The notes under the pieces were generated by a model. That model made no database searches and was not told where the DNA came from. It saw only the letters and a list, made by a program, of their open reading frames with translations. From assembly GCA_038255915.1 (NCBI GenBank), contig JBBSKY010000006.1, positions 1,221 to 65,220 on the forward strand: a stretch of 64,000 nucleotides of DNA, read 5' to 3'. This document shows positions 1 through 64,000 of the stretch, piece after piece. Source of the stretch: Acidimicrobiales bacterium (GTDB lineage: Bacteria > Actinomycetota > Acidimicrobiia > Acidimicrobiales > JAUJNH01). Positions within the stretch are counted from its first letter, which is position 1. Every line of letters begins with the position of its first letter. Both the position numbers and the translations under genes were made by a program.

Positions 1-1084
1 TCTCGTTGTCGAAGTGGCCGATGTTCCCGATGATGGCGTTGTGCTTCATCTTCTCCATGTGCTCGGCCAGGAGGATGCCCTTGTTGCCGGTGGCGGTGAC
101 GACGATGTCGACCTTGTCGATCACATCCTCGAGGCGCACCACCTCGTAGCCCTCCATGGCCGCCTGCAGGGCGTTGATCGGGTCGATCTCGGTGACCACC
201 ACCCGGGCGCCCTGGCCCCGCAGGCTCTGGGCGCAGCCCTTGCCCACGTCGCCGAAGCCGCAGACCACCACCATCTTGCCGCCGATCATCACGTCGACGG
301 CCCGGTTGATGCCGTCGATCAGCGAGTGGCGGCAGCCGTAGAGGTTGTCGAACTTGGACTTGGTGACCGAGTCGTTGACGTTGATGGCCGGGAACAGCAG
401 CTGGCCGGCGTCCTTCATCTGGTAGAGGCGCAGCACGCCGGTGGTGGTCTCCTCGGACACGCCCCGGATGCCCTGGCCGAGAGCGGTCCACAGCTTGGGG
501 TCCTCGGCCATGGTCCGCTCGACCAGGGCCAGGAACACCTTCCACTCGTCGCTGTCGTCCTCGGTGGCGGCGGGCACCTCGCCGGCGGCCTCGTACTCGG
601 TGCCCTTGTGCACGAGAAGGGTGGCGTCCCCGCCGTCGTCGAGGATCAGGTTCGGGCCGGCCTGTGTCCCCCGCTCTGAAGGGCCGCTCGGGCCCTGGCC
701 GTCCGGCCAGCGCAGGGCCTTCTCGGTGCAGTCCCAATACTCCTCCAGGGTCTCGCCCTTCCAGGCGAACACGGGCACGCCTCGCGGGGCGTCGGGGGTC
801 CCGTCGGGGCCGACGGCGATGGCGGCGGCGGCGTGGTCCTGGGTCGAGAAGATGTTGCAGCTGCACCAGCGGACCTGGGCGCCGAGGGCGGTGAGGGTCT
901 CGATGAGCACCGCGGTCTGGATGGTCATGTGCAGGCTGCCGGTGATGCGGGCGCCGGCCAGCGGCTGCTCGTCGCCGTACTCGGCCCGCAGCGCCATCAG
1001 GCCGGGCATCTCCACCTCGGCCAGCTGGATCTCCTTGCGGCCGAACGCGGCCAGGGACAGGTCTCTCACCTTGAAGTCGGGCAC
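1..1084 (-). CDS. ahcY: Adenosylhomocysteinase (S-adenosyl-L-homocysteine hydrolase), partial; the C-terminus lies beyond the left edge
   Basis: My reverse-strand translation from GTG at 1084 reads [37 protein letters not shown]...[14 protein letters not shown]...[45 protein letters not shown]. These are typical SAH hydrolase motifs including the NAD Rossmann loop. The ORF runs off the window edge, so it is absent from the ORF track. Confidence 0.9.
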
Positions 1085-1184
1085 TGCTGCTCCTGTGGGT
1101 CGATGGTCTCGATGCGCAGGGGTTGGGACCAGCAGGCCCGACGCGGTGCAACCCCGGCGGACCCAGGCTAGGGCATTGGACCGG

Positions 1185-1487
1185 TCAGTCGGGGGGGCCG
1201 AGCCCCTGGACGAGGGCGTCGGCCTCACCCTCGGTGAAGACCCGCATGGTCTCGCTGGTGAAGCTGCCGCTCTGGCCAGCGATGAGGGCGAAGCGGGCCA
1301 TCGTCTCGTCGTCCGGGGCCTCAAGGATGTTGATGATGTCGTAGCCGCCCATCACCAGGTACTGCTGCTTCCACGTGATCCCCATGGCCTTGGCCGCCTT
1401 CTTCCCGGAGGCCCGCCCGGCCTTGCCGTCCTTCACCCCCTCAAAGCCCGGCGTCGTGAACTTCATCAGCATGATGTAGGTGCCCAC
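1185..1487 (-). CDS. GYD domain-containing small protein
   Basis: 100-aa ORF with ...[29 protein letters not shown]..., the GYD-family signature. Confidence 0.7.
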
Positions 1488-1521
1488 AGCAACTTCCTCT
1501 CGTTGTCGTAACGGGTTTCCT

Positions 1522-4278
<2,757 letters not shown>

Positions 4279-4317
4279 GGCGTCGGCGAGCCTACCGGCG
4301 CCCCCAGGGTGGAAGGG

Positions 4318-5037
4318 CTAGCCGTCGGCGCGGATGTCGAGGAGGCGCTCGCGCACGGCGTAGATCACGGCTTCCATGCGGGAGTGGAGGTGCAGCTTCT
4401 CCAGGATGTTGCGGATGTGGTTCTTGACCGTGTTCTCGCTGATGAACAGCTGGTCGCCGATCTCCCGGTTCGACATGCCCTTGGCCACCAGCTTGAGGAC
4501 CTCGAGCTCGCGTGGCGTCAGCGTGGGCGACGGGAGCTGGGCCGCCCCCTCGGTGCGGGTCGACAGCTTCTGGAACTCGGTGAGCAGCTTGGACGCCATC
4601 GAGGGGGTGATGAGGCTGTGGCCCTGCACCACGGCCTGGATGGCCTCGGCCACCTGCTCGACCGAGATCTCCTTCAGCAGGTAGCCGGTGGCCCCCGCCT
4701 TGATCGCCTCGTAGAGGTCGTCCTCCTCGTCGGAGACGGTGAGCATGATGATCTTGGTGGTGGGGACCTGCTGGCTGATGACCCGGGCCGCCTCGATGCC
4801 GTTGACCCGGGGCATGCGCACGTCCATGAGGATCACGTCGGGCACCAGCTCGACGGCCCGGGCGATGGCCTCCTCGCCGTTCTCGGCCTCGGCCACCACC
4901 TCGATGCGATCGTCGGTGCCGAGCACGACCCACAGGCCCCGCCGGAACAACGGCTGGTCGTCGGCGATGAGCACCCGGACCGGAGGCCTCGGGGCCTCGG
5001 AGGGGTCGGAGGGGTCGGTGGCCTCGCCCTCACTCAT
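4318..5037 (-). CDS. NarL/LuxR-family DNA-binding response regulator; no histidine kinase in the window
   Basis: Receiver domain VRVLIADDQPLFRRG...DVILMDVRMP. C-terminal LuxR HTH LTPRELEVLKLVAKGMSNREIGDQLFISENTVKNHIRNIL. Its start overlaps the comF-like stop (ATGA). Confidence 0.85.
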   Translation of the reverse strand: MSEGEATDPSDPSEAPRPPVRVLIADDQPLFRRGLWVVLGTDDRIEVVAEAENGEEAIARAVELVPDVILMDVRMPRVNGIEAARVISQQVPTTKIIMLTVSDEEDDLYEAIKAGATGYLLKEISVEQVAEAIQAVVQGHSLITPSMASKLLTEFQKLSTRTEGAAQLPSPTLTPRELEVLKLVAKGMSNREIGDQLFISENTVKNHIRNILEKLHLHSRMEAVIYAVRERLLDIRADG

Positions 5038-5657
5038 GGGGGGAGCCTACCGGTCGGGCTGACGGCGGGAGGGGGAGGCGGTGTGGCGGCGGCAGCGAGC
5101 CCGGACACCGTCGAGGCTCCGGCCGCTACCGCAGCCCGCCCCGCCGCGGCCAGGGTGGCGCCGGTGGTGGTGACGTCGTCGACCACGACGACGGCGTGGC
5201 CCGACAGGTCGTAGCGGGCGACGAAGCGGGGCCCGTCGGACAGGCGCTCGGCCCGGCTGCGGCCGGTCTGGGGTGGACCAGGCGCCCGGAGAAGGGTGCC
5301 GTGGCAGCGGATGCCACAGGCCCGACCCACCGCCTCGGCCAGCAGCCGGGCGTGGTCGACCCCCCGAGCGGCGACCCTGGCCGGCGACGTGGGCGCCCAG
5401 GTGAGCAGGCTGGTGCCCGCCGGCACCAGCAGGGCCAGGCCCTCGGCCAGCCACCGCTGGGCGGCCCGGTTGTGGCGCACCTTCAGTCCGGCCACCAGCG
5501 ACGCGGCCGGGCCCTGGTAGGCGAGCAGGGCGGCGATGCCGGCGAGGGGCGGCCGGTCCGGAACCGGCAGGGCCACGGGCATCCCGGCGGCACACGGTGG
5601 GCAGGGCGAGGAGCCCGAGCGCCGGCAGGCGCCGCAGCGGACGGGCAGGAGGAGCAC
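5034..5657 (-). CDS. ComF-family phosphoribosyltransferase-like protein
   Basis: 207 aa. N-terminal Cys cluster (CGACRR...CPPCAAG) and C-terminal PRTase motif VVVVDDVTTTGATL. Confidence 0.75.
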   Translation of the reverse strand: MLLLPVRCGACRRSGSSPCPPCAAGMPVALPVPDRPPLAGIAALLAYQGPAASLVAGLKVRHNRAAQRWLAEGLALLVPAGTSLLTWAPTSPARVAARGVDHARLLAEAVGRACGIRCHGTLLRAPGPPQTGRSRAERLSDGPRFVARYDLSGHAVVVVDDVTTTGATLAAAGRAAVAAGASTVSGLAAAATPPPPPAVSPTGRLPP

Positions 5658-5701
5658 CGGACCACTCTGCCGACCGGCGTGACAGCCGGTCTGAGGGGGG
5701 C

Positions 5702-6727
5702 TCAGCCCTGGAGGGCTGAGACCAGGGCGTCGATGGCCGGGGAGGGCCCGGGGTCGAGGCCTTCCTGGTCGGCCAGGTGGAGCGAGCAGATGTCACCCTG
5801 GAAGATCAGGTCGAGGAGCTGGGCCACGTCGCCCTCACCCTCGGCACGGATCTCGAGGGTCCCGGCGACGGCCTCGGCGACCTGGTCGGCCACCAGCTCG
5901 AACCGGCGGCTCACCTGGGGGTGCTCCTCGTCGTGGCGGAAGTTCACCAGGGTGAGCAGCTGGCGGGTGACGTCGCCGTGCTGGCCCCAGCCGAGCAGCT
6001 CGTCGTAGTCCAGGTCGGGGTGGGAGGCGAAGAAGGCCGGGGCCTTGGCGTTGGCGTTCACCTGGCTCTTGAACCGGTGGGCGGCCACGTCACCGATGTT
6101 GCCGCCGCCGTGAGCCACCGGGAAGGTGCGGCCGATGCGGCGGGCGAGGACCTCCATGTCGTTCCCCGGGCGAGCCAGCTTGTCCCGTCGCCGGAGGAGC
6201 TGCTCGACGGCGCTGTACACCCACGCCCGGGCACCGGGAAAGAGGCCGACGTCCTCGAGCAGGCACAGGGCGGGGACCAGCAGGTCGCCGATGGCGGCCC
6301 GGGCCGGGGGCAGGTCGGGCGGCAGGGAGACCAGCGGCGAGCCCCACTCGCGACACAGGGCGGCCAGGCGCCCCGGGCCGCTGATGCCGACGACGGTGGC
6401 CCCGGCGATGGCGGCCTCCTGAGCGGCCTCGACCACCTCCTCGGTGTCCCCGTCGGCCGACAGGGCGAACACCAGCGTGGCCCGGCTCACGAACGGCGGC
6501 ACGATGTAGGAGCGCACCACCACCACCGGCAGCGGCAGCAGAGGGCCGGCGGCCGCCACGATGGCGTCGCCGGCCAGCCCGGCCGGACCGGCACCGAGCA
6601 CCACGACGTGCTCGATGCTCTCAGCCGACGGGAGGTCGAGGCTGTCGGGGGGGATGATGGCCTCGGCCACCTGCTCGGGCAGGCCGAGGGTGGCGTCCCA
6701 CATCCCCAGGGTGTCGAGGCGGGTCAT
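5702..6727 (-). CDS. SIS-domain phosphoglucose/phosphomannose isomerase-like protein
   Basis: 341 aa with two SIS-like halves (VVVLGAGPAG..., ALSADGDTEEV..., GGGNIGDVAAHRFKSQVNANAK). Sits next to manB, as does the conserved actinobacterial SIS gene. Confidence 0.65.
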   Translation of the reverse strand: MTRLDTLGMWDATLGLPEQVAEAIIPPDSLDLPSAESIEHVVVLGAGPAGLAGDAIVAAAGPLLPLPVVVVRSYIVPPFVSRATLVFALSADGDTEEVVEAAQEAAIAGATVVGISGPGRLAALCREWGSPLVSLPPDLPPARAAIGDLLVPALCLLEDVGLFPGARAWVYSAVEQLLRRRDKLARPGNDMEVLARRIGRTFPVAHGGGNIGDVAAHRFKSQVNANAKAPAFFASHPDLDYDELLGWGQHGDVTRQLLTLVNFRHDEEHPQVSRRFELVADQVAEAVAGTLEIRAEGEGDVAQLLDLIFQGDICSLHLADQEGLDPGPSPAIDALVSALQG

Positions 6728-6731
6728 CCGC

Positions 6732-6968
6732 TCAAGCCTCGAACGTGGGAGCGATGCCGTCGGCCTCGGCCTTGGCCAGCAGGCGCTCGTGCTCGGCGTC
6801 GTCGACCTGCTCGGCCTCGTCCAGCAGCATCACCGGGATCCCGTTGCGCACCTGGTAGCGGCGGTGCAGCCGGGGGTTGTACAGGCTGTCCTCATCCTCG
6901 AAGTAGAGGAGGGGCCCCTTGTCCTCGGGACAGGCCAGGATGTCGAGGAGCAGCGGGTCGAGGGCCAC
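6732..6968 (-). CDS. Trm112-family small protein
   Basis: GTG at 6968 with GGAGG upstream. LLDILACPEDKGPLLYFEDE...YQVRNGIPVMLLDEA matches the Trm112/UPF0434 pattern. The longer 181-aa track ORF overlaps manB and has an R/G-rich, non-coding-like N-terminus. Confidence 0.6.
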   Translation of the reverse strand: MALDPLLLDILACPEDKGPLLYFEDEDSLYNPRLHRRYQVRNGIPVMLLDEAEQVDDAEHERLLAKAEADGIAPTFEA

Positions 6969-6970
6969 GG

Positions 6971-8323
6971 TCAGGCCTCCTTCACCAGGTTGAGCACGTA
7001 CTCGGTCTTCTCCTTGCACATCGCCTCGTCGGCCGCCTCGAGGTTGCAGCGCAGCAGCGGCTCGGTGTTCGAGGGCCGCAAGTTCACCCACCAGTCGCCG
7101 CAGTCGACGGTGAGCCCGTCGAGGTCGTCGACCTTGGCACCGGGCAGGCCGGCCAGCACCGGCTCGATGGCGGCCATGGTCGCCTTGGGGTCGTCGACCT
7201 CGGTGTTGATCTCGCCGCTGGCCGCGTAGCGCTCGAAGGGCGTGCGCAGCTGCGACAGCGGCACGTCGCCCTCGCACAGCACGCCGAGAACGACCATGGT
7301 GGCGACGATCCCCGAGTCGGCCCGGAAGTTGTCAGCGAAGTAGTAGTGGCCCGAGTGCTCTCCGCCGAAGATGGCGCCGCTGTCGGCCATCGTCTGCTTG
7401 ATGAAGCTGTGGCCCACCCGGCTGCGCAGCGGGGTGCCACCGTGCTCGAGCACGACCTCCGGCACCGACTTGGAGCAGATCAGGTTGTAGATGACGGTGC
7501 CGGCGCCGCCGTTGCGGTCGAGCAGGGCCGCCGCCACCAGGGCGGTGGTGGTGGAGCCACTGACACCCACGCCCTTGTCGTCGACCAGGAACACCCGGTC
7601 GGCGTCGCCGTCGAAGGCCAGGCCGAGGTCGGCCCCGGTCTCGAGCACCCGGGCCTGGAGGTCGACGATGTTCGCCGGGTTGATCGGGTCGGCCGGGTGG
7701 TTGGGGAAGGTGCCGTCGAGCTCGGGGTAGAGGTACTCGACCTCGAAGGACAGGCCGCCGAAGACCATCGGGGCGATCAATCCGCCCATCCCGTTGGCGC
7801 AGTCGGCCACGATCTTCAGCGGCCGGATGGGCCCGGAGCCGAAGAAGCCCCGGACGTGGTCGCCGAAGGCCGGCAGCAGGTCCTGCTCGGTGCGGGTGCC
7901 CCGCCGACCGGTCGAGGCGGGCCCGCCGGCCGCCGCCGACTCCTTGATCTCGGCCAGCCCGGTGTCCTGGCCCACGGGGCGGGCCCCGGACAGGCACAGC
8001 TTGATCCCGTTGTACTGGGCCGGGTTGTGGCTGGCGGTGAACATGGCGCCTGGGCAGTCGAGGGTGCCGGCGGCGAAGTACAGGTAGTCGGTGGAGGCCA
8101 GGCCGAGGTCGACCACGTCGACCCCCTGGTCGAGCACGCCCTCGGCGAAGGCGGCCCCGAGCTCGACGCCCGACGGGCGCATGTCCCGGCCCACCACGAT
8201 GCGGGGCGCCTTGGTAAAGGCGGCGAAGGCGGCGCCGATGGCCCGGGTCGCCTCCACGTCCAGCTGCTCCGGCACCGTCCCCCGGATGTCGTAGGCCTTG
8301 AAGATCTGATCGAGGGGCAGCAT
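6971..8323 (-). CDS. manB: Phosphomannomutase/phosphoglucomutase
   Basis: 450 aa. KAYDIRGTVPEQL, active-site loop TASHNPAQYNGIK, metal loop AFDGDADRVFLVD. Confidence 0.9.
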   Translation of the reverse strand: MLPLDQIFKAYDIRGTVPEQLDVEATRAIGAAFAAFTKAPRIVVGRDMRPSGVELGAAFAEGVLDQGVDVVDLGLASTDYLYFAAGTLDCPGAMFTASHNPAQYNGIKLCLSGARPVGQDTGLAEIKESAAAGGPASTGRRGTRTEQDLLPAFGDHVRGFFGSGPIRPLKIVADCANGMGGLIAPMVFGGLSFEVEYLYPELDGTFPNHPADPINPANIVDLQARVLETGADLGLAFDGDADRVFLVDDKGVGVSGSTTTALVAAALLDRNGGAGTVIYNLICSKSVPEVVLEHGGTPLRSRVGHSFIKQTMADSGAIFGGEHSGHYYFADNFRADSGIVATMVVLGVLCEGDVPLSQLRTPFERYAASGEINTEVDDPKATMAAIEPVLAGLPGAKVDDLDGLTVDCGDWWVNLRPSNTEPLLRCNLEAADEAMCKEKTEYVLNLVKEA

Positions 8324-8416
8324 CGCCGCCGACCCTAGTCAGCCCCATCGGTCGGAAACCCTCCTGACGGGCAGCGATGTACCGCGCCGACGCGAATTGG
8401 GTCAGGATGGCTCCTC

Positions 8417-9133
8417 GTGGCCGGGATCGAGCTGTCCGTCGTCATGCCGGCCCACAACGAGGAGGACCTCCTCGACAAGGCGGTGCACGCCGTGGTCGAC
8501 GGCCTCCGTGACCGCCACGCCCCCTTCGAGGTGATCGTCGTCGAGAACGGGAGCAGCGACCGCACCGCCGCCATCGCGGAGGGCCTGGCCGACGAGGTCG
8601 TCGAGGTCCGGGCCTTCTCCGCGCCCGCACCCGACTACGGCCGGGCCCTGCGGGCCGGGTTCCTGGCCGCCACCGGCGACGTCGTGGTCAACTTCGACGT
8701 CGACTACACCGACCTCGACTTCCTCGACGCCGCCGTCCACGAGGTCAGGGCTCCCGGTGGCCCGGTCATCGTCGTCGGTTCCAAGCGGGGCGCCGGCGCC
8801 CACGACGAGCGGGCGCTCCCCCGGCGCCTGGTGACCGCGGTGTTCTCCCTCATCCTGCGCCACGGCTTTGGCCTCGGGGTGAGCGACACCCACGGCATGA
8901 AGGTGATGCGCCGCGAGCCCCTGCTGCCGGTGGTCGCCGCCTGCCGCTTCGGCACCGACCTGTTCGACACCGAGCTGGTGCTGCGGGCGGAGCGGGCCGG
9001 CCTGCCCACCGCCGAGCTGCCCGTCACCGTCGAGGAGCTGCGCCCCTCACGGACCCCGATCGCCCGCCGCATCCCTCGGACGCTCGGGGGCCTGGTGCGC
9101 CTCCGGGTGGCCCTGTGGCGGGAACGGGCCTGA
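8417..9133 (+). CDS. Family 2 glycosyltransferase (short, polyprenyl-phosphate sugar synthase-like)
   Basis: 238 aa. LSVVMPAHNEE, VVENGSSDRT and NFDVDYTD, typical of the GT-A fold / GT2. Its 3' end overlaps the convergent membrane-protein ORF by 87 nt. Confidence 0.8.
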   Translation: MAGIELSVVMPAHNEEDLLDKAVHAVVDGLRDRHAPFEVIVVENGSSDRTAAIAEGLADEVVEVRAFSAPAPDYGRALRAGFLAATGDVVVNFDVDYTDLDFLDAAVHEVRAPGGPVIVVGSKRGAGAHDERALPRRLVTAVFSLILRHGFGLGVSDTHGMKVMRREPLLPVVAACRFGTDLFDTELVLRAERAGLPTAELPVTVEELRPSRTPIARRIPRTLGGLVRLRVALWRERA

Positions 9134-12100
9134 CCCCACGGTCACCAGCTCCCGTTCGACCTCCTCCTCGTCGAAGAGCGGCTCGGGCGGGGCGACCGCC
9201 TCTCCGTTCTCCTCGCCCGGTCGGGGCCGACGGGACCCTGGGCGCCACGACAGGGGCCCGGTGTCGACCCGCCGCCGGTTGAGCACCACGGCGCCGACCA
9301 GGCCGATCAGGGTGAAGGTCCACCCGAGGCCCTCAGCCCAGGTGTAGCCGTAGGTCAGCTCGACGTGGGTGCTGGTCGGCACGACCACCATGAAGTTCGG
9401 GGTGACCCGGTAGGGCCCGTCGGCTCCCTTGGCCTTCCAGTTCGGGAAGTACGACACCTTGACGAGCACGGGCACGCCCACCTGGTCGACGTCGAACTCG
9501 ATCGTGCTGTTCCCCGTGCGGATGGCGCTGACCGTCGTCGACGACTCGACGGGCTCCCGGGGCAGGTCGACCGAGCCCCCCAGCCGCCGGAAGCGGTCGT
9601 TGGGATCGCCGGCCTCCGGATCGCCGGCCGGCGCCGGCACCCGGGCCCAGCTCGACGGCCCGTCCTCGGCGAGGAAGACGTCGCTGCGCTCCGGCTCGGC
9701 GAACCAGCCCTTCATGGCCAGCGCCTTCCAGGTCCCCTCGGAGCGGGGGACGCCGGTGGCCACCACCGGCATGGTGCGCAGCGGCTCGACCAGCTCCGAG
9801 CCCTGCACCTCATAGACCTTCCAGCTGCGGTCCTGGACGCCCTCGTCGTAGCGCACCTGGTGGACCTGGCTCTCGGCCACCAGGACCAGCCGCTCGTCGG
9901 CGTCGGCCTGGGCCTGGGCCTCCGAGGAGATGGCCATGTAGTAGCGGTCCCCCATCAGCTGCATGCGGGGGATCCCGACGTCCTTCAGGTTCAGGGCGGT
10001 GTAGGGCAGGTCGCGCTGGGGGTTCGAAGGCGACTTCGACACCGAGCCGGCCTTGAGGAAGTGGGCGGCGGTGGTGGGCGACGACTCGAAGTACAGACCC
10101 TCAGAGGAGCCGATGCAGCTGTCGGTCCAGTAGGGCAGGAGCATGAGGGCCATCGGCGTGCCCATGGCGTCGAGCTCGGGCTCGTACTCCCACATGGCCC
10201 GGCCGCAGCCCCGCTCCTGGCCCACCCGCTTCATCGTGTTGACCACGTCGAAGTACTCGACCTTGCGGGCCTTCTCGCCCGTGCGGGCCGGGCCGTCGCC
10301 AGTGCCCTCGTAGCCCACGTAGTTCCACTTGGCCCAGTCGTCGATGTAGGTGGACGAGGCGTTGAGGTCGAGGCCCAGCCTGGGCTGGTCGAGCCAGGAG
10401 TGGCCGAAGGGCAAGGCCACCCAGCCCAGCACTACGAAGGCGGCCACGGCCGGGATCAGGATCTGGGGGACGGCCCGGTAGCCCGCGGCCCGCTCGGTCA
10501 TCTCGGCGGCCCGCACCTCGAGCGAGTCGGCCGCCTGGTGCAGGCCGGGCGCGCCGGCTAGCCCGGCCGCCGAGCTGAGCCCGGCCAGCGCCCGGGCCTG
10601 CTCGGCGGTGTCCCGGGCCTGGGCCACCACCTCCGGGTCGATGGAGCGGTCCAGTCGGCGCCACAGGGCCTTCGAGCGGTCCTCCAGCTCGACGGCAACC
10701 CGGTCGAGGCGGGCGGCGCCAGCCAGGCCGAGGCCCCAGCCGAGGCCGGCCAGGAGCCGGGCCTGGCGGGCCTGGTCGTCGGCCTCGACGACGGTGGCCA
10801 GCTCGGGGCTGCGGAGGTGGCGGCGCCACAGGTCGATGATGACCAGGGCGATCTCGGCGACCAGGCAGGCGGCCAGGAGGTACAGGCACAGGTACCAGAA
10901 CGGCAGCATCCGGGCGTTCCACAGCTTGCCGGTGGCGTTGGGGTCGGCGGCCGTCGGGCCGGGCATGAACCGGAATGCCAGGGCGGCCATCATCGCGGTG
11001 ATGGCGAGGACGGTGCCGAGGCGGCGGCCCCGCAGGAACGAGACCAGGGCGCCGGCGACCGCGGCGTAGAAGAGGAGGCGCAGAGCCAGCGGGTCGAGCC
11101 CGCTCTGGCCGACGGCGCTGAGATCGGTGGCGGTCCCGGTCTCGTCAAAGGCGCGGACGATCGGGGTGCTGGCTCCCAGGAGGCCCAGCGCCACCGCCGC
11201 GACCAGCCCGGCGCAGGCGGCCACGTACCAGCGTGAGCGGACGGTGGCGCTGGCGTAGATGGCGAGGCCGACGGCGACCGGCAGCGACAGCCACAGCAGC
11301 GCCTCCTCAATCCCGCCGAGCGACCGCCCGAACAGGGGCAGCGAGTAGCGCTCGATCTTCTCCCAGCCCATGTCGTTGGTGAGCGGGAGCCGGGCGGCGA
11401 ACGGCACCAGCCAGAAGCCGGTGACGGCCATGCCGAGCACGCCGACGGTGGCGGCGACGGCGAAGCGCTTGACCCGGGGGACGATGAGGACCATCACCAC
11501 GGCGGCGACGATGGCGAAGATGGCGGGCAGGATGTGGCTGAGCACGGTGCAGCCGAGCAGCACGATGGCCCAGCCCCGGTGCTTGCCGGTGTCGAGGCTG
11601 CGGGCCAGGACCCCGAGGAACAGCAGGGCGAACGACAGGCTGATCGAGAAGGAGAACTCGCCCGCCAGGGTGCTGCCGACGTTTCCGCCGTAGATCGTCC
11701 AGCCCCGGTCGAACAGGAAGGGCACGGTGGCCACGGCCAGGCAGGCGGCGTAGGGCCGCCGCATGCCGCTGAGCAACCCGAAGGCGGCGGCGGCGGCGGG
11801 CAGGGTGACCAGCCCGAGCACCGTGATGAGCTTGAAGGCGATCCCGTAGGGCACCACGAAGCTGAGCAGGGCGATCATCAGGCTGGGCAACGGGAAGTAG
11901 AAGGTGAGCGCCGGGAAGCCGGCGTACCAGTCCATAGACCAGCCGGTGATCCGGCCCGACGGCAGCAGGGTGTCGCGCAGGTAGGCCGGCCCCCACACGT
12001 GCGCCCCCATGTCGCCGCCCGACGGGGTGGTGTTGGTCAGCAGCAGGTGGGGCTGCAGGTGGAGCCACACGAAGGTGCAGCAGCAGGCCACGACCAGGAC

Positions 12101-12151
12101 GTTGGCCAGGGTGACCAGCTGCCTGGTGGTCGGCGGCGCCAGCGTGGGCAT
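9047..12151 (-). CDS. Large polytopic membrane protein with a big extracytoplasmic C-terminal domain (GT-C-like, family uncertain)
   Basis: Chosen start is ATG 12151 (MPTLAPPTTRQLVTLANVLVV...). The 206 codons upstream in the track ORF are R/P-rich and overlap the CPBP gene. About a dozen hydrophobic segments, a GGDMGAHVWGPAYLRD first loop, a C-terminal soluble domain of about 400 aa and a terminal TM anchor. Confidence 0.6.
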   Translation of the reverse strand: MPTLAPPTTRQLVTLANVLVVACCCTFVWLHLQPHLLLTNTTPSGGDMGAHVWGPAYLRDTLLPSGRITGWSMDWYAGFPALTFYFPLPSLMIALLSFVVPYGIAFKLITVLGLVTLPAAAAAFGLLSGMRRPYAACLAVATVPFLFDRGWTIYGGNVGSTLAGEFSFSISLSFALLFLGVLARSLDTGKHRGWAIVLLGCTVLSHILPAIFAIVAAVVMVLIVPRVKRFAVAATVGVLGMAVTGFWLVPFAARLPLTNDMGWEKIERYSLPLFGRSLGGIEEALLWLSLPVAVGLAIYASATVRSRWYVAACAGLVAAVALGLLGASTPIVRAFDETGTATDLSAVGQSGLDPLALRLLFYAAVAGALVSFLRGRRLGTVLAITAMMAALAFRFMPGPTAADPNATGKLWNARMLPFWYLCLYLLAACLVAEIALVIIDLWRRHLRSPELATVVEADDQARQARLLAGLGWGLGLAGAARLDRVAVELEDRSKALWRRLDRSIDPEVVAQARDTAEQARALAGLSSAAGLAGAPGLHQAADSLEVRAAEMTERAAGYRAVPQILIPAVAAFVVLGWVALPFGHSWLDQPRLGLDLNASSTYIDDWAKWNYVGYEGTGDGPARTGEKARKVEYFDVVNTMKRVGQERGCGRAMWEYEPELDAMGTPMALMLLPYWTDSCIGSSEGLYFESSPTTAAHFLKAGSVSKSPSNPQRDLPYTALNLKDVGIPRMQLMGDRYYMAISSEAQAQADADERLVLVAESQVHQVRYDEGVQDRSWKVYEVQGSELVEPLRTMPVVATGVPRSEGTWKALAMKGWFAEPERSDVFLAEDGPSSWARVPAPAGDPEAGDPNDRFRRLGGSVDLPREPVESSTTVSAIRTGNSTIEFDVDQVGVPVLVKVSYFPNWKAKGADGPYRVTPNFMVVVPTSTHVELTYGYTWAEGLGWTFTLIGLVGAVVLNRRRVDTGPLSWRPGSRRPRPGEENGEAVAPPEPLFDEEEVERELVTVGSGPFPPQGHPEAHQAPERPRDAAGDRGP

Positions 12152-12219
12152 CCTGCGGGTCACCGGCCCATCCTGGCGCACCACCCGGGTCGACGCGGTG
12201 TCAGGGGTGGCTGCACCCG

Positions 12220-12990
12220 TCACTGGAGGAGGAGGGTGATGACGGTGACCGCGTTGAAGGCGGCGTGGGCCACGATGGCGCCGGCCAGCCTCCCGGTGCG
12301 GTGGACCAGGAGGCACAGCGCGGCCCCGAAGAGGCCGAGCAGGCCGAGCTGCATGGCCACCACGGCGGCGGGGACGGGGGCGGGGTCGAAGTGGACCAGC
12401 CCGAACACAGCACCGGCGCAGAGCACCGAGACGGCCAGGCCGGTGACCCGGTGCAACGACCGGAAGAGCAGGCCACGGAAGAAGATCTCCTCGGCGAGCG
12501 GGGTGAGCACGCACAGCACGATGACGAGCACGACGGCCGCCCCCGGCCCGGATGCCCGGTCGACGGTGGTGCGGGCCTTGCTCTCGAGGTCGTCCTGTTG
12601 GCCGGCGTCGAGGACGAGCGACGAGGCCAAAGCGGCGACGATGGTGGACCCGAGGCCGACAGCCAGCCCGAGCGGGAGGTCGACCCAGCGGGCCCGCAGG
12701 CCGAGCAGCTGCGTCGGGCCGCCGTGGCGGCGCGACCACAGGACGGGCAGAGCGAGGAAGCCGACCCACAGGCCCAACGACGTGGCCACCGAGAAGCCCA
12801 GCTCGTTCTGGGCCTCAGCCGGGCCCAGGCCCCGGGCCGACGTCCACGCCACCCCGATGAGCGAAGCGGCGAACAGGCCGATCAGGAAGGCGAAAGCCGC
12901 CACACAGATCCCGGTCCAGCCGAGCATCCGCTCGGACCGGTCGCGCTCGGTCGGTACGTCGTGCGGCGCGACATCGCTGGGCGCGGCCAT
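12220..12990 (-). CDS. CPBP-family intramembrane metalloprotease (CAAX protease-like)
   Basis: Start ATG 12990. Multi-TM protein with CPBP motifs EEIFFRGLLF, FGLVH and HAAFNA. Confidence 0.75.
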   Translation of the reverse strand: MAAPSDVAPHDVPTERDRSERMLGWTGICVAAFAFLIGLFAASLIGVAWTSARGLGPAEAQNELGFSVATSLGLWVGFLALPVLWSRRHGGPTQLLGLRARWVDLPLGLAVGLGSTIVAALASSLVLDAGQQDDLESKARTTVDRASGPGAAVVLVIVLCVLTPLAEEIFFRGLLFRSLHRVTGLAVSVLCAGAVFGLVHFDPAPVPAAVVAMQLGLLGLFGAALCLLVHRTGRLAGAIVAHAAFNAVTVITLLLQ

Positions 12991-13024
12991 GGCGGTCAGC
13001 GTAGGAGGCTCGGGTCGGGAAGGC

Positions 13025-13246
13025 TCAGGAGGCCAGCAGGGCCCGGGCCGGTCGCGGCGTGCGCCGGTCGACCAGGGTCCAGCCGTTCGGCGGGCGCAGA
13101 CGGTCGGCGTGACCGGCGCACAGCGACCAGCCGCCGTCGCCGCCCGGATCGTCGACCCACGCCATGGCCCCGGCGTGGTCGTAGGTGAGCCTGGCGGCGG
13201 CGGGGCCGCCACAGCCGGGCTTGCAGCACCGCATCGAGTCGGCCAC
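13025..13246 (-). CDS. DUF3499-like small Cys-rich protein
   Basis: MRCCKPGCGGPAAARLTYDHAG...SLCAGHADRLRPPNGWTLVD matches the DUF3499 layout found beside manB in actinobacteria. The start is ambiguous: GTG 13246, ATG 13234, or the ORF-track GTG 13330. Confidence 0.6.
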   Translation of the reverse strand: MADSMRCCKPGCGGPAAARLTYDHAGAMAWVDDPGGDGGWSLCAGHADRLRPPNGWTLVDRRTPRPARALLAS

Positions 13247-13343
13247 GAAGCAACGATAGGCCCCGGCCTGGCCGTCGTCGCGGATGGCGCGAAGCGGGTC
13301 GGGCAGGCCCTGAGCTCTCCTGGCGGCCACCTAACATCGCGCC

Positions 13344-15398
13344 GTGGCCCGAGTCCCCAACGACCTGCGGCCGGGCCGGCCCCCCCAGCCGCCCGGAAGC
13401 GGCTCGTCAGGCCGATGGCGCTGGGTGGCGATCGCCGTGGGCGTGCTCGTGGCCGTCGCCCTGCTCCTGCTCCGTGGTGGTGGCGGGCCCGACCAGCGCG
13501 AGATCGGCTACTCAGAGCTGCTCGGGCGGCTGGTGCCCGAGCGGCAGGTGACCGAGGCGGTCATCAGCAACGGAACCGGGCGCATCACGGGCACGCTGGC
13601 CAACGGCACCCGGTTCTCGAGCGAAGGGCCCCAGCCGGCCATCGACGGGGACGTGAAGGCCCTGCGCGACGCCGGCGCCGACGTCTTGTTCCGCACCCCC
13701 ACCGCCAACCCGCTGCTGTCGTTCCTGCCCCTGCTTCTGATGGTGGCCGCGGTGATCGGGTTCTCGGTGTGGATGGGGCGGCGGGCCCAGAGCCAGATGG
13801 GCGGGGTGATGTCCATCGGCAAGAGCCGGGCCAAGGTGTACTCGACCGAGCGGCCCAAGACGACCTTCGCCGACGTGGCCGGCTATGCCGGGGTCAAGCA
13901 GGAGATCACCGAGGTCGTCGACTTCCTGCGCAGCTCGGCCACGTTCGCACAGATCGGGGCCAAGATCCCGAAGGGGGTCCTGCTCGTGGGCCCCCCCGGC
14001 ACGGGCAAGACGCTGCTCGCCCGGGCCGTGGCCGGCGAAGCCGGGGTGCCCTTCCTGTCAGTCACCGGGTCCGACTTCATGGAGATGTTCGTCGGCGTGG
14101 GCGCCTCCCGGGTACGCGACCTGTTCGCCACCGCCCGCAAGCAGGCCCCCTCCATCATCTTCCTCGACGAGATCGACTCCATCGGCCGCAAGCGGGGAGC
14201 GGGGGTCGGCGGCGGCCACGACGAGCGCGAGCAGACCCTGAACCAGATGCTGTCGGAGATGGACGGGTTCGAGACCTCCGAGGGCGTGGTGATCCTGGCC
14301 GCCACCAACCGGCCCGACGTGCTCGACCCGGCCCTGCTGCGGCCCGGGCGCTTCGACCGCCAGATCCTGGTGCCCCTCCCCGACCTCTCCGAGCGGCTGC
14401 CCATCCTCCAGGTCCACAGCAAGGGCACCCGCATCGGTCCCGATGTCGACCTCGCCGTGGTGGCTCGCGGCACCCCCGGGATGGCTGGCGCCGACCTGGC
14501 CAACCTGGTGAACGAGGCGGCCCTGCAGGCCGTTCGGCGGGGTGCCACCGAGGTGGCGATGGCCGACTTCGAGGCCGCCCGCGACCGGGTGCTGATGGGC
14601 CAGCGCCGCGAGTCGGTGATGCTGAGCGACAAGGAGAAGGAGGCCACTGCCTTCCACGAGGGTGGCCACGCCGTGACCGCCTACGTGCTCGTCGAGGCCG
14701 ACCCGGTGCACAAGGTCACGATCCTGCCGACCGGCATGGCCCTGGGCGCCACCCAGCAGCTGCCGATCGAGGAGCGCCACACCTACTGGCGCGAGTACCT
14801 CGAAGACTCCCTGGCGGTGATGATGGGCGGCCGGTGCGCCGAGCGGCTGGTCATCGGGTCCCTCTCGACCGGGGCGGGCAACGACCTTCAGCGGGCCACC
14901 GAGATGGCCCGGCGCATGGTGCGCGAGTTCGGCATGAGCGAGCGGATCGGGCCGATGGCCTGGGGCCCGAACGACCAGGTGTTCCTGGGCGAGGACCTGC
15001 TGCACTCCAAGGACTACTCCGACGACACCAGCCGGGTGATCGACCAGGAGGTCGAGCGGATCCTGCGAGCCGCCGAGGAGCGGGCCATGCAGCTGCTGGG
15101 CGAGCACCGCGCCGGGCTCGACGCCGTCGCCGCCGCCCTCCTCGCCAGGGAGACGATCACCGGGGCGGAGGTGGGCCGCCTGGTCGACGCCGCCGCCGGT
15201 CGCCCCATCCACCCCACCGGACCCAAGTCGGCGCCTGTCCCGACGTTCTCACCAAGCCCGCCTGCGCCCAACGGCGCAGGCCCCAAGCCCGGGACCGGTC
15301 CGGGCTACCCAACCCCGGCCCAAGCCCCGGCCCCCCTCGGCCGCCCCCACGGCCCCTACGACGCCGAGCGCGACCCCGCCTGGCCGGCGCCGACCTGA
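13344..15398 (+). CDS. ftsH: ATP-dependent zinc metalloprotease FtsH
   Basis: 684 aa. N-terminal TM segments, Walker [23 protein letters not shown], Walker B IIFLDEID, zinc site HEGGHAV. Confidence 0.95.
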
Positions 15399-15432
15399 GA
15401 GCTTGTAGAGGGCGAACCCATCGCGAACCCGA

Positions 15433-15930
15433 TCACCCCTCGCGGGCTTCGGCGACGGCGGCCCACAGGTCGGTGGCGGTGACCTCGCGGCCGACGAAGC
15501 CGTAGCGGACGACGCCGTCCTCGTCGGCCAGCACGAAGCAGGGCACGGCCTCGATGCCGTAGCGCTCGTGGAGCGCCTTCTCCTCCTGCCAGGCCACCAC
15601 CGTGACAGCGACGCTCGGGGAGGCCAACGGCCGGATCATCTGCTCGATCCGGCCGCACGAGTCGCAGGTGGCCGAGGTGAACAGGGTGGCCAGCCAGGGG
15701 ACCTCCGCCCCCTCGAAGTCACTTCGGTCGAGCTGGGCGGGCATGGGCCAACGCCGGGGCTGAGACGGCGCGTCGGACCGCTGGCGTCGCCCCACCACGA
15801 GCGCCACCACCGCCACCACCGCCACGAGCACCGCGGCCACCACCAGACGTTCCACGGCGCCTCTTCTGGCGGGCTCAGCGCCGCCCGAGGGCGACGGCCA
15901 CGGTGCCGCCCTGGGTGGGGGCGCCGTCAC
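15433..15930 (-). CDS. Membrane-anchored thioredoxin-fold protein (CxxC)
   Basis: One N-terminal TM (LVVAAVLVAVVAVVALVV), then WLATLFTSATCDSCGRIEQ...AVPCFVLADEDG, a thioredoxin-like fold. An alternative start at GTG 15855 would remove the overlap with the upstream gene. Confidence 0.55.
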   Translation of the reverse strand: MTAPPPRAAPWPSPSGGAEPARRGAVERLVVAAVLVAVVAVVALVVGRRQRSDAPSQPRRWPMPAQLDRSDFEGAEVPWLATLFTSATCDSCGRIEQMIRPLASPSVAVTVVAWQEEKALHERYGIEAVPCFVLADEDGVVRYGFVGREVTATDLWAAVAEAREG

Positions 15931-17266
15931 CGCTGTCCCGCTCGACGACCAGCAGCTGGGTGGACTCGACGAGGACGGCGTTGCCCTTGGCCGCCGGCTT
16001 GTCGTCGAGCCGGAGGCTGCCCCGCACGCCGGGCTCGATGCGCAGGGGCTCGCCCGGCAGGGGGACGCCGTCGCCGTCGAGGGGGGTGACGGTGATCTCG
16101 GCCAGCCCGTCGCCGGCGTTGTAGATGGCCAGGGCGTCCTGGCCGGGGCCGACCGCCGCCGCCACCCAGGCCCGGTCGGGCGTGGTCGCGCCCAGCACGT
16201 CGCTGCGGTCGGACCGCCCCTCGGTGGAGCGCTCGACGATGATCGGCACCTCCTCGAGGGACCGGGCGGCGATCGAGTAGGGCACGCCCTTCGGGACCCG
16301 GGCGTCGTCGAGGTTCAGCTCGGCTCGGTCCTGGGCAGCCACGGTGAGGGTGAAGGGCTCGACGGCGCCCTCCTTCAGGCGCAGCTCGACGCTGACCTCG
16401 GCGTCGCGGTCCGAGGGGTTGGCCACCACCAGCCGGTTGGTGACGCCGTCGGCCCGCACCCCGCCGGGCAGGTACCAGGTGGGGGCCGCCGCCTGGGCGG
16501 CCAGCGCCGTGCTGGAGCCGCCGCCCTTGCGGAAGTTGCGGCCGACGACCAGGCGGCCGCGGCGGGCCACGACCTCGGCAGACACACCGTCGCGGCGGCG
16601 CACGTGCTCGCCGATGTCGATCACCCGCACCGAGCGGCCCGGCACCACGAGACCCTGGAGGTCGCCGGGCACGGCGCGGCCCTGGTCGCTGGAGAAGGCC
16701 AGGCTGACGATGGCTTCGTCGGGGAAGGGGTTCAGCAGGCTGAGCACCAGCGAGGAGCCCTGCGCGGTGGAGCCGACCGCGGTGAACCAGGTGTCGCTGG
16801 CGCCGGACGCGCACGGGCCGATGGCCGAGCCCTCCTGGGTCTTGATGGCCTGTTGGGCCACCAGCCCGCCGGGGGCGACGATGGTGGCGCCGGCCGGGGT
16901 GGAGCCGCCGAGCAGCTCGTTCAGGCGGACGTTTGTGGAGCCGAGGGCCGGCACGTCGATGCGGCGCTCGACGGGGTCGGCCTGGCCGGCGACGGGGAGG
17001 GCGGTGACCCGGGCGGCGAGGGGGCGGGCGGTGGTGTTGGCCAGGGCCACGGTGACGTCGGCCTGATCGACGCGGCCCAGGGGCCCGCCGGGGCAGTACC
17101 AGGCGCTCGAGCCGACGTCGGGCCCGGCCATGGTCGGCCCCGAGGCCGGCGCGGCCGCCTCGCGGGCGGCGGGGCGGGCGGGTCGGTCGAGGCTGTCGAT
17201 GGCCACACCGGCCCCGAGGGTGGCGAGGACGACGCCCACGGCCAGGAGGCGCTGGCCGGCGATCAC
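15875..17266 (-). CDS. DUF5719-like secreted or membrane-anchored protein
   Basis: 463 aa. N-terminal TM/signal anchor, then a beta-rich sequence. The GTGA overlap with the upstream giant GT2 gene matches the conserved actinobacterial GT2/DUF5719 pairing as I remember it. Confidence 0.5.
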   Translation of the reverse strand: MIAGQRLLAVGVVLATLGAGVAIDSLDRPARPAAREAAAPASGPTMAGPDVGSSAWYCPGGPLGRVDQADVTVALANTTARPLAARVTALPVAGQADPVERRIDVPALGSTNVRLNELLGGSTPAGATIVAPGGLVAQQAIKTQEGSAIGPCASGASDTWFTAVGSTAQGSSLVLSLLNPFPDEAIVSLAFSSDQGRAVPGDLQGLVVPGRSVRVIDIGEHVRRRDGVSAEVVARRGRLVVGRNFRKGGGSSTALAAQAAAPTWYLPGGVRADGVTNRLVVANPSDRDAEVSVELRLKEGAVEPFTLTVAAQDRAELNLDDARVPKGVPYSIAARSLEEVPIIVERSTEGRSDRSDVLGATTPDRAWVAAAVGPGQDALAIYNAGDGLAEITVTPLDGDGVPLPGEPLRIEPGVRGSLRLDDKPAAKGNAVLVESTQLLVVERDSGDGAPTQGGTVAVALGRR

Positions 17267-20200
17267 CGGACGCCGCCCTCAGGGTGCTCCCGATCGTCGG
17301 CGGCAGCCGCCCCATCCGGATCGCCGGCGTCGTCCCAGTCGTCAGCGTCGTCCTCGAGGTGCCCCGGGTCGCTGGCGTCGCGGGCGTCGTCCCAGGCCCC
17401 CACGTCGTCCCAGGCGTGCATCTCCTCACGGGCCGGCACGGCGTCCCCGGCCTCCATCTCTTCCCAGCCGGCCACGTCGTCCCGGGCGCTCAGGTCGTCC
17501 CGGGCGCTCAGGTCGTCCCGGGCGCTCACGTCGTCCAGGTCGTCCAGGTCGTCCAGGTCGTCCAAGAGGTCGTGGTCGTCGGCTGGGCCCTCGTCGCCCG
17601 GATCGTCGGCGGCCTCAGAGCGATCCTCGTCGGTCACGTCGTCCGGCGAGGGGGTGGCGAGCCCCGGCCTCCCCTGCGGCAGCGGGCCGCCGAACGTGGA
17701 TCGCGCCCCGCCGGCGGCCATCACCCCCGCACCGCCGACGGGATCGAGCAGCACCACGCCCGCGCCCTCCGGGCGGGGCGGCATCGGAGGGGAGCCCGGG
17801 GTCCGAAGGTGGCGGGCCCGTCCCCTGGGCAGGGAGCCGCCGGTCACCAGCACGAGCGCGGCCAGCCACAGCAGGGCCTGCACGAGGACGGCCAGGCGGT
17901 GGAGCAGCGGAGTGCGCAGCTGCAGCGTGGCGGCGCCGGGGGCGGCGACGGTGAAGCCGACCACGCCGAAGGCCGGGTGCTGCTCTGCCGACCGCCCGTC
18001 GGCCTTCAGCTGCCACCCGCTGCTCGGCGCCTCGGCCACCAGGACCTCGCCGGCCTGCACCTCGCCCTGGAAGCGGGCCGACCCAGGCTTGGTGGGGTCG
18101 AGCACCGGCTCGGCGCCGCTGAGGTCGACGGTGGCCACGTCGGCCTTCTTGTCACGGGCGGCGCCGGCGGCCTCGGCCGGCAGCTGGGACCGTACCGGGG
18201 CCCAGGCCGCGTTCTCGAAGACGAGCAGCGAGGCGTTGGTGTCGATCTGGCGGAGGTCGACCTGGGCCCGGAGGGCGGCCGGGAGGTCGGCGGGCACCGG
18301 CCGCTCGGGAGCGTCGACCGGTGCTGCCCGCAGCGGGATCACCAGGTAGCGCACGCCGAGGGGGGCGAGGCGGTGGCCGAGGTCGACCACGTCGTTGCTG
18401 CGGGCACTGCGCACCGGGTCGATCAGCCGTTCGTCGATGCCCCGCTGGGGCCCGGCCCACTGGTCGGCGGCCGTGGGCGGACCGTTCCGCGAGGTGGCGT
18501 AGGCCAGCCCGTCGCCCAGGTGCCACCCGGTGAGGGGCAGGGCGGCCGGATCGCCGATCCACAGCACCCGGAAGGCGCCCTCGCCCACCTTGTCCGACAT
18601 CCACGAGAGGACATCGGCGTGGTCGCGGGCCGGCGCCCCCCAGCGCCCGCTGTGCACGCCGAGGAGCATCGGGAGGCAGGCGAGGGCCACGGCGGCGGCG
18701 GCGGCGAGGGAGGCCAGCTGGCGCCAGCCGAAGGAGAAGCCCCGCAGGTCGACCTCGAAGGCGGCGGCGCCGAGGGCGATGGCCAGCGCCACCGGGGCGG
18801 CGGCGAAGGGGAGCAGCACCCCGGGCTCGAGGCCGGTGAGACCGAGCCAGCCCCGGCCGCCCACGAGGGCGACGGTGAAGCAGGCCAGGGCCACGGCCCA
18901 GCACCGGGCCGCCCAGGCTGCCCGCCACGAGCGGCCGGTGGTCAGCGGGAGCAGGGCGGCGAGGAGGAGCAGCAGGGGCAGCGGCCCGATGGGCAGCGGG
19001 CCGGTGGAGAAGCGGAGGAGGTCGAAGGCCCGGGGGGCGTCGGCCAGGGGTCCGGCGGGGCCCGACAGGGCCGACCACTGGCCGGCCCGCAGAAGGCTGA
19101 GGCTCCAGGGCGACAGCAGCACCAGGGCCCCGAGGGCCCCGAGGGCGGCGGTGCGGACGGCCCGGATGACGCCCACCGCCTCGCCGGCGATGGCCACGCT
19201 GGCCAGGAGACCCAGGGCGGCGACGGCGGCGGCAGGCAAGAGCGCGGGGGCCAGCGCCGTGCCGAGGGCCAGGAGGACGGCCAGGGCGGCGATCTGCTGG
19301 AGGCGGGTGCGCCGGGGCGCGGGCGGGGGCTCGAGGCGGCGGACGGCCCGGCCCCGGTGGTGGACCCGGACCCGGGCGAGGTCGTCGAGGTCGACGTCGT
19401 CGTCGAAGGCGCCCATCTCGTCGAGAGCGTGCTGGGCTCCCACCTCGGTGAGCGCCTCGCCGCTGGTCCAACCGAGCTCGGGGGCCTGGACGGGGGGGGC
19501 GTCGAGGCCCTCGAGCTCGCCGGGGGCGAAGGGCTCGAACGGCAGGGCCCCCCCGGCGCCGACCAGGACCGGGACCTGGGCCGGCCGGTTGGCCTCGGTC
19601 CGACGGCGGGCCCGCCGGGCGGCCCGGGCCAGCCCGACGTCGGCCGTGCCGCCGTCCTCGGCCGGTGCGTCGGCGCCGAAGGGGGCCAGACCGGTGGCCC
19701 GGAACAGGCGTAGGAGCAGCCACGGAGCCAGTCCGTAGGCCACCAGGCCGGCCAGCCGCCCCCGGGCCAGGGCGTCGGGCCACAGCGGTACCGCGGCGTA
19801 GGCGATGGCTGAGGCGGCGGTGGCCCGGCCGCTGCCGAGCGGTCGGGCCAGGCGGGCGGCACCGACGATGCCGGCGACCAGGGAGCCGAACACCACCAGC
19901 GTGCCCACCAGCCCGGTGGCGCCGAGCAGGGCGACGCTGGCCAGCCCAAGGAGGGCGAAGGCGGGCGGGACGGCGCCGAGACCGCCCATGCCGGCCGAGC
20001 GGGCCCCGCCGAGGTAGGTGCGGAGCAGCTGGAGCGGGTCCTCGGGCAGGGCCGCCAGCGAGCCCAGCTGGGGCATCGGCTCGCGCAGCAGGTGGCGGCT
20101 GCCGATCAGGAGCACCAGAGCCAGCGCGCCGAGGGCAAGGATGTGGCGGCGCAGACCGATCGACCACAACCCGGAGGTGCCCTGGCGCAGCAGTTCGGCC

Positions 20201-21267
20201 CCGGTCCGCTCCCCGCCGCTCCCGGCGTCACCTCCGGCCTTGCGCACCAGCGCCCCCAGCCGGCCCCGGCGGGCCACGAGCCGGCGCACCGCCGTCGGGT
20301 CGCCGCCCTTGCGCAGGCCGGCCAGGCGCCGCCGCGAGCCGAGGAGGCTGCCCATCGACCGCAGGTTCGAGGTGAAGGCGCCGAGGGCCAGGCGGGCGTT
20401 GCCCCGACGCCCGAGGGCGACGGCCACGACGGCCTCGGTGACGGCGCTGGCCCCGGCCAGGGCCAGCGTGACCAGGAAGCCGACCGGCGTGGCGGCGACG
20501 AGAGCGGCCCGCAGCCGCAGCTGGAGGTCGAGTCGGCGCACGTCACCGAGGTGGCTGACCCGCTCGCCGTTGGTGAGGGCGGCGCGGTGGCGGACCCGGG
20601 CCCCCGGGGCGGTCATGGTGCGGGCGCCGGCCACCGCGGCCCGCCAGCACAGGTCGAGGTCCTCGGCCCCGAGGACCCCCGCCCGGTCGAACCCACCCAG
20701 ACGTCGGAACAGGTCGGCCCGCACGAGCAGGCAGGCGCCAGGGGCGACCAGGACCTCCCGCTCGGCGTCGTGCTGGCCCTGGTCCACCTCGCCTGGCTCC
20801 ACGATGGCCACCGGCCGCCCGAGCGGGTCGGCCGACTCGCCCACGGCCAACAGCAGCTCGGGGTGGTCCCACGCCACCAGCTTCGGCGTGGTGATGGCGG
20901 CGTTCCCCCGGTAGGCCGCCTCGAGGAGGAGGCGGACGGCGTCGGGGGCGGGGGCGGCGTCGTCGTGGACGAAGAGCAGGTGCGACGCCCCTTTCACGAC
21001 CTTGAGGACCTCGTTGGCGGCGGCGGCGTAGCCCGGGTCCGCGTGCAGGCGGCGGACGAAGGCCGAGGGCACTGCCGCGGCCACCCGGTCGGTGGGGTCG
21101 GTGGTGCTGGCGGCGTCGACGACCAGGATCGACAGGGCCGGGTAGTCCTGGTCGGCGAGGGCGGTGAGCGACTCCTCGAACCACGGCCCTGGGTCACAGA
21201 CCACCATGACAGCCACGACGGGCGGCGCCTCATCCAGCGCCGGCTGCCCGGGGGCGAGGTCGTCCAT
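17263..21267 (-). CDS. Giant GT2 glycosyltransferase fused to a polytopic membrane region, with an acidic repeat tail
   Basis: Start ATG 21267 (MDDLAPGQ...). N-terminal GT-A domain (VVAVMVVCDPGPW..., ILVVDAAS, LLFVHDDAAP, EDLDLCWR), then many hydrophobic segments, a large C-terminal domain, and a D/E/W-rich tail. Confidence 0.75.
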   Translation of the reverse strand: MDDLAPGQPALDEAPPVVAVMVVCDPGPWFEESLTALADQDYPALSILVVDAASTTDPTDRVAAAVPSAFVRRLHADPGYAAAANEVLKVVKGASHLLFVHDDAAPAPDAVRLLLEAAYRGNAAITTPKLVAWDHPELLLAVGESADPLGRPVAIVEPGEVDQGQHDAEREVLVAPGACLLVRADLFRRLGGFDRAGVLGAEDLDLCWRAAVAGARTMTAPGARVRHRAALTNGERVSHLGDVRRLDLQLRLRAALVAATPVGFLVTLALAGASAVTEAVVAVALGRRGNARLALGAFTSNLRSMGSLLGSRRRLAGLRKGGDPTAVRRLVARRGRLGALVRKAGGDAGSGGERTGAELLRQGTSGLWSIGLRRHILALGALALVLLIGSRHLLREPMPQLGSLAALPEDPLQLLRTYLGGARSAGMGGLGAVPPAFALLGLASVALLGATGLVGTLVVFGSLVAGIVGAARLARPLGSGRATAASAIAYAAVPLWPDALARGRLAGLVAYGLAPWLLLRLFRATGLAPFGADAPAEDGGTADVGLARAARRARRRTEANRPAQVPVLVGAGGALPFEPFAPGELEGLDAPPVQAPELGWTSGEALTEVGAQHALDEMGAFDDDVDLDDLARVRVHHRGRAVRRLEPPPAPRRTRLQQIAALAVLLALGTALAPALLPAAAVAALGLLASVAIAGEAVGVIRAVRTAALGALGALVLLSPWSLSLLRAGQWSALSGPAGPLADAPRAFDLLRFSTGPLPIGPLPLLLLLAALLPLTTGRSWRAAWAARCWAVALACFTVALVGGRGWLGLTGLEPGVLLPFAAAPVALAIALGAAAFEVDLRGFSFGWRQLASLAAAAAVALACLPMLLGVHSGRWGAPARDHADVLSWMSDKVGEGAFRVLWIGDPAALPLTGWHLGDGLAYATSRNGPPTAADQWAGPQRGIDERLIDPVRSARSNDVVDLGHRLAPLGVRYLVIPLRAAPVDAPERPVPADLPAALRAQVDLRQIDTNASLLVFENAAWAPVRSQLPAEAAGAARDKKADVATVDLSGAEPVLDPTKPGSARFQGEVQAGEVLVAEAPSSGWQLKADGRSAEQHPAFGVVGFTVAAPGAATLQLRTPLLHRLAVLVQALLWLAALVLVTGGSLPRGRARHLRTPGSPPMPPRPEGAGVVLLDPVGGAGVMAAGGARSTFGGPLPQGRPGLATPSPDDVTDEDRSEAADDPGDEGPADDHDLLDDLDDLDDLDDVSARDDLSARDDLSARDDVAGWEEMEAGDAVPAREEMHAWDDVGAWDDARDASDPGHLEDDADDWDDAGDPDGAAAADDREHPEGGVR
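17476..17565. repeat. In-frame tandem repeats inside the GT2 tail: three 18-bp units followed by four 9-bp units
   Basis: gtcgtcccgggcgctcag at 17476, 17494 and 17512 (the last has 1 mismatch). gtcgtccag at 17530, 17539, 17548 and 17557 (the last has 1 mismatch). They encode SARDDL x3 and DDL x4 on the minus strand. Confidence 0.9.
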
Positions 21268-21351
21268 ACGGGAGGGCGAGGCTAGACCCGGCACCTCGCC
21301 GCCTCGCGGACACCCTCCGGCTCCCCCACCGGCGCCGTCGCCGCCAGGCGC

Positions 21352-21380
21352 TTGCAACGGTTAGCACTTAGCGTTACGGT
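21352..21380 (+). promoter_or_regulatory. Candidate sigma-70-type promoter giving a leaderless transcript of the 21388 gene
   Basis: TTGCAA (21352-21357), a 17-nt spacer, then TACGGT (21375-21380, TANNNT type). The A of the ATG at 21388 lies 7 nt after the -10 element. Locally AT-richer than the surroundings, and there is no Shine-Dalgarno sequence. Confidence 0.35.
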
Positions 21381-21387
21381 TGCACGC

Positions 21388-21768
21388 ATGGATGTGACCC
21401 AGACCCTCAAGGACTCCGCCTACGTCGCCGTCGGCCTCAGCGTGCTCGGCTTCCAGCGCGCCCAGGTGGCCCGGCGTGAGCTGGCCAGCACCGTCGGCGT
21501 CGACCGCGACCGGCTCGAGGCCTCGCTGAAGGCCCAGGTCGAGGACCTCGCCAGCGCGCTCGACGCCCAGCTCATCGAGGTCAGGACCCAGGTGCAGAAG
21601 GCCGTGGCGAACCTCGAGGACGCCCTCGAGCCGGTGGCCAAGGAGCTCGAGGTGCGCTTCGACGACGTCGAGCAGCGGCTCCCGGACCACGTCAAGGCCG
21701 TGGTCGCCTCGGCCCGCCAGGCCGCCGAGACCGCCGCCACCCAGGTGCGCTCGCTCCTCGCCGCCTAG
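21388..21768 (+). CDS. Small all-helical (apolipoprotein/phasin/HbhA-like) protein of unknown function
   Basis: 126 aa from ATG 21388. A hydrophobic N-terminal helix (AYVAVGLSVLGF) is followed by heptad-like charged helices (LEASLKAQVEDLASALDAQLIEVRTQVQKAVANLEDALEPVAKELE). Confidence 0.5.
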   Translation: MDVTQTLKDSAYVAVGLSVLGFQRAQVARRELASTVGVDRDRLEASLKAQVEDLASALDAQLIEVRTQVQKAVANLEDALEPVAKELEVRFDDVEQRLPDHVKAVVASARQAAETAATQVRSLLAA

Positions 21769-21787
21769 GGGCGGCTCCGACCCGGCC

Positions 21788-22693
21788 TCAGGGCCGGGCG
21801 GCGGCCTCGCGGCACGAGCGCTGATCAGTGAGGACCCGTCGCAGGGTCTCGGCCAGCGTCACCTCGGGCCGCCAGCCGAGGGCCCGCAGGCGGGTGTTGT
21901 CCCCCACCACCAGGGGCACGTCGACGGGACGCACCAGCTCGGGGTCGACCACCAGGTCCAACTCGGTGCCCGACAGCTCGGCCAGGCGCCGGGCCACGGC
22001 CTCGATGACCACGGGCACGCCCGAGCAGACGTTGTAGGCCCGTCCTGGCTGGGCGCTGGTGGCCAGCACCCGGTAGGCCCGCACGACGTCCTCGACATCG
22101 AGGAGGTCCCGCTCCGCCGACAGGTTGCCCACCCGCACGGCCCCGCCGCCGGTGGCGGCCGCCTCGACGATGCGCCGGGCCAGGGCGGGCACCACGAACG
22201 AAGGGTGCTGGCCGGGGCCGGTGTGATTGAACGAGCGGGTCAGGACCACCCCGGCGCCCGAGGCACGATGGGCCTGGAGGGCGAGCACCTCGGCGGCGGC
22301 CTTCGAGGCGCCGTAGGGGGTGACCGGACGCAGCGGCTGGTCCTCCCGCAGCGGCAGGTCGGTCGGATCGAAGGTGCCGTAGGCGTCCGCCGAGCCGACG
22401 ACCAGGATCCGCCCGACGCGGGCCACGCGGCAGGCCTCGAGCACTGCGGCGGTGCCCAGCACGTTGACCCGCACCACCTCGGTCGGGTGCTTCCACGAGT
22501 CGCCGACGTGGGCCCAGCCGGCCAGGTGGTACACCACCTCGGGGGCCGCCTCGGCCACCGCGGCGGCGACCGCGGCCTCCTCCGCGATGTCGGTCCCCTC
22601 GGCCAGCACGGCGACCTCGTCGCCCGCCGCCTCCAGGTGGGCCGTGAGGTGCCGACCCACGAACCCGGCGGCGCCGGTGACAAAGGCCCGCAT
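21788..22693 (-). CDS. rmd: GDP-4-dehydro-6-deoxy-D-mannose reductase (GDP-D-rhamnose synthase)-like SDR
   Basis: 301 aa. VTGAAGFVGRHL, PYGASKAAAE (YxxxK), TRSFNHTGPGQHPSFVVPALARRI, VGNLSAERDLLDVEDVVRAY and YNVCSG closely follow the pattern I recall for Pseudomonas Rmd. Confidence 0.7.
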   Translation of the reverse strand: MRAFVTGAAGFVGRHLTAHLEAAGDEVAVLAEGTDIAEEAAVAAAVAEAAPEVVYHLAGWAHVGDSWKHPTEVVRVNVLGTAAVLEACRVARVGRILVVGSADAYGTFDPTDLPLREDQPLRPVTPYGASKAAAEVLALQAHRASGAGVVLTRSFNHTGPGQHPSFVVPALARRIVEAAATGGGAVRVGNLSAERDLLDVEDVVRAYRVLATSAQPGRAYNVCSGVPVVIEAVARRLAELSGTELDLVVDPELVRPVDVPLVVGDNTRLRALGWRPEVTLAETLRRVLTDQRSCREAAARP

Positions 22694-22773
22694 CGCCTCG
22701 ACCCTAGAGGCTGGTCGCAGGCCGACGGGACCTTTCGGACCGGTCCGTTATCCTTCCCGGGTCCACGCTGGGC

Positions 22774-24468
22774 ATGAACGGAAGGTTCAGGGTGCAAACA
22801 CAGGATGGGGCTCGTGGTCGCGGGCTGGATGAGGACGACCAGCCGGTGACGGTTGCCCCGGATTCCTCCCCGACGACGAAGGTCGGGCCCCGGGCGGGGA
22901 CCCGGCGGGTGCCGGCCCTCGTTGGAGTCGGAGACGACGGATCGCTGGGACCGCGCCAGAGGGCCCAGGTCATCGATCTGGCCGCCCTGACCGGGCTCGT
23001 CGTCCTGCTCGCCTTCTTGTGGGGCCGGGCCCGGGCCGTGCTGTTCTGGGTGGACGAGGGGATCTCGGTGGGGATCTCCTCCCAGCCCTTCGGCTCGATC
23101 CCCGACGTCCTCCGCCAAGACGGCTCCCCGCCGCTGTACTACCTCCTCCTCAACGTGTGGATGTCGCTGTTCGGGTCGTCGGAGGCGGCCACCCACATCC
23201 TGTCGCTCGGGTTCGCGCTGGCTTGCGTCCCTGCCGGCCTGTGGGCCGGGTGGAGCCTGTTCGGGCGCCGGGCCGGCTGGATCTGCGCCAGCCTCATGGC
23301 CCTCAACCCGTTCCTGGCCTTCTACGCCAACGAGACCCGGATGTACACCCTGGTGGTCCTGCTGGGCCTCCTGGCCACCGCCACCTTCGTCCACGCGTTC
23401 GTCTTCGGGCGCCGCCGCTACCTCCCCGCCTTCACCGTGTCCCTGGCGCTGCTGATCTACACCCACAACTGGGGCCTGTTCTTCGGGATCGCCGCTGGCG
23501 TGTCGGTGCTCTTCTGCGCCCTCCTAGCCAGGTCCCGCCTGGCGGTCATCCGCGATGCCTGCCTCGCCTTTGGCGGCGCCGTCATCTTGTACCTGCCCTG
23601 GCTGCCGATCCTGCTCGACCAGATGGCCCACACCGGCGCCCCGTTCTCGCGACGCCCGACGCTCGGGGCCGTGCGTGGCGACGTCATGGGCCTCATCGGG
23701 TCGCCCGAGTCCGTCGTCATCATCGGTCTCGGCGCCGCCCTCGGGGTCGCCCTCCTGGTCCAGCGGCCGTGGAAGCGGGTCGGCCTCACGGTCGTGGCCA
23801 TCTCCATCGTCCCCGTGGTGGCGGTGGCCATCGCCTGGATGATCTCCCGGCAGGAGTCGGTGTGGCACCCGCGCTACCTCGCCGTGGCCCTGGCGCCCAT
23901 CGCCGTTGTGCTCGCCGTGGGCCTGGCCCGTGGGGGCCGGGTGGCCGTGGCCTGCCTGGTCATCTACGGCTTCCTGAACGCGCCCATCGGGGTGAAGCAG
24001 CTGCCCACCCAGAAGAGCAACGTGGCGCTCGTCGCCGATCACTTCGCTCCGGCCCTGAAGCCCGGCGACCTAGTGGTCAGCGACTTCGGTCGGATCCCCC
24101 TCCTGTCGTACTACATGCCCCCCGGGCTTCGCTACGCCGAGGCCACCGGGCTGGTGCCCGACCCCCGCCGCACCAACCAGCGGGACGGCACGCTCCGGCT
24201 GCGGGCCGCCGACCAGCGGGTGACGCTGCTGCCGCTCGTGGCCAGCCTTCCCGTGGGGGGCCAGGTCCTGGTGATCTGCCCCCCGATCAGCCGCCTCACC
24301 TTCGACGACACCGAGTTCGTGCAGCTGATCTTCACACGCTGCACCGAGGCCGAGACGCTGCTGGCGGCCACCCCGGGCCTGCGCCTGGTCGACAAGCTCG
24401 ACATCGACACGGACCTTCCCACCATCCACTCCTCGGTGCAGGGCCACCTGTACCTCAAGGAGGCCTGA
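22774..24468 (+). CDS. GT-C glycosyltransferase, PMT_2/ArnT-like (polyprenyl-phosphate-sugar dependent)
   Basis: 564 aa, polytopic. First-loop motif FWVDEGISVGI, then DGSPPLYYLLLNVWMSLFG and NETRMYTLVVLL. Paralogue of 25845-27548. Confidence 0.75.
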   Translation: MNGRFRVQTQDGARGRGLDEDDQPVTVAPDSSPTTKVGPRAGTRRVPALVGVGDDGSLGPRQRAQVIDLAALTGLVVLLAFLWGRARAVLFWVDEGISVGISSQPFGSIPDVLRQDGSPPLYYLLLNVWMSLFGSSEAATHILSLGFALACVPAGLWAGWSLFGRRAGWICASLMALNPFLAFYANETRMYTLVVLLGLLATATFVHAFVFGRRRYLPAFTVSLALLIYTHNWGLFFGIAAGVSVLFCALLARSRLAVIRDACLAFGGAVILYLPWLPILLDQMAHTGAPFSRRPTLGAVRGDVMGLIGSPESVVIIGLGAALGVALLVQRPWKRVGLTVVAISIVPVVAVAIAWMISRQESVWHPRYLAVALAPIAVVLAVGLARGGRVAVACLVIYGFLNAPIGVKQLPTQKSNVALVADHFAPALKPGDLVVSDFGRIPLLSYYMPPGLRYAEATGLVPDPRRTNQRDGTLRLRAADQRVTLLPLVASLPVGGQVLVICPPISRLTFDDTEFVQLIFTRCTEAETLLAATPGLRLVDKLDIDTDLPTIHSSVQGHLYLKEA

Positions 24469-24471
24469 CTC

Positions 24472-25986
24472 CTACGGCCCGGCCCGGTCGGTGGCGTCGC
24501 CGCCCAGGAGGGCGGTGAGGTAGCCCTTGGCTGTGGCGCCCTCGGGCGACAGGCGGCCCTGCCAGTAGGCGAGGCTCCCGAGCAGCGTCGCGCTGAGGGC
24601 CAGGGCGGCGAACCCGCCAACGACCCAGCGCCACCGGCTGGACCAGGCCACGGCGAACAGGCCCGCCATCGGCACCGCGAACAGGGCGTTCACGTCGACA
24701 TAGCCGCGATGGCCGAAGCCGGCGCCGAGGGCCCAGTCGCTCCAGCTGGCGAGCAGGTAGGTCTCGAGCGCCAGACCCGCCATGACGGGCCAGAACCACT
24801 CCCGGTACCTGCGCCAAAGGGGCCACAGGCCGAGGGCGGCCAGCATCAGGACCGGGGCGTAGGGCGCCAGGCCATGGGGCCGGAAGGCGTACAGGACGCG
24901 CCACTGCGGGTGGAGTAACGAGAACCTCTCGTCGCCCCGGTAGGAGAACAGGAGCGGCGCGCCCCGGGCGAAGCTCCAGGCCAGGAGGGTGGCGACCACC
25001 AGTGGGGCGGCGGCGAGGGCGCCGATCAGGACGCGGGGCCAGTGGCGGGCGAGGAGGGCCGTCCGGGCCCTGGCCGTCGGCCAGCTCACGACGCCGAGGG
25101 CCACGAGGGGCACGATGGCGACCAGGTTCACCGGGCGGATGCCCACCACCAGGCCGGCGGCCAGGCCGACCTCGAGGCTGCGCCGCCACGACCCGGGGCA
25201 CTCCCGCCAGCGGACGGCGGCGAGCATCGTGAAGGCGACAGCGGCGAAGGAGAAGGCGTGGCTGTAGGAGGAGTCGAGGGCCAGGTAGCTGAGCAGGCTG
25301 GTCCCGAAGCCGACGCACAGCAGCGTGGCCGCGGTGGCCAGGTCGGGGAACAGGCGCAGGAGGAGCCGGCGCAGGGCGGCCAGCCCGGCGATCCCCCAGG
25401 CGAGGGCGGCCAGCCCCGACGCCAGCTGCTCGCTGCGGCTGTAGCCGTCCGCCTCCTCGCCCCGCAGGAGGGCCACCCCGTGGCCGGCGGCGAAGAACGG
25501 GAGGGTCATGACGGCCACGCCCGGGGCGTACTTGTCGAGGTAGCGGCCGGTGGCGGGCTGGTAGCTGAGGCCGCTCAGGCCCACGAGGCGCTCGGTCGGG
25601 AAGCGCCGGTCGACGAGGGTGGCGAAGGAGGGGTCGCGGTCGATGAGGTAGGCCGTGAGGTAGGCGTAGTAGCCCTCCCCGTCGCCCTTCACGACCAGGG
25701 GCGGGCGGCCCGGGCTGTTCAACCCGACGTAGGCCACCAGGGCCACGGCCCCGATGAGCACGATGGCGGCGGCTGAGAGGGGCCCAGGCCGTCCCGGCCC
25801 GTCCGACGCCCGGTCGGGACGGACCGTCGACCGGACGGACCGGCTCAGGAGGCGATCCTGGTGACGGCCAGGACCCGACGGCCGGCGACGGTGGAGGAGC
25901 CGTCCGGCGCCGGTTCTGTGACCGCCGACCCGCTGACGACCGGTGCCGGGGCGAAGCGGGCATCGGCCTGGAGGGCGCCCCGCCAC
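24472..25986 (-). CDS. Polytopic membrane protein, GT-C-like (uncharacterised)
   Basis: Multi-TM protein. GDGEGYYAYLTAYLIDRDPSF loop after the first TM. The start is uncertain: ATG 25986 overlaps the upstream gene by 142 nt, and the alternative is GTG 25761. Confidence 0.55.
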   Translation of the reverse strand: MAGRPPGRCPLRPGTGRQRVGGHRTGAGRLLHRRRPSGPGRHQDRLLSRSVRSTVRPDRASDGPGRPGPLSAAAIVLIGAVALVAYVGLNSPGRPPLVVKGDGEGYYAYLTAYLIDRDPSFATLVDRRFPTERLVGLSGLSYQPATGRYLDKYAPGVAVMTLPFFAAGHGVALLRGEEADGYSRSEQLASGLAALAWGIAGLAALRRLLLRLFPDLATAATLLCVGFGTSLLSYLALDSSYSHAFSFAAVAFTMLAAVRWRECPGSWRRSLEVGLAAGLVVGIRPVNLVAIVPLVALGVVSWPTARARTALLARHWPRVLIGALAAAPLVVATLLAWSFARGAPLLFSYRGDERFSLLHPQWRVLYAFRPHGLAPYAPVLMLAALGLWPLWRRYREWFWPVMAGLALETYLLASWSDWALGAGFGHRGYVDVNALFAVPMAGLFAVAWSSRWRWVVGGFAALALSATLLGSLAYWQGRLSPEGATAKGYLTALLGGDATDRAGP

Positions 25987-27548
25987 TCGCCGCAGCGCAG
26001 CTCCATCTGGGTGAACCAGGGCACCGGTGTCGGACCGGTCCAGGGCTGGGCGCAGACCAGCAGGACCTTGGCGCCGAGGGGGGTGGCGTCGAGGACCGGC
26101 CGCAGCGACGTCTGCGGGGTGGCCGCGGTGAGGCGGGCCAGGGCGTCGCGCCAGTCGGCCACTCCGGGATCGGCCACCGGGCCCATGGCCGTGGCGTAGC
26201 GCAGCCCCGGGGGGAGGTAGTAGGCGAGGACCGGCACCTCCTCCATCTGCATCACCACGACGAGGTCGCCGGCGTCAAGCCCGGGGCCGACCGCCTCCAC
26301 CAGCGGCGTGACCTGCGGCTTGTCATCGAGGTGGTCGACGGACCGCAGGCCGCTGACCCGGGCCAGGGGCTGCACCCACAGGGTCAGGATGAGCGCCAGC
26401 GCCACCAGGCCCCGGGTCCCGGCCCGGGCCAGGCCCAGGGCCGCCACCAGCAGCACCGCGGGGGCACAGACGGCGAGGTAGCGGGGCGCCCAGGACGGGC
26501 TGACCTGGGCGGCGAGCCAGCCGACCACGACCGGGATGGCGGCGATCAGGCCGACGGCCAGCAGCGGGAGCCGCAGCCGGTCGTCCCGGCGCACCAGCAC
26601 CCACAGCGCGGGACCGGCCACCAGCAGGAGGGCCACCAGGACCCGCTCGCGGTTGTCGCCCAGCACCACGGCGACAACGGTGACGGCCTCCCTCGGGAGG
26701 GGTCTGGTGGACCACGGGGCGCCGGTGTGGGCCCGCTGGTAGGCAAGGGTGGGCAGCCACGGGAGATAGGCCAGACCGGCGGCGCCGAACCCGAGGGCCG
26801 CGTCGCGCAGCAGCCGGCGGCGGTCGGCGGCGGCCACGGCGCAGGGGATGAGGGCCGTGGCCAGCCCGATGACCAGCCACAGGCCCCAGCTGTGGGTGTA
26901 GAGGACCAGAGCCAGGGCCACGGCGAACGGCGCCAGGTGGCGCTGGCGGCCGAAGGCGAAGGCGTGGAGGAACGACGCGGTGGCGACCAGGGCCAGCAGC
27001 ACCACCAGGGCGTACATCCGGGTCTCGGTGGCGAAGAAGGCCAGGTAGGGGCTCACGGCGACCAGGGCGGCGAAGGTCCAGCCCACCCGGCGCCCGAACA
27101 GGCTCCAGCCGGCCCACAGGGCGACCGGGATGGTGGCCAGGGCGATGCTGAGCGACAGGGCGTGGGTGGCCGTCTCGGAGGTGCCGAACAGGGCCATCCA
27201 CCCGTGGAGCAGGAGGTAGTACAGCGGTGGCGAGCCGTCCTGGGCCAGTAACCCGGGGATCTCGGCCAGCCGGTGGGAGGCGATCCCGACCGATATCCCC
27301 TCGTCGATCCACAGCGAGGTGCCGAGGTCGCCGACCCGCAGGGCGAACGACACGGCGATGAGGCCGACCAGCCCGGCCACCAGACCCATGACGGGTGACC
27401 ACGACGTCCCCGACCGTCGCTCGGTCTTCTGTTCCGCAGGGCCGCTCGGGCCATCGAGCGGCTCCGGCGCGCTCCGCGACCCAGACCACAGCGCCGCCCG
27501 GAGGGCGCCGCCCTTGGCCAGTCCGCTGCCCGGGGACGCGGCCCCCAT
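25845..27548 (-). CDS. GT-C glycosyltransferase, PMT_2/ArnT-like (paralogue of 22774-24468)
   Basis: 567 aa. LWIDEGISVGIASH, DGSPPLYYLLLHGWMALFG and TETRMYALVVLL are colinear with the 22774 protein along its length. Confidence 0.75.
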   Translation of the reverse strand: MGAASPGSGLAKGGALRAALWSGSRSAPEPLDGPSGPAEQKTERRSGTSWSPVMGLVAGLVGLIAVSFALRVGDLGTSLWIDEGISVGIASHRLAEIPGLLAQDGSPPLYYLLLHGWMALFGTSETATHALSLSIALATIPVALWAGWSLFGRRVGWTFAALVAVSPYLAFFATETRMYALVVLLALVATASFLHAFAFGRQRHLAPFAVALALVLYTHSWGLWLVIGLATALIPCAVAAADRRRLLRDAALGFGAAGLAYLPWLPTLAYQRAHTGAPWSTRPLPREAVTVVAVVLGDNRERVLVALLLVAGPALWVLVRRDDRLRLPLLAVGLIAAIPVVVGWLAAQVSPSWAPRYLAVCAPAVLLVAALGLARAGTRGLVALALILTLWVQPLARVSGLRSVDHLDDKPQVTPLVEAVGPGLDAGDLVVVMQMEEVPVLAYYLPPGLRYATAMGPVADPGVADWRDALARLTAATPQTSLRPVLDATPLGAKVLLVCAQPWTGPTPVPWFTQMELRCGEWRGALQADARFAPAPVVSGSAVTEPAPDGSSTVAGRRVLAVTRIAS

Positions 27549-27640
27549 CAGCGCCCTCGCCCATCACGCATGCCGTCGCATCCTCACATACCGGCGGGCC
27601 GACCCCGGCGCCGCGACCGGCCGGACCCCCGCTACGGGGC

Positions 27641-29122
27641 CTACTTCTCCTCGTGGTAGTCCTTCTCGACGTTGACCTCCCAGACGTCGTGGGGGGGCTG
27701 GTGCCCGAGGATGTTCTCGACGCTGAGCATGGCGGTGAGCATCGAGTGGTCCTGGTTGTTGTACTTGTGCATCCCGTTGCGGCCCACGGGGTGGACGTTC
27801 GGGGTGTTGGCCGTCAGCCAGTCGCGCATGATCTGCAGGTTCGCCTTGTAGGTGGCGTCGTAGAACGGGTACGCCTTGGGCATGCGCACCACGTAGCCCT
27901 CCTCGACCACCGACGGGTCGACCAGGCCGAGCTGCTGCAGCTCGCGCTTGCCCCGGGCGATCAGGTCCTCGTCGGGGGCGTTCCACAGCTCGTCGCCCTC
28001 GAACACGAAGTACTCGAGGCCGAGGCAGGTGCGGCCGTCCTTCACCAGGAAGGGCGACCACGAGCCGAAGTTCTGGATGCGGCCCACCTTCACCTCGGGG
28101 GCGTGGATGTAGATCCAGTTGTCGGGGAACCCGGCCGACTCGGGCACCACCAGGGCCACGGTGAGGAAGTCCCGGTAGGTGAGGCGTCCGGCGGCGGCGA
28201 TGACCTCGGGGGGTGGCGGCGGGTCCATCGCCTTCAGCAGGGCGGTGAACGGCATCGAGGAGACCACGTCGGAGCACGGGTACTCGGTCTCCCCCCCGTC
28301 GCGGGACGAGCCGACCACGGCGGTGGCCCGGCCGCCCTGGTGGCGGATCTTGGCCACCTTGGACTCGAACACCACCTTCGACCCCTGGGCCTGCACCAGC
28401 TCGGTGCACTTCTCCCACATCTGGCCGGGGCCGTACTTCGGGTACTGGAACTCCTCGATCAGCGAGGTGATGTCCTTCTGGTTGCGCTTGGGCAGGAGGG
28501 CGTTGACGATGGCGCTGATCAGGTTGAGGTTCTTGATGCGCTGGGCGGCCCAGTCGGCCTGGATCTTCTCGGCGGGCACGCCCCACACCTTCTCGGTGTA
28601 GGTCTTGAAGAACGTGCGGTAGAGGCGCCAGCCGAAGGCGTTCGCCGTCCAGCCCTCGAAGCTCGTGGTCTCCTTCGGCGGCCGGACCCGCACCCACAGG
28701 TAGGACAGCACGCTGAGGACCGACTCGACGATGCCCAGGTTCTTCAGGGCGTTCATGGGCTTCAGGGGGTAGTCGTAGAACTTGCCCTTGTAGAAGATCC
28801 GGCTCATCCGGGGGCGCATCAGGAAGTCCTCGGCCGGGAGGATCTCGTGCCACAGCTTCTCGACCCGGCTCACCTTGGTGAAGAAGCGGTGGCCGCCGAT
28901 GTCGAAGCGCCAGCCGCCCCGGGTGGCCGTGCGGCTGATCCCACCGACCACCGTGTCGCCCTCCAGGATGGTTGCGGTGACGCCCGCCTTGCCCAGCTCG
29001 TAGGCGGCCGTGAGCCCGGCAGGGCCGGCGCCGATGACCACGATCTCAGGGGTCTGGCCCCCGGACGGGTCGGTCGAAGTGGCGTTGCTGGGCGCGGGGT
29101 CAACCGTCGGGGAGTCAGACAT
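27641..29122 (-). CDS. FAD/NAD(P)-binding oxidoreductase of the amine-oxidase / UDP-galactopyranose-mutase-like superfamily
   Basis: 493 aa. Dinucleotide motif IVVIGAGPAGLTAAYEL, then GGHRFF, FFKTYTEKVWG, QYPKYGPGQMWE and GRNGMHKYNNQDHSM. Visibly lower GC than neighbouring genes. Confidence 0.8.
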   Translation of the reverse strand: MSDSPTVDPAPSNATSTDPSGGQTPEIVVIGAGPAGLTAAYELGKAGVTATILEGDTVVGGISRTATRGGWRFDIGGHRFFTKVSRVEKLWHEILPAEDFLMRPRMSRIFYKGKFYDYPLKPMNALKNLGIVESVLSVLSYLWVRVRPPKETTSFEGWTANAFGWRLYRTFFKTYTEKVWGVPAEKIQADWAAQRIKNLNLISAIVNALLPKRNQKDITSLIEEFQYPKYGPGQMWEKCTELVQAQGSKVVFESKVAKIRHQGGRATAVVGSSRDGGETEYPCSDVVSSMPFTALLKAMDPPPPPEVIAAAGRLTYRDFLTVALVVPESAGFPDNWIYIHAPEVKVGRIQNFGSWSPFLVKDGRTCLGLEYFVFEGDELWNAPDEDLIARGKRELQQLGLVDPSVVEEGYVVRMPKAYPFYDATYKANLQIMRDWLTANTPNVHPVGRNGMHKYNNQDHSMLTAMLSVENILGHQPPHDVWEVNVEKDYHEEK

Positions 29123-29151
29123 GGCCGTTCGATGCTCGCGCCGCTCGTCGG

Positions 29152-30288
29152 TCAGGCGCCAGCCGCACGGGCGTAGACGCCGGCCAGGCCCTCGGCGCAG
29201 GACGCCCAGCTGTAGGAGGCGGCCCGGGCCCGCCCGGCCTCCACGACGAGCTCCCGGGCCGCCCCGTCGAGGCCCAGCACCCCGGCCAGGGCGGCGGCCA
29301 GCGCCTCGACGTCGCCGACGGGGACCAGCGGGGCGGCGGCGCCCAGCACCTCGGGCAGAGCCCCCGCCTGGGTGGCCACGACGGGCACGCCGGCCGCCAT
29401 CGCCTCGAGCGGCGGGAAGCCGAAGCCCTCGTAGCGCGACGGGTAGGCGAGGACCGCCGCCCCAGCGAGCAGATCGTCGCGCTGGATCGCCGAGACCCAG
29501 CCGGGGCGAGAGATGCGCCGGCGGGCAGGGTCACTGAGAGCAGCCGTGGCCTCCTCGACCGCCGTCGCCCCCCAGCCGTCGGGCCCGGCCAGGACGAGCC
29601 GCAGATCGGGGTCCTCCCGGGCGAGCAGGCCAAAGGCGGCCACCAGGTCGTCCAGGCCCTTGCGGGGCTCGATGGTCCCGAGCGCCAGGACGTACCGGGG
29701 GGCCCCGGCCAGGTCCTGGCCCCGGGCGGGATCGCCCTGGCCGGGAGCGGGGGCGCCGAGGGCGACGGCCACCACCCGGTCCGGATCGGCCCCGAGCTCG
29801 TCGACCACCTCGGCCGCCACGAACCGGGAGGTGGTGTGGACCAGGGCACCACGGGCGAGGGCGGCCCGCACCGCCGCCGGGTACCGGGCGCTGGTGGCAT
29901 CCACCAGCTCGGGGTGGCGCCAGGGCGTGAGGTCGTGGATGGTGACCACCGTGGCCGCGCTCGTCGGGGGGACGAGGAAGGCCGTGCCGTGGACGACGTC
30001 GGCCCGGCCGGCGAACCACTCGAAGCGGGGAGCGGCGACCCTCGGCCACAGCCGAAGGCCGAGACCGGCGGGGAGCGTGCCCCGGCGCACGCCGACGCCG
30101 GGCGGGAGGACCTCGCCCAGCCTCCGCCACCTCCGCAGCGACAGGGCGTAGGCGGTGACCTCCAGCGCCGGCACGGCGTCGGGCGGCCGCCCGGCCAGCC
30201 CGCCCAGCAGACCACCGACGAAGACGCCGACCCCGGTGGGCCGGCCCAGCAGCGGGGTGGCGTCGACGGCGACGCGGAGGCGGTCCAC
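29152..30288 (-). CDS. GT4-family glycosyltransferase
   Basis: Start GTG 30288 (VDRLRVAVDATPLLGRPTGVGVF). C-terminal EGFGFPPLEAMAAGVPVVAT motif of the GT-B / GT4 family. Confidence 0.8.
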   Translation of the reverse strand: MDRLRVAVDATPLLGRPTGVGVFVGGLLGGLAGRPPDAVPALEVTAYALSLRRWRRLGEVLPPGVGVRRGTLPAGLGLRLWPRVAAPRFEWFAGRADVVHGTAFLVPPTSAATVVTIHDLTPWRHPELVDATSARYPAAVRAALARGALVHTTSRFVAAEVVDELGADPDRVVAVALGAPAPGQGDPARGQDLAGAPRYVLALGTIEPRKGLDDLVAAFGLLAREDPDLRLVLAGPDGWGATAVEEATAALSDPARRRISRPGWVSAIQRDDLLAGAAVLAYPSRYEGFGFPPLEAMAAGVPVVATQAGALPEVLGAAAPLVPVGDVEALAAALAGVLGLDGAARELVVEAGRARAASYSWASCAEGLAGVYARAAGA

Positions 30289-30424
30289 AGGACCGATGGT
30301 GCCCCGGCAGCCAAAGGGGCGGGGGGATGCGGGTCTCCGGCGAGGCGGTCTCACTACGCTCAGGGCCTCCGGTGGAGAACGGGCCGCGTGCTGCGCCGGC
30401 CCCGAACGGAGAGGCCCGCAAACC

Positions 30425-32845
30425 ATGGCTCAGATCGTGCGAAGCGCCTCCCGGCGAGTTGGCGCCAGGCTGGCCGCCGCCGCCCTGGTCAGCCTGCTGC
30501 TGGGCGTGGTGCCGCTCGTGGCCCGGTCGGCGCCGGCCGGCGCCTACCCCACGGTCAACGTGGAGGTGCGGGGCCACGGCTGGGGCCACGGCCGGGGCAT
30601 GGGGCAGTACGGGGCCATCGGCTACGCCACCATCTACGGCTGGTCGTCGGCCCAGATCCTCGACCACTTCTACGGCGGGACCCGGGCGGGCACCGTCGCC
30701 GAGGACCGGCCGGCCAACCCCCCCTTCAGCGTCGAGCTGTTCAAGGAGCGGGGCGAGTGGCCGTGGGTGACCGCGGCCAACGGGATCGACGTCACCCTGC
30801 CCGGCGGCGCGGTGCGGTCGGCGAACGCCTGGTACGCCGTGCCCGTCGGCGCGGCGACCTGGGACCTCTACGCCGGCACGACGTGCGCCGGCGCCGGGTC
30901 CAGCGCGGCGAGCGTCGCCAACCGGGTGGCCACGGTCACGGGCCAGGTCCGCTTCGCACCCCGGACCGACACCACGGTGCCGTTCGCCCCCAAGGAGGCG
31001 ATGACCCAGACGTGCCGCACCGGCGTCCACTACCGGGGCGACCTGCGGGCGGTGGAGTTCAACGGCGGCCCCGACACCATCAACGTCCTGCCGCTCGAGA
31101 GCTACCTGTGGGGCTCGGTCCCCCGCGAGCTGTCGGCCAGCTCACCGGTGGAGGCCCTGAAGGCCCAGGCCGTGGCCGCCCGGTCCTACGCCCTCAGCCG
31201 CACCCTGAACAACATCTTCGCCGGCTGCGACACCGCCTGCGGCCTCTACCAGGCCTACGAGGGCGCCGACATCGAGGCGGTGGCCTCCACCGGAGCGGTC
31301 ATGGCCACCGCCGGCGTGGTCCGGCGCACGACCGCCAACGGCAGGATCGCCCCCACCGAATACTCGAGCTCGACCGGCGGGTGGACGGTGGGCGGCACCT
31401 TCCCGGCCGTCGAGGACCTCGGCGACGTGGCCAGCCCCAGGCACGAGTGGAACGCGTCGGTCCCGGTGAGCGCCATCGAGGCGAGGTACGCCCGAGGCAC
31501 CCTCGAGTCGATCACGGTCGACCAGCGCGACGGAATCGGCGCCATGGGGGGTCGGGTGATCTCCATGACCCTGCGGTTCTCGGGCGGCGCCGCCACCATC
31601 TCGGGCGACGACTTCAAGAACGCCTTCATGGCCCAGGGGGTGTTCAGCCGGTGGTTCGAGATCATCGGGGGCGCGATCCAACCGCCCGCTTTCACGCCTC
31701 TCACGCCGTCACGCCTGCTCGACACCCGTCCCGGCGCCAGCACCCTCGACGGCCTGGGCGGCGTCTCCGGGGCCCTCGGCCCGGGCGCCACCCGCAACCT
31801 CCAGGTCACCGGTCGCGGCGGGGTGCCCGCCACCGGCGTCGGCGCCGTCGTGCTCAACATCACCGCCACCGGCCCCTCAGCCGGCGGGTACCTCACGGTG
31901 CACCCCGCCGGCCAGCCCCGCCCCAACGCCTCCAACCTCAACTTCGGTCGCGGCCAGACCATCCCCAACCTGGTCATCGCCAAGGTCGGCACCGGCGGCC
32001 AGGTCAGCATCTACAACGACACCGGCTCCACCCACCTCATCGCCGACGTCGCCGGGTGGTTCTCCGCGGGCCCCGGCTACGAGGCGCTGGACCCGGGCCG
32101 CCTGCTCGACACCCGGCCAGGCGCGTCCACCGTCGACGGCCTCTCCGCCAGCGGCGGCAGCCTCGGTCCCGGGGCCAGCCGCACCCTGCAGGTCACCGGG
32201 CGGGGCGGGGTGCCGGCCAGCGGGGTGGGCGCCGTCGTGCTCAACGTCACCGCCACCGGCGCCACCGCCGGCGGCTTCCTCACCGTGCACCCCACCGGCG
32301 CCACCCGGCCGAACGCCTCGAACCTCAACTTCGGGCCCGGTCAGACCGTCCCCAACCTGGTCATCGCCAAGGTGGGCCCCGAGGGCCAGGTCAGCATCTA
32401 CAACGACTCCGGCTCCACCCAGGTGATCGCGGATGTCGCCGGCTGGTTCCCGAGCACGTCCCCCTTCGCCTCCCTGGCGCCCGTCCGGCTGCTCGACAGC
32501 CGCTCCGGCGGCACCACCATCGACGGGACGGCCGCCGCCGGCGGGCCCGTGGGCGCCGGCGCCACCCGCATCCTCCAGGTCACCGGACGGGGCGGGGTGC
32601 CCGCCAGCGGCGTCGGCGCCGTCGTGCTCAACATCACCGCCACCGGCCCCTCAGCCGGCGGGTACCTCACCGTCCACCCCACCGGCCAGCCCCGGCCCAA
32701 CGCCTCGAACCTGAACTTCGGGCCGGGCCAGACCATCCCCAACCTGGTCGTCGCCAAGGTTGGCTCCGGCGGCCAGGTCAGCATCTACAACGACACCGGC
32801 TCCACCCAGGTCTTAGCCGACGTCGCCGGGTGGTTCCCCGCCTGA
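30425..32845 (+). CDS. Secreted SpoIID/LytB-domain protein fused to three copies of an unassigned 129-aa module
   Basis: ATG 30425. Signal peptide (AAAALVSLLLGVVPLVARSAPAGA). SpoIID-type motifs VEVRGHGWGHGRGMGQYGA, LESYLWGSVPRE, VKAQAVAARSYAL and EYSSSTGGWT. Then three repeats starting at FTPLTPSRLLDTR. Confidence 0.8.
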   Translation: MAQIVRSASRRVGARLAAAALVSLLLGVVPLVARSAPAGAYPTVNVEVRGHGWGHGRGMGQYGAIGYATIYGWSSAQILDHFYGGTRAGTVAEDRPANPPFSVELFKERGEWPWVTAANGIDVTLPGGAVRSANAWYAVPVGAATWDLYAGTTCAGAGSSAASVANRVATVTGQVRFAPRTDTTVPFAPKEAMTQTCRTGVHYRGDLRAVEFNGGPDTINVLPLESYLWGSVPRELSASSPVEALKAQAVAARSYALSRTLNNIFAGCDTACGLYQAYEGADIEAVASTGAVMATAGVVRRTTANGRIAPTEYSSSTGGWTVGGTFPAVEDLGDVASPRHEWNASVPVSAIEARYARGTLESITVDQRDGIGAMGGRVISMTLRFSGGAATISGDDFKNAFMAQGVFSRWFEIIGGAIQPPAFTPLTPSRLLDTRPGASTLDGLGGVSGALGPGATRNLQVTGRGGVPATGVGAVVLNITATGPSAGGYLTVHPAGQPRPNASNLNFGRGQTIPNLVIAKVGTGGQVSIYNDTGSTHLIADVAGWFSAGPGYEALDPGRLLDTRPGASTVDGLSASGGSLGPGASRTLQVTGRGGVPASGVGAVVLNVTATGATAGGFLTVHPTGATRPNASNLNFGPGQTVPNLVIAKVGPEGQVSIYNDSGSTQVIADVAGWFPSTSPFASLAPVRLLDSRSGGTTIDGTAAAGGPVGAGATRILQVTGRGGVPASGVGAVVLNITATGPSAGGYLTVHPTGQPRPNASNLNFGPGQTIPNLVVAKVGSGGQVSIYNDTGSTQVLADVAGWFPA
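31691..32842 (+). repeat. Intragenic tandem repeat with an exact 387-bp period, three copies
   Basis: Copies start at 31691, 32078 and 32465. Copies 1 and 3 share long identical runs, e.g. cgtcgtgctcaacatcaccgccaccggcccctcagccggcgggtacctcac. Confidence 0.9.
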
Positions 32846-32870
32846 GCCGGCCCGTTAGCCTCCTCGGCCC

Positions 32871-33287
32871 GTGCCCGTCCCCACCTCGGCCGTCGTCCGC
32901 GCCCTCGGCGAGGACGTCGTCCTCGAACCCCTCCCCGGGGCGCCGGACCTGACCGACGTCCGCGACGCCCTCGAGCGCCTGGCTCCGGTCGAGCTGGCCC
33001 CAGGCGACGTCCGGGCCGCACTCGCAGTGGTCGCCGAGCACGCCACCCTCAACCCCTACGCCGCCCTCACCAGCCGGCACCCGGCCATCGCCCGTCTGAA
33101 GCTGGTCACCCGCAAGCTGACGTTCTTCGTGGCCCACAGCCTGGCCGTGCAGGTCACCGACCTGGCCCACGCCCTGCTCGTCGCCGGCGCCGCCACCGCC
33201 GACCGGCTCGAGCTGCTGGAGGAGGAGAACGCCCGGCTCCGCCACGACCTCGACGAGCTGCGCCGGCGCCAGGGCACCACTTCATGA
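32871..33287 (+). CDS. Hypothetical protein with a C-terminal coiled-coil
   Basis: 138 aa. ...ADRLELLEEENARLRHDLDELRRRQ. Its stop overlaps the next GT4 start (ATGA). Codon usage resembles neighbouring genes. Confidence 0.45.
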   Translation: MPVPTSAVVRALGEDVVLEPLPGAPDLTDVRDALERLAPVELAPGDVRAALAVVAEHATLNPYAALTSRHPAIARLKLVTRKLTFFVAHSLAVQVTDLAHALLVAGAATADRLELLEEENARLRHDLDELRRRQGTTS

Positions 33288-34345
33288 GCGGCCCGGCCAT
33301 CCACCAGCTGGTCCCGTCGTTCGTGCCCGGCGACGCCATCGGCTCCCACGTCCGCCGGGTCCGGCGCCTGCTCCAGGACGCCGGCATCGAGTCCCGCACC
33401 TTCGTCAGCGCGGCCCACCCCGACCTCAAGAACGAGTGCGAGCCGTACCGGCGGGCGTCCGTCAAGGCCGACGACGTCCTGCTCTACCACCTGTCGTGCA
33501 GCGACTCGATGGCCGGGTGGCTGCTGTCCCAGCCCCAGCGCCTGCTCGTTGACTACCACAACATCACCGAGCCGAGGTGGTTCGACCGCTGGGCTCCCCT
33601 GGCCGCCCACGACATGCGGCTGGCCCGGCTCCAGATGGGCACCCTCGCCTCGCGGACCGAGGCGGCCGTGGCCCACTCGCGCTTCAGCGCCCAGGAGCTG
33701 GAGGCCCACGGCTACAACAACGTCGAGGTGGCGCCCCTGCTGTTCGCCCTGCCGGCCGGCGTCGACCGCACCGACCGGCCGGTGCCCGAGCGGGGGGCCC
33801 GCTGGCTGTTCGTCGGCCGCCTGGCCCCCAACAAGTGCCAGCAGGCCATCATCGGCGCCCTCGCCGCCGCCCGCCGCGGCCCCGACCCCGACGCCACCCT
33901 CACCCTGGTTGGCGGCCGCACCATCGGTCCCTTCGCCGACGAGCTGCAGCGGCTGGCCGGCGAGCTGGGCGTGGCCGCGGCCGTCCGCTTCGCCGACCAC
34001 GTGCCCGACGCCGAGCTCGAGGCCGCCTACCGCGACGCCGACGTGTTCGTGTGCCTCAGCCGCCACGAGGGCTTCGGGGCCCCGGTCATCGAGGCCATGG
34101 CCCGGGGCGTGCCCGTGGTGGCGCTGCGGGCCGCAGCGGTGCCCGAGACGGCAGGAGACGCCGCCCTGGTCCTGGACGACGACGACCCGGCCGTGGTGGC
34201 CGCCGCCGTCTGCCACCTGGCCACCCATTCCGACCTGGTGGCCGGCCTGCGCCGGGCCGGTCTGGAGCGGGCGGCCCAGCACGCCCCGGGCCGGGCCGGG
34301 CCGGCACTGCTGAGGCAGCTCCTCGACCTGGCCGGCGGTGGCTGA
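33284..34345 (+). CDS. GT4-family glycosyltransferase
   Basis: 353 aa. WLFVGRLAPNK and HEGFGAPVIEAMARGVPVVA, typical of the GT-B / GT4 family. Confidence 0.8.
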   Translation: MSGPAIHQLVPSFVPGDAIGSHVRRVRRLLQDAGIESRTFVSAAHPDLKNECEPYRRASVKADDVLLYHLSCSDSMAGWLLSQPQRLLVDYHNITEPRWFDRWAPLAAHDMRLARLQMGTLASRTEAAVAHSRFSAQELEAHGYNNVEVAPLLFALPAGVDRTDRPVPERGARWLFVGRLAPNKCQQAIIGALAAARRGPDPDATLTLVGGRTIGPFADELQRLAGELGVAAAVRFADHVPDAELEAAYRDADVFVCLSRHEGFGAPVIEAMARGVPVVALRAAAVPETAGDAALVLDDDDPAVVAAAVCHLATHSDLVAGLRRAGLERAAQHAPGRAGPALLRQLLDLAGGG

Positions 34346-35537
34346 GGCCACGGTCGCCCTCGTCACCCCCCGCTACGGCGACCGGGTGATCGGAGGGTCG
34401 GAGGCGGTCATGCGGGAGGCGGCCCACGGCCTGGCCGGCCGCGGCTTCGACGTCGAGGTGCTGACCACCTGCGCCTGGTCCCACTACACCTGGGCCAACG
34501 ACCTGCCCCCCGGGCCGAGCCGGGACGGGGCCGTGCGGCTGCGGCGCTTCCCCGTCGAGCACCCCCGCTCGCTCGCCACATGGGCCCAGATCGACGTCCG
34601 CATGAGCCAGGGCGAGCGGCTCACCCCCGAGGAGGAGCTGCGCTGGGCCAGCGGGCGCTTCCGGGTGCCGGCGCTGTACCGGCACCTGCTGGGCAGCACC
34701 TACGACGCCGTCGTCTTCTCTCCCTACCTGGCCTGGACCACCTTCGCCTGCGCCCCCGCGGTCGCCGAGCGGGCCGTCGTCATGCCCTGCTTCCACGACG
34801 AGCCGGCCGCCCGCCTCGTCCTCTTCGGCGGCCTGCTCGGCGGCTGCGCCGCGGCCTGGTTCCTGTCCGAGCCCGAGCGCGACCTGGCCGCCTCCCTCGG
34901 CCCGCTCGGCCCCCGCCCCACCGTGACCGGCGCCGGCGTCGCCGTGCCCCCGCGCCACGACCCTGCGCGTTTCCGGGCCCGCTACGGGGTGACCAGGCCC
35001 TTCGCCCTCTACGCCGGCCGCCGCGAGCTGCTGAAGGGGTGGGACCGCCTGGCGGAGGTGTACCGGGCCGCCCGCGCCCACCTCGACCTCGACCTCGACC
35101 TGGTCACCTTCGGGGCCAACGAGCTGCGCCACGACCTGCGCGACGCCCCCGGCATCATCGACCTCGGGGCGCTGCCGGCGGAGGACGTCCCCGACGCCTT
35201 CGCCGCCGCTGCGGTGTACGTGCAGCCCAGCCGCAACGAGAGCTTCTCCCGCACGGTCATGGAGGCGTGGCTGGCCGGCACCCCGGTCCTGGCCGACGCC
35301 GGCGGCGCGGTCGTGGCCTGGCACGTGCGCCGCAGCCAGGCCGGGATGCTCTACGGCGACGACCACGAGCTGGCGCGCTCCCTGCAGCTGATCGGCTCCC
35401 GCCCCGAGGAGGCCCGCAGCCTCGCCGCTCCGGGCCGGGCCTACGTGGTGGACAGCTACGCCTGGGACGCCGTGCTCGACCGGATGGCCGCCTCGCTGGC
35501 CGAGGTCACCGGGACGGCCCTCCGGAAGCCGGCATGA
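34338..35537 (+). CDS. GT4-family glycosyltransferase
   Basis: 399 aa. VALVTPRYGDRVIGGSEAV and NESFSRTVMEAWLAGTPVLA. 8-nt overlap with the upstream GT4 gene. Confidence 0.8.
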   Translation: MAEATVALVTPRYGDRVIGGSEAVMREAAHGLAGRGFDVEVLTTCAWSHYTWANDLPPGPSRDGAVRLRRFPVEHPRSLATWAQIDVRMSQGERLTPEEELRWASGRFRVPALYRHLLGSTYDAVVFSPYLAWTTFACAPAVAERAVVMPCFHDEPAARLVLFGGLLGGCAAAWFLSEPERDLAASLGPLGPRPTVTGAGVAVPPRHDPARFRARYGVTRPFALYAGRRELLKGWDRLAEVYRAARAHLDLDLDLVTFGANELRHDLRDAPGIIDLGALPAEDVPDAFAAAAVYVQPSRNESFSRTVMEAWLAGTPVLADAGGAVVAWHVRRSQAGMLYGDDHELARSLQLIGSRPEEARSLAAPGRAYVVDSYAWDAVLDRMAASLAEVTGTALRKPA

Positions 35538-36247
35538 CCGTCGGGCGGGTCGTGGTGGTCGGCCCCCACCCCCCGTGTCCCAGCGTGGCGGCCCGGCTGT
35601 GCGCCCGCCTCGGCGCCGAGCACGCCCGGGCCGGCGCCCGGGTGCTGGGCGTCGACCGGCTCCCCTCGGCCGCCGGGCGCACGGTTCCGCTGCGGGGCCT
35701 GGCCGGCGCCGCCGCAGTGGCCTGGCTGGCCCTGGGCGCCGACCGCCTCGAGCTGGTCCTGGTGCCCGGCCTGGTCCAGCGGGCCGGGGCCCGCTCGCCC
35801 GAGCACCGGCTCATCGCCGCCGCCTGGGGCGTCGCCCTCGGTATCCCCCGCTCGACCCGGATCCACGTGCTCGACCCGGTCGACGCCCTCCAGGTCGGCC
35901 TCCGCCCCGGGGCCACCGCCCCGCCCGGCCTCGAGATCATCCAGCACGTCCCCCGCATCGACCCGGGCCCCGTCGTCATCGGCGCCGACGGCCCGGCCGG
36001 CGGCGACCCGTGGGCGGCGTGGGCCGACGCCGTCACCCGACGGGCGGCGCTCGACCGGCGGGCCGGGCTCAGCCTGCGCCTGCCCACCCCGCCTCCTCCG
36101 TTCAGGAGCCGCAACCAGCGGGTCGTCGACCACCTCCGCGACTCCTACGGCCAGCCCGGCGAGGTCGCCGTGCAGGCCATCCTTCGGACCAAGCGCCTGG
36201 CCCGGGCGGCCCTGGCCGCCGCCCGCCGCCGGCGCGGGAGTGCGTGA
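35534..36247 (+). CDS. Hypothetical protein (no recognisable motif)
   Basis: ATG 35534 overlaps the upstream stop (ATGA). 237 aa starting MTVGRVVVVGPHPPCPS.... In operon position between GT4 and wzm. Confidence 0.45.
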   Translation: MTVGRVVVVGPHPPCPSVAARLCARLGAEHARAGARVLGVDRLPSAAGRTVPLRGLAGAAAVAWLALGADRLELVLVPGLVQRAGARSPEHRLIAAAWGVALGIPRSTRIHVLDPVDALQVGLRPGATAPPGLEIIQHVPRIDPGPVVIGADGPAGGDPWAAWADAVTRRAALDRRAGLSLRLPTPPPPFRSRNQRVVDHLRDSYGQPGEVAVQAILRTKRLARAALAAARRRRGSA

Positions 36248-36281
36248 GGCCCCCGACACCCGGCCGGTAGCCTGGGCCGAC

Positions 36282-37211
36282 ATGGCAGCCCCCGCCGTCG
36301 GTGATGTCGCCGACGACCCCGTCGACCTGCACGTCCGGGTCGTCACCCCCAAGCGGGGGGTCGTGCGCCGCCTGGCCGACGTCTACGCCGCCCGCGAGCT
36401 CCTCGTGGCGCTGGTGCGCAAGGAGCTGAAGGTCAAGTACAAGGACAGCACCCTCGGGTTCGTGTGGTCGATGCTGAACCCGGCGCTGTACCTGGTGGTC
36501 TTCTACCTCGTCTTCTCGCTGTTCCTGAAGAACGGCATCCCGCTGTTCCCGATCTGGCTCCTGTGCGGGCTCCTCGTGTGGAACTTCTTCTCCATCGTGC
36601 TCTCCAGCGCCACCAGCACCATGGTGGCCAACGCCGCCCTTGTGAAGAAGGTGTCGTTCCCCCGCGAGGTCCTGCCCCTGGCGGCCGTGGGCGCCGGCAT
36701 GGTCCACTTCTGCCTGCAGGCCCTGGTGATGCTGGGCGCCCTCCTCGCCTTCCGCCACCGCATCGACACCAGCTACCTGTGGCTGGTGCCGATCGCCCTG
36801 GTCTACCTGGTGCTGCTCAGCTCGGCCCTGGCCGTGGCCCTCTCGGCCATGAACGTCTACGTGCGCGACCTCCAGCACCTGCTCGAGCTGGTCCTGCTCG
36901 CCTGGTTCTGGATGACCCCGATCGTCTACCCCTACTTCCAGATCGTTCCCAACCTCATCGACCGCGGGTTGCCGTCATGGGCCTTCCTGGTCAACCCGAT
37001 CACGCCGGTGGTGCTGGTCTTCCAGCGCTGCCTCTACGGCACACCCGTGGTGAACCTGAGCGACCCGGAGCCGCTCGTCCTCCTCCCGGCGTGGGGCCCG
37101 GGGACGATGCTGCTCCCCCTGCTCGTCGGGATCCTGGCGTCCACCGCCCTCCTCGGCGCCGCCATCCACCTCTTCGGCCGGCTCGAGGCGAACTTCGCCG
37201 AGGAGATGTAG
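36282..37211 (+). CDS. wzm: ABC-2 type polysaccharide export permease
   Basis: ELLVALVRKELKVKYKDSTLGFVWSMLNPALYLVVF followed by six hydrophobic segments, the typical Wzm/TagG signature. An alternative start is GTG 36240. Confidence 0.85.
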   Translation: MAAPAVGDVADDPVDLHVRVVTPKRGVVRRLADVYAARELLVALVRKELKVKYKDSTLGFVWSMLNPALYLVVFYLVFSLFLKNGIPLFPIWLLCGLLVWNFFSIVLSSATSTMVANAALVKKVSFPREVLPLAAVGAGMVHFCLQALVMLGALLAFRHRIDTSYLWLVPIALVYLVLLSSALAVALSAMNVYVRDLQHLLELVLLAWFWMTPIVYPYFQIVPNLIDRGLPSWAFLVNPITPVVLVFQRCLYGTPVVNLSDPEPLVLLPAWGPGTMLLPLLVGILASTALLGAAIHLFGRLEANFAEEM

Positions 37212-37216
37212 CCCGA

Positions 37217-38452
37217 GTGACCGCCGCCATCGTCGTCGACGGCGTCACCAAGCGCTTCAAGATCGGTGGCGAGAAGTTCGACTCCCTCAAGGACCGGCTG
37301 ATCCACCTGGGCCGGGTGCAGCCCACCGAGTTCTGGGCGCTGAAGGGCATCGACCTCGAGATCGCCCAGGGCGAGAGCTTCGGCCTGCTCGGCCACAACG
37401 GATCGGGCAAGTCCACCCTCCTCAAGTGCGTGGCCGGGATCCTGCAGCCCACGGCCGGCCAGGTGCGCACCAAGGGCCGGATGTCGGCCCTGCTCGAGCT
37501 GGGCGCCGGCTTCCACCCCGACCTGACCGGGCGGGAGAACGTCGAGCTGAACGGCCTGCTCCTCGGCCTCGACCGCAAGAGCATCGCGGCCCGCTTCGAC
37601 GAGATCATCGACTTCGCCGGGCCCGAGGTGGCCAGCGCCATCGACCGCCAGGTGAAGTTCTACAGCTCGGGGATGTACGTGCGCCTGGGCTTCGCCGTGG
37701 CCGTCAGCATCGACCCTGAGATCCTCCTGGTCGACGAGGTGCTCTCGGTCGGTGACGAGGCCTTCCAGCGCAAGTGCATGAACCGGGTGAAGCAGCTGCA
37801 GGGCCAGGGCTGCACGATCGTGGTGGTGACCCACGCCGCCGACGTGGTGCGCCAGATCTGCGACCGGGCCGCCGTGCTCGACCACGGCGACCTGATCGTG
37901 GTCGGCGAGCCCCCCGTGGCCATCCGCACCTTCCGCGAGCACCTCTTCGCCACCGGCCAGGGCGACACCGTCGGCGACCTGCTCGACGAGCCGCCCGTCG
38001 TGGAGGGCGAGGAGGCGCCGCCCTCCAGCCGGCGCACGCTGAAGGTGAAGGTGCGCAAGGTCGACGTGCGCCACCCCGGCCAGCCCGACCGGGCCTACCT
38101 GCGCACCGGCGAGCCCCTCGAGGTGGCCATCACCCTGGAGACCTCCGAGCCGATCCCGGGTGTGAACGTCGGCCTCGGGATCCGCGACGTCGAGGGCCGG
38201 ATGGTTTGGACCTCCAACACCGAGCTGCTCGGCGTGCCCACCGGGCCCATCAAGGACCAGGCCACCATCACCTACCGCTTCGGCTCGGTGCCCCTCCTCG
38301 ACGGCGACTACGCCCTGCACGTCGGCGTCGTCAGCATCGAGGACGAGTCGGTCATCTACGATTGGATCGACTCGATGACCGGCTTCAACGTGCTCAGCAC
38401 GGCTCGGGTGTTCGGCCAGGTCGACCTGCCCGTGCACGTCGAGCGCACCTGA
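37217..38452 (+). CDS. wzt: ABC polysaccharide export ATPase with a C-terminal beta-rich extension (Wzt-type)
   Basis: GTG 37217. Walker A GHNGSGKSTLLK, signature YSSGMYVRLGFA, Walker B ILLVDEVLSVGD. An extra domain of about 140 aa (about 38024-38449) is laid out like the Wzt C-terminal glycan-cap-binding domain. Confidence 0.88.
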   Translation: MTAAIVVDGVTKRFKIGGEKFDSLKDRLIHLGRVQPTEFWALKGIDLEIAQGESFGLLGHNGSGKSTLLKCVAGILQPTAGQVRTKGRMSALLELGAGFHPDLTGRENVELNGLLLGLDRKSIAARFDEIIDFAGPEVASAIDRQVKFYSSGMYVRLGFAVAVSIDPEILLVDEVLSVGDEAFQRKCMNRVKQLQGQGCTIVVVTHAADVVRQICDRAAVLDHGDLIVVGEPPVAIRTFREHLFATGQGDTVGDLLDEPPVVEGEEAPPSSRRTLKVKVRKVDVRHPGQPDRAYLRTGEPLEVAITLETSEPIPGVNVGLGIRDVEGRMVWTSNTELLGVPTGPIKDQATITYRFGSVPLLDGDYALHVGVVSIEDESVIYDWIDSMTGFNVLSTARVFGQVDLPVHVERT

Positions 38453-38454
38453 GC

Positions 38455-39144
38455 GTGACCAACCCGTCGGACGACGCGCTGGCCGGTGCCATCGACTACA
38501 AGCGCCTCTACGACTACCGCTTCAAAGACGTCGACCAGGCGGGCCGGGTCGCGGTCTGGGGGGTCCTCGGACTGTGGCTGTGGGAGCGGATGGGCCGGCC
38601 CCAGCGGGTCCTCGACCCCGCCGCCGGTCGCTTCGAGTTCCTGAACGCCATCGGTGCCGGCGAGCGATGGGCCGTCGACCAGGTCGACACCGGGTTCGCC
38701 CGCCACCCCACCATCCGCCTCGAGGTCGGTGACGCCCAGCAGGTGGTGCTCCCGGCCGACCACTTCGACGGCGTCTTCGTCAGCCACTTCCTCGAGCACC
38801 TCCAGAGCCAGCAGCACGTCGCCCTGTTCCTACGCCACCTCCTCACCGCCACCGCCCCCGGCGGCACCATCGCCATCCTCGGGCCCAACTTCCGCTACTG
38901 CGCCTCGCAGTACTTCGACTGCGCCGACCACGTGGTCCCCCTGTCCCACGTCTCGGTGGCCGAGCACCTCCACGCCGCCGGGTACGAGGTGACCGAGGTC
39001 ATCCCCCGCTTCCTCCCGTTCTCCTTCCGCTCGGCCCTCCCGCCCTCCTCCACCCTCACCGCCGCCTACCTCCGCCTCACCCCGGCGTGGCGGCTGCTGG
39101 GCAAGCAGCTGCTGATCCTGGCCCGCAAGCCCGACCCTTCCTAG
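38455..39144 (+). CDS. Class I SAM-dependent methyltransferase
   Basis: GTG 38455, 2 nt after the wzt stop. ...RVLDPAAGRFEFL..., FDGVFVSHFLEHL and APGGTIAILGPN. Confidence 0.7.
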   Translation: MTNPSDDALAGAIDYKRLYDYRFKDVDQAGRVAVWGVLGLWLWERMGRPQRVLDPAAGRFEFLNAIGAGERWAVDQVDTGFARHPTIRLEVGDAQQVVLPADHFDGVFVSHFLEHLQSQQHVALFLRHLLTATAPGGTIAILGPNFRYCASQYFDCADHVVPLSHVSVAEHLHAAGYEVTEVIPRFLPFSFRSALPPSSTLTAAYLRLTPAWRLLGKQLLILARKPDPS

Positions 39145-39154
39145 GCTGAACGCC

Positions 39155-40138
39155 ATGGACGACGGCCCCACGGGGGGCGTGGATGACGTAGCGGTCGTCA
39201 TCCCGGTCTACGGGGGTGAGCACACCCTCGAGCCGCTCGTCGCCGAGATCCGGCCCCTCACCGAGGTCACCACGACCGCCGCGGGCCGGCGCTACCGGGT
39301 GGTCGAGATCATCCTCGTCCACGACCGGGGCCCGGACGCCTCGGCCCAGGTGATCGCCAGGCTCTGCAGCGAGCCGCCCGTCCGCGCCGTGTGGCTGGCC
39401 CGCAACTCCGGCCAGCACGCCGCCACCGTCGCCGGCATCGCCAGCTCCTCCGCCCCATGGGTGGTCACCCTGGACGAGGACGGCCAGCACGTGCCGGCCG
39501 ACATCGGGCTCCTCCTCGACCGGGCCCACGCCGCCCAGGTCCACCTCGTGTACGGCCGCCCTGAGGAGGGGGCTCCCCACGCCCTGTGGCGCAACGCCAC
39601 CAGCGACGCGGCGAAGTGGCTGGCCCGCACGGTGGCGGGCTCCGACCTCGACGACTTCACCAGCTTCCGGCTCATCGAGGGGCCGAGGGCCCGGGCCGTG
39701 TGCGCCTACGTGGGCCGCCGCACGTTCCTCGACTCGGCCCTGCGGTGGGGCATCGACCGCAGCGAGGTCCACCGCACCACGTGGCGCCCCGAGAACCGCT
39801 CCCGGTCGGGCTACGACCTGAACCGGCTGCTCTCGCACTTCTGGACCCTGGTGCTGAGCAGCGGGAACCGCCCGCTGCGGATCGTGTCCACCGTCGGCGG
39901 GGTGGTGGCCGCTACCGGCACCCTCGGTGCGGGCGTGGTGGCCTGGCGCCGGCTGCAGCCCGACTGGGACGACGCCCCGGGCTGGGCGTCGGTGATGGTC
40001 GTCCAGCTCGTCTTGGGCGGCGGCGTCCTGGCCACCCTCGGGGTCCTGGCCGAGTACGTCGGGGCGCTCCTGCGCATCGCCCAGGGCCAGCCGCTCTACA
40101 TCACCGTCGACGCGCCGGAGCCAGCTCCGCCCGCGTGA
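39155..40138 (+). CDS. GT2 polyprenyl-phosphate glycosyltransferase (GtrB/ArnC/DPM1-like) with two C-terminal TM helices
   Basis: 327 aa. VAVVIPVYGGEHTL, ILVHDRGPD, NSGQHAATVAGI and VVTLDEDGQH. C-terminal hydrophobic hairpin. Confidence 0.85.
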   Translation: MDDGPTGGVDDVAVVIPVYGGEHTLEPLVAEIRPLTEVTTTAAGRRYRVVEIILVHDRGPDASAQVIARLCSEPPVRAVWLARNSGQHAATVAGIASSSAPWVVTLDEDGQHVPADIGLLLDRAHAAQVHLVYGRPEEGAPHALWRNATSDAAKWLARTVAGSDLDDFTSFRLIEGPRARAVCAYVGRRTFLDSALRWGIDRSEVHRTTWRPENRSRSGYDLNRLLSHFWTLVLSSGNRPLRIVSTVGGVVAATGTLGAGVVAWRRLQPDWDDAPGWASVMVVQLVLGGGVLATLGVLAEYVGALLRIAQGQPLYITVDAPEPAPPA

Positions 40139-41085
40139 CCGCTCCCCCGGTTCGGACCCTGCTTATCGGAGCCGGCCAGGTGGGGCAGGCCGTGGCGGCC
40201 GCCCTCGCCGAGCCGCCGGCCACCGTGCAGGTGCCGTGGGAGGAGCCGGCCTCGGCCCGGGAGGTGATCGGCGGTGCGGTCCAGCGGTTCCTCCACGACG
40301 CCGAGGACCGGCGCTGGGCGCTGTGCTGGTCGGCAGGCAAGGGGGTCGTCGGCACGCCGGGGGCGGCCCTCGAGCTGGAGCGCAGCTACCTGGCCGCGGC
40401 GCTGGCGGCCGTGGCCGCGGCGCCGGCGGACGTCCGCTCGAACGGCCAGCTGTGCCTGGCCAGCTCGGCCGGCGGCATCCACGCCCGAGAAGGCTCCGGC
40501 GCCGTGACCGAGGCCTCCGAGCCGACGCCGGTGTCGCAGTACGGCCATCACAAGCTGTGCCAGGAGCACGACGTCCGGCGGTTCGCGGCCGCATCAGGGC
40601 TCCCCTGCCTGCTCGGTCGCATCTCGAACGTTTACGGCCCCGGCCAGGACCTGCGGAAGTCCCAGGGCTTCGTCTCGGTCCTGTGCCGAGCCATGCTGCG
40701 ACGCGACGGCTTCGTGCTCACCGTGCCGCCGGACACCATCAGGGACTTCGTCTACGGCGCCGACGTCGGCCGCCGGATGGCGGCCTGGCTGGAGGCCGAC
40801 CACCGCGACCTCGCCGGTGCAGCCGCCGTGAAGCTGCTGGTGTCGGGGCGCTCGACGACGCTGCACGAGGTGATCGCCGTCGTCCGGTCGGTGGCCCGGG
40901 TCCCGGCCCGGATCACCGTGTCGGCCCTCCCCCGCCCCGGCCACCAGCCTCTGCGCACGGTCTTCCACTCGATGTCCCTGCCCGAGCTCGACCGGGCCGC
41001 ACCCACGACCTGCCTGGCCGAGGGGGTGCACCGCACCTGGCAGCACCTCCTGCACGCCACCGCGGCGGAAGGGACCGGGGGCTGA
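40135..41085 (+). CDS. Extended SDR (NAD-dependent epimerase/dehydratase/reductase family)
   Basis: GTG 40135 (GTGA overlap with the GT2 stop). LLIGAGQVGQAV (GxGxxG) and SQYGHHK (YxxxK). Confidence 0.65.
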   Translation: MTAPPVRTLLIGAGQVGQAVAAALAEPPATVQVPWEEPASAREVIGGAVQRFLHDAEDRRWALCWSAGKGVVGTPGAALELERSYLAAALAAVAAAPADVRSNGQLCLASSAGGIHAREGSGAVTEASEPTPVSQYGHHKLCQEHDVRRFAAASGLPCLLGRISNVYGPGQDLRKSQGFVSVLCRAMLRRDGFVLTVPPDTIRDFVYGADVGRRMAAWLEADHRDLAGAAAVKLLVSGRSTTLHEVIAVVRSVARVPARITVSALPRPGHQPLRTVFHSMSLPELDRAAPTTCLAEGVHRTWQHLLHATAAEGTGG

Positions 41086-41106
41086 GGACCGGGGGCTGAG
41101 GACCGG
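41073..41106. repeat. 14-bp direct tandem repeat, about 2.4 copies, spanning the SDR stop codon
   Basis: gaccgggggctgag at 41073 and 41087, and a partial gaccgg at 41101. Confidence 0.85.
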
Positions 41107-41113
41107 CGCCGGG

Positions 41114-41728
41114 TCAGGTCGGCTTGGTCGCCTGCTGGACGCAGTGGGTGTAGGGGAAGCGGTAGACGTCGGACCAGATCTCCTGGTCGACCGCACCGAA
41201 GGACGCCTCCACCAGCCGGCGGTAGTCGTTCGGGTGGCGGACGAACCGGCCCCGGTCGAGGGCCATCAGGACGCGGGCGACGGCCCGCTGGGAGGGCTCG
41301 AAGCAGGGGTCCATGGTGACCAGGCGACCCCCGGGCTCGAGCAGGTCGCAGGCCGAGGCGAGGCCCCGGCCGGCGGTCTCGTCGTCGAGGTGGTGCAGGA
41401 CGCCCAGGCACACCACGACGTCGACGGGGCCGGTGCCGAGGGCGTCGAGGTCGAACACGTCACCGCAGATGAACCGGGCGTGAGCCGAGCCGTGGTCCGC
41501 CTCGGCCGACCGGATGTAGGAGGGGTTGCTGTCGACCCCGACGTAGTCGACCGTGGGCAGGAACGGGACCAGGCGGCCGTTGCCGCACCCGAAGTCGAGC
41601 ACCCGCAGACCGGGCCGGGGATGGATCACCCGGTCCCGGAGAAGCTCCATCTCCCGGTGGGCGCCGATGGTCCGCCGCGACGCCTCATAGGCGAGGGGCG
41701 ACGCCAGCACCCGCTCCAGCACCCGCAC
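41114..41728 (-). CDS. Class I SAM-dependent methyltransferase
   Basis: 204 aa. RVLDFGCGNGRL (motif I), VDVVVCLGVLHHLDD and LEPGGRLV. Confidence 0.8.
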   Translation of the reverse strand: MRVLERVLASPLAYEASRRTIGAHREMELLRDRVIHPRPGLRVLDFGCGNGRLVPFLPTVDYVGVDSNPSYIRSAEADHGSAHARFICGDVFDLDALGTGPVDVVVCLGVLHHLDDETAGRGLASACDLLEPGGRLVTMDPCFEPSQRAVARVLMALDRGRFVRHPNDYRRLVEASFGAVDQEIWSDVYRFPYTHCVQQATKPT

Positions 41729-41790
41729 GGAAGGCGATTGTAGGTGGCCCGCTCCGGGGTCGACCGCTGACCCGTCGGTAGGATCGCCCG

Positions 41791-43533
41791 GTGGAAGGGA
41801 ACCGGCGGCGTGGCGCGGCGGGCCTCACCGATCTCGTCCTGGCCGCCGCCATCGCCGTCGCCGGCTTCACCCTCCTACGGCCCGACTGGTTCCACAACCA
41901 GAACGGGCTCGACCCGTTCTTCTACACGGGCATGTCGCTCAACCTGTCCGACGCCATCGACTACGGGGCGGACGCCCACTACTTCCTGTCGAGGTGGACC
42001 CTCTACATCCCCGAGCTCCTGGCCCAGCGGCTGCTTGGCCCGTCGGTCGGCTTCATCGCCACCCGCCTCGTGCTCCTGGCGCTGGCGGGCGCCGGCCTCG
42101 CCCTCCTGCGCCCGGCGACATCGCGCCGCCTCGACCTCCTCCCGGTGGCCGTGGTCGGGCTGTTCTCACCGCTGGTCGTCCGGGCCGTCTTCGTCGACTA
42201 CAGCGATGCGGTCGTCGTCCCCTGCGGCCTGGCCATGCTCGCCTTGGCCGCCAAGGGACGGGTTGGAGGCCGCACGTCGGCGGCCATCGGGGCCCTGGGG
42301 GCCTGCGCCGTGGTCGCCAACACCTTCGCCCTCGTCATGGTCGCCCTCACCATCGGCGGCTACCTGGCCCGCTCGCTCCCGACGCCCCGCCGGCTCCCGA
42401 CGCAGCTGGCGGCCATCCTGGTGGCGGGCACCGCCGTCATCGGCGCCGGCCTGGTGTTCTTCCGGTGGCGCTACGGCATCGCCAACGTCTATGCCCCCGC
42501 CATCGACTTCGTGCGGGACAACGCCGGCAACCGCGACCCGCTCAAGTCGCCCCGCCTGGTGTGGCTGCAGTTCCGCCTGTGGATCTTCCTGCCTCCGCTG
42601 GTGCTCGCCGCCGCCGCCGCCCTGCGGGCGGCCCGGGTGATCCGCCTGGGTCCCGCCGAGCTCGTCGTGCTCGGCGTGGCGGCGGTCCAGTACGCCTTCC
42701 AGGTCACCTACCAACTCGTCCTCGACGGCTCGACGTTGGAGATCAGCTACTACTTCTCGTACATGGTGCCGGCCTACACGGCCGCCCTCGCCGTCGTGCT
42801 GTACGGCCTGCTCCAGCGTTGCTCGAGACTGGCGACCTGGGCGTTGACCGCGGCCGTCGTCACCCTCCTCGCCGCCTGGCGGCACCTGCCCGAGGTCCAC
42901 CTGGCCAGCTGGACGACCTTCGCCGGCGGGGTCGTCGCCATCGGCCTCATCGGCGGCCTGCTGGCCCGCCGGCTGCCCGTCCTGCTCCCCGTCGGGGTGG
43001 TGGCCGTGGTCCTGGCCGCCCAGCTGGCGCCGCCGGCCGACGAACCCAGGCTGCCGGGCGAGCTGCGGGTGGACGCGGGCTACGCCACGGTCTACCGGGG
43101 CGGCACCTCCACCGGGGTCGAGCGGTTCCGGGCCATCCCCGCCTTCCTCAACCAGGTCCACGCCCTCGACCCCCAGGTCCGCAAGGGGGCAGGGTGGATC
43201 GTGGGCCGAGGCACCGGCCAGCAGAAGGCGGCCGTCCTCTCGGTCCAGGTCGGCATGCCGAGCCGCTGGCTCAACCCGCCCGCCGCCCAGCTCGACCCCT
43301 ACCTGCCCGTCAACCCGTCGCGCTTCGCCGCCGACCGCTTCGTCGAGCAGCGCCTCACCCACATCATCGTCGTGTGCCTGCCCGAGGAGCTCCCGGTCGT
43401 CCTCACCCGCCTCGAAGAGCTCGGCTTCACCGTCGGCCCACCCCTTCTCGACGACGTTGACACCCTGGCGAAACCGGCCACCCAGCTCTACGTTGCCCCC
43501 ATGGCCCTGCGTGGCGGCGACGGAGCCGGGTGA
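41791..43533 (+). CDS. Polytopic membrane protein (GT-C-like or polymer-processing; uncharacterised)
   Basis: 580 aa with more than 10 hydrophobic segments, a first loop NQNGLDPFFYTGMSLNLSD, and a soluble C-terminal domain of about 170 aa. Confidence 0.5.
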   Translation: MEGNRRRGAAGLTDLVLAAAIAVAGFTLLRPDWFHNQNGLDPFFYTGMSLNLSDAIDYGADAHYFLSRWTLYIPELLAQRLLGPSVGFIATRLVLLALAGAGLALLRPATSRRLDLLPVAVVGLFSPLVVRAVFVDYSDAVVVPCGLAMLALAAKGRVGGRTSAAIGALGACAVVANTFALVMVALTIGGYLARSLPTPRRLPTQLAAILVAGTAVIGAGLVFFRWRYGIANVYAPAIDFVRDNAGNRDPLKSPRLVWLQFRLWIFLPPLVLAAAAALRAARVIRLGPAELVVLGVAAVQYAFQVTYQLVLDGSTLEISYYFSYMVPAYTAALAVVLYGLLQRCSRLATWALTAAVVTLLAAWRHLPEVHLASWTTFAGGVVAIGLIGGLLARRLPVLLPVGVVAVVLAAQLAPPADEPRLPGELRVDAGYATVYRGGTSTGVERFRAIPAFLNQVHALDPQVRKGAGWIVGRGTGQQKAAVLSVQVGMPSRWLNPPAAQLDPYLPVNPSRFAADRFVEQRLTHIIVVCLPEELPVVLTRLEELGFTVGPPLLDDVDTLAKPATQLYVAPMALRGGDGAG

Positions 43534-43676
43534 TCACGAGATGTGGGCACGAGCGGCTTCAGCTCGTCGAGCCGAGGCGGAGGAAGGTTCTCCCCTTTCC
43601 CCGCGCTCGGGACAATCGCCCCCTTTGCTCGTTTCCCGAAGTCTCCCGCGAGGCTCTTGTCGAGGCCGAAGGGGGA

Positions 43677-43682
43677 TAGAAT
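43677..43682 (+). promoter_or_regulatory. Candidate -10 element upstream of the stand-alone repeat-protein gene
   Basis: TAGAAT within a 200-bp, locally GC-poorer intergenic region. GGGAGA Shine-Dalgarno sequence 6 nt before ATG 43735. No convincing -35 element at proper spacing. Confidence 0.25.
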
Positions 43683-43734
43683 CTGAGCGACCCTGTGCTA
43701 AGAAGGACTCCATCAATCGACGGGAGAATTCTGC

Positions 43735-45093
43735 ATGCCTCACTTCTTGACCAGTGTCCGCAAGCCAAGGTATCTGGCGGCCGCCGCCGGCGTGGCGCTC
43801 CTCCTGACCGCAGTTGGAACCGGGATCCAGCCGAGCGGCGCCGAGGCCTTCTGTGACGCCGACCCCTGCGGCCCGGAGGGCACCTACACCCCGGTGACAC
43901 CGACCCGCCTCCTCGACGGCCGGCTGACCGACCCCCAGATCCGTCTCGGTGTCGACGGAACCACCGACCTGAAGGTCACCGGCGTGGTAGATGAAGATGA
44001 CGTGGAATTGGTTCCTGCGACGGGCGTCTCCGCAGTGGTGCTGAACCTCACCGTCGACCTGCCGACCTTGGACAGCTTCTTCACGATCTCCCCCACCGGC
44101 ACGGCCACCACCACATCGAGCCTGAACTTCGCCGCCGGCGAGACCAGAGCGGCCGCCACCACGGTCAAGGTCGGAACGGACGGCATGGTGACCATCACCA
44201 ACGCCTTCGGTCAGGCCTTCCCCATCGTCGACATCCAGGGCTACTTCTCTGACGGCACCGAGGACGAGGAGCCCGGCAGCTCCTACGTGCCGCTCCCGAC
44301 CCCGAGCCGGGTCGTCGACACCCGGGTCGGCGGCGCCGCGAACAAGTTCGCAGCCGACACGACGAAGAACATCTCCTTGACCGACCCCCCGGTGGAGGGG
44401 GCCACCTCCGTGCCGGCGGGCGCCACCGCCGTCGTCGCCAACCTCACCGTCACCAACACCACCGCTGACGGCTACCTCACCGCCTTCGCCGAGGGGACCG
44501 ACCCGCCACTGGTGTCCAACCTCAACTGGGCCGCCGGCCGGCAGATCCCGAACCTGGCCACCATCCCCCTCAGCACCGACGGCATGATCACGGTCTACAA
44601 CTCGGCCGGAGCCACCGACGTCCTGATCGACGTGACCGGCTACTACGTGCCCGAGGATGACGAGACGGTCGGTGACCGGTTCACCCCGGTTGACCCCGAC
44701 CGCATCGGCGACTCCCGCTCGGCCATCGGAGGTCTCGTCACCTTCACCACCGCCGACCAGGCCCAGAACCTGAAGGTCACCGGCGCGGATGCGGCGCCGG
44801 AAGGCGCGTCCGCCGTCGTGGTGTCCATAACCAGTGACAACGTCACCGCCGAGACCTTCTTCACCGCCTACCCCAAGGGTGGAGCGACGGCGCCCAACGT
44901 GTCGAACCTCAACCCGATCGCCGGCGAGCAGGCCGCCAACCTGGCCATCGTCCGGGTCGGGGACAACGGTGAGATCACCCTGCTGAGCAGGACGCCGACG
45001 GCAAACGTCATCGTCGACCTCTACGGCTACTTCGAGGGTGAACCTCCTGCGGAGGCCATCATCGACATCGCCTTCGATCCTCTGCTGGGTTAG
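43735..45093 (+). CDS. Secreted protein made of a signal peptide plus three divergent copies of the unassigned ~130-aa module
   Basis: 452 aa. Signal peptide AAAAGVALLLTAVGTGIQPSGAEA. Copies begin at YTPVTPTRLLDGR, YVPLPTPSRVVDTR and FTPVDPDRIGDSR. Each contains AVV.N.TV...GY/F.T..P....P..SNLN and ends in D..GY[FY]. Confidence 0.7.
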   Translation: MPHFLTSVRKPRYLAAAAGVALLLTAVGTGIQPSGAEAFCDADPCGPEGTYTPVTPTRLLDGRLTDPQIRLGVDGTTDLKVTGVVDEDDVELVPATGVSAVVLNLTVDLPTLDSFFTISPTGTATTTSSLNFAAGETRAAATTVKVGTDGMVTITNAFGQAFPIVDIQGYFSDGTEDEEPGSSYVPLPTPSRVVDTRVGGAANKFAADTTKNISLTDPPVEGATSVPAGATAVVANLTVTNTTADGYLTAFAEGTDPPLVSNLNWAAGRQIPNLATIPLSTDGMITVYNSAGATDVLIDVTGYYVPEDDETVGDRFTPVDPDRIGDSRSAIGGLVTFTTADQAQNLKVTGADAAPEGASAVVVSITSDNVTAETFFTAYPKGGATAPNVSNLNPIAGEQAANLAIVRVGDNGEITLLSRTPTANVIVDLYGYFEGEPPAEAIIDIAFDPLLG

Positions 45094-45110
45094 CAGCCTT
45101 ACGAGCAGGC

Positions 45111-45143
45111 GAGGAAGGCCCGGCCCTCGGCCGGGCCTTCCTC
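45111..45143. terminator. Perfect 15-bp stem / 3-nt loop hairpin between convergent genes (likely bidirectional intrinsic terminator)
   Basis: gaggaaggcccggcc-ctc-ggccgggccttcctc, located 18 nt after the stop of 43735-45093 and 34 nt before the stop of the minus-strand GT4 gene. No U-tract. Confidence 0.6.
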
Positions 45144-45176
45144 GCTATCGGGGCACGGTGCAACGCGTGGATCGCG

Positions 45177-47516
45177 TCAGCGGCGGGCGGAGCGGAGGCG
45201 GTCGAGGGCGGCTAGGAGGTCGGCTGCGGTGGTGGCGAAGGTGCGGCGGGCGGCCTCGGCCAGCCCGCCCCGGGACAGGGCTTCCCTCCGGGCGGGCTGC
45301 TCCAGCAGGTCGAGGAGGACGGTGGCCAGCTCCTCGCTGCCGCGGCCTGGGTCCAGCTGGAGGACGGTGCCCTCGGCCAGCTCGGCGGCCGCCGCCACGT
45401 TGGTGACACAGGGCACGCCCAGGCCGAGGAGGTCGCCGATGGCCGCCGAGCTCTCGCCGTAGGTGGTGGACCGCAGCTGGACGCCGACGCTGGCCCGGGC
45501 CACCCACGCCCAGTACTCCTCCCGTGACAGCTGGCCGGTGGTGGTGACGTGCCCGGCCACGCCGAAGGCCTCGGCCGCCTCGGCGATGCGGTGGCGCCAG
45601 TCGTCGCCGATCCAGCCGACGAAGGCCAGACGGGCCGGGCGGCGGGTGCGCACCAGGGCCAGCGCCTCGACCAGCACCAGGGGCGACTTCACGGCGTCGA
45701 CGATCCCGAGGGCGACCAGGAGCGGCGGGTCCTCCTCGGGGGCCCGAGGACGCGGGGGTCGGGGCACGGCCAGCGGCAGAACCTCGACCGGGGGCAGCAC
45801 CGAGCCCGGGCGCTGGTCGAGGGCGAGGAGGCGGGCGGCCAGCTGCGAGCTGACGATCACCCCGGTGCTGTCGGCCACGGCCCGCCCGGTCATGCCGATG
45901 CCCCGCTTGGCCAGCTCGTTCGGCAGGGCCCGCAGCTGCGGGGTGGTGTGCAGCTCGGCGGCCGGGTAGAGCTCGGCCAGCTGGTGGGCCAGGTACCCGT
46001 CCGGATCTGCGTGCCGAAGCGATTCGCCCCACGCCGGCCCGGTGAGGCGGACGTCGTGGAACCAGGCCACGCCCGGGTGCCGGCGCAGGGCCTCGAGGGA
46101 GCGAACGTGGTGGACCGAGTTCCCGAGCGTGTACACCAGGTGGTCGAAGGACCAGGGGTTGTACATCGTCTCGATCATCAGCACCGAGGCAACCTCGTAG
46201 CCCACCTCGTCCCTCGGCGCGGTGCCCATGGGGTCGAAGGCCACCACGTCGGCCAGCCGGGCCAGCTCGTCGAGCAGCTGCCCGTTGTAGGTGGCGACAC
46301 CGCTGTCGATGGGCGGGAGCGGGCCGACGACGCCGATGACGGGTCGTGACGGGCGACGGGTCATCGGCGGCGGGTGACCGCTGGTGCGGAGCCCGTCGAG
46401 GGCCGCCACGGCCCGATCGGCGACAGCGGTCCAGGTCAGCCCGGGTGCGCGGGCTGCGGCCCGCTCGGCCAGCTCGTCGCGGAAGGGCCCGTCAGCTAGG
46501 CCTGCGGCCACCACCCGGGCCAGGTCGAGGGCGTCGGTGGCGTCGAAGGTGGACGGAGGCCACCGCAGGATCTCGGGCAGCGACGTGGTGTTCGAGGTGA
46601 CCGCGGGGCAACCGCAGCGGATGGCCTCGGCCACGGGCAGCCCGAACCCCTCGTAGAGGGAGGCGAAGGCGAACAGGCGGGCCGACTGGTAGAGGGCCCG
46701 GAGCACCTCGTCGCTGACGTAGCCGGTCAGCACCACCTCGTCGTCGTCCAGGCCCTCATCCAGGCCCACGGCCACGAGGGCGGCCAGCGACGGCCCGTCC
46801 ATCCGGCAGGCCACGACCAGCTGGTGGGCCCGGCGCAGGTCCTCGGGCAGGCGGGCCCAGCCCCGGACGAGCCCGGACAGGTTCTTGTGCGGCGCCGGCG
46901 CCCCCACCGAGAAGACGAAGGGACGGGTGACGGCGGGGAGGGTGTGGCGGACCAGGGCGGCGGGGAGGGCCGGGTCGCCGGAAGGCCGGAACCAGTCCCC
47001 CGTCCCGGCGCCGATGACAACGACGCGCCCGGGCTCGACGTCGAGGTGGCGCACCGCGTCGTCCCGGGTGTGGTCGGAGATGGTGAGCACCAGGTCGGCC
47101 TGGCGGATGAGGTCGAGGCGCTGGTGGTGGGTGCGGTGGCGCCAGCCCTCGAGGTAGGTGGCGGGGTGGATCGAGGGGATGAGGTCGTAGACGATCGTCG
47201 CCACCGGCCAGCCCCGGCGGGAGATGTGGGGCGGCAGCATCACCGTCGGCCGGGCCCCCTCCATCGGCGACATGACCACGTAGGCAGCGTCGTCGCCGAC
47301 GTCGGCGACCGCGGCCCCGGTGTTCCAGGACAGCAGGGGCGAGGCGAGGAGGTCGGTGGGCAGCGCCGGCGGGAAGGGCAGGCTGGGGTTGAGCAGCAGC
47401 CGCTCCACCCGCCCGGTGGCCACCAGCGCCCTGGCGCACTCGGTGACGTAGCGGGCGATGCCCCGGTCGGGGTGGTGGAGCGACTGGGCGGCCTGCAGGT
47501 CGAGGAGCAGCCGCAT
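45177..47516 (-). CDS. Tandem double-GT4 glycosyltransferase (two GT-B modules; WbdA-like polymerase architecture)
   Basis: ATG 47516 (MRLLLDLQAAQSLHHPDRGIARY). First module ends ...YEGFGLPVAEAIRCGCPAVTS. A second GT-B-like half has TYGESSAAIGDLLGLGVPCVTN. Paralogue of 50907-53285. Confidence 0.8.
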   Translation of the reverse strand: MRLLLDLQAAQSLHHPDRGIARYVTECARALVATGRVERLLLNPSLPFPPALPTDLLASPLLSWNTGAAVADVGDDAAYVVMSPMEGARPTVMLPPHISRRGWPVATIVYDLIPSIHPATYLEGWRHRTHHQRLDLIRQADLVLTISDHTRDDAVRHLDVEPGRVVVIGAGTGDWFRPSGDPALPAALVRHTLPAVTRPFVFSVGAPAPHKNLSGLVRGWARLPEDLRRAHQLVVACRMDGPSLAALVAVGLDEGLDDDEVVLTGYVSDEVLRALYQSARLFAFASLYEGFGLPVAEAIRCGCPAVTSNTTSLPEILRWPPSTFDATDALDLARVVAAGLADGPFRDELAERAAARAPGLTWTAVADRAVAALDGLRTSGHPPPMTRRPSRPVIGVVGPLPPIDSGVATYNGQLLDELARLADVVAFDPMGTAPRDEVGYEVASVLMIETMYNPWSFDHLVYTLGNSVHHVRSLEALRRHPGVAWFHDVRLTGPAWGESLRHADPDGYLAHQLAELYPAAELHTTPQLRALPNELAKRGIGMTGRAVADSTGVIVSSQLAARLLALDQRPGSVLPPVEVLPLAVPRPPRPRAPEEDPPLLVALGIVDAVKSPLVLVEALALVRTRRPARLAFVGWIGDDWRHRIAEAAEAFGVAGHVTTTGQLSREEYWAWVARASVGVQLRSTTYGESSAAIGDLLGLGVPCVTNVAAAAELAEGTVLQLDPGRGSEELATVLLDLLEQPARREALSRGGLAEAARRTFATTAADLLAALDRLRSARR

Positions 47517-47527
47517 GGCGGACGGCT

Positions 47528-48373
47528 TCAGCCCGGGGCCCGGGCCAGCTCGACCAGAACCAGGTGATCGGCGGTCGGTTCGGCCGGCTGTCCCACCATC
47601 CAGCCGCCGTCGACCTTGAACGCGGTAGCCCGGTGGGTGACGGCCCAGCCGGCGTCGGCCAGAGCGGCGAGGCAAGGCTGCAGGCTGATGTCGGCCGTCG
47701 CTCCGACCACAGGTGCGGCGACGACAAGACGCCCGCCGGTCGACAGCCACGCCGCCGCAACCTCGAGCCGTCTCGGATCGTCGGCGGTCAAGGGGCCCCG
47801 GCAGGCGAACACGACGACGGCGGCCGGACCTGCCTCCCCGGCGGCGGCCTCCCCCGCGGCAGACTCCCAGCCCGGTGTCTGGACGCCACGGTCGAGAGGC
47901 GAATCAGCCCCACCCCCGACGAGCGTGGTGGGGTGGCCGGCGCCGGCGGTGAAGACGGCGAGCTCGGCCAGCCCACCGACCAGCACGACCGGGCCCCCGG
48001 GCGTGGCCCGGCCGAGGGCGGCGAGGGCGAAGGGCACCTCGACCGCGGCCCGGCTGCCTGCGAGGTGGCTCGCCGACGGGTCTGGCGAGCCGACCGCGGC
48101 ACCAAGCTCGGCCAGCCGGCGCTCGACCCGCAGGGCGGCGTGCTGGAGGAGGGTGGAGGCCTCGGCGACGGTGGTCATGGCCGGGTCGACGACCTCGTAC
48201 ATGCGGTCGTGGACGCGGTGGGTCTCGCTCTGCAGGCCGTCGATGCGCGCCCCCAGGCTCTCCCGGGTGTGCTGGGCCTCGTTCGTGACATGCCGGAACA
48301 GGGTTTCGAGCTTGGCGTTCAGGGCCGAGGTGACCGGTGCGGTGGCGCGGCGGAGGCTCGCGGCGATGCCCAT
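47528..48373 (-). CDS. Helical N-terminal domain plus a degenerate methyltransferase-like domain (paralogue of 53297-54391)
   Basis: ATG 48373. 281 aa. An N-terminal region of about 95 aa is helical (LETLFRHVTNEAQHTRESLGARIDGLQSETHRVHDRMYE...). The C-terminal Rossmann-like region has VVLVGGLAEL where the paralogue has VLDLGAAES. Confidence 0.5.
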   Translation of the reverse strand: MGIAASLRRATAPVTSALNAKLETLFRHVTNEAQHTRESLGARIDGLQSETHRVHDRMYEVVDPAMTTVAEASTLLQHAALRVERRLAELGAAVGSPDPSASHLAGSRAAVEVPFALAALGRATPGGPVVLVGGLAELAVFTAGAGHPTTLVGGGADSPLDRGVQTPGWESAAGEAAAGEAGPAAVVVFACRGPLTADDPRRLEVAAAWLSTGGRLVVAAPVVGATADISLQPCLAALADAGWAVTHRATAFKVDGGWMVGQPAEPTADHLVLVELARAPG

Positions 48374-48449
48374 GTCGGGGTTGGACCCTACCGCTGCGGT
48401 CGAGGCCGCTAGCCTCCGGCGCCGTGCTGTGGACCTCGAGACCGTCCTG

Positions 48450-50126
48450 ATGCGGGAGGTGACGGCGGCGTCGGCGCCGGCGGTCGCCCCCCCACCAAAG
48501 GACCGGGCCCCACGCCCCGAGGGCACGGCTCGTCAGCCGCCGGAGGCGTCGGTCGAGGACCCCACGCCCCACCCCCCCACGAAGCCCTCGACCGGGCTCG
48601 CCGGCCTCCTTTGGATCGGCGTGCTCGGCGTCGCCGTGCGGGTCTGGCTGCTGGCCTCACCGCTCGGGTACCTCAACTCCGACGAGGCCCACACCTCGAT
48701 CCAGGCCCGCGAGCTGTTCCGGGGCCACGCCTGGATCCTGGTGCCGGGCACCCCCTACGGCGGCAACGTCGAGGCCTGGATCGACGCGCCGCTGGCCGCC
48801 CTGCTCGGCCTGTCCGCCACCCGCAACAAGGTCGAGGCGATCCTGCTCTGGCTGGTGGCCGGGCTGGTGCTGGCCCGGTCGGTGCGCCACCTCGGCCGGG
48901 GCCCGGTGGCCGCCGCCTTCGGCGTGGTGTGGCTCCCCTCGGCCGCCATCGTGCTGCTCAGCACCCTCGACTACCCCGGCTACGCCGTCGGGTTCCTCGC
49001 CACCTGCGGGGTGCTGGCCCTGGCCCGACCCCTCATCGACGATCCACCGCCGCCGGCCCAACCTGGAGGGGACCAGCTGGAGCTTCGGGCCCTGGCCTGG
49101 CGGGCCGCTGCCACCGGTGCCCTGGCCGGGCTGGCCGTGTGGCAGCACCCGCTCTACGGCTGGATCTGCGCCACCACGCTGGCCGCGGTGGCCTGGCGCC
49201 AGCGCCGCCTCGCCCGTTCGGTCCTCCTCCCGCTGGTCGCCGGCGGTGTGGTGGCCCTGGCCCCGGTCGTGGTCACCAACCTGCGCCACGACCTGGTGTC
49301 GCTGCGGTTCCGGAGCCCGGCCGCCATCGCCTACCCCGAGCGGGTCCGGGCCTGGGTCACCGACCTGTACCCCCGGTCGGTGGGTGCCAAGTGGCTGGAC
49401 CCCGGGTGGGTCCTCCGCGGCCCTAGCCAGGTGCTGGCCGTGCTGCTGCTCGCCACCCTCCTGGCCACCTGCGTCGCCGTTGTGCGATGGTCGCCCCCGT
49501 CGGGGAAGGTGGCGGCCGGAACGCTGGTCCTGGCCCCCTTCACCCTCACGCTGCTGGGCAACACCGCCTACACCCAGGACGCCCGCTACGCCGCCATGGT
49601 GCTGCCCGTCGCCGGCCTGGTGGTGGCCCACGGCGTCGCCCTCCTCCCCCCGGGCTGGCGCACCGGCCGCAGCATCGCCCTCGTGGCCACGGCCTGGGCC
49701 CTGCTGGCCGTGGCCCTGCCCCTCAGCCGCACCGACATGGCCGCCTTCGGTGACCGCACCGGCGAGGTCGACCAGCTGGTGGACTTCCTCGACGCCCGCC
49801 AGATCACCGCCGTCCGGGCCGACTACTGGGTGGCCTACCGGGTCGTGGTCGAGAGCGACGAGCGCATCGCCGCCAGCCCCCTCGACCCGATCAAGTTCGA
49901 CCGCTACGAGCAACGGGTGCGTCAGGCCGACACCGACGCCGGCGGCGCCGGTGTGCTCGTGCTCGACCGGGACCAGGCCGCCACCTACCCGGCCGCCGTC
50001 GCCAGGGGCGAGCTCCCGTACCGGTCCTTCCCGCAGTTCCAGGGCCACCAGCAGGTCGAGGTCTCCCGGTGGACGGTGTTCCTGCCGCCCGGCCCGCCGG
50101 CAGCCTCCACCACCGGCGGCGGCTGA
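48450..50126 (+). CDS. GT-C-like polytopic membrane glycosyltransferase (ArnT/PMT-like)
   Basis: Start is ATG 48450 or GTG 48429. First loop YLNSDEAHTSIQARELFRGH, at least 10 hydrophobic segments and a soluble C-terminal domain. Followed 2 nt later by a GT2 gene. Confidence 0.6.
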   Translation: MREVTAASAPAVAPPPKDRAPRPEGTARQPPEASVEDPTPHPPTKPSTGLAGLLWIGVLGVAVRVWLLASPLGYLNSDEAHTSIQARELFRGHAWILVPGTPYGGNVEAWIDAPLAALLGLSATRNKVEAILLWLVAGLVLARSVRHLGRGPVAAAFGVVWLPSAAIVLLSTLDYPGYAVGFLATCGVLALARPLIDDPPPPAQPGGDQLELRALAWRAAATGALAGLAVWQHPLYGWICATTLAAVAWRQRRLARSVLLPLVAGGVVALAPVVVTNLRHDLVSLRFRSPAAIAYPERVRAWVTDLYPRSVGAKWLDPGWVLRGPSQVLAVLLLATLLATCVAVVRWSPPSGKVAAGTLVLAPFTLTLLGNTAYTQDARYAAMVLPVAGLVVAHGVALLPPGWRTGRSIALVATAWALLAVALPLSRTDMAAFGDRTGEVDQLVDFLDARQITAVRADYWVAYRVVVESDERIAASPLDPIKFDRYEQRVRQADTDAGGAGVLVLDRDQAATYPAAVARGELPYRSFPQFQGHQQVEVSRWTVFLPPGPPAASTTGGG

Positions 50127-50128
50127 GG

Positions 50129-50923
50129 GTGTGGGAGGGCCAGACCATCTCGGTGGTGCTGCCCACCTACAACGAGGTGGGCAGCATCCGCTCGTGCATC
50201 GAGGCCTTCGAGGCACTCGGCATCGTGGACGAGGTCCTGGTGGTCAACAACAACGCGGCCGAGGGCACCCGCGAGGCCGTGGCCCCCACCGGGGCCCGTG
50301 AGGTCGACGAGCCGGTCCAGGGCTACGGCGCCGCCATCCGCCGGGGGCTGGCCGAGGCCCGTGGCGACCTGGTCGTCCTGTGCGAGCCCGACGGCACGTT
50401 CGACCCGAGCGACCTGCGCAAGCTGCTCCCGTTCACCGTCGACACCGACGTCGTGTGGGGCTCGCGCACCGTCCAGGTGTTCATCTGGGACGGAGCCAAC
50501 ATGGGCCTGTTCCTGCGGTGGGGCAACTGGGCCGTGGCCAAGCTCATCGAGGTGATCTTCGGCACCGCCTACCTGAGCGACGTGGGCTGCACCATGCGGG
50601 TCATGCACCGCCACGTGGTCGAGAGCCTCCTCCCCACCTTCCGCCTCACCGGCTCGGCCTTCGGCCTCGAGCTCCTCCTGCGCAGCATCGTCGCCCGCCA
50701 CCGCTTCGTGCAGGTCCCCGTGCGCTACAAGCAGCGGGTCGGCCACTCCTCGGTGACCGGCGACCGGTGGAAGGCGGTGGCGCTGGGCCTGGAGATGATC
50801 CGCCTCGTGCTGCGCTTCCGGTTCCGCCTGCGGTCGCTGGCGGCCCAGCCGCTGGCCCCCGACCGCGACGCCCGGGGCCTCCCCCGGGAGGGGCCTGACG
50901 CCCCCCTCAGCCCGACGGGCTGA
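50129..50923 (+). CDS. GT2 glycosyltransferase (polyprenyl-phosphate sugar synthase-like)
   Basis: GTG 50129. ISVVLPTYNE, VLVVNNNAAEGT, VLCEPDGTFDPSD and an amphipathic basic C-terminus. Confidence 0.8.
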   Translation: MWEGQTISVVLPTYNEVGSIRSCIEAFEALGIVDEVLVVNNNAAEGTREAVAPTGAREVDEPVQGYGAAIRRGLAEARGDLVVLCEPDGTFDPSDLRKLLPFTVDTDVVWGSRTVQVFIWDGANMGLFLRWGNWAVAKLIEVIFGTAYLSDVGCTMRVMHRHVVESLLPTFRLTGSAFGLELLLRSIVARHRFVQVPVRYKQRVGHSSVTGDRWKAVALGLEMIRLVLRFRFRLRSLAAQPLAPDRDARGLPREGPDAPLSPTG

Positions 50924-53285
50924 CCGGGTCCGGGAAGGGATCGCGCACCACGCCGTCGGCCAGCGCGTCGAGGGTCGGCAGCAGGGCACCGGCCAGGTGG
51001 GCGTAGGTCCAGCGGGCCGCGGTGGACCGGCCAGCGGCGGCGAGGGCGGCCCGGCGCCCGGGATCGGCCAGGAGGCGGCCGAGCACGTCGGCCAGCCCGA
51101 GGGCGCCGATGGAGGGGGGGACGCGGACGATGGCCTCGGCCGGCAGCTCGACTGCAGTGCTCACGCTGGTCAGGCAGGGCACCCCGGCGGCCAGCAGCTC
51201 GCGCACGGCACCCGAGCTCTCGCCCGAGGTGCCGCGGCGCAGCACCACCCCCACGCTGGCCCGACCCACCCACCGCCACCAGGTGGCGTCGTCCACCGGG
51301 CCCACCACCTCGACGGCGTCCTCGAGGCCACGCTCGCGGGCCAGCGCCAGGATCCACCGCCGCCGGCTCTCATGCGCCGGGCCGACGAAGGCGAGGCGGG
51401 CCGGCACCTCCTGGCGCAGCAGCGCCAACGCCTCGACCAGGGCGTCAGGGGCCTTCGACTCGTCGAGGTGGCCCGGGGCCAGGAGGAGCGGCGGGTCGTC
51501 CGGCTCGGGGGCGGCGAGGGTGGCCGGGTCGGGGTAGGCGAGCGGGAGGACGACCGTGGGCGGCACGGCCTGGCCGGGCTGCTGGTCGAGGGCCACCAGC
51601 CGGCGGGCCAGGTCGGAGGTGACGATGCAGCCGCGGGCCCAGCGCACCACCTGGCCCGTGAGGCCCACGCCCCCACGGCTCAGCACGCCCGGGTCGCGCC
51701 AGGTGGCCTCGTCCAGACGGAGGTGGCGTCCGGGGTGGAGCGCCTCCTCCCCCTCGGCCACCCACTCACCCGACAGTCCGAGGAGCCTGGCCCGCTCGGT
51801 GCGGATGGCCGGGAGGCGGGCCTCGTGCAGCCACACGATCCCGCCGTGGCGGCGCACGGCCTCGACCGTGGGCCAGTGGTGATCGGAGTTGCCCACCACC
51901 GACACCAGGTGGTCGAAGGACTCCGGGGCCAGGCTGCGGCCCAGCGCCCGCAGCGGCGCCACCCGCACCCCGGCGGGCACGTGGTGCAGGCGGCGGGCCT
52001 CGGGGTCCAGGGCGACGACCTCGGCGTGGCGGGCCAGCTCGGGCAGCAGGCGCCCCGCCACCACGGCGATGCCGGACGAGGACGGGGGCAGCGGCGTGGC
52101 CAGGGTGATGCGCCGGGTGCGAGGCGGCCGCCGCCGACGGACCGGATCGGCCGGCGCCGGCACCCGGGCCAGGGCGTCGAGCACCCGCTGGGCGGTGGCG
52201 TCCCAGGTGAACCGGGTGAGCCGCTCGGCCCCCCGGGCCCTGATGGCCGTCCGCAGGCCGTGGTCCACCAGGCCGGCGGTGATGCGCTCGGCCATCGCCG
52301 CAGGGTCATCAGGGTCGAAGGTGGAGGCAGGGAGGCCCAGGATCTCAGGCAGAGCGCTGCGGTCGGAGGTGAGGGCCGGGCAGCCGCAGGCCAGCGCCTC
52401 CAGGACGGGGAGGCCGAGGCCCTCATAGGACGAGGGGAACACGAACAGCGCCGCGTCTCGGTACAGCTCGCGCAGGGCCAGGTCGCTCACGTAGCCCGTG
52501 AGCACCACCTCGTCCTCGGCCAGGCCAGACCCGGCGGCCAGCACCCGCAGGTGGTTGAGGGCGGGGGGGCTCAGGTGGCAGGCCACCACCAGCTGGTGGG
52601 CGGCCCGCACCGGCTCGGGCACCAGGGCCCAGGCCCGGACCAGGCCGTCGAGGTTCTTGCGCCCGTCGCCGCCGCCCACGCTGAGGACCGGGCGGCGGAC
52701 GAGCCCCGGCACCAGGGCGTGGGCCTGGCTGGCCTCGGAGGCCGGGCGGGGGGTGAAGAACGAGCTGACCCCGCCCAGCACCGACACCACCCGCCCCCCG
52801 GCCAGGCCGAGGTGGTCGAGGGCGTCGCGCCGGCTGTTCTCCGAGATGGCCAGCACGAGGTCGGCCTGGCGGTACAGCTCGAGGCGCTGGCGGTAGCGGG
52901 CCCACACCCCACCGGTGAAGTAGCGCTCGCGCAGCACCAGGGGGATCAGGTCGAACAGCACCGCCACGACGTGGGCGCCGCAGGCCCGGACGTGCGGCGG
53001 CAGCACCGAGTCGGGCGGCACCTCCTCCATGGGCGACAGGATGAGGTGGGCCACCTCGCCCTCGAGGCGGTCGTAGGCCCGGGGCGACGCCCACCCGAGG
53101 CCAGGGTGGGCCAGGAGCTCGGGTGGCAGGGAGCGGGGGAACGGCAGCGACGGGTTGAGGGTGAGCAGCGCCACCTCCGCGCCGCCCCGGTGCAGGGCGG
53201 TGGCCAGCTCGACGGCGTAGCGGGCGATGCCCCGGTCGGCGTGGGCCGCCGACTGGGTGCACTGCAGGTCGAGGACGAGCCGCAT
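50907..53285 (-). CDS. Tandem double-GT4 glycosyltransferase (paralogue of 45177-47516)
   Basis: ATG 53285 (MRLVLDLQCTQSAAHADRGIARY). YEGLGLPVLEALACGCPALTS. The second half has TSGESSGAVRELLAAGVPCLTS. The 236 upstream codons of the track ORF are R/P-rich and overlap the next gene. Confidence 0.8.
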   Translation of the reverse strand: MRLVLDLQCTQSAAHADRGIARYAVELATALHRGGAEVALLTLNPSLPFPRSLPPELLAHPGLGWASPRAYDRLEGEVAHLILSPMEEVPPDSVLPPHVRACGAHVVAVLFDLIPLVLRERYFTGGVWARYRQRLELYRQADLVLAISENSRRDALDHLGLAGGRVVSVLGGVSSFFTPRPASEASQAHALVPGLVRRPVLSVGGGDGRKNLDGLVRAWALVPEPVRAAHQLVVACHLSPPALNHLRVLAAGSGLAEDEVVLTGYVSDLALRELYRDAALFVFPSSYEGLGLPVLEALACGCPALTSDRSALPEILGLPASTFDPDDPAAMAERITAGLVDHGLRTAIRARGAERLTRFTWDATAQRVLDALARVPAPADPVRRRRPPRTRRITLATPLPPSSSGIAVVAGRLLPELARHAEVVALDPEARRLHHVPAGVRVAPLRALGRSLAPESFDHLVSVVGNSDHHWPTVEAVRRHGGIVWLHEARLPAIRTERARLLGLSGEWVAEGEEALHPGRHLRLDEATWRDPGVLSRGGVGLTGQVVRWARGCIVTSDLARRLVALDQQPGQAVPPTVVLPLAYPDPATLAAPEPDDPPLLLAPGHLDESKAPDALVEALALLRQEVPARLAFVGPAHESRRRWILALARERGLEDAVEVVGPVDDATWWRWVGRASVGVVLRRGTSGESSGAVRELLAAGVPCLTSVSTAVELPAEAIVRVPPSIGALGLADVLGRLLADPGRRAALAAAGRSTAARWTYAHLAGALLPTLDALADGVVRDPFPDPVSPSG

Positions 53286-53296
53286 CAGGGCCCGGC

Positions 53297-54391
53297 TCAG
53301 GCCGGGCGGGCCCGCAGCAGCACCACGCCGGGGACCTCGGCGTCGACCAGGTCGACGGCTGGGCACGGCACCCAGGTGACGGCGTCCTGCGGGCGGCAGA
53401 AGCTGAGGTCGTCGAGGGCCCAGCCCTCGAGCAACCGCTCCAGCCCGGCGGCGTCGTAGACCCGCTGGAGCTCGTCGATCGACGCCCGGCCGTACGGCGC
53501 GGTCAGCACCAGCAGCCCGTCGGGGGCCAGCCAGCCCTTCAGCTGGGTGAGGGCATCGCGGTCGGCGTCGGGCCGGCCGCCGTCGAGCGCGTAGGACCCG
53601 AGGCCCAGGTGCTCGATGGTGGACAGCGAGATGACGGCGCCGAGCGGCTCTGAGGGGCCCTCCCAGTCGTGGACCCCGAGGGTGACCACCTCGAGGTTGG
53701 GGTGGCTGAAGGGGTAGCCACGGGGCTCGACGGCGTAGGTGGGGCGACCGGAGCTGGCCAGGGAGAGCGACAGCGTGCTCTCTGCGGCCCCGAGGTCGAG
53801 GACCGGCCGGTCCGGGCTGACCGTGGCCAGGGCGGCGTAGACGTAGGGCAGCTCGACGATCCGCTCGTTCACCGCGCCCACCTCGGCGCCGCCGGCGAAG
53901 AGCCGGACGACCACGGGGTGGTTCACCCACAGGCCCACCTCGGACGGGGGGCTGCGGTGGGAGCCGAGCCAGTTCGCCAGGTCGGCCAGCCACGGCTCGA
54001 GCTCGGCCAGCGGGGTCCGCTCCAGCTGCCGCTCGATCGCCGCTCCGAGGTGGGGCTCGGCCCGCAGGTGGGCGATGGCCCGCTCGGCGCTGGTCACGTC
54101 GACCTGCTGCACGAGGCGGACCTCGAGGCGCTCGGCCACCTGCTGGAGGAACACGGTGGCCTCGGCCAGCGACACGACCGTCGGCTCGATCTGCTCCACC
54201 GACTCGTGGAGGGCGGCCCGGTGGTCGTCGAGCGCCTCGACGACCCCGCCCACCACTCCGGCGGCCACGTCATTCGGCAGGTCCCGCCGCAGGTCGGCGC
54301 CCACGTTGGTGACGTGGGTGAACAGGTCGCCGAAGCGCTTGTCGACAAAGGCGGTGAGCGGCCGGGCCGCCGCCTTCAGGGGGTCAGCCAT
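53297..54391 (-). CDS. Long helical N-terminal domain fused to a class I methyltransferase-like domain
   Basis: 364 aa. An N-terminal helical region of about 150 aa, then NERIVELPYVYAAL, VLDLGAAESTLS (motif I-like), VISLSTIEHLG and LAPDGLLVLTAPYG. Confidence 0.6.
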   Translation of the reverse strand: MADPLKAAARPLTAFVDKRFGDLFTHVTNVGADLRRDLPNDVAAGVVGGVVEALDDHRAALHESVEQIEPTVVSLAEATVFLQQVAERLEVRLVQQVDVTSAERAIAHLRAEPHLGAAIERQLERTPLAELEPWLADLANWLGSHRSPPSEVGLWVNHPVVVRLFAGGAEVGAVNERIVELPYVYAALATVSPDRPVLDLGAAESTLSLSLASSGRPTYAVEPRGYPFSHPNLEVVTLGVHDWEGPSEPLGAVISLSTIEHLGLGSYALDGGRPDADRDALTQLKGWLAPDGLLVLTAPYGRASIDELQRVYDAAGLERLLEGWALDDLSFCRPQDAVTWVPCPAVDLVDAEVPGVVLLRARPA

Positions 54392-54464
54392 GGAGCGGCG
54401 CAGCCGGGGTCACAGCTGCGAAACCCTAGCCATCGGCCACGAGGCGACCAGGTCTCGGAACTAG

Positions 54465-56418
<1,954 letters not shown>

Positions 56419-56431
<13 letters not shown>

Positions 56432-57123
56432 GCATCGAGGGGGTCGAGGGGATCGGCGAGGTGCGCCCCGGCGACGTCCTGGCCCAGCTCATCAGGGTCG
56501 CGGCGGGCGACCGGCTCCGGGCCGGCGACGTCGTGGTGGTCACCCAGAAGGTGGTGAGCAAGGCCGAGGGGCGCCTGGCGGCCGTCGACCCTGACGACCC
56601 GAGGGGCCACCAGCCGCTGGTCGAGGCCGAGGCCGTGCGGGTGCTGCGCCGCCGGGGCGACCTGACCATGACCGAGACCCGGCACGGCTTCGTGTGCGCC
56701 AACTCGGGGGTGGACCTGTCGAACGTCGAGCGGGGTTGGGCCGCCCTGCTGCCGGTCGACCCCGACCGGTCGGCCCGCCGCATCCGCGACGGCCTGCGGG
56801 CCCGCCTCGGCCTCGAGGTCGCCGTGGTGGTGAGCGACACCTTCGGCCGGGCGTGGAGGCGAGGGGCCACCGACGTCGCCATCGGCATCGCCGGGCTGGC
56901 CGGCGTGGTCGACCTCCGGGGCACCTCCGACGCCCTCGGCCGTCCACTCCAGGTCACCGAGGTGTGCATCGCCGACGAGGTCGCCGCCGCCGCCGAGCTG
57001 GTGATGGGCAAGGCCCGTTCGGTGCCGGTCGCCATCGTCCGCGGGCTCGACCCGGCGTTCCTGCGGGAGGGCTCGGTCCACGACGAGGTCGTCCGGCCCC
57101 ACGCCGAGGACCTCTTCCGCTGA
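56419..57123 (+). CDS. cofE: Coenzyme F420:L-glutamate ligase, single-domain form
   Basis: 234 aa. VVVVTQKVVSKAEGR, THGFVCANSGVDLSN, VVVSDTFGRAWRRG and ADEVAAAAELVMGK. No C-terminal nitroreductase-like domain follows. Confidence 0.85.
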
Positions 57124-57258
57124 CACCGCTGGGCAACGGGTGTCGCGGGCGTGAACGCCGCCTGACCGCCCGGCCGTCAAGGCGGCGTGTAGCCTGACGG
57201 CCAAAGCGGCGGCGGGAGCGGCCCGTCCAGCTGTGGACGACCCGCTGGAGGACCAGCT

Positions 57259-60054
57259 ATGAAGACCACTCGGACCATTCGCATCGTGCTGGCCGTGCTG
57301 GCCGTGACCTTCGCCATCGGTGCCTCGACGTCCGCCGAGGCGGAAGACGCCGGCCCCTCCTGGCTGAGGGGGGGCAAGGCCGACGGCCTCGCTACCTCCT
57401 CGCTGGCCAAGGCGGCGGCCGGCGAGCCCCAGAGTCCTCGCAGCGACGTGAAGGTCGAGGGCGGCAAGGCCCAGGTCGAGCTGTCCGGCACCGACCCGAC
57501 CGCCCTGGCCGCTGCAGTCGAGGCCACGGGCGGCACCGTCGACGTGGCCACACCGGGCAGGGTGCGGGCCACCGTTCCCACCGACGAGCTCACCGACCTC
57601 GCCAACGACCCAGCTGTCGGGCGGGTGGCGCCGGTGCGCCGCTACTCGCCGGCTGTCAACTCCGAGGGTGTGGCCGCCATCGAGGCGGATGACTGGATCG
57701 GCGGCGGCAGGACCGGAGCTGGCGTGAAGGTGGCCGTCGTCGACCTGGGCTTCAAGGGCTACGAGACCCGTCTGGCCACCGAGCTGCCCGGCACCGTGGT
57801 CGTCCCGAACAACCTCGGCACCTGCAACCAGGCGGCCATCAACGGAGCCAACGCCGATGACCACGGTACGGCGGTCGCCGAGATCGTGCGCGACGTCGCT
57901 CCCAACGCCGAGCTCTACCTCATCTGCGTCACCGGCGTCGGCGACCTGATCCCGGTCAAGCAGTACCTCAAGGACCAGAACATCAACATCGCCAACATCT
58001 CCCTGGTCAACTTCTTCGCCCGGGGCGACGGGCAGGGCCCGGACAACAGCGACGCCGGCGCCGTGCGCAGGAGCCGGGTCGAGGACGGTGTGCTGTGGGT
58101 GGCCGCCGCCGGCAACCACGGCGACAAGCACTACAACTTCCAGACCTCGGGTCGCCAGGGCCGCTACTGCGGGGGCACCGCCACCGACCTGGCCAACAGC
58201 GTCCAGGTGATCGACAACGACCAGTTCTTCCGGGTCACCGTGCCCGCCGGCAAGGCCTTCGCCGCCACCCTGCGCTGGGATGCGTGGCCGGTGACGTCTG
58301 AGGACTTCGACCTGTTCCTGGTCGACGCCCCGAACCTCACCAGCGCCACCGTTCTGGCCCAGTCCGTCCTGGCCCAGGACGGCGACGCCGCCTCGGAGCC
58401 CCTCGAGGGCATCTTCTACGAGAACACCACGAACAACGCCAAGACCACCTACGTGGCCATCGCCCGGTGCACCGGCGGGGCCAACCCCCGCTTCGACCTG
58501 TTCTTCGACAAGGATCCCGAGGTGGGCCTGGAGCGGTCCAACGCCTCCGGGAGCGTCGCCGAGCCCGCCACCTCGCCCTACGCCATGGCCGTCGGCGCCT
58601 CCTGCTTCTCGCAGCAGACGATCCAGCCCTACAGCAGCCAGGGCCCGACCATCGACGGCCGGGTCAAGCCCGACATCACCGGCCCTGACGCAAATGCGAC
58701 CGCCACCTTCGGTGCTTCAGGCGGCTGCACCAACGGGTTCAACGGCACGTCGGCGGCCAGCCCGCACCTCGCCGGTGCCGCCGCCCTCCTCCTCGGCTCC
58801 ACCCCCAGCCTGGACCCGGCCCAGCTGCAGACCCAGCTGGAGAGCCGGACTGACGAGCGTGGCCCCCAGGGCCACGACAACGTCTTCGGCGCCGGTTTCC
58901 TGAAGCTCGGCCCTGTCAACACCCCGACGCCGCCCGCGGGGCAGGACTTCACCCCGGCCGCGACCCCGACCCGGATCCTCGACACCCGGGGCGCCATCGG
59001 CGGTCACAACGGGAAGCTGAATGCCAACGAGACGTTCGACCTCACCATCCCCGGCCCCGTGCCCTCTGACGCCACCGCCGTGGTGCTCAACGTGACCGTG
59101 GCCGAGCCCGAGGGCCCGCCTGCGGGCCTGGCCGAGGGCTTCGCCACCGTCTTCCCGACGGGGGCGGCGCAGCCCAACTCCAGCAACCTGAACTTCAAGC
59201 CCGGAGCGCTTCCCTCCAACCAGGTGGTGGCGGCCATCGGCACCGGCGACAGGGTCAGCTTCTTCACCACCAACAAGGCCCACTTCGTCGTCGACGTCAA
59301 CGGCTGGTTCAACCCGTCGTCGACCGGCGGCTTCACCGGCATCACCCCGGCCCGGGCCCTCGACACCCGAGGCGGCAGCGGCCTGGCCGCCGGCACCGAG
59401 CGGGAGGTCATCCTGGCCGGTCCCCTCGGCGTCCCCGGCGACGCCACGGCCGTGGCCCTCAACGTCACCGCGGTGAACCCCACCGGCTTCGGGTTCGTCA
59501 CCGTCTACCCGACATCGGCCACCAGCCCGGCCGACCGGCCCACCGCCGCCAACCTCACCTACAGCACCGCCCAGACCGTCCCGAACGCGGTGACGGCCAA
59601 GATCGGTGACCTCGGGAAGGTCCGGTTCTTCTCGAGCGTGGCCACCGACCTGCTCATCGACGTCGTCGGCTACTACAAGGCGGGCTCCGGGGCCTCCTAT
59701 GTGGCCCTCCCCGCCCCCCGTCGTGACCTCGACACCCGCACCGGGAACGGCCTGCGGCCCGGTCTGGTGGGCACGGGCCCCTTCAACGTCCAGGTCGGCT
59801 TCCTTGACGGCCTCCCCGGCAACGCCGTCGCCGCCCAGCTGAACGTGACCGTCAACCAGCCCACCGGCGGCTTCGTCACCGTCTACCCGTCGGGTCAGGT
59901 CCAGCCCAACACCTCCAGCCTGAACTTCACCGAGGGTCAGACCATCCCCAACTCGGTGCTGACAAAGCTCGGCGATGGCGGCAGGATCACCCTGCGCAAC
60001 GCCCAGGGCACCGCCCAACTCATCTCTGACGTGAGCGGCTACTACGTGCCGTAG
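57259..60054 (+). CDS. Secreted S8 (subtilisin-family) serine peptidase fused to three copies of the unassigned ~125-aa module
   Basis: GGAGGA Shine-Dalgarno sequence. Signal peptide IVLAVLAVTFAIGASTSAEA. Catalytic D (VAVVDLGF), H (DDHGTAVAE) and S (GTSAASPHLAGAAALL). Module copies begin at FTPAATPTRILDTR, FTGITPARALDTR and YVALPAPRRDLDTR. Confidence 0.85.
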   Translation: MKTTRTIRIVLAVLAVTFAIGASTSAEAEDAGPSWLRGGKADGLATSSLAKAAAGEPQSPRSDVKVEGGKAQVELSGTDPTALAAAVEATGGTVDVATPGRVRATVPTDELTDLANDPAVGRVAPVRRYSPAVNSEGVAAIEADDWIGGGRTGAGVKVAVVDLGFKGYETRLATELPGTVVVPNNLGTCNQAAINGANADDHGTAVAEIVRDVAPNAELYLICVTGVGDLIPVKQYLKDQNINIANISLVNFFARGDGQGPDNSDAGAVRRSRVEDGVLWVAAAGNHGDKHYNFQTSGRQGRYCGGTATDLANSVQVIDNDQFFRVTVPAGKAFAATLRWDAWPVTSEDFDLFLVDAPNLTSATVLAQSVLAQDGDAASEPLEGIFYENTTNNAKTTYVAIARCTGGANPRFDLFFDKDPEVGLERSNASGSVAEPATSPYAMAVGASCFSQQTIQPYSSQGPTIDGRVKPDITGPDANATATFGASGGCTNGFNGTSAASPHLAGAAALLLGSTPSLDPAQLQTQLESRTDERGPQGHDNVFGAGFLKLGPVNTPTPPAGQDFTPAATPTRILDTRGAIGGHNGKLNANETFDLTIPGPVPSDATAVVLNVTVAEPEGPPAGLAEGFATVFPTGAAQPNSSNLNFKPGALPSNQVVAAIGTGDRVSFFTTNKAHFVVDVNGWFNPSSTGGFTGITPARALDTRGGSGLAAGTEREVILAGPLGVPGDATAVALNVTAVNPTGFGFVTVYPTSATSPADRPTAANLTYSTAQTVPNAVTAKIGDLGKVRFFSSVATDLLIDVVGYYKAGSGASYVALPAPRRDLDTRTGNGLRPGLVGTGPFNVQVGFLDGLPGNAVAAQLNVTVNQPTGGFVTVYPSGQVQPNTSSLNFTEGQTIPNSVLTKLGDGGRITLRNAQGTAQLISDVSGYYVP

Positions 60055-60077
60055 CTGACCTCCGGTCGCAGACAGCC

Positions 60078-60103
60078 AGAAGCCCCCCTCACGGGGGGCT
60101 TCT
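60078..60103. terminator. 11-bp stem / 4-nt loop hairpin between convergent genes (likely bidirectional terminator)
   Basis: agaagcccccc-tcac-ggggggcttct, located 24 nt after the S8 stop and 13 nt before the manC stop. Confidence 0.6.
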
Positions 60104-60115
60104 GCGCGTCCGGCT

Positions 60116-61210
60116 CTAGGCGTCCGGGGCGGGGAGGCGGGCGGCGTCGACCGAGGCGCCGGGGGCGATGACCGCCCCTTCGCCCAGGACGGACAGCCCG
60201 GTCACCTTGGCGCCGGCGCCGACCACGGCGCCGGGACCGACGATGCTGCGCTCGACCAGGGCGCCCTCGCCGATGATGGCGCCCGCCAGCAGCACGGCGT
60301 CCTCGAGCCGGACCCCGCCGGCCACCCGGCTGGCGGGGCCGATCACCGAACGGCGGGCCTCGACGGCCGGGCCCACGTGGCAGCCGTCGCACAGCAGGCT
60401 CTGGTCGTCGATGTCGGCGCCCGGGTCGACGACGGGCTCGCCCAGCGTCCAGCCTCCCTCGGCCCGGCGATCAGCACCCGGCGTGGGCGGACCGGCGCCC
60501 CGGGTGCCGTCGAGGAGATCCGTCGAGGCCTGGAGGTAGGAGTCGGGCAGCCCGACGTCGAGCCAGTAGCGCTCGGAGGCCAGGGCGAACAGCGTGCCGT
60601 CGGCCACCAGGGCCGGGAACACCTCCCGCTCGAGCGACACCTTCTGGTCGGCCGGGATCCGGGACAGCACCGAGGGCTCGAACACGTAGGTGCCGGCGTT
60701 GATCAGGTTCGTCGGCGCCGTGCCGGGCTCCGGCTTCTCGACGAATGCCGTGACCCGGCCGTCTGCGGCGGTGGTGACCACCCCGAAGCGGGACGGGTCC
60801 TCGACGGGCGTGAGGGCGATGGTGGCCTCGGCCCCCGTCCGCCGGTGGGCGTCGATCAGCGCCGTGAAGTCCAGGTCGGTGAGCACGTCGCCGTTGGCCA
60901 CCAGGAAGGTGTCGCGCAGGCCGGCCTGGCGGGCGGCGAAGCGAATGGCCCCGCCGGTGTCGAGGGGCTCGGGCTCCACCACGTAGGTGAGCGGGACACC
61001 GGCGACGGTGTCGTCGGGGAAGGCGGCGAAGAAGCTGTCGGGCCGGTAGCCGAGGGACAGCACCACCCGCTCGACACCGTGGGCAGCCAGCCGGGCGATG
61101 ACCCGCTCGATGAGGGGGACCCCGGCCACGGGGACCAGGTTCTTCGGGACGGTGAGCGTGAGAGGCCGCAGCCGGGTGCCGAAGCCGCCGACGAGGACGA
61201 CGGCGTCCAA
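60116..61210 (-). CDS. manC: Mannose-1-phosphate guanylyltransferase (nucleotidyltransferase plus left-handed beta-helix)
   Basis: TTG 61210 gives (M)DAVVLVGGFGTRLRPLTLTVPKNLVPV. EKPEPGTAPTNLINAGTYVF. C-terminal hexapeptide repeats. The 141 upstream codons of the track ORF overlap the neighbouring gene. Confidence 0.85.
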   Translation of the reverse strand: MDAVVLVGGFGTRLRPLTLTVPKNLVPVAGVPLIERVIARLAAHGVERVVLSLGYRPDSFFAAFPDDTVAGVPLTYVVEPEPLDTGGAIRFAARQAGLRDTFLVANGDVLTDLDFTALIDAHRRTGAEATIALTPVEDPSRFGVVTTAADGRVTAFVEKPEPGTAPTNLINAGTYVFEPSVLSRIPADQKVSLEREVFPALVADGTLFALASERYWLDVGLPDSYLQASTDLLDGTRGAGPPTPGADRRAEGGWTLGEPVVDPGADIDDQSLLCDGCHVGPAVEARRSVIGPASRVAGGVRLEDAVLLAGAIIGEGALVERSIVGPGAVVGAGAKVTGLSVLGEGAVIAPGASVDAARLPAPDA

Positions 61211-61215
61211 GGCCC

Positions 61216-62097
61216 CTAACCCCCGGTGGGAGGGGCGCTCGATGACGGCGGCGCCTCGGAGGAAGGCGGGGTGGTGGGCGCTGGGGCCACGGTCGTGGCC
61301 GTGGCGCCGTCGGCCGGTGCGGTGCTGACGGTGGGGTCGGCCGGCGCCTCGTCGTGCGCGCCCGGGGCGTGGCTGTCGCCCCCCTCGTGGGCGGCAGCCC
61401 CCGGGTCGGCCGCAGACTGCGACTGGGACCGGTTCTGGTCGGCCGGGTCGACGTCGCTCAGGTTGTCGAGGCCGGGGGTGCTGGGCGGGTCGCCGATCTG
61501 CTCGTAGGTCGTGCCCTTGGGTACGAAGGCGAGCACCAGCTTGCCCCGGTCGGTGAAGCGGATGGCGCCGGGGTCGCCGTCGTGGGGCTCGCCGTTGTAG
61601 AAGGCTTTGACCTCGCCCTCCTGCTCGCCGCACTTGTCGCCGGTCTCGTGCTCGACCTTCTTCTTGCTGGCGCCCTCGGGCCAGGAGAAGTTGTTCACGG
61701 CGAGCTCGCCGTCAACGGCCTCGGCGTAGCGGGCGAAGGTGGAGCGGCGCCCGGCGGCGGAGGCGACGCTGGGGTGGATGTGGATGATGCCGTCGCCGTG
61801 GGTGTGGATGCCCTTGGGGTCGTTCTGATCCTGCACCGGGTCGAGCCACCTGTCGCACACCCGGACCCCGAGGGCAACGTGCCAGTGCGCGCTCCCGGCC
61901 TTGGGCTCCTCCTGGCTGGTGGGCGAGCCCAGCTCGTCGAGGCGTTGGTCGCGGCTAAAGGTGGTGAGGCCGACGCCGGCGAGCAGGATGACGACCAGGG
62001 TCGAGTACCAAAGGACCGGTGCCTTGCCGCGGTTGGTGCGACCGCCGCCGATCCCTGCAGCTCGCGCGACCTTCTTCGATGACGATGCCTTGCCCAT
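61216..62097 (-). CDS. Membrane-anchored extracytoplasmic protein with a His/Cys cluster and a P/T/S/A-rich tail
   Basis: 293 aa. Basic N-terminus plus one TM (VLWYSTLVVILLAGVGL). HWHVALGVRVCDRW and GIHTHGDGIIHIHP. The last 90 aa or so are low-complexity (APAPTTPPSSEAPPSSSAPP). Confidence 0.55.
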   Translation of the reverse strand: MGKASSSKKVARAAGIGGGRTNRGKAPVLWYSTLVVILLAGVGLTTFSRDQRLDELGSPTSQEEPKAGSAHWHVALGVRVCDRWLDPVQDQNDPKGIHTHGDGIIHIHPSVASAAGRRSTFARYAEAVDGELAVNNFSWPEGASKKKVEHETGDKCGEQEGEVKAFYNGEPHDGDPGAIRFTDRGKLVLAFVPKGTTYEQIGDPPSTPGLDNLSDVDPADQNRSQSQSAADPGAAAHEGGDSHAPGAHDEAPADPTVSTAPADGATATTVAPAPTTPPSSEAPPSSSAPPTGG

Positions 62098-62217
62098 ACC
62101 GGAGAGCGAGCGTACCTGCCAGCAGCATGCTGAAGTAGTCGCTCGGCGGCTGCGGGCTGACGCTGTTGCAGGTCACGTCCGATGACGGCGCACGCCTCGC
62201 TCTACGTCGCCACACTC

Positions 62218-63393
62218 CTACAGGACCTCACCGAAGGCGGCCGCCGTGGCCTGGGCGCAGGCCGACCACGGGAAGGCGGCGGCCCGGGCCGGGCCGCCGG
62301 CAGCCAGGTCGGCCAGGCTGGCTGCGTCTCCGAGGAGGTCGACCACCGCCGCGTCCCACATCTCGCGCTCCGTGGGGCCGCTCGGGCCTGGGCCGGCCGC
62401 CGCCGGACCCTCGACGAACCGGGCCGCCGACCCGGCGACCTCGGGCAGCGAGGACGCCGAGCTGCACAGCACCGGGGTGCCCTGGGCCATGGCCTCGAGC
62501 ACGGGCAGGCCGAAGCCCTCGTGCACGCTCGGAAAGCAGAACAGGTCCGCCCCCCGGTAGAGCGGGGCCAGGTCGGCGGCGCCCACCGGCCCGACGAGGG
62601 CCACCGAGCCGGGGGGGGCGGCAGAGGTGGCCTCCCGCACGCGGGCGGCCGTCGGTCCCCATCCGGGCGGGCCGACCAGGGCCAGGCGGTGGGGCAGGCC
62701 GGCGGCCGCCAGGGCGGCGGGCAGGCCGAGGAGGGCCTCGACGTTCTTGCGGGGCTCGAGCGAGCCGACCCACAGCACGTAGGGGCGGTCGGCCAGGCCC
62801 AGGCGGCGGGTCAGCTCGAGCACCTGCTCCTCGGTTGCCACCTCGAGGTCGACCCCGTTGGGCACCACCCGGATCCGCTCCTCGGCGATGGCGGTGTGCT
62901 CGATCAGCTCGTCCCGTGAGCTCTCCGAGACGGTGAGGACCAGGTCGGCCCGACGGGCGGCAGCGTCGATCCCGGCCCGGTGGAAGCGCAGGCCGCGAGC
63001 CGGGAAGGCCTCGGGGAACAGGAAGGGGGCGGCGTCGTGGACGGTGACGACGAGGGGGCGGCGGCGGCGCGGCGGTACGGCGACCGACGGGGCGAAGACC
63101 ACATCGGCCGCTCGAAGCCGTCCGATGGAGGCGATGTCGGGGCGGCCCAGGCGGGTCCATGCGTCGTAGAGGGCGGGACGGGGCAGCGGGAGGATCGTGG
63201 GGGCCGGGCCACCCAGCCCCTCGGCGGCCAGGGCGGCGGCAACGTCACGCCGGCGGTGGAGGGCGCAGAAGCCGAGGACGTCCCAACCGGCGGCGGGCAG
63301 GTGGGCCGCCAGCCTGGCGGTGTAGCGTCCGATGCCTCCCGGCGACGGCTGGAGGAGCTGCTCGAGGTTCATGGCGACCCGCACCCCCACCAT
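62218..63393 (-). CDS. GT4-family glycosyltransferase
   Basis: (M)VGVRVAMNLEQLLQPSPGGIGRYTARL, LWVGSLEPRKN and HEGFGLPVLEAMAQGTPVLCS. Start is ATG 63393, GTG 63384 or ATG 63372. Confidence 0.8.
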   Translation of the reverse strand: MVGVRVAMNLEQLLQPSPGGIGRYTARLAAHLPAAGWDVLGFCALHRRRDVAAALAAEGLGGPAPTILPLPRPALYDAWTRLGRPDIASIGRLRAADVVFAPSVAVPPRRRRPLVVTVHDAAPFLFPEAFPARGLRFHRAGIDAAARRADLVLTVSESSRDELIEHTAIAEERIRVVPNGVDLEVATEEQVLELTRRLGLADRPYVLWVGSLEPRKNVEALLGLPAALAAAGLPHRLALVGPPGWGPTAARVREATSAAPPGSVALVGPVGAADLAPLYRGADLFCFPSVHEGFGLPVLEAMAQGTPVLCSSASSLPEVAGSAARFVEGPAAAGPGPSGPTEREMWDAAVVDLLGDAASLADLAAGGPARAAAFPWSACAQATAAAFGEVL

Positions 63394-64000
63394 CCTGTAC
63401 GTCCAGCCGGTCGCCGAGCGTGGAGGGTCAGATCAGGCCCTGCTCCGCCTGGTGCGATCCCTGCCCGGAGCGGTGGCCGCCCACGTGGTCGTGCCGGCCG
63501 AGCCGCCGCTGCGCCCCGAGCTGGAGGCGGCCGGCGCCACCGTCCACATCGTGCCCATGCGCCGCCTCACCACCTCGGGGAGCCTGGCCTGGTGGGCGGG
63601 CTACGCCCTGGGTTGGCCGGTGGCGGTGGCCCGCCTGTGGCGGCTGGGCCGTCGGGTCGACGCCGACCTCGTCCACACCAACTCGCTGCACTCCTGGTAC
63701 GGCTGGGCCGTGGCCGCGCTGCTGCGCCGGCCCCACCTGTGGCACGCCCGCGAGGTGGTGACCCAGTCGGGCCTGGCCCTGCGGGTGGAGCGCCTCCTCA
63801 CCCGCCGCTTCGCCCACCTGGTGGTGGCGGTCTCGCACACGGTGGCCGACCAGCTGCCGGGCGCCCGGGTCGAGGTGGTGCTGGACGACGCCGACCGCGC
63901 CGCCTTCCGCCCGGATCAGGCCGGCAGGTTCCGAGCGGGGGCAGCCATCGCTGACGACGTGCCGCTGGTGGTGGCCGCCAGCCGCCTGGACACCTGGAAG
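63371..64000 (+). CDS. GT4-family glycosyltransferase, N-terminal part (continues beyond the right edge)
   Basis: My translation from ATG 63371 reads MATRTPTILYVQPVAERGGSDQALLRLVRSL...LVHTNSLHSWYGW...HAREVV...VVAASRLDTWK. Absent from the ORF track because no stop occurs in the window. Confidence 0.7.
   Translation, partial: MATRTPTILYVQPVAERGGSDQALLRLVRSLPGAVAAHVVVPAEPPLRPELEAAGATVHIVPMRRLTTSGSLAWWAGYALGWPVAVARLWRLGRRVDADLVHTNSLHSWYGWAVAALLRRPHLWHAREVVTQSGLALRVERLLTRRFAHLVVAVSHTVADQLPGARVEVVLDDADRAAFRPDQAGRFRAGAAIADDVPLVVAASRLDTWK

Follow-up and report, generated by a model that had tools for sequence, protein, structure and literature searches.

A predicted jelly-roll module in triplets on secreted proteins of an Acidimicrobiales glycan locus: a putative extracellular retention unit

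Three genes for secreted proteins in a glycan-assembly region of an Acidimicrobiales bacterium carry copies of the same module, which raises the question of what this module is and whether it holds its carriers on the polymer made by the neighbouring genes. The region lies in a stretch of 64,000 nucleotides (contig JBBSKY010000006.1), here called the window, to which all positions refer. The first-pass annotation had described nine copies of a family it could not name, attached to different heads, and had suggested that the module binds the polymer made here.

Nine module copies in three secreted proteins

Translation of the open reading frames gives nine copies of one module of ~125 aa, three in tandem in each of the proteins P_A, P_B and P_C (Table 1), all of which begin with signal-peptide-like N-termini. 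The gene starts used earlier agree with the recorded proteins of 806, 452 and 931 aa, the exact 806-aa P_A protein being present on record. When all six frames of the window were scanned with a profile of the nine copies, nine matches and no further copies were obtained, a result that is circular for the source copies and informative only on the absence of others. Independent BLASTP comparison of modules from different proteins gave E = 2e-18 and 1e-21 at 34% identity, far beyond chance, and the P_A copies are mutually 74-79% identical. Invariant positions in the nine-copy alignment include P6, R8, D11 and R13, which form a PxRxxD[TS]R motif, as well as T58, L83, D119 and G122. The LNxT, SNLN and PN motifs are near-invariant in larger alignments, and an N-x-T is invariant in every module. 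Both the count of copies and the consensus first proposed are thus borne out.

The heads were assigned from curated Pfam and NCBIfam profiles. That of P_A belongs, by its scores, to the SpoIID/LytB family (TIGR02669, 113.3 bits against a cut-off of 83.3, E = 1.9e-32; PF08486, 63.5 bits against 23, E = 3e-17) and that of P_C to Peptidase S8 (PF00082, 94.2 bits against 21.8, E = 1.2e-26), while P_B has none, in agreement with the heads claimed at first. The three proteins differ in charge, from pI 9.7 down to the 4.05 of the strongly acidic P_B.

The module itself was found to be unassigned, as the first-pass annotation had stated. Scanning of P_A, P_B and P_C against Pfam and NCBIfam at E<=1 returned nothing matching the module region, which is also blank in match tables annotated with newer Pfam; a profile search of PDB sequences reached no better than E = 0.39, with unrelated chains, and no description was found in the literature within the limits of the library covered. 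Several known families were considered and rejected. Membership of SLH (PF00395) has no profile match at E<=1 and the model described below is all-beta, not helical; CWB2 (PF04122), LysM, CW_binding_1 (choline-binding), PG_binding and SH3b gave no profile match at E<=1 in P_A, P_B or P_C; and C1q (PF00386) and TNF (PF00229) gave no Pfam profile match by sequence.

Table 1. Features of the module proteins and the surrounding glycan locus, in window coordinates
Feature	Position	Strand	Basis or remark
FAD amine-oxidase-like gene	27641-29122	-	upstream of P_A
GT4	29152-30426	-	immediate upstream neighbour of P_A
P_A: signal peptide, SpoIID/LytB head, three modules; 806 aa	30425..32845	+	translation, profiles
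P_A triple module block	31691..32839	+	profile scan, AF2 model
P_A module copies	31691-32074, 32078-32461, 32465-32839	+	profile scan
Core of glycan locus: GT4, GT4, Wzm, Wzt, methyltransferase, GT2, SDR reductase-like gene	33284..41085	+	profiles
Wzm	36240-37211	+	profile match
Wzt with Wzt_C	~37220-38452	+	profile match
580-aa protein, ~9 TM segments, without family match	41791..43533	+	directly upstream of P_B
P_B: signal peptide, Cys pair, three modules only; 452 aa	43735..45093	+	translation, profile scan
P_B triple module block	43885..45051	+	profile scan
P_B module copies	43885-44265, 44284-44664, 44680-45051	+	profile scan
Rest of island	45177..55451	both	profiles
Double GT4	45177-47516	-	
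281-aa protein	within 45177..55451	-	
565-aa polytopic membrane protein	within 45177..55451	+	
GT2	within 45177..55451	+	
Double GT4	50907-53285	-	
Methyltransferase-like gene	53297-54391	-	
Gmd	54477-55451	+	
CofD and CofE (F420 genes)	55448..57123	+	conserved core genes flanked by Gmd and P_C
P_C: signal peptide, S8 subtilase head, three modules; 931 aa	57259..60054	+	translation, profiles
P_C triple module block	58948..60051	+	profile scan
P_C module copies	58948-59325, 59332-59694, 59698-60051	+	profile scan

Family size, copy number and predicted fold

The family comprises 39,635 clusters at 50% identity (E<=1e-3), found mainly in Acidimicrobiia and other Actinomycetota and also in Chloroflexota, Dormibacteria and cultured Rudaea; the genome scan for members used a 10-sequence alignment. 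Cultured carriers include Streptomyces spp., Humibacillus xanthopallidus, Oryzobacter terrae, Terrabacter ginsenosidimutans and Rudaea cellulosilytica. Rudaea is a diderm, Gram-negative carrier.

Copy number is tightly kept, with exactly three modules in 350 of the 384 proteins. Most proteins scored at 5 or 6 copies are 3+3 arrays with one degenerate copy, one protein carries 3+3+3, and short '2-copy' matches are truncated gene calls; the exceptions to the 3n rule are P0248 and P0279, with four copies each, and P0244, with five. The triple block occurs N- or C-terminally with similar frequency and is joined to exo-enzyme heads of dozens of kinds, among them CAP, G1/A4 peptidase, CHAP, M23, Amidase_2, polysaccharide deacetylase, GH114, GDSL, PD40/DPP-IV, S8 and SpoIID, together with Kelch/PD40 propellers. 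The pattern of interchangeable heads on a common triple repeat, first seen in the three proteins of the window, therefore extends across the family. Cell-wall-active heads are a minority, at about 10% of the heads annotated in one match table.

A signal-peptide-like N-terminus is present in 236 of 323 proteins. When further anchors (a sortase signal or a C-terminal TM segment) were sought in the 384 proteins, essentially none were found, the sortase signal being seen in 0/384. The pI of the triplet ranges across the family from 4 to 10 with a median of 6.15, and electrostatic binding to an anionic polymer is unsupported, the triplets being not consistently basic.

An AF2 model of the P_A triple block (pLDDT 97.6, pTM 0.94) is all-beta with 8 strands per copy, and a single module was modelled at pLDDT 95.9. 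The pTM of the triplet points to confident predicted packing between the domains, and hence to a rigid unit; the invariant N-x-T sits in a predicted beta-strand. The best solved neighbours of one module in Foldseek are homotrimeric jelly rolls, namely the Bd2133 tip (TM 0.53), BclA (0.42-0.47), BC2L-C-Nt (0.42-0.44), F-BclA and C1q (0.40), with CBMs ranking after them. Weak matches also extend to CBM4, CBM6, CBM22 and CBM36, to modules that bind porphyran or hyaluronan, and to fibre tips of predators or phages. These matches are all weak (best E 1.4e-3, range to 3e-2, TM 0.40-0.56, 8-18% identity). The whole triplet matched, at TM 0.44-0.45, viral proteins of ~400 aa that include one named 'C1q domain-containing', and its top match was STIV A223 (4IND), with E 1.3e-5 and TM 0.24.

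The TNF/C1q-like proteins (the BC2L-C N-terminal lectin, the BclA C-terminal domain, F-BclA, Bdellovibrio MAT fibre tips and C1q heads) resemble the module in being jelly rolls of 120-140 aa, and they function as trimers, some of which bind sugars in pockets between protomers (PMC10769870). However, they are homotrimers of separate chains, whereas the three copies of the module are fused in one. The oligomeric state of these neighbours, the copy-number rule and the pTM together suggest a pseudo-threefold arrangement, in which the triplet may be a single-chain, pseudo-trimeric binding unit. The jelly-roll CBMs (CBM4, CBM6, CBM22, CBM36) share with the module a beta-sandwich, a weak fold match and the role of non-catalytic appendage on secreted enzymes, but they have no three-copy rule, do not pack into one rigid body and show no sequence relation. 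Likewise, the 'triple jelly roll' of STIV A223 also places several jelly rolls on one chain, but at a TM of only 0.24 the arrangements are not superposable, and A223 is a capsid vertex protein.

The glycan locus and its linkage to module genes

From its profile content, the island can be classed as an ABC-transporter-dependent (Wzm/Wzt type) glycan assembly locus, with multiple GT4 and GT2 genes, Wzm (ABC2_membrane, 3.1e-16), Wzt with Wzt_C (ABC_tran and Wzt_C, 4.7e-18), methyltransferases, Gmd (TIGR01472 in NCBIfam, score 429.5 above a cut-off of 415), a mannose-1-P guanylyltransferase-like gene and PMM. The island proposed in the first-pass annotation is therefore real, but its extent differs: glycan genes run from ~8.3 kb to the window end, so that P_A lies inside the locus and not at its edge. 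The call of an rmd gene was not upheld, since only a weak SDR match was found. The minus-strand ORF at 55196-56311 was discarded as spurious, the real gene there being CofD on the plus strand.

Parts of this organisation recur in relatives. L083 has the same order of FAD amine-oxidase-like gene, GT4 and P_A region, and its syntenic counterpart of P_A is a module-less SpoIID gene adjoining Wzm; the core order is repeated in L087. In L083 and L084, too, the P_B orthologue is preceded by a gene for a polytopic membrane protein, and in L088 a P_C orthologue, 63% identical and with three modules, follows Gmd-CofD-CofE. Neither the 580-aa nor the 565-aa polytopic protein of the window matched Wzy_C/PglL, PMT or another oligosaccharyltransferase.

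The tie between module and glycan genes was examined across the family by single-sequence phmmer, with the glycan proteins of the window as queries, in 80 genome loci (1.27 Mb) around module genes. A glycan cluster (at least 3 matches) was present in 2/80, and ~16 glycan-type matches among ~1,150 genes correspond to background. A second sample, of 68 metagenome loci, gave a similar result: glycan clusters were counted in 2/70, one of the two being the near-identical island L130. Over the 148 loci other than that of the window, module genes rarely have a glycan cluster nearby. In positive-control loci, at 50-60% divergence, only about one in two of the GTs annotated by Pfam was recovered, so these counts are lower bounds, although whole clusters would still be detectable. 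All-against-all clustering of the flanking ORFs of the 80 loci revealed no conserved partner gene, the largest group consisting of generic ABC transporters in 9 loci, followed by a few syntenic Streptomyces loci.

For P_B the picture is different. In all six contigs with an intact copy, L083-L086 and L089 among them, its orthologue (51-79% identity) has glycan-assembly genes around it; L090 was left out of this count as too short to judge. With P_B alone as query, no relative turned up in a metagenome scan, and with the orthologue alignment as query only two more orthologues did. In that alignment each copy keeps its own position-specific conservation. The gene can be lost, since only a remnant of it is left in L130, just as most of P_A is lost in L087. 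The P_B orthogroup alone is thus a recurrent, though dispensable, member of the Wzm/Wzt-type locus. Other module genes abut Wzm/Wzt in L043, L078, L108 and L115. The co-localisation first proposed accordingly stands for P_B orthologues but is not supported family-wide, and the suggestion that the module binds the polymer made here keeps a locus tie for the P_B sub-family only.

What the triplet may do

With moderate confidence, the module is interpreted as an unannotated, very widespread extracellular eight-stranded jelly roll, the triplet of which would be a binding or retention unit, likely for envelope carbohydrate. Its working unit would be three tandem copies on one chain, packed as one rigid, three-lobed body, a single-chain version of the homotrimers of TNF/C1q-like lectins and fibre tips. 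This body would be non-catalytic and placed at either end of secreted enzymes or alone; in the window it would serve a SpoIID peptidoglycan-remodelling enzyme and an S8 protease, and would form the whole of P_B. The ligand class is most probably cell-envelope carbohydrate, but probably not, across the family, the product of an adjacent glycan locus. As its orthogroup recurs in the Wzm/Wzt-type locus, P_B is the best candidate for a binder of the locus product.

Two known systems offer a comparison. SLH trimers bind pyruvylated secondary cell-wall polymers (PMC6081394), and the module resembles them in its three tandem copies on one chain, which would here too act as one pseudo-trimeric unit, in its putative use as a non-covalent tail at either end of many exoproteins and in carriers without a sortase signal. 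However, SLH copies are ~55 aa, helical and marked by a TRAE-type motif, while the module is ~125 aa and all-beta, bears no sequence relation to them, lacks family-wide linkage to a polymer locus and has only putative wall binding. In the Cwp proteins of Clostridioides difficile, obligate CWB2 triplets bind a wall polysaccharide and are joined to variable domains in a large paralogous exoprotein family. The module shares with CWB2 the combination of triplet and variable functional domains in a large exoprotein family, but CWB2 is alpha/beta and ~90 aa, the module has no Pfam match and the phyla differ.

Tentatively, a stronger form of the favoured interpretation can be put forward. The triplet could be a natural single-chain TNF/C1q-like pseudo-trimer and the main non-covalent surface display device of Acidimicrobiia, many other Actinomycetota, Chloroflexota and Dormibacteria, and would match SLH and CWB2 in function. 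Envelope glycan would be bound in three grooves between the lobes, with the PxRxxDTR, LNxT, SNLN, PN and DxxG[WY] motifs along them, and with P_B as partner of the polymer exported by Wzm/Wzt. If the triplet serves in surface retention or glycan binding at all, it would add a third fold to the triple-repeat wall anchors, after SLH and CWB2, and provide a ready-made affinity tag or probe for the envelopes of Acidimicrobiia and relatives. A single chain mimicking a TNF/C1q trimer would be of structural interest, since single-chain trimers are otherwise products of protein engineering. Under the same condition of surface retention or glycan binding, the triplet would explain the positioning of a large share of secreted enzymes in Acidimicrobiia and related soil and freshwater Actinomycetota, which are poorly studied and whose cell-surface biology is almost unknown. 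Annotating the family would give an identity to regions now 'hypothetical' in tens of thousands of proteins, and the existence of cultured carriers makes the hypothesis directly testable.

Among the alternatives, the idea that the triplet is a dedicated non-covalent anchor for the secondary wall glycopolymer of its own locus, on which P_A, P_B and P_C would be displayed, has the most in its favour, though we consider it unlikely. None of the three module genes is more than 30 kb from a Wzm/Wzt/Gmd locus, the P_B orthologues stay amid glycan-assembly genes wherever intact, the P_C orthologue keeps its place beside Gmd-CofD-CofE, four other loci have module genes abutting Wzm/Wzt, and SLH provides the precedent (PMC6081394). 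Yet there is no clear family-wide enrichment, with glycan clusters in 2/80 and 2/70 loci and a GT density near background, and no conserved neighbour gene. The polar core motifs are kept across phyla, whereas such polymers vary by strain, and the family extends to the Gram-negative Rudaea. Within the locus type itself, the syntenic SpoIID and S8 proteins of L083 bear another tail, P_B is lost (L130) or P_A truncated (L087) from otherwise intact islands, and the three carriers span pI 9.7 to 4.05.

Still less likely is an outward-directed carbohydrate-binding or adhesive module, similar to a CBM or fibre tip, that targets environmental polysaccharides, other cells or substrates. Such a role would agree with the fold resemblance to CBMs, to polysaccharide-binding modules (porphyran, hyaluronan) and to the fibre tips of predators or phages, with the occurrence in the diderm Rudaea cellulosilytica and with the many heads that are not wall enzymes (proteases, CAP, GH114, GDSL esterase, Kelch/PD40 propellers). 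However, autolysin-type heads (SpoIID, CHAP, M23, Amidase_2) act on the producer's own wall, the stand-alone P_B sits in an envelope-glycan locus, and the residues of the putative binding motifs stay highly conserved however much the heads differ.

We regard as improbable, and below both of these, a triplet that binds nothing and acts as a structural, secretion- or folding-helper domain (cf. pre-peptidase C-terminal domains) or as a stable spacer. Its presence on many secreted hydrolases, conserved residues that could form a purely structural network and the weakness of the fold matches all agree with this, but the stand-alone triplets form a conserved orthogroup with position-specific conservation in each copy, the block is N- or C-terminal with similar frequency, unlike a pro-domain, and 3+3 and 3+3+3 arrays are typical of avidity-building binding units.

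Finally, it is very improbable that the island is a protein-glycosylation (S-layer-glycan-like) cluster with the module proteins, especially P_B, as acceptors or surface-layer proteins: with Gmd, an SDR reductase, methyltransferases, GTs of several domains and polytopic membrane proteins beside Wzm/Wzt (with Wzt_C), it has a make-up that we take to resemble the slg clusters of Geobacillus and Aneurinibacillus, in three lineages a ~9-TM protein comes immediately before P_B, and every module has its N-x-T, a potential sequon, but the polytopic proteins have no oligosaccharyltransferase match (Wzy_C/PglL, PMT), a structural role is simpler for an N-x-T inside a predicted beta-strand, N-glycosylation is to our knowledge not established in Actinomycetota, and most of the family is encoded far from such loci.

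The favoured interpretation, of a retention unit that can be exchanged between enzymes, bears also on the same locus type in L083, where the alternative tail is common to the S8 and SpoIID proteins and 70% identical between them, which fits exchangeable address tags.

Module proteins and the surrounding glycan region

Three proteins encoded in the window, P_A, P_B and P_C, each end C-terminally in three tandem copies of a module of about 125 aa, as seen by translation. A profile of the nine copies matches precisely those nine sites in a six-frame scan of the whole window and finds no further copy there, and modules of different proteins match pairwise by BLASTP (E = 2e-18 and 1e-21), so that the first-pass annotation, which had counted nine copies in three signal-peptide proteins, is confirmed. 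Its consensus is likewise accurate against the alignment of the nine copies, where invariant positions include P6, R8, D11, R13, T58, L83, D119 and G122, and family profile matches confirm the heads (the non-module parts) that it had named as SpoIID, none and S8. GC content is high throughout (68-79% in 2-kb windows). The copies of P_A are 74-79% identical to one another, a similarity that suggests recent duplication or gene conversion, and those of P_B and P_C are far more diverged, with 34-45% identity to the first P_A copy and 34% between a P_B and a P_C copy. Across the family, the N-x-T tripeptide LN[VIL]T shows little or no variation between copies.

Features of the window, and of loci (L numbers) fetched from other genomes and metagenomes
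Feature	Positions	Strand	Length	Content or match
Upstream of P_A				GT4, FAD amine-oxidase-like gene, SDR, 1365-aa GT2, DUF5719; also GT-C-like membrane protein, GT2, PMM, PGI-like gene
P_A	30425-32845		806 aa	Signal-peptide-like N-terminus; SpoIID/LytB head (PF08486 3e-17; TIGR02669 1.9e-32); three modules
P_A modules	31691-32839
LNIT, first P_A copy	31850-31865
P_A to P_B				Two GT4, Wzm, Wzt with Wzt_C, methyltransferase, GT2, SDR reductase-like gene, methyltransferase (-)
Polytopic protein	41791-43533	+	580 aa	~9 TM; directly upstream of P_B
P_B	43735-45093		452 aa	Signal-peptide-like N-terminus; no head; three modules
P_B modules	43885-45051
After P_B				Double GT4
281-aa protein	47528-48373	-	281 aa
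Polytopic protein	48429-50126	+	565 aa	Followed by GT2, second double GT4
Methyltransferase-like gene	53297-54391	-	364 aa	Followed by Gmd
CofD	55448-56431	+		PF01933 2.7e-41; followed by CofE
P_C	57259-60054		931 aa	Signal-peptide-like N-terminus; S8 subtilase head (PF00082 1.2e-26); three modules
P_C modules	58948-60051
Beyond P_C				Mannose-1-P guanylyltransferase-like gene, further GT4 genes
Rejected ORF	55196-56311	-		Spurious; CofD encoded there on plus strand
L083, P_B context				GT2, three GT4, Polysacc_synt_3, 656-aa ~9-TM protein immediately upstream, S8, SpoIID, Wzm
L083, other tail	14347-18481			In SpoIID and S8 proteins
L084, P_B context				Two GT2, GT4, methyltransferase, 647-aa ~9-TM protein upstream
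L085, L089, P_B context				780-aa double GT4 downstream
L086, P_B context				Wzt (95% identical) and methyltransferase upstream
L130	2530-3729			P_B remnant
L087	1917-2532			At P_A's place: SpoIID fragment and last ~22 module residues
L008, L010, L018, L019				Module loci of Rudaea spp. (Gammaproteobacteria)

The gene content on both sides of P_A describes a long cell-envelope glycan region, and therefore the glycan island previously proposed is real, larger than first stated, and has P_A inside it rather than at its edge. Gmd scores above its NCBIfam cut-off; the gene named 'rmd' gives no more than a weak SDR match, which leaves that assignment unconfirmed. The two polytopic proteins (about 8-9 TM) have no Pfam or NCBIfam match. 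The 281-aa protein and the 364-aa methyltransferase-like protein have an N-terminal region in common (phmmer 4.5e-10), which is probably helical; taken with the Wzt_C domain of the ABC ATPase, it is reminiscent of a WbdD-type chain-terminator and cap-recognition system.

A domain family built in threes

The module defines an unannotated and very large family of domains, set apart by its obligate-triplet architecture. Scans of P_A, P_B and P_C give no Pfam or NCBIfam match to it at E<=1, and searching the full set of PDB sequences with a profile gives no relative (best E 0.39), bearing out the earlier view of the module as unassigned. The precomputed annotation in the homologue tables comes from a Pfam release (with PF26549, PF27111, PF27542 and others) more recent than that of the local hmmscan library, in which PF27111 and PF27542 had no match; the tables annotate the heads of module proteins and assign nothing to the module itself. 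The literature searched yielded no account of it. Searched exhaustively with HMMER, 1.84 billion representative proteins yield 39,635 clusters at E<=1e-3, or 14,086 if E<=1e-30 is required. Named sources are chiefly Acidimicrobiia/Ilumatobacteraceae, with others in Streptomyces, Kitasatospora, Humibacillus, Oryzobacter, Terrabacter, Amycolatopsis, Nanopelagicaceae, Chloroflexota and Dormibacteria. An unexpected source is the cultured diderm gammaproteobacterium Rudaea: triplets 54-59% identical to that of P_A in R. cellulosilytica DSM 22992 and Rudaea sp. 3F27F6 suggest that a diderm acquired them horizontally from Actinomycetota. The size of the family, its clean structural prediction and cultured carriers that permit direct tests keep the module of substantial interest.

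Exactly three complete copies are present in 350 of 384 full-length-type matches, which were taken from the top-scoring matches and are therefore biased towards high copy number. Most proteins scored at five or six copies are 3+3 arrangements with a degenerate copy in a gap of about 90-110 aa, and one is 3+3+3; few departures from three are genuine (four copies in two proteins, five contiguous ones in another). Short 'two-copy' matches begin mid-module and were rejected as truncated gene calls.

An AlphaFold2 model of the P_A triplet, run with a 101-sequence alignment, has an all-beta fold of eight strands in each copy (mean pLDDT 97.6, pTM 0.94; single module, pLDDT 95.9). Since this pTM extends over 384 residues, the placement of the copies is confident and the triplet is predicted to be one rigid body. 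Foldseek matches of the single module to the PDB are weak but consistent (best E 1.4e-3, TM 0.42-0.56). Among them are homotrimers, namely the Bd2133 fibre tip of Bdellovibrio, BclA, the N-terminal lectin of BC2L-C, F-BclA and the C1q head, with CBM4-, CBM6- and CBM36-type modules ranking after these. For the whole triplet, the match to the 'triple jelly roll' protein of STIV has E 1.3e-5 and a TM of just 0.24; in a viral predicted-structure library the triplet matches proteins of about 400 aa (TM 0.44-0.45), including one with the name 'C1q domain-containing'. From these models we infer a single-chain pseudo-trimer of TNF/C1q-like jelly rolls, to which the resemblance is weak and from which it differs in having three protomers fused in one chain. 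TNF-like trimers are mostly receptors or lectins, and some hold monosaccharides in inter-protomer pockets (PMC10769870).

Heads, neighbours and P_B orthologues

The interchangeable heads first seen in the window hold across the family. They include CAP, G1/A4 and S8 peptidases, C39, PD40/DPP-IV, CHAP, M23, Amidase_2, SpoIID, polysaccharide deacetylase, an Rv2525c-like domain, GH114, GDSL, Excalibur, NIDO, Kelch, fn3, TIG and several unnamed domains; wall-active heads make up a minority. The triplet block is N-terminal in 112 proteins and C-terminal in 129, a similar frequency; a sortase-type signal occurs in 0/384 and a C-terminal hydrophobic tail in 1/384. Such a pattern is what a general, non-catalytic unit for addressing or binding would show, as the first-pass annotation argued.

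Independent support comes from L083 (JGI 3300063017, a 181-kb contig), a distant relative of the same locus type with Wzm 61% identical and a shared order of FAD-oxidase, GT4, then SpoIID and Wzm. Its SpoIID and S8 proteins lack the module and carry another unannotated C-terminal tail, a repeat of about 41 aa present five to six times (GYWLVASDGGIFAYGDAxFLGSTGG..LNxPVVGMAxTPxG), 70% identical between the two proteins, lacking a Pfam match and probably a beta-propeller. One tail common to co-located exo-enzymes and swapped between lineages is what would be expected of exchangeable targeting modules.

Taken across the whole family, the argument from co-localisation with glycan islands fails or is weakly positive at best. 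ORFs of 80 loci from species-representative genomes (1.27 Mb) were searched with the GT4, GT2, Wzm, Wzt, Gmd and ManC proteins of the window. Any glycan-type match occurs in eight loci, and a cluster in just two (L015, L043). Glycosyltransferases are expected at about 1-2% of genes genome-wide, and the 16 matches among some 1,150 genes are about that expectation. Positive controls gave 2-8 matches in each of six loci; at 50-60% divergence the pipeline detects only about half of Pfam-annotated GTs, which makes the counts minimum values. In a second sample, 68 loci from metagenomes, any match occurs in eight. A few module genes adjoin Wzm/Wzt (L108, L115), and clustering of all flanking ORFs revealed no conserved neighbour gene. 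Module paralogues are often close by (at least two module ORFs in about 19 of the 80 loci), and three module genes in 30 kb are therefore unremarkable alone.

P_B orthologues (about 450 aa, 51-79% identical) share two invariant N-terminal cysteines and conserve each of the three copies by its own position-specific signature. Wherever a contig holds both an intact copy and flanking genes, the orthologue lies among glycan-assembly genes (see table); the 9-TM proteins of about 650 aa that precede it in L083 and L084 are analogous to that of the window, with undetectable homology. Locus L130 is near-identical to the island (Wzt 97%, GT2 88%, methyltransferase-like gene 82%), and there P_B is reduced to a remnant of about 70 aa; both there and in L087 the adjacent genes for GT, Wzm and Wzt have stayed intact. 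In loci of this type P_B therefore recurs but can be dispensed with. What ties P_A and P_C to the locus is their heads and positions, not the module; a P_C orthologue in L088 (63% identical, three modules) still follows Gmd-CofD-CofE. Many P_B orthologues (P0389-P0398; columns ~60-90 of their alignment) carry a low-complexity (GYG)n insert between the cysteines, and two (P0387, P0388) have Thr-rich C-terminal tails.

What the triplet may bind

We give about even odds to the triplet being a single-chain, three-lobed, lectin-like binding unit that places secreted enzymes on a carbohydrate surface. This surface would probably be the producer's own envelope, and P_B would act as a free copy of the unit, partnering the glycan exported by Wzm/Wzt. 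The stricter proposal of the first-pass annotation, that the module binds the polymer made by this island, is borne out only in part, by the recurrence of P_B orthologues in glycan loci. Against it stand module motifs conserved across phyla, occurrence in the diderm Rudaea, the absence of family-wide linkage, the other tail in L083, the loss of P_B or P_A in close relatives, and a triplet pI running from 4.05 (P_B) through 5.7 (P_C) to 9.7 (P_A). The triplet might be likened to those of SLH and CWB2 in its working; their profiles are unmatched and the fold is different, making it a member of neither.

Alternatives to a unit holding enzymes on the envelope are that the triplet is used outward, as a CBM or adhesin, or that its role is purely structural or that of a pro-domain. 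Another would cast module proteins as glycoprotein acceptors in an slg-like cluster; the N-x-T of the module, formally an N-glycosylation sequon, sits in a predicted beta-strand, and a structural role is more likely.

Follow-up and report, generated by a model that had tools for sequence, protein, structure and literature searches.

In Firmicutes, triplets of SLH modules (PF00395) hold secreted proteins, both enzymes and S-layer subunits, non-covalently on the secondary cell-wall polymer (PMC6081394). The three tandem SLH modules act as one pseudo-trimeric unit that is placed at either end of many different proteins. A comparable arrangement is found in the Cwp proteins of Clostridioides difficile, where three copies of the CWB2 module (PF04122) form a trimer-like anchor that is combined with varied functional domains. 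The cwp genes adjoin the locus that makes the polysaccharide ligand. Jelly-roll and beta-sandwich domains are also used at surfaces in other ways. For example, the Bd2133 tip of Bdellovibrio bacteriovorus (PDB 8OK3/8OND) is a trimeric beta-sandwich at the end of an adhesive fibre (PMC10769870). C1q/TNF-like heads, such as the single-chain C1q head 5HKJ and BclA (3TWI/3TYJ), assemble three jelly-roll units into one globular head, and jelly-roll CBMs (CBM6, CBM22 and a porphyran-binding CBM) are small beta-sandwich accessory domains on enzymes.

Here, we describe a gene in a 64-kb stretch of DNA from an uncultured member of the Acidimicrobiales (the whole stretch is referred to below as the window) whose product consists of a signal peptide and three predicted jelly-roll modules, with no enzymatic head. 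The triplet resembles those of SLH proteins in the use of three tandem modules and in its placement at an end of diverse proteins, but this likeness is one of function and not of family membership: there is no sequence match to PF00395, and SLH modules are helical and about 55 aa long whereas the present modules are jelly rolls of about 125 aa. Similarly, the triplet has no sequence match to PF04122 and differs from CWB2 in fold, and the comparison does not imply that a head-less CWB2 protein exists. We propose with moderate confidence that the head-less protein is a secreted, non-enzymatic protein that binds wall or surface glycans as a single-chain pseudo-trimer, and that its gene is probably its own transcription unit.

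Anatomy, Composition, and Evolutionary Rate of the Head-Less Protein

The coding sequence and its parts are as follows (all on the plus strand):

43735-45093: coding sequence, 452 aa
43735-43848: Sec-type signal peptide as read from the sequence, aa 1-38, with AEA before F39 as the probable cleavage site
43852-43869: Cys40...Cys45 loop, both Cys invariant in 14/14 orthologues
43876-44253: module 1, aa 48-173, in which LDGR, invariant among orthologues, replaces LDTR
43984-44010: stretch within module 1 that encodes VVDEDDVEL
44275-44652: module 2, aa 181-306, the most canonical copy
44671-45039: module 3, aa 313-435
45040-45090: 17-aa C-terminal tail, which differs among orthologues (lacking in most, Thr-rich in two)

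The n-region of the signal peptide contains R9, K10 and R12 and precedes an 18-residue hydrophobic core, LAAAAGVALLLTAVGTGI. Small residues occupy positions -3 and -1 (AEA) and EAFC is not a lipobox; thus, the peptide has the features of a type I Sec signal. Residues 1-39 are disordered in the AlphaFold model (pLDDT <50). The predicted mature form (414 aa, 42.5 kDa, pI 4.05) is acidic and Thr-rich and contains two Cys, between which some orthologues have a variable Gly/Tyr-rich spacer. The three modules, each of approximately 125 aa, share 36-38% pairwise identity. The VVDEDDVEL stretch holds an acidic insertion of about six residues, encoded by AT-rich codons, that is absent in 13/13 orthologues. 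Orthologues found by BLASTP (P0002-P0014) are 51-79% identical to the head-less protein.

No Pfam or NCBIfam domain that could represent a catalytic head was detected in the 452-aa protein. This bears out the sequence-only reading, in which the gene had been described as a signal peptide followed by three diverged module copies. The modules themselves, like the whole protein, have no sequence-profile match in Pfam, NCBIfam or PDB, and for Pfam this holds for the whole protein and for each of 55 modules even at E-values up to 1-10.

The gene had also appeared less GC-rich than its neighbours and this is the case (67.6% vs. a mean of 73.2%, z = -2.0). Most of the drop is at codon position 1 (62.5 vs. 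73.8%), where it is due to the amino-acid composition of the protein (Thr 13.1%, Arg 3.1%), and GC3 is modestly lower (89.2 vs. 93.8%). Horizontal acquisition as a source of the lower GC is not supported, given that the drop is mainly at position 1 and that dS relative to the closest relative, locus L003, matches that of the flanking genes. Rare A/T-ending codons make up 10.8% of the gene vs. 5.5% in its neighbours, and codon usage gives no pointer to high expression. In the comparison of the window with L003, the head-less gene has a dN/dS of 0.62 and the flanking genes have values of 0.17-0.25 at similar dS. The protein evolves faster than the products of the flanking genes.

A Large Module Family Fused to Hydrolases and Proteases

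A first search recovered 711 homologues and the best 120 of these all have exactly three modules. Their heads include M23, CHAP, Amidase_2, G1, S8, CAP, FN3, Kelch, RCC1 and PD40, and the module is also fused to SpoIID. A single-module profile search matched 40,468 representative proteins; among the top 150 most have three matched stretches and several have six or nine. Complete open reading frames in 80 genome loci encode three modules (53), one module (40) or two modules (4). A rule that the modules always occur in threes thus holds for the best matches and was rejected overall, as single-module proteins are common in genomes. Counts of one or three fit a trimeric unit.

In Actinomycetota and other phyla, secreted peptidoglycan hydrolases and proteases carry the triplet as their non-catalytic part, and culturable carriers of the family include Ilumatobacter, Cellulomonas and Streptomyces. 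The family extends to diderm phyla (Acidobacteriota, Polyangiales and a Rudaea genome bin), and a polymer found only in Gram-positive walls can therefore not be its ligand. Our literature search found no paper that describes the module or a triple wall-binding domain of this kind in Actinobacteria. The jelly-roll CBMs, which share the role of enzyme accessory, are weak fold matches to the protein (TM about 0.41-0.43), but the module has no match to any Pfam CBM model and its strong preference for triplets is atypical of CBMs.

Two further carriers of the triplet, the SpoIID and S8 fusions named in the sequence-only reading, are encoded in the window, each with the triplet at its end:

30425-32845, plus strand: paralogous carrier with a SpoIID head and three modules, which share 74-77% identity
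57256-60054, plus strand: paralogous carrier with an S8 protease head and three modules

Together with the head-less gene, they lie within one 30-kb cluster. This proximity, and the module fold and many invariant residues common to all three proteins, could suggest that the head-less protein occupies the wall sites of the SpoIID and S8 fusions and, as a competitor or regulator, tunes their access to the wall, in line with the decoy or competitor of the sequence-only reading. We consider this rather improbable. Identity between the modules of the head-less protein and those of either fusion is just 26-43%, and its orthologues have invariant changes of their own (LDGR in module 1 and the loss of a conserved Asn), which together suggest a different specificity. 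Moreover, locus L001 keeps the head-less orthologue, whereas the syntenic SpoIID protein and the adjacent S8 protein there carry a different, propeller-like C-terminal repeat.

Predicted Fold

The full-length AlphaFold model (pLDDT 89.4, pTM 0.86) and a model of module 2 alone (pLDDT 92.8) predict a jelly-roll fold for the module. The pTM of the full-length model implies a fixed packing between modules, and the three modules may pack as a single-chain pseudo-trimer. The best PDB matches of the single-module model are to the trimeric Bd2133 fibre tip (TM 0.58-0.60), a trimeric phage cement protein, BclA and CBM6. Among predicted viral structures, it is most similar to the C-terminal domains of tail fibres (TM 0.6-0.7). 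Identity in the fibre-tip matches is 11-20%, and they show a similarity of fold that does not by itself prove homology. The Bd2133 and phage tips are also built differently, as one-domain homotrimers on a long fibre, whereas the present protein has three diverged copies in one chain and no fibre. When compared globally, the whole protein has only poor structural matches (TM about 0.24 or less), which do not confirm a pseudo-trimer geometry. For instance, the full-length model aligns over all three units of the C1q head 5HKJ, but at a global TM of only 0.24-0.26 and an rmsd of 21 Å the packing is not the same, and there is no sequence similarity.

The resemblance to receptor-binding tips of phage tail fibres and predatory-bacterium fibres, along with the raised dN/dS that an arms race would predict, could point to a lectin or adhesin that faces outward and binds foreign surfaces, or to a shield or decoy that covers a phage receptor glycan. 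Such a role seems very unlikely to us: the protein has no stalk, anchor or partner for outward presentation, and nothing separates a foreign from a self ligand. Nor was a link to phages found at the sequence level, as a tblastn search against 50,697 phage genomes gave no match, whether in an endolysin or in any other phage gene.

The Gene Is Embedded in an Envelope-Glycan Cluster

The gene is situated in an envelope-glycan cluster of the ABC-transporter pathway, which encodes Wzt with a Wzt_C domain, an ABC2 membrane protein, GT1 and GT2 glycosyltransferases, methyltransferases and a GDP-mannose dehydratase. Glycosyltransferase or methyltransferase neighbours are present in all six contexts with readable domains (L001-L004, L085 and L087), and a convergent double-GT1 gene usually adjoins the orthologues. 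Given this location, and the lack of a head, the protein probably associates with the polymer of the cluster.

This conserved location might instead mean that the protein assists the polysaccharide pathway from outside the cytoplasm, e.g., by binding the nascent or exported chain for attachment or length setting. In the window, L001 and L002, the gene directly follows that of a large polytopic membrane protein, which could fit such a role. However, the upstream membrane proteins have no detectable homology to one another, and a conserved pairing was rejected because those of L001 and L002 are not similar to the product of 41791-43533 in the window. Moreover, L003 and L004 lack the latter gene and three others, and the 4.3-kb block in which it lies is missing there. 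In addition, the module mostly accompanies enzymes that have no relation to glycan synthesis, and a core assembly factor would not usually show a dN/dS of 0.62. We therefore regard a pathway accessory as unlikely.

Transcription Signals Around the Gene

The sequence-only reading had proposed an autonomous transcription unit. The features around the gene are as follows:

43534-43734, plus strand: upstream spacer, 201 bp, 61.2% GC, probable promoter/leader region
43677-43682, plus strand: TAGAAT, the sole TANNNT (-10-like) hexamer of the spacer, preceded by a G run
43680-43734, plus strand: conserved leader, 89-96% identical to L003 (85% in the coding region)
43722-43727, plus strand: GGGAGA Shine-Dalgarno sequence, 7 nt before the ATG, the same in L003
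45109-45145, no strand assigned: perfect 17-bp GC-rich hairpin with a 3-nt loop, terminator-like without a U-tract, between convergent genes

Scans of GC content and GC3 periodicity across the 64 kb agree with the description of the spacer, at about 200 bp, as the longest and GC-poorest of the island, and show that this holds among the non-coding stretches of the whole window. Its GC content is in the lowest 0.33% of all 201-bp windows, the GC-poorest 200-bp window of all (43576-43775, 58.5%) overlaps it, and it falls within the longest stretch that lacks coding GC3 periodicity. Positions 43566-43734 are homologous to the spacer of L003 despite a different upstream gene there. The Shine-Dalgarno sequence likewise held up, and GGAG precedes the start codon in L001, L002 and L004. 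The TAGAAT box is present as described but L003 has GACGGG at its position, and thus the closest relative does not conserve the box; the L004 spacer contains ggggTACGGT. A promoter scan found no sigma-70-type -35/-10 pair 16-18 nt apart, which leaves TAGAAT as a -10-like element without a -35 partner. A structured RNA leader is not supported by the folding of the spacer (z = -0.8 in the window and -0.05 in L003), and no Rfam model matched anywhere in the window, i.e., the spacer contains no known riboswitch or leader.

Downstream, the perfect hairpin noted earlier is present, but its stem is 17 bp and not 15 bp (arms 45109-45125 and 45129-45145) and extends 2 nt beyond the previously given end at 45143. 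Its folding energy is -50.9 kcal/mol (z = -6.8). No other perfect hairpin in the window is as long, and Markov simulations yielded at most 13 bp. There is no U-tract and GCTATCGGGG lies 3' of the stem. Hairpins that lack a U-tract have been reported as terminators in high-GC Actinobacteria. A hairpin after the stop codon occurs in 6/8 loci (the window included, and L085/L086, which are near-duplicates, taken together), with similar ones in L001, L002, L085/L086, L087 and L088. In L003, which has none, an 81-bp segment that contains the hairpin (45102-45182) is missing. The core GGCCCGGCC..GGCCGGGCC was found only after orthologues in the first 88 fetched loci. The longer palindrome form matched at least 120 metagenome contigs, with the module gene in none of the matches listed; a gene-specific element was rejected on this basis and the hairpin is regarded as a generic GC-rich one.

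An autonomous transcription unit is thus plausible from these signals and from gene order. The gene 3' of the head-less gene is convergent, the spacer is retained with the gene in L003, the upstream gene of L087 is divergent across a 644-bp gap, and the hairpin recurs. On the other hand, besides the weaknesses of the -10-like box, no terminator separates the gene from the same-strand gene upstream in the window, and in L001, L002 and L085 the upstream gap is just 42-60 bp, with a same-strand gene ahead in some orthologues. Transcription would probably start from a promoter of its own in the AT-richer spacer and probably end at the hairpin.

An AT-richer spacer ahead of the gene and a strong 3' hairpin that could stabilise the mRNA would also suit a true S-layer protein, whose abundant subunits would assemble by themselves into a two-dimensional lattice that covers the wall. 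A high Thr content, the near absence of His, faster evolution than the neighbours and the adjoining glycan-synthesis genes, which are also seen at some S-layer loci, are consistent with this. So are secretion, a low pI and the near absence of Cys, although these three features are weak and non-specific. Yet the whole mature protein is a module triplet of the accessory type with no separate lattice-forming region, its size is small for the role, and the raised share of rare codons does not suit an abundant product. Our literature search found no publications on S-layers of Acidimicrobiia. An S-layer protein thus appears improbable.

Proposed Role and Implications

Of the abundant structural surface protein suggested from the sequence, what finds support is a probable association with the wall or surface: the fusions to hydrolases and proteases, the fibre-tip-like fold and the glycan cluster make wall- or surface-associated binding the best reading. 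The protein would be exported by the Sec system and cleaved to a mature form of three jelly-roll modules, which may form a single rigid body similar to the homotrimeric tips found on phage tail fibres and Bd2133. Across the family, the triplet block would most likely serve as a non-covalent attachment of proteins to a cell-surface glycan; with no head to deliver, the triplet described here probably binds, coats or organises the polymer made by the surrounding cluster.

More tentatively, the modules may constitute a very large, so far unnamed family (over 40,000 protein clusters) of single-chain pseudo-trimeric jelly-roll anchors, the mainly actinomycetotal counterpart of SLH and CWB2 triplets, with a fold common to phage tail-fibre tips. 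The head-less protein could then be a dedicated lectin or coat for the polysaccharide of its cluster, and would owe its fast evolution to surface exposure.

The module is currently annotated as "hypothetical" or after its head alone, and a family name would help annotators. As the simplest member of the family to express, with the genes for its candidate ligand adjoining, the head-less protein makes the proposal directly testable. Very little is known of envelope biology in the Acidimicrobiia, and a protein that does no more than coat the wall would already add to what is known of this group. If the triplet does anchor proteins to surface glycans, this would account for the retention of thousands of secreted hydrolases and proteases at the cell surface, both in Actinomycetota and in several further phyla, by an anchor fold unrelated to the known SLH, CWB2, LysM and SH3b anchors.

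A secreted triplet protein with a compositional bias

The gene at 43735-45093 encodes a signal peptide and three diverged modules with no enzymatic head, as a reading of the sequence alone had proposed. The features of the window that bear on this head-less protein are as follows.

Features of the window
43735-45093, + strand: head-less gene, 452 aa
aa 48-173, 181-306 and 313-435 of its product: three modules of ~125 aa each, pairwise identity 36-38%
43534-43734: upstream spacer, 201 bp, 61.2% GC
41791-43533, + strand: upstream gene, 580-aa polytopic membrane protein, no Pfam match
45177-47750, - strand: downstream gene, convergent glycosyltransferase with two GT1-type matches
30425-32845: SpoIID protein, module triplet at its C-terminal end
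57256-60054: S8 protease, module triplet at its C-terminal end

Residues 1-38 read as a Sec-like signal peptide without a lipobox (R9, K10 and R12 are followed by a hydrophobic core of 18 residues, and AEA precedes F39), and residues 1-39 are disordered in the AlphaFold model. After the signal peptide, Cys40 and Cys45 are invariant in 14 of 14 orthologues (the window protein and P0002-P0014, which are 51-79% identical and come from metagenomes only); in some, a Gly/Tyr-rich stretch lies between the equivalent cysteines. The 17-aa C-terminal tail is unconserved. The predicted mature protein (414 aa, 42.5 kDa, pI 4.05) has an excess of Thr (13.1% vs. 5.5% in the products of the other genes) and a deficit of Arg (3.1% vs. 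7.9%). Searches of Pfam, NCBIfam and PDB sequences with the protein returned no match. Module 1 carries a ~6-aa acidic insertion in AT-rich codons (43984-44010, encoding VVDEDDVEL; only 54% GC over the surrounding 50 bp) that is seen in the window protein and in 0 of the 13 other orthologues.

The gene had been described as less GC-rich than its neighbors, and calculation bears this out: at 67.6% GC it ranks second lowest among 37 genes (z = -2.0), in a window of 73.4% GC. The drop falls chiefly at codon position 1 (62.5% vs. 73.8%; GC3, 89.2% vs. 93.8%) and therefore reflects amino-acid content, with 43984-44010 accounting for part of the signal. Codons ending in A or T, including the rare GGA, TTG, GAA and AGA, are twofold more frequent than elsewhere (10.8% vs. 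5.5%), and codon usage does not look like that of a gene selected for high expression. One rival explanation holds that the protein is an S-layer subunit; its abundance, like the ends of its transcript, is something we infer. SLH and CWB2 triplets follow a logic similar to that of the module triplet, but the protein is a member of neither family.

Predicted structure and distribution of the module

The full-length AlphaFold model is all-beta (pLDDT 89.4, pTM 0.86), and a pTM this high over three domains suggests that the modules hold a fixed mutual arrangement. Whole-chain PDB matches are weak (TM <= 0.24); the top ones are multi-jelly-roll proteins, among them a viral triple jelly roll and the single-chain C1q head. 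Module 2 modeled alone (pLDDT 92.8) is matched best in the PDB by the tip of the Bdellovibrio Bd2133 fiber (TM 0.58-0.60), a beta-sandwich that caps an adhesive fiber as a packed trimer (PMC10769870). The PDB also gave structural matches to a trimeric phage cement protein, BclA and CBM6, and among predicted viral structures the best are C-terminal parts of tail-fiber and tail-collar proteins (TM 0.6-0.7).

A database search found 711 homologues of the head-less protein. All of the best 120 contain exactly three modules: 44 have them at the C-terminus, 45 at the N-terminus, and 30 consist of essentially nothing else. The heads joined to the triplet include M23, CHAP, Amidase_2, G1 and S8 peptidases, CAP, FN3, Kelch, RCC1, PD40 and others. 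A single-module profile matches 40,468 representative proteins (E <= 0.001), the best 150 mostly with three matched stretches and several with six or nine. Among complete open reading frames at 80 loci in named genomes, 53 have three modules, 40 have one and four have two. Counts of one or three, rarely two, are consistent with a trimeric working unit, which would be assembled from three separate chains or supplied by a single three-copy chain. The carriers are chiefly Actinomycetota (Streptomyces, Kitasatospora, Cellulomonas, Rothia, Agromyces and many Acidimicrobiia), with others in Chloroflexi, Acidobacteriota, a Polyangiales bin and a Rudaea bin. RefSeq names such proteins by their heads only, or as “hypothetical,” and a literature search found no description of the module.

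Within the window, the modules of the SpoIID fusion (31682-32842) share 74-77% mutual identity, compared with 36-41% in the head-less protein and the S8 fusion, which points to recent duplication or homogenization in the SpoIID gene.

Orthologous loci and the fused hydrolases

Metagenome loci encoding head-less orthologues (orthologue and its identity to the window protein; upstream gap; neighbors)
L001: P0010, 57%; 42 bp to a membrane protein; GT1, GT2, SpoIID, S8, ABC2
L002: P0014, 51%; 60 bp to a membrane protein; GT1, GT2, methyltransferase
L003: P0002, 79%; 222 bp to a methyltransferase; partial convergent gene, DNA 91.5% identical to the window GT1 gene
L004: P0003, 66%; 191 bp; convergent double GT1
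L085: P0005, 63%; 46 bp; convergent double GT1
L087: P0007, 67%; 644 bp to a divergent methyltransferase; short partial convergent gene
L088: P0008, 55%; 100 bp; partial genes, no domain data

The window SecA (1522-4317) shares 96% identity with one from an Acidimicrobiales metagenome bin, which places the window in an uncultured member of Acidimicrobiia. The source of L001, a related Acidimicrobiales contig, encodes a SecA 90% identical to that of the window, and the SpoIID, GT1 and ABC2 proteins and FAD oxidoreductase of L001 have counterparts there. Its SpoIID (14347-16356) and the adjacent S8 protease (16385-18481) lack the triplet and end in another repeat (GYWLVASDGGIFAYGDA...), a propeller-like unit of ~40 aa in several copies (GYWLVASDGGIFAYGDAxFxGS), in what looks like a swap of anchor domains between lineages. 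A second rival explanation, raised by the reading of the sequence alone, is that the head-less protein competes for the binding sites of these hydrolases; however, L001 keeps the head-less protein even though neither enzyme carries the triplet, which argues against any role dependent on competing with both.

Between the window and L003, the closest relative, the flanks are 94 and 91.5% identical and the head-less gene only 85%. Its dN/dS is 0.62, compared with 0.17-0.25 for three flanking genes, and thus the protein is under relaxed or diversifying selection, as are many exposed proteins; dS is similar, which shows that the gene was inherited together with its neighbors. A 4.3-kb block of the window (39309-43565: GT2, epimerase, methyltransferase and the 580-aa membrane protein) is absent from the two closest relatives, L003 and L004; L003 retains 57 bp of the GT2 gene, which suggests a deletion there. 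L003 also lacks 81 bp (45102-45182) that include the hairpin 3' of the head-less gene.

Spacer, hairpin and transcript

The upstream spacer was correctly singled out as the longest and GC-poorest: of the entire 64 kb, it contains both the 200 bp lowest in GC and the longest run that lacks coding periodicity. Positions 43566-43734 align with L003 although the upstream genes differ, and identity is 89-96% over the final 55 nt, above that of the coding region, with GGGAGA unchanged. The proposed -10-like box, TAGAAT, is present as the sole TANNNT of the spacer, but a promoter scan found no -35 partner that would make a sigma-70-type pair, and the position reads GACGGG in L003; the L004 spacer contains ggggTACGGT. 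No Rfam family or significant RNA fold was found in the spacer. Two blocks are conserved with L003, at 43611-43640 (GGACAA...CCCCTTTGCTC.TTTCC) and, just 5' of the -10-like box, at 43663-43676 (GAAGGGGG); they could serve for regulator binding or as a promoter for an alternative sigma factor. CCCCCTT and AAGGGGG in the spacer are able to pair.

The perfect hairpin reported 3' of the gene has a stem of 17 bp rather than 15, the longest in the window (simulations reached 13 bp), and no U-tract. Similar hairpins start 16-26 nt past the stop codon in L001, L002, the near-duplicates L085/L086, L087 and L088; that of L004 is weaker and L003 has none there. The palindrome GAGGGCCCGGCC-N(1-8)-GGCCGGGCCCTC recurs often among high-GC metagenome contigs (at least 120, L089-L208; mean GC 69%) without the head-less gene; it is therefore a generic element, possibly a terminator-type motif of wide occurrence. 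Just two further perfect hairpins in the window have stems of 11 bp or more, at 50157-50186 and at 60077-60104, the latter (12-bp stem) just past the S8 fusion stop codon between convergent genes and probably another terminator. Given the convergent downstream gene and the arrangement in L087, a separate transcript is likely for the head-less gene, with read-through from 41791-43533 a possible alternative.

A putative glycan binder in an envelope-glycan cluster

An envelope-glycan cluster spans 35 kb around the gene. It encodes an ABC2-type membrane protein, a Wzt ATPase, several GT1 and GT2 enzymes, methyltransferases, epimerase-like, GDP-mannose 4,6-dehydratase and sugar nucleotidyltransferase genes, and many large membrane proteins. 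At 37271-39144, the gene for the Wzt ATPase, which has a Wzt_C domain, lies directly 5' of a methyltransferase gene; Wzt_C domains recognize a chain end with a chemical cap in ABC pathways of the O-antigen type. A giant protein of ~1,335 aa (17263-21360, - strand) has an N-terminal GT2 domain, many membrane spans and a very acidic C-terminus with short repeats (DDLDDLDDLDD; SARDDL, three times). Pfam gave no match for five large polytopic membrane proteins (22771-24468, 24472-25650, 25845-27380, 41791-43533 and 48650-50126), two of which resemble paralogues when their sequences are compared by eye. These five and a PTPS_related membrane protein (9047-11902) suggest that the locus holds many uncharacterized membrane glycosyltransferase-like proteins.

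Such a setting would also suit an assembly accessory of the polysaccharide pathway, the remaining rival. The best-supported interpretation is that the head-less protein is secreted and non-enzymatic and would bind a cell-surface glycan through a single-chain trimer of fiber-tip-like jelly rolls, with the surrounding cluster possibly making the ligand. Overall, the original observation stands with small corrections and its interpretation is partly supported. More notable than the gene is its module, which belongs to a very large family that is still unnamed and of which no member has been studied.

Follow-up and report, generated by a model that had tools for sequence, protein, structure and literature searches.

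The 64-kb stretch of DNA analysed here (the window), from an uncultured actinobacterium that resembles Acidimicrobiales and has a genome GC content of about 73%, contains a conserved two-gene module twice, in copies that have diverged. In this module, a protein with a long, amphipathic helical stalk at its N-terminus (X) is encoded upstream of a glycosyltransferase with two GT4 modules. One copy of X looks catalytically active as a methyltransferase and the other appears to be dead. The reading that we place first, and which we hold to be about evenly balanced between right and wrong, is that a terminator-polymerase module similar to WbdD/WbdA has been duplicated into one copy with a live terminator and one with a dead terminator, giving two polymerases with a single capping enzyme.

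Two cassettes in an ABC-transporter-dependent glycan cluster

All four open reading frames of the cassettes were called as real genes by GC3 frame analysis. Cassette A consists of X-A (47528..48373, minus strand, 281 aa) and GT-A (45177..47516, minus strand, 779 aa), and cassette B of X-B (53297..54391, minus strand, 364 aa, GC3 0.97) and GT-B (50907..53285, minus strand, 792 aa). The initial annotation had described the same order and orientation in both, with gaps of about 11 nt, and the stop-to-start gap is indeed exactly 11 nt in each, read directly as agccgtccgcc between X-A and GT-A (47517..47527, minus strand) and gccgggccctg between X-B and GT-B (53286..53296, minus strand). The latter junction suggests translational coupling, and the dual-module GT4 is probably coupled to X in this way in the module.

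The two glycosyltransferases are colinear paralogues, as had been proposed, with 45% identity over 777 aa (E=0) in pairwise alignment and the shared start MRL(L/V)LDLQ..Q...H.DRGIARY. The proposal of two GT-B-fold modules per polypeptide was also correct: Pfam matches cover both halves of GT-B (Glycos_transf_1 and Glyco_trans_1_4) and both halves of GT-A, and each half separately passes the gathering score of Glycos_transf_1. The PDB matches of these proteins were generic GT4 enzymes. GT-B keeps 83 of the 92 family-conserved columns and GT-A keeps 82, including K210 and K211, respectively, and the EX7E motif of module 1 (E288-x7-E296 in GT-B, E289-x7-E297 in GT-A). Module 2, of uncertain activity, diverges at this motif (GES....RE in GT-B, GES....GD in GT-A). 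GT-B is a candidate for the polymerase partnered with X-B. The glycosyltransferase tree places the clades of GT-A and GT-B as sister groups (bootstrap 100%); the duplication is lineage-specific and old.

The glycan cluster around the cassettes is ABC-transporter-dependent. It encodes the permease Wzm (36306-37211, plus strand, Pfam ABC2_membrane), the ATPase Wzt with a C-terminal carbohydrate-binding domain (37217-38452, plus strand, Pfam ABC_tran and Wzt_C), a ManC-like protein and the GDP-mannose 4,6-dehydratase Gmd (54477..55451, plus strand, Pfam GDP_Man_Dehyd, E=1.3e-130), whose gene is divergent from that of X-B. Wzm and Wzt (36306..38452) are predicted to form the ABC exporter of the glycan, and Gmd to supply a GDP-6-deoxyhexose precursor; the product would be a cell-surface glycan derived from GDP-mannose or a 6-deoxyhexose. 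A short-chain dehydrogenase/reductase gene (40177-41085) was considered for Rmd or Fcl, but its PDB search gave GalE-like matches only, and therefore the sugar was not assigned through either enzyme. Two further methyltransferases are encoded in the cluster (38446-39144 and 41114-41728), the first apparently translationally coupled to wzt. In loci L003 and L091, cassette A is followed by an FkbM-type methyltransferase; the gene at 43729-45093 showed no similarity to it. Rfam and tRNA scans of the 64-kb window found nothing.

Between the cassettes, divergent from X-A, lies a gene for a polytopic membrane protein (48450..50126, plus strand; called by GC3 frame, start codon uncertain), for which the Pfam scan gave no match. 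The counterpart position is also occupied in L004, L087 and L089, and in L005 a syntenic 516-aa gene adjoining the double GT4, equated with it by position only, has a weak match to PMT_2 (GT-C-like). It is followed by a GT2 gene (50105..50923, plus strand, Pfam Glycos_transf_2) resembling polyprenyl-phosphate hexose synthases, with AglJ and dolichyl-phosphate hexose transferase as the best NCBIfam matches, both below cut-off; its 3' end overlaps the end of GT-B convergently by 17 nt.

Of 37 non-redundant loci with X, all from uncultured genomes, 36 encode a homologous GT4 whose start lies 12-129 nt after X, and 26 of these are double GTs. The pair of X and a double GT4 is a conserved, widespread and uncharacterised module. 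The layout of the window is shared by four related lineages from metagenomes (L001/L002, L003/L004, L087 and L089).

The live and the degenerate X

The initial annotation had called both upstream proteins methyltransferase-like, which stands for X-B and fails for X-A at the level of the motifs. The AlphaFold2 model of X-B (pLDDT 83.9, methyltransferase core mostly >90) has the Rossmann-like seven-strand fold of class I SAM methyltransferases, and its top Foldseek matches were all enzymes of this class. Sequence searches were less specific: the Pfam scores remained below cut-off (DUF268, 22.9 vs 25; Methyltransf_23, 16.3 vs 27), and a search of the PDB gave two weak generic methyltransferase matches only. 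In the X-B family of more than 140 homologues, D199/G201/E204/S205, H230, S257/E260/H261 and R310/Y312 are invariant, the first four residues forming a variant motif I (D199-x-G201-x-x-E204-S205). The family also conserves a cap at about 99-175, made of short helices (99-142, to about 151), W155-x-N157 and an N-E-R-I-V-E hairpin. With a confident fold and all of the family motifs, X-B looks active.

X-A shares the N-terminal region with X-B (27% identity, E=6e-9 in pairwise alignment), and comparison of the family profiles by hhalign indicates full-length homology (probability 95.7%). X-A retains only 16 of the 49 family-conserved columns and has lost D199, E204, S205, H230, S257, E260, H261, R310, Y312 and D313 (X-B numbering); hhalign and the conserved-column comparison show that it also lacks the cap, of about 65-70 aa, that the X-B family keeps. 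Pfam and NCBIfam scans of X-A gave no match. Its AlphaFold2 model (pLDDT 84.3) has a methyltransferase fold according to Foldseek, though the underlying alignment included members of the X-B family, and thus the model may lean towards that fold. By its sequence, X-A would not be a functional methyltransferase.

X-A might simply be decaying without a role of its own, in a redundant cassette heading for loss whose GT-A serves as a spare transferase or a specialised one. Consistent with this idea, the GC3 of X-A is 0.88, compared with 0.95-0.98 in neighbouring genes, and its C-terminal domain shows dN/dS of 0.40-0.56 and indels. The A clade of the glycosyltransferases evolves faster than the B clade (67.5% vs 80.9% identity for the same genome pair). 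L003/L004 have internal deletions in both genes of cassette A, leaving an X-A of 202 aa and a GT-A of 584 aa (in L003, the deletion in GT-A lies in module 1), and the GT-A homologue of L001 has lost K211, E289 and E297 and with them the EX7E motif. On the other hand, dN/dS in the N-terminal part of X-A is 0.13-0.15, as low as in X-B. The ten homologues of X-A share a block of 23 residues, TVAEASTLLQHAALRVERRLAEL, with little or no variation; close homologues of X-A numbered only about 10. The window and the four related lineages all have intact open reading frames in cassette A, and GT-A of the window retains its conserved residues. Moreover, a degenerate X adjoins a double GT4 without a second cassette in L091, and live/dead pairs of X recur independently in Chloroflexota, where L012 carries a degenerate X, an active X and two double GTs. 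Loss of cassette A is thus a rather improbable account, and X-A is better described as a putative pseudo-methyltransferase whose stalk is under strong purifying selection. The short X-like proteins P0142 and P0134 are encoded on contigs of about 1 kb, too short to inform on context.

The stalks were expected to differ in length between the cassettes. The helical region is shared, but in the AlphaFold2 secondary structure the long helices are nearly equal, covering residues 3-93 in X-A (91 aa) and 4-96 in X-B (93 aa), and the net offset between the aligned N-termini is only some 6 residues; the additional 55-70 aa of X-B are the methyltransferase cap that is deleted in X-A. In a periodicity spectrum, the hydrophobic period of the helices was 3.64-3.70, away from the 3.5 of heptad coiled coils; a tropomyosin control gave 3.50-3.52. 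A home-made heptad score was intermediate (0.71-0.75 for the stalks vs 0.96-1.02 for controls), and it was therefore treated as weak and replaced by this periodicity spectrum with controls. The stalks also gave weak profile matches to apolipoprotein A-I, A-IV and E, and together with the period of about 3.65 these matches suit a helix on the membrane surface as well as a coiled coil. Confidence in the modelled stalk of X-B is low to moderate (block pLDDT 51-77), and the helices are interrupted at different positions in the X-A and X-B models, which makes a hairpin indistinguishable from an extended stalk. A conserved N-terminal motif of the X family, LR..a.P....fd.RF..L..H, is a candidate site for membrane binding or polymerase recruitment.

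The idea of two coiled-coil rulers of the WbdD type, unequal in length and setting two modal lengths or specifying two polymers that differ in length, had been put forward in the initial annotation. Its basis in this window is lost with the near-equal helices, since stalks of equal length would not encode two chain lengths, and neither the non-heptad period nor the absence from X-A of the residues for termination by methylation agrees with it. Some variation of this kind does exist in the family: N-terminal lengths range from about 100 to 255 aa, and in L012 the N-terminus of the active X, helical and repeat-rich, is about 265 aa and that of the degenerate X about 100 aa. For the window, we consider this explanation very improbable.

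Comparison with known terminator-polymerase systems

The analogy to WbdD/WbdA that had been drawn for the cassettes held in architecture and context, with a helical methyltransferase upstream of a dual GT4, a Wzm/Wzt_C transporter and pairing in 36 of 37 loci, and did not hold in sequence, topology and heptad. The systems of E. coli O9a and K. pneumoniae O3 likewise combine a methyltransferase bearing a long helical extension with a polymerase of two GT4 modules, and likewise depend on an ABC transporter whose Wzt has a carbohydrate-binding domain, which reads the terminal cap (PMC5082667, PMC11231755). The stalk of WbdD is a heptad repeat located C-terminal to the enzyme, whereas that of X is N-terminal, spans about 90 aa and shows a period of about 3.65; X has no extended heptad coiled coil following its catalytic domain. 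Pfam and NCBIfam scans of X gave no kinase family, in contrast to the kinase domain of the O9a type of WbdD. In addition, the module of the window is duplicated, with one copy catalytically dead. A search of the PDB with the family profile gave WbdD at E of about 0.003-0.007 over 34 residues at motif I, among unrelated class I methyltransferases, and since this match was no better than the others, membership of X in the WbdD family was rejected.

By description, the window also resembles the TET operon of Pseudomonas syringae (wzm-wzt-SAM methyltransferase-bifunctional GT) for the D-rhamnan common polysaccharide antigen, where a methyltransferase likewise adjoins a bifunctional GT4 in a locus with wzm/wzt and gmd (PMC7820976). 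Some strains have the methyltransferase fused to the GT, which implies a physical partnership (PMC7820976). However, wzm/wzt join the methyltransferase and GT genes in that operon and lie about 7-9 kb from the cassettes in the window, and that report describes no helical stalk at the N-terminus and no second, degenerate copy, both of which the window has (PMC7820976). In K. pneumoniae O12 WbbB, O7 ORF6 and O4 ORF7, the paradigm of a terminator, a helical ruler and a polymerase (PMC11231755, PMC5082667) is spread over one or several polypeptides, and the module of the window may be seen as another such distribution (PMC11231755). Their terminators end a predicted heptad coiled coil, unlike the non-heptad stalk of the window, and neither a pseudo-enzyme paralogue nor a duplicated polymerase-terminator pair is reported for them (PMC11231755).

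Possible roles of the two cassettes

By analogy with these systems, X-B is a probable chain-terminating O-methyltransferase. Each X would bind its own GT via the conserved stalk, and X-B would O-methylate the finished chain as a cap, letting the carbohydrate-binding domain of Wzt select it for export as with WbdD/WbdA, but with its stalk at the other end of the enzyme. X-A may act without catalysis, keeping its partner GT-A within the assembly complex and leaving the product of GT-A unterminated. Since one terminator is live and one dead, the two polymerases would make two parts of one glycan with a single terminator, for example an inner block and a capped outer one, or a repeat of greater complexity. 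The cassettes might also produce two polymers or two blocks. A stronger version regards X-A as a purpose-built non-terminating partner, whose stalk docks GT-A and possibly pairs with X-B, such that the uncapped product is handed to the second polymerase with the sole live terminator and the pseudo-enzyme orders a two-block surface glycan. The independent live/dead pairs with two double GTs in L012 would then make this a design principle that recurs in uncultured phyla of the monoderm type; we think this version unlikely.

Termination by X-B, rather than internal O-methylation, is deduced from context, and the methyltransferases at 38446-39144 and 41114-41728 could be the terminator. X-B might instead decorate internal residues, its helices being an amphipathic, apolipoprotein-like membrane anchor or docking arm and no ruler, with another methyltransferase or none capping the chain. 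The period of 3.64-3.70, the apolipoprotein matches, the lack of specific similarity to WbdD and the two other methyltransferases of the cluster, including the apparently wzt-coupled one, would fit such a role, as would the FkbM-type methyltransferases found alongside the module in L003, L008, L009 and L091. Nevertheless, in L005 and L006 (loci of about 21 kb), Wzt_C-type transporters adjoin the X-GT pair and X is the only methyltransferase recognised by Pfam. The wide spread of N-terminal lengths is more typical of a spacer than of a fixed anchor, and in characterised systems the enzyme with a long helical element is the terminator (PMC11231755). A decorating role is possible but doubtful, and we prefer the terminator-polymerase reading.

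To our knowledge, chain termination and length control in ABC-transporter-dependent glycan assembly are understood from a few Gram-negative O-antigen systems only. The present finding defines a terminator-like/polymerase module that is widespread among uncultured members of Actinomycetota, Chloroflexota and other phyla; its topology is reversed relative to WbdD by the N-terminal non-heptad stalk. Moreover, the module repeatedly yields catalytically dead copies in which the stalk is kept. If these copies are non-functional, the locus would be an ordinary case of a diverging duplication within a gene cluster for a cell-wall glycan. If they are functional partners, they would represent a new way of coordinating two polymerases and could also be of use in engineering block polysaccharides.

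Layout of the two cassettes and their glycosyltransferases

The real genes of the window, whose GC content is ~73%, were called from third-position GC, and the four ORFs of the initial annotation are genuine by this measure, with the same coordinates. All lie on the minus strand: cassette A consists of X-A (47528-48373; 281 aa), a helical-stalk methyltransferase-like protein, and its double-GT4 partner GT-A (45177-47516; 779 aa), and cassette B of the corresponding X-B (53297-54391; 364 aa) and GT-B (50907-53285; 792 aa). The gap between X stop and GT start, put earlier at about 11 nt, is exactly 11 nt in each cassette, and neither junction has a clear Shine-Dalgarno sequence; this spacing suggests that X and GT may be translationally coupled.

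The cassettes are not in tandem but are separated by two genes on the plus strand, one for a polytopic membrane protein (about 48450-50126) without a Pfam match and one for a GT2 similar to polyprenyl-phosphate hexose synthases (50105-50923). Together (48450-50923) they look like the GT-C and lipid-carrier synthase parts of an extracytoplasmic glycosylation system (cf. PMC11127046). The GT2 gene and GT-B converge with a 17-nt overlap of their 3' ends (window 50907-50923). The pair is kept at the same position in three related loci from other genomes (L004, L087 and L089), and a syntenic 516-aa gene in another (L005), likened to the window membrane protein by position alone, has a weak PMT_2 (GT-C-like) match.

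GT-A and GT-B are colinear paralogues as proposed (45% identity across 777 aa, E=0), with the common N-terminal start MRL(L/V)LDLQ..Q...H.DRGIARY. Every half of each protein independently passes Pfam Glycos_transf_1, and therefore both are tandem double GT4 proteins with two GT-B modules each. Both retain about 90% of the family-conserved positions, among them K210/K211 and, in module 1, the EX7E motif. In related loci, K211, E289 and E297 are absent from the L001 homologue of GT-A, and L003 has deletions in X-A and in module 1 of GT-A, so that cassette A is the more labile copy.

Methyltransferase domain and stalk of the X proteins

In the AlphaFold2 model of X-B (mean pLDDT 83.9), two helices (4-37 and 40-96) are followed by a series of short ones (99-142), and a beta-hairpin (160-174) then precedes the methyltransferase core (177-364), where pLDDT is mostly >90; the Foldseek matches of this model are class I SAM methyltransferases only. 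The family invariants are W155, N157, N175-E-R-I-V-E180, D199-x-G201-x-x-E204-S205, H230, S257-x-x-E260-H261 and R310-x-Y312. X-A aligns with the X-B family over its full length (hhalign probability 95.7%), and its model retains the methyltransferase fold, though the input alignment contained X-B relatives. Of the 49 columns with 90% or higher conservation across the X-B family, X-A retains only 16, and it has lost the entire W-x-N/NERIVE cap (about 65-70 aa) as well as D199, E204, S205, H230, S257, E260, H261, R310, Y312 and D313. On this evidence, X-A is probably a pseudo-methyltransferase.

The helical N-terminal regions had been described as different in length (95 versus 150 aa), but this difference was misattributed. 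In the models, the long helices run from residue 3 to 93 in X-A and from 4 to 96 in X-B, and pairwise alignment gives a net stalk offset of only about 6 residues; the apparent difference therefore reflects the deleted cap and not a longer stalk. The initial annotation's two-ruler model, in which helical regions of different length would set two modal chain lengths or polymers of two lengths, is highly improbable with stalks so nearly equal.

Nor did these regions turn out to be classical heptad coiled coils. The hydrophobic period with the strongest signal is 3.64 in X-A (z=3.8 vs shuffles) and 3.70 in X-B (z=2.0 vs shuffles), against 3.50-3.52 for the tropomyosin controls, and among 107 family members the peak falls at 3.6-3.8 in 62 and at 3.45-3.55 in 11. 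Weak matches of the family profile are to apolipoproteins, ATP synthase subunit b and the long ZorA/MotA tails. Helices of this kind are long and amphipathic, their period is 11/3-like, and they fit either a coiled coil of non-canonical type or a helix lying on the membrane surface. The stalk of the X-B model has low to moderate confidence (pLDDT 51-77), and the helix breaks at different places in the X-A and X-B models, which is therefore compatible with either a hairpin or an extended stalk.

Across the family the N-terminus lies about 100-255 aa from the W-x-N motif. In a Chloroflexota locus (L012), the active X protein (2822-4270) has internal repeats in its ~265-aa N-terminal region, such as LEERLAARLHALEQRLA, found twice, and HxSLxPxLEQRVAEVA-like units. 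These repeats suggest that stalk length may change by repeat expansion.

Conservation, duplication and selection of the module

For X-B, over 140 homologues were identified, about 310-460 aa in length; where the source gives them a name, it is class I SAM methyltransferase. Among the 37 non-redundant loci with a close X homologue, a GT4 homologous to GT-A/GT-B starts 12-129 nt past the X match in 36 (26 double GTs, 7 matching module 1 only and 3 cut by the contig end), and in the one other locus a second X comes next, after which the contig ends. Hosts are all uncultured, including Acidimicrobiales, Solirubrobacterales and Chloroflexota; distant homologues in Omnitrophota, Planctomycetota and Terriglobia match in the methyltransferase domain only and lack an adjacent double GT. 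In L005 and L006 the X/GT pair is accompanied by Wzm and Wzt with Wzt_C, and these ~21-kb loci contain no Pfam-recognised methyltransferase besides X. An X protein that decorates the glycan and is anchored to the membrane by its helix would suit a membrane-surface stalk; set beside these two loci, it appears a less probable, though still serious, alternative to chain capping.

Live and dead copies also occur together elsewhere. The X-A family profile found only 46 matches in 1.84 billion representative proteins, including X-like proteins of 243-304 aa, several with degenerate motifs. The gene for one short X-like protein (P0136) ends 7 nt before that of a double GT4 of 817 aa, and two FkbM-type methyltransferases come next. 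L012 has the order degenerate X (0/5 motifs), active X (5/5), double GT, double GT, the active X having a repeat-rich helical N-terminus of about 265 aa, and L011 has an active X and then a partly degenerate one.

In a neighbour-joining tree of double GTs, a bootstrap of 100% supports the GT-A clade (window, L001 and L003) and the GT-B clade as sisters, and the duplication is therefore lineage-specific and older than the split of these organisms. L001/L002, L003/L004, L087 and L089 share the complete arrangement gmd / X-B GT-B / GT2 and membrane protein / X-A GT-A. Tandem double-GT duplications are also seen in L023 (7019-11766) and L041 (6777-11503), where identity between paralogues is 92-94% in the same genome but only about 78-80% from one of these two genomes to the other, a pattern that either gene conversion or separate recent duplications would explain.

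The dN/dS values against L087 and L089, respectively, were 0.27 and 0.21 for X-B, 0.20 and 0.19 for GT-B, 0.26 and 0.47 (partial) for GT-A, 0.15 and 0.13 for the N-terminus of X-A (1-95), and 0.56 and 0.40 for its C-terminal domain (96-281). The stalk of X-A is constrained as much as X-B, while the former enzyme domain is relaxed. That cassette A is a decaying redundant duplicate would agree with its lability and the relaxed domain, but with the stalk under such constraint we consider it unlikely.

Glycan cluster and proposed function

Upstream of the cassettes are several GT4 genes (29152-30288, 33275-34345 and 34344-35537), then Wzm at 36306-37211 and, at 37217-38452, a Wzt that carries a Wzt_C carbohydrate-binding domain. 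The end of wzt is overlapped by a methyltransferase gene (38446-39144), and this part of the cluster also has a GT2, a GalE-like SDR (40135-41085, plus strand) and a second methyltransferase (41114-41728). Downstream are gmd, divergent from X-B, directly followed by cofD and cofE for F420 biosynthesis (55469-57123, plus strand), a subtilase and a ManC-like nucleotidyltransferase. These genes make up a glycan cluster of the ABC-transporter-dependent type, which draws on GDP-mannose or a 6-deoxyhexose. The nearest homologues bear names from Acidimicrobiales metagenome-assembled genomes.

The gmd-cofD-cofE neighbourhood is common to L001, L003 and L087, with a subtilase next in some, and in L089 cofD follows gmd before the contig ends. 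The GalE-like SDR has an IGAGQVG NAD-binding motif in its N-terminus, and its likeness to solved structures starts only at residue ~86-95. A 454-aa protein (43729-45093, plus strand) with a hydrophobic N-terminal segment and repeated beta-rich segments (…NLTV…, …NLTVTNTTADGY…) has no Pfam/NCBIfam match and a GC3 of 0.89, below its neighbours; it is unrelated to the FkbM methyltransferase at the equivalent position in L003/L091. High-GC3 genes at 22825-27392, 35534-36247 and 41824-43533, in or beside the cluster, also have no Pfam match (547, 430, 515, 237 and 569 aa), and a 791-aa SpoIID-domain protein (30470-32845, plus strand) lies beside it.

In characterised systems, a terminator enzyme sits on a long helical ruler with a multi-module polymerase as partner, and the terminal cap is read by the Wzt carbohydrate-binding domain (PMC11231755, PMC5082667). 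In the TET (transport-elongation-termination) operon of P. syringae, a SAM methyltransferase gene adjoins that of a bifunctional GT, with fusions of the two in some strains (PMC7820976). The analogy drawn earlier with E. coli O9a WbdD/WbdA, a terminator with a coiled-coil ruler and its double-GT polymerase, is borne out in architecture and context but extends neither to family membership nor to two rulers, and the module here has a topology reversed from that of WbdD.

We infer that X-B would be a chain-capping O-methyltransferase, terminating chains rather than methylating them internally, tethered by its stalk to GT-B, any ruler function being likewise putative. X-A may be a non-catalytic partner that binds GT-A and holds it in the complex, leaving its product unterminated. 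Two polymerases with one terminator might then make two parts, or blocks, of a single glycan. The module is a reversed-topology terminator-like/polymerase pair, widespread in uncultured phyla, and is present here as one live and one dead-terminator copy.
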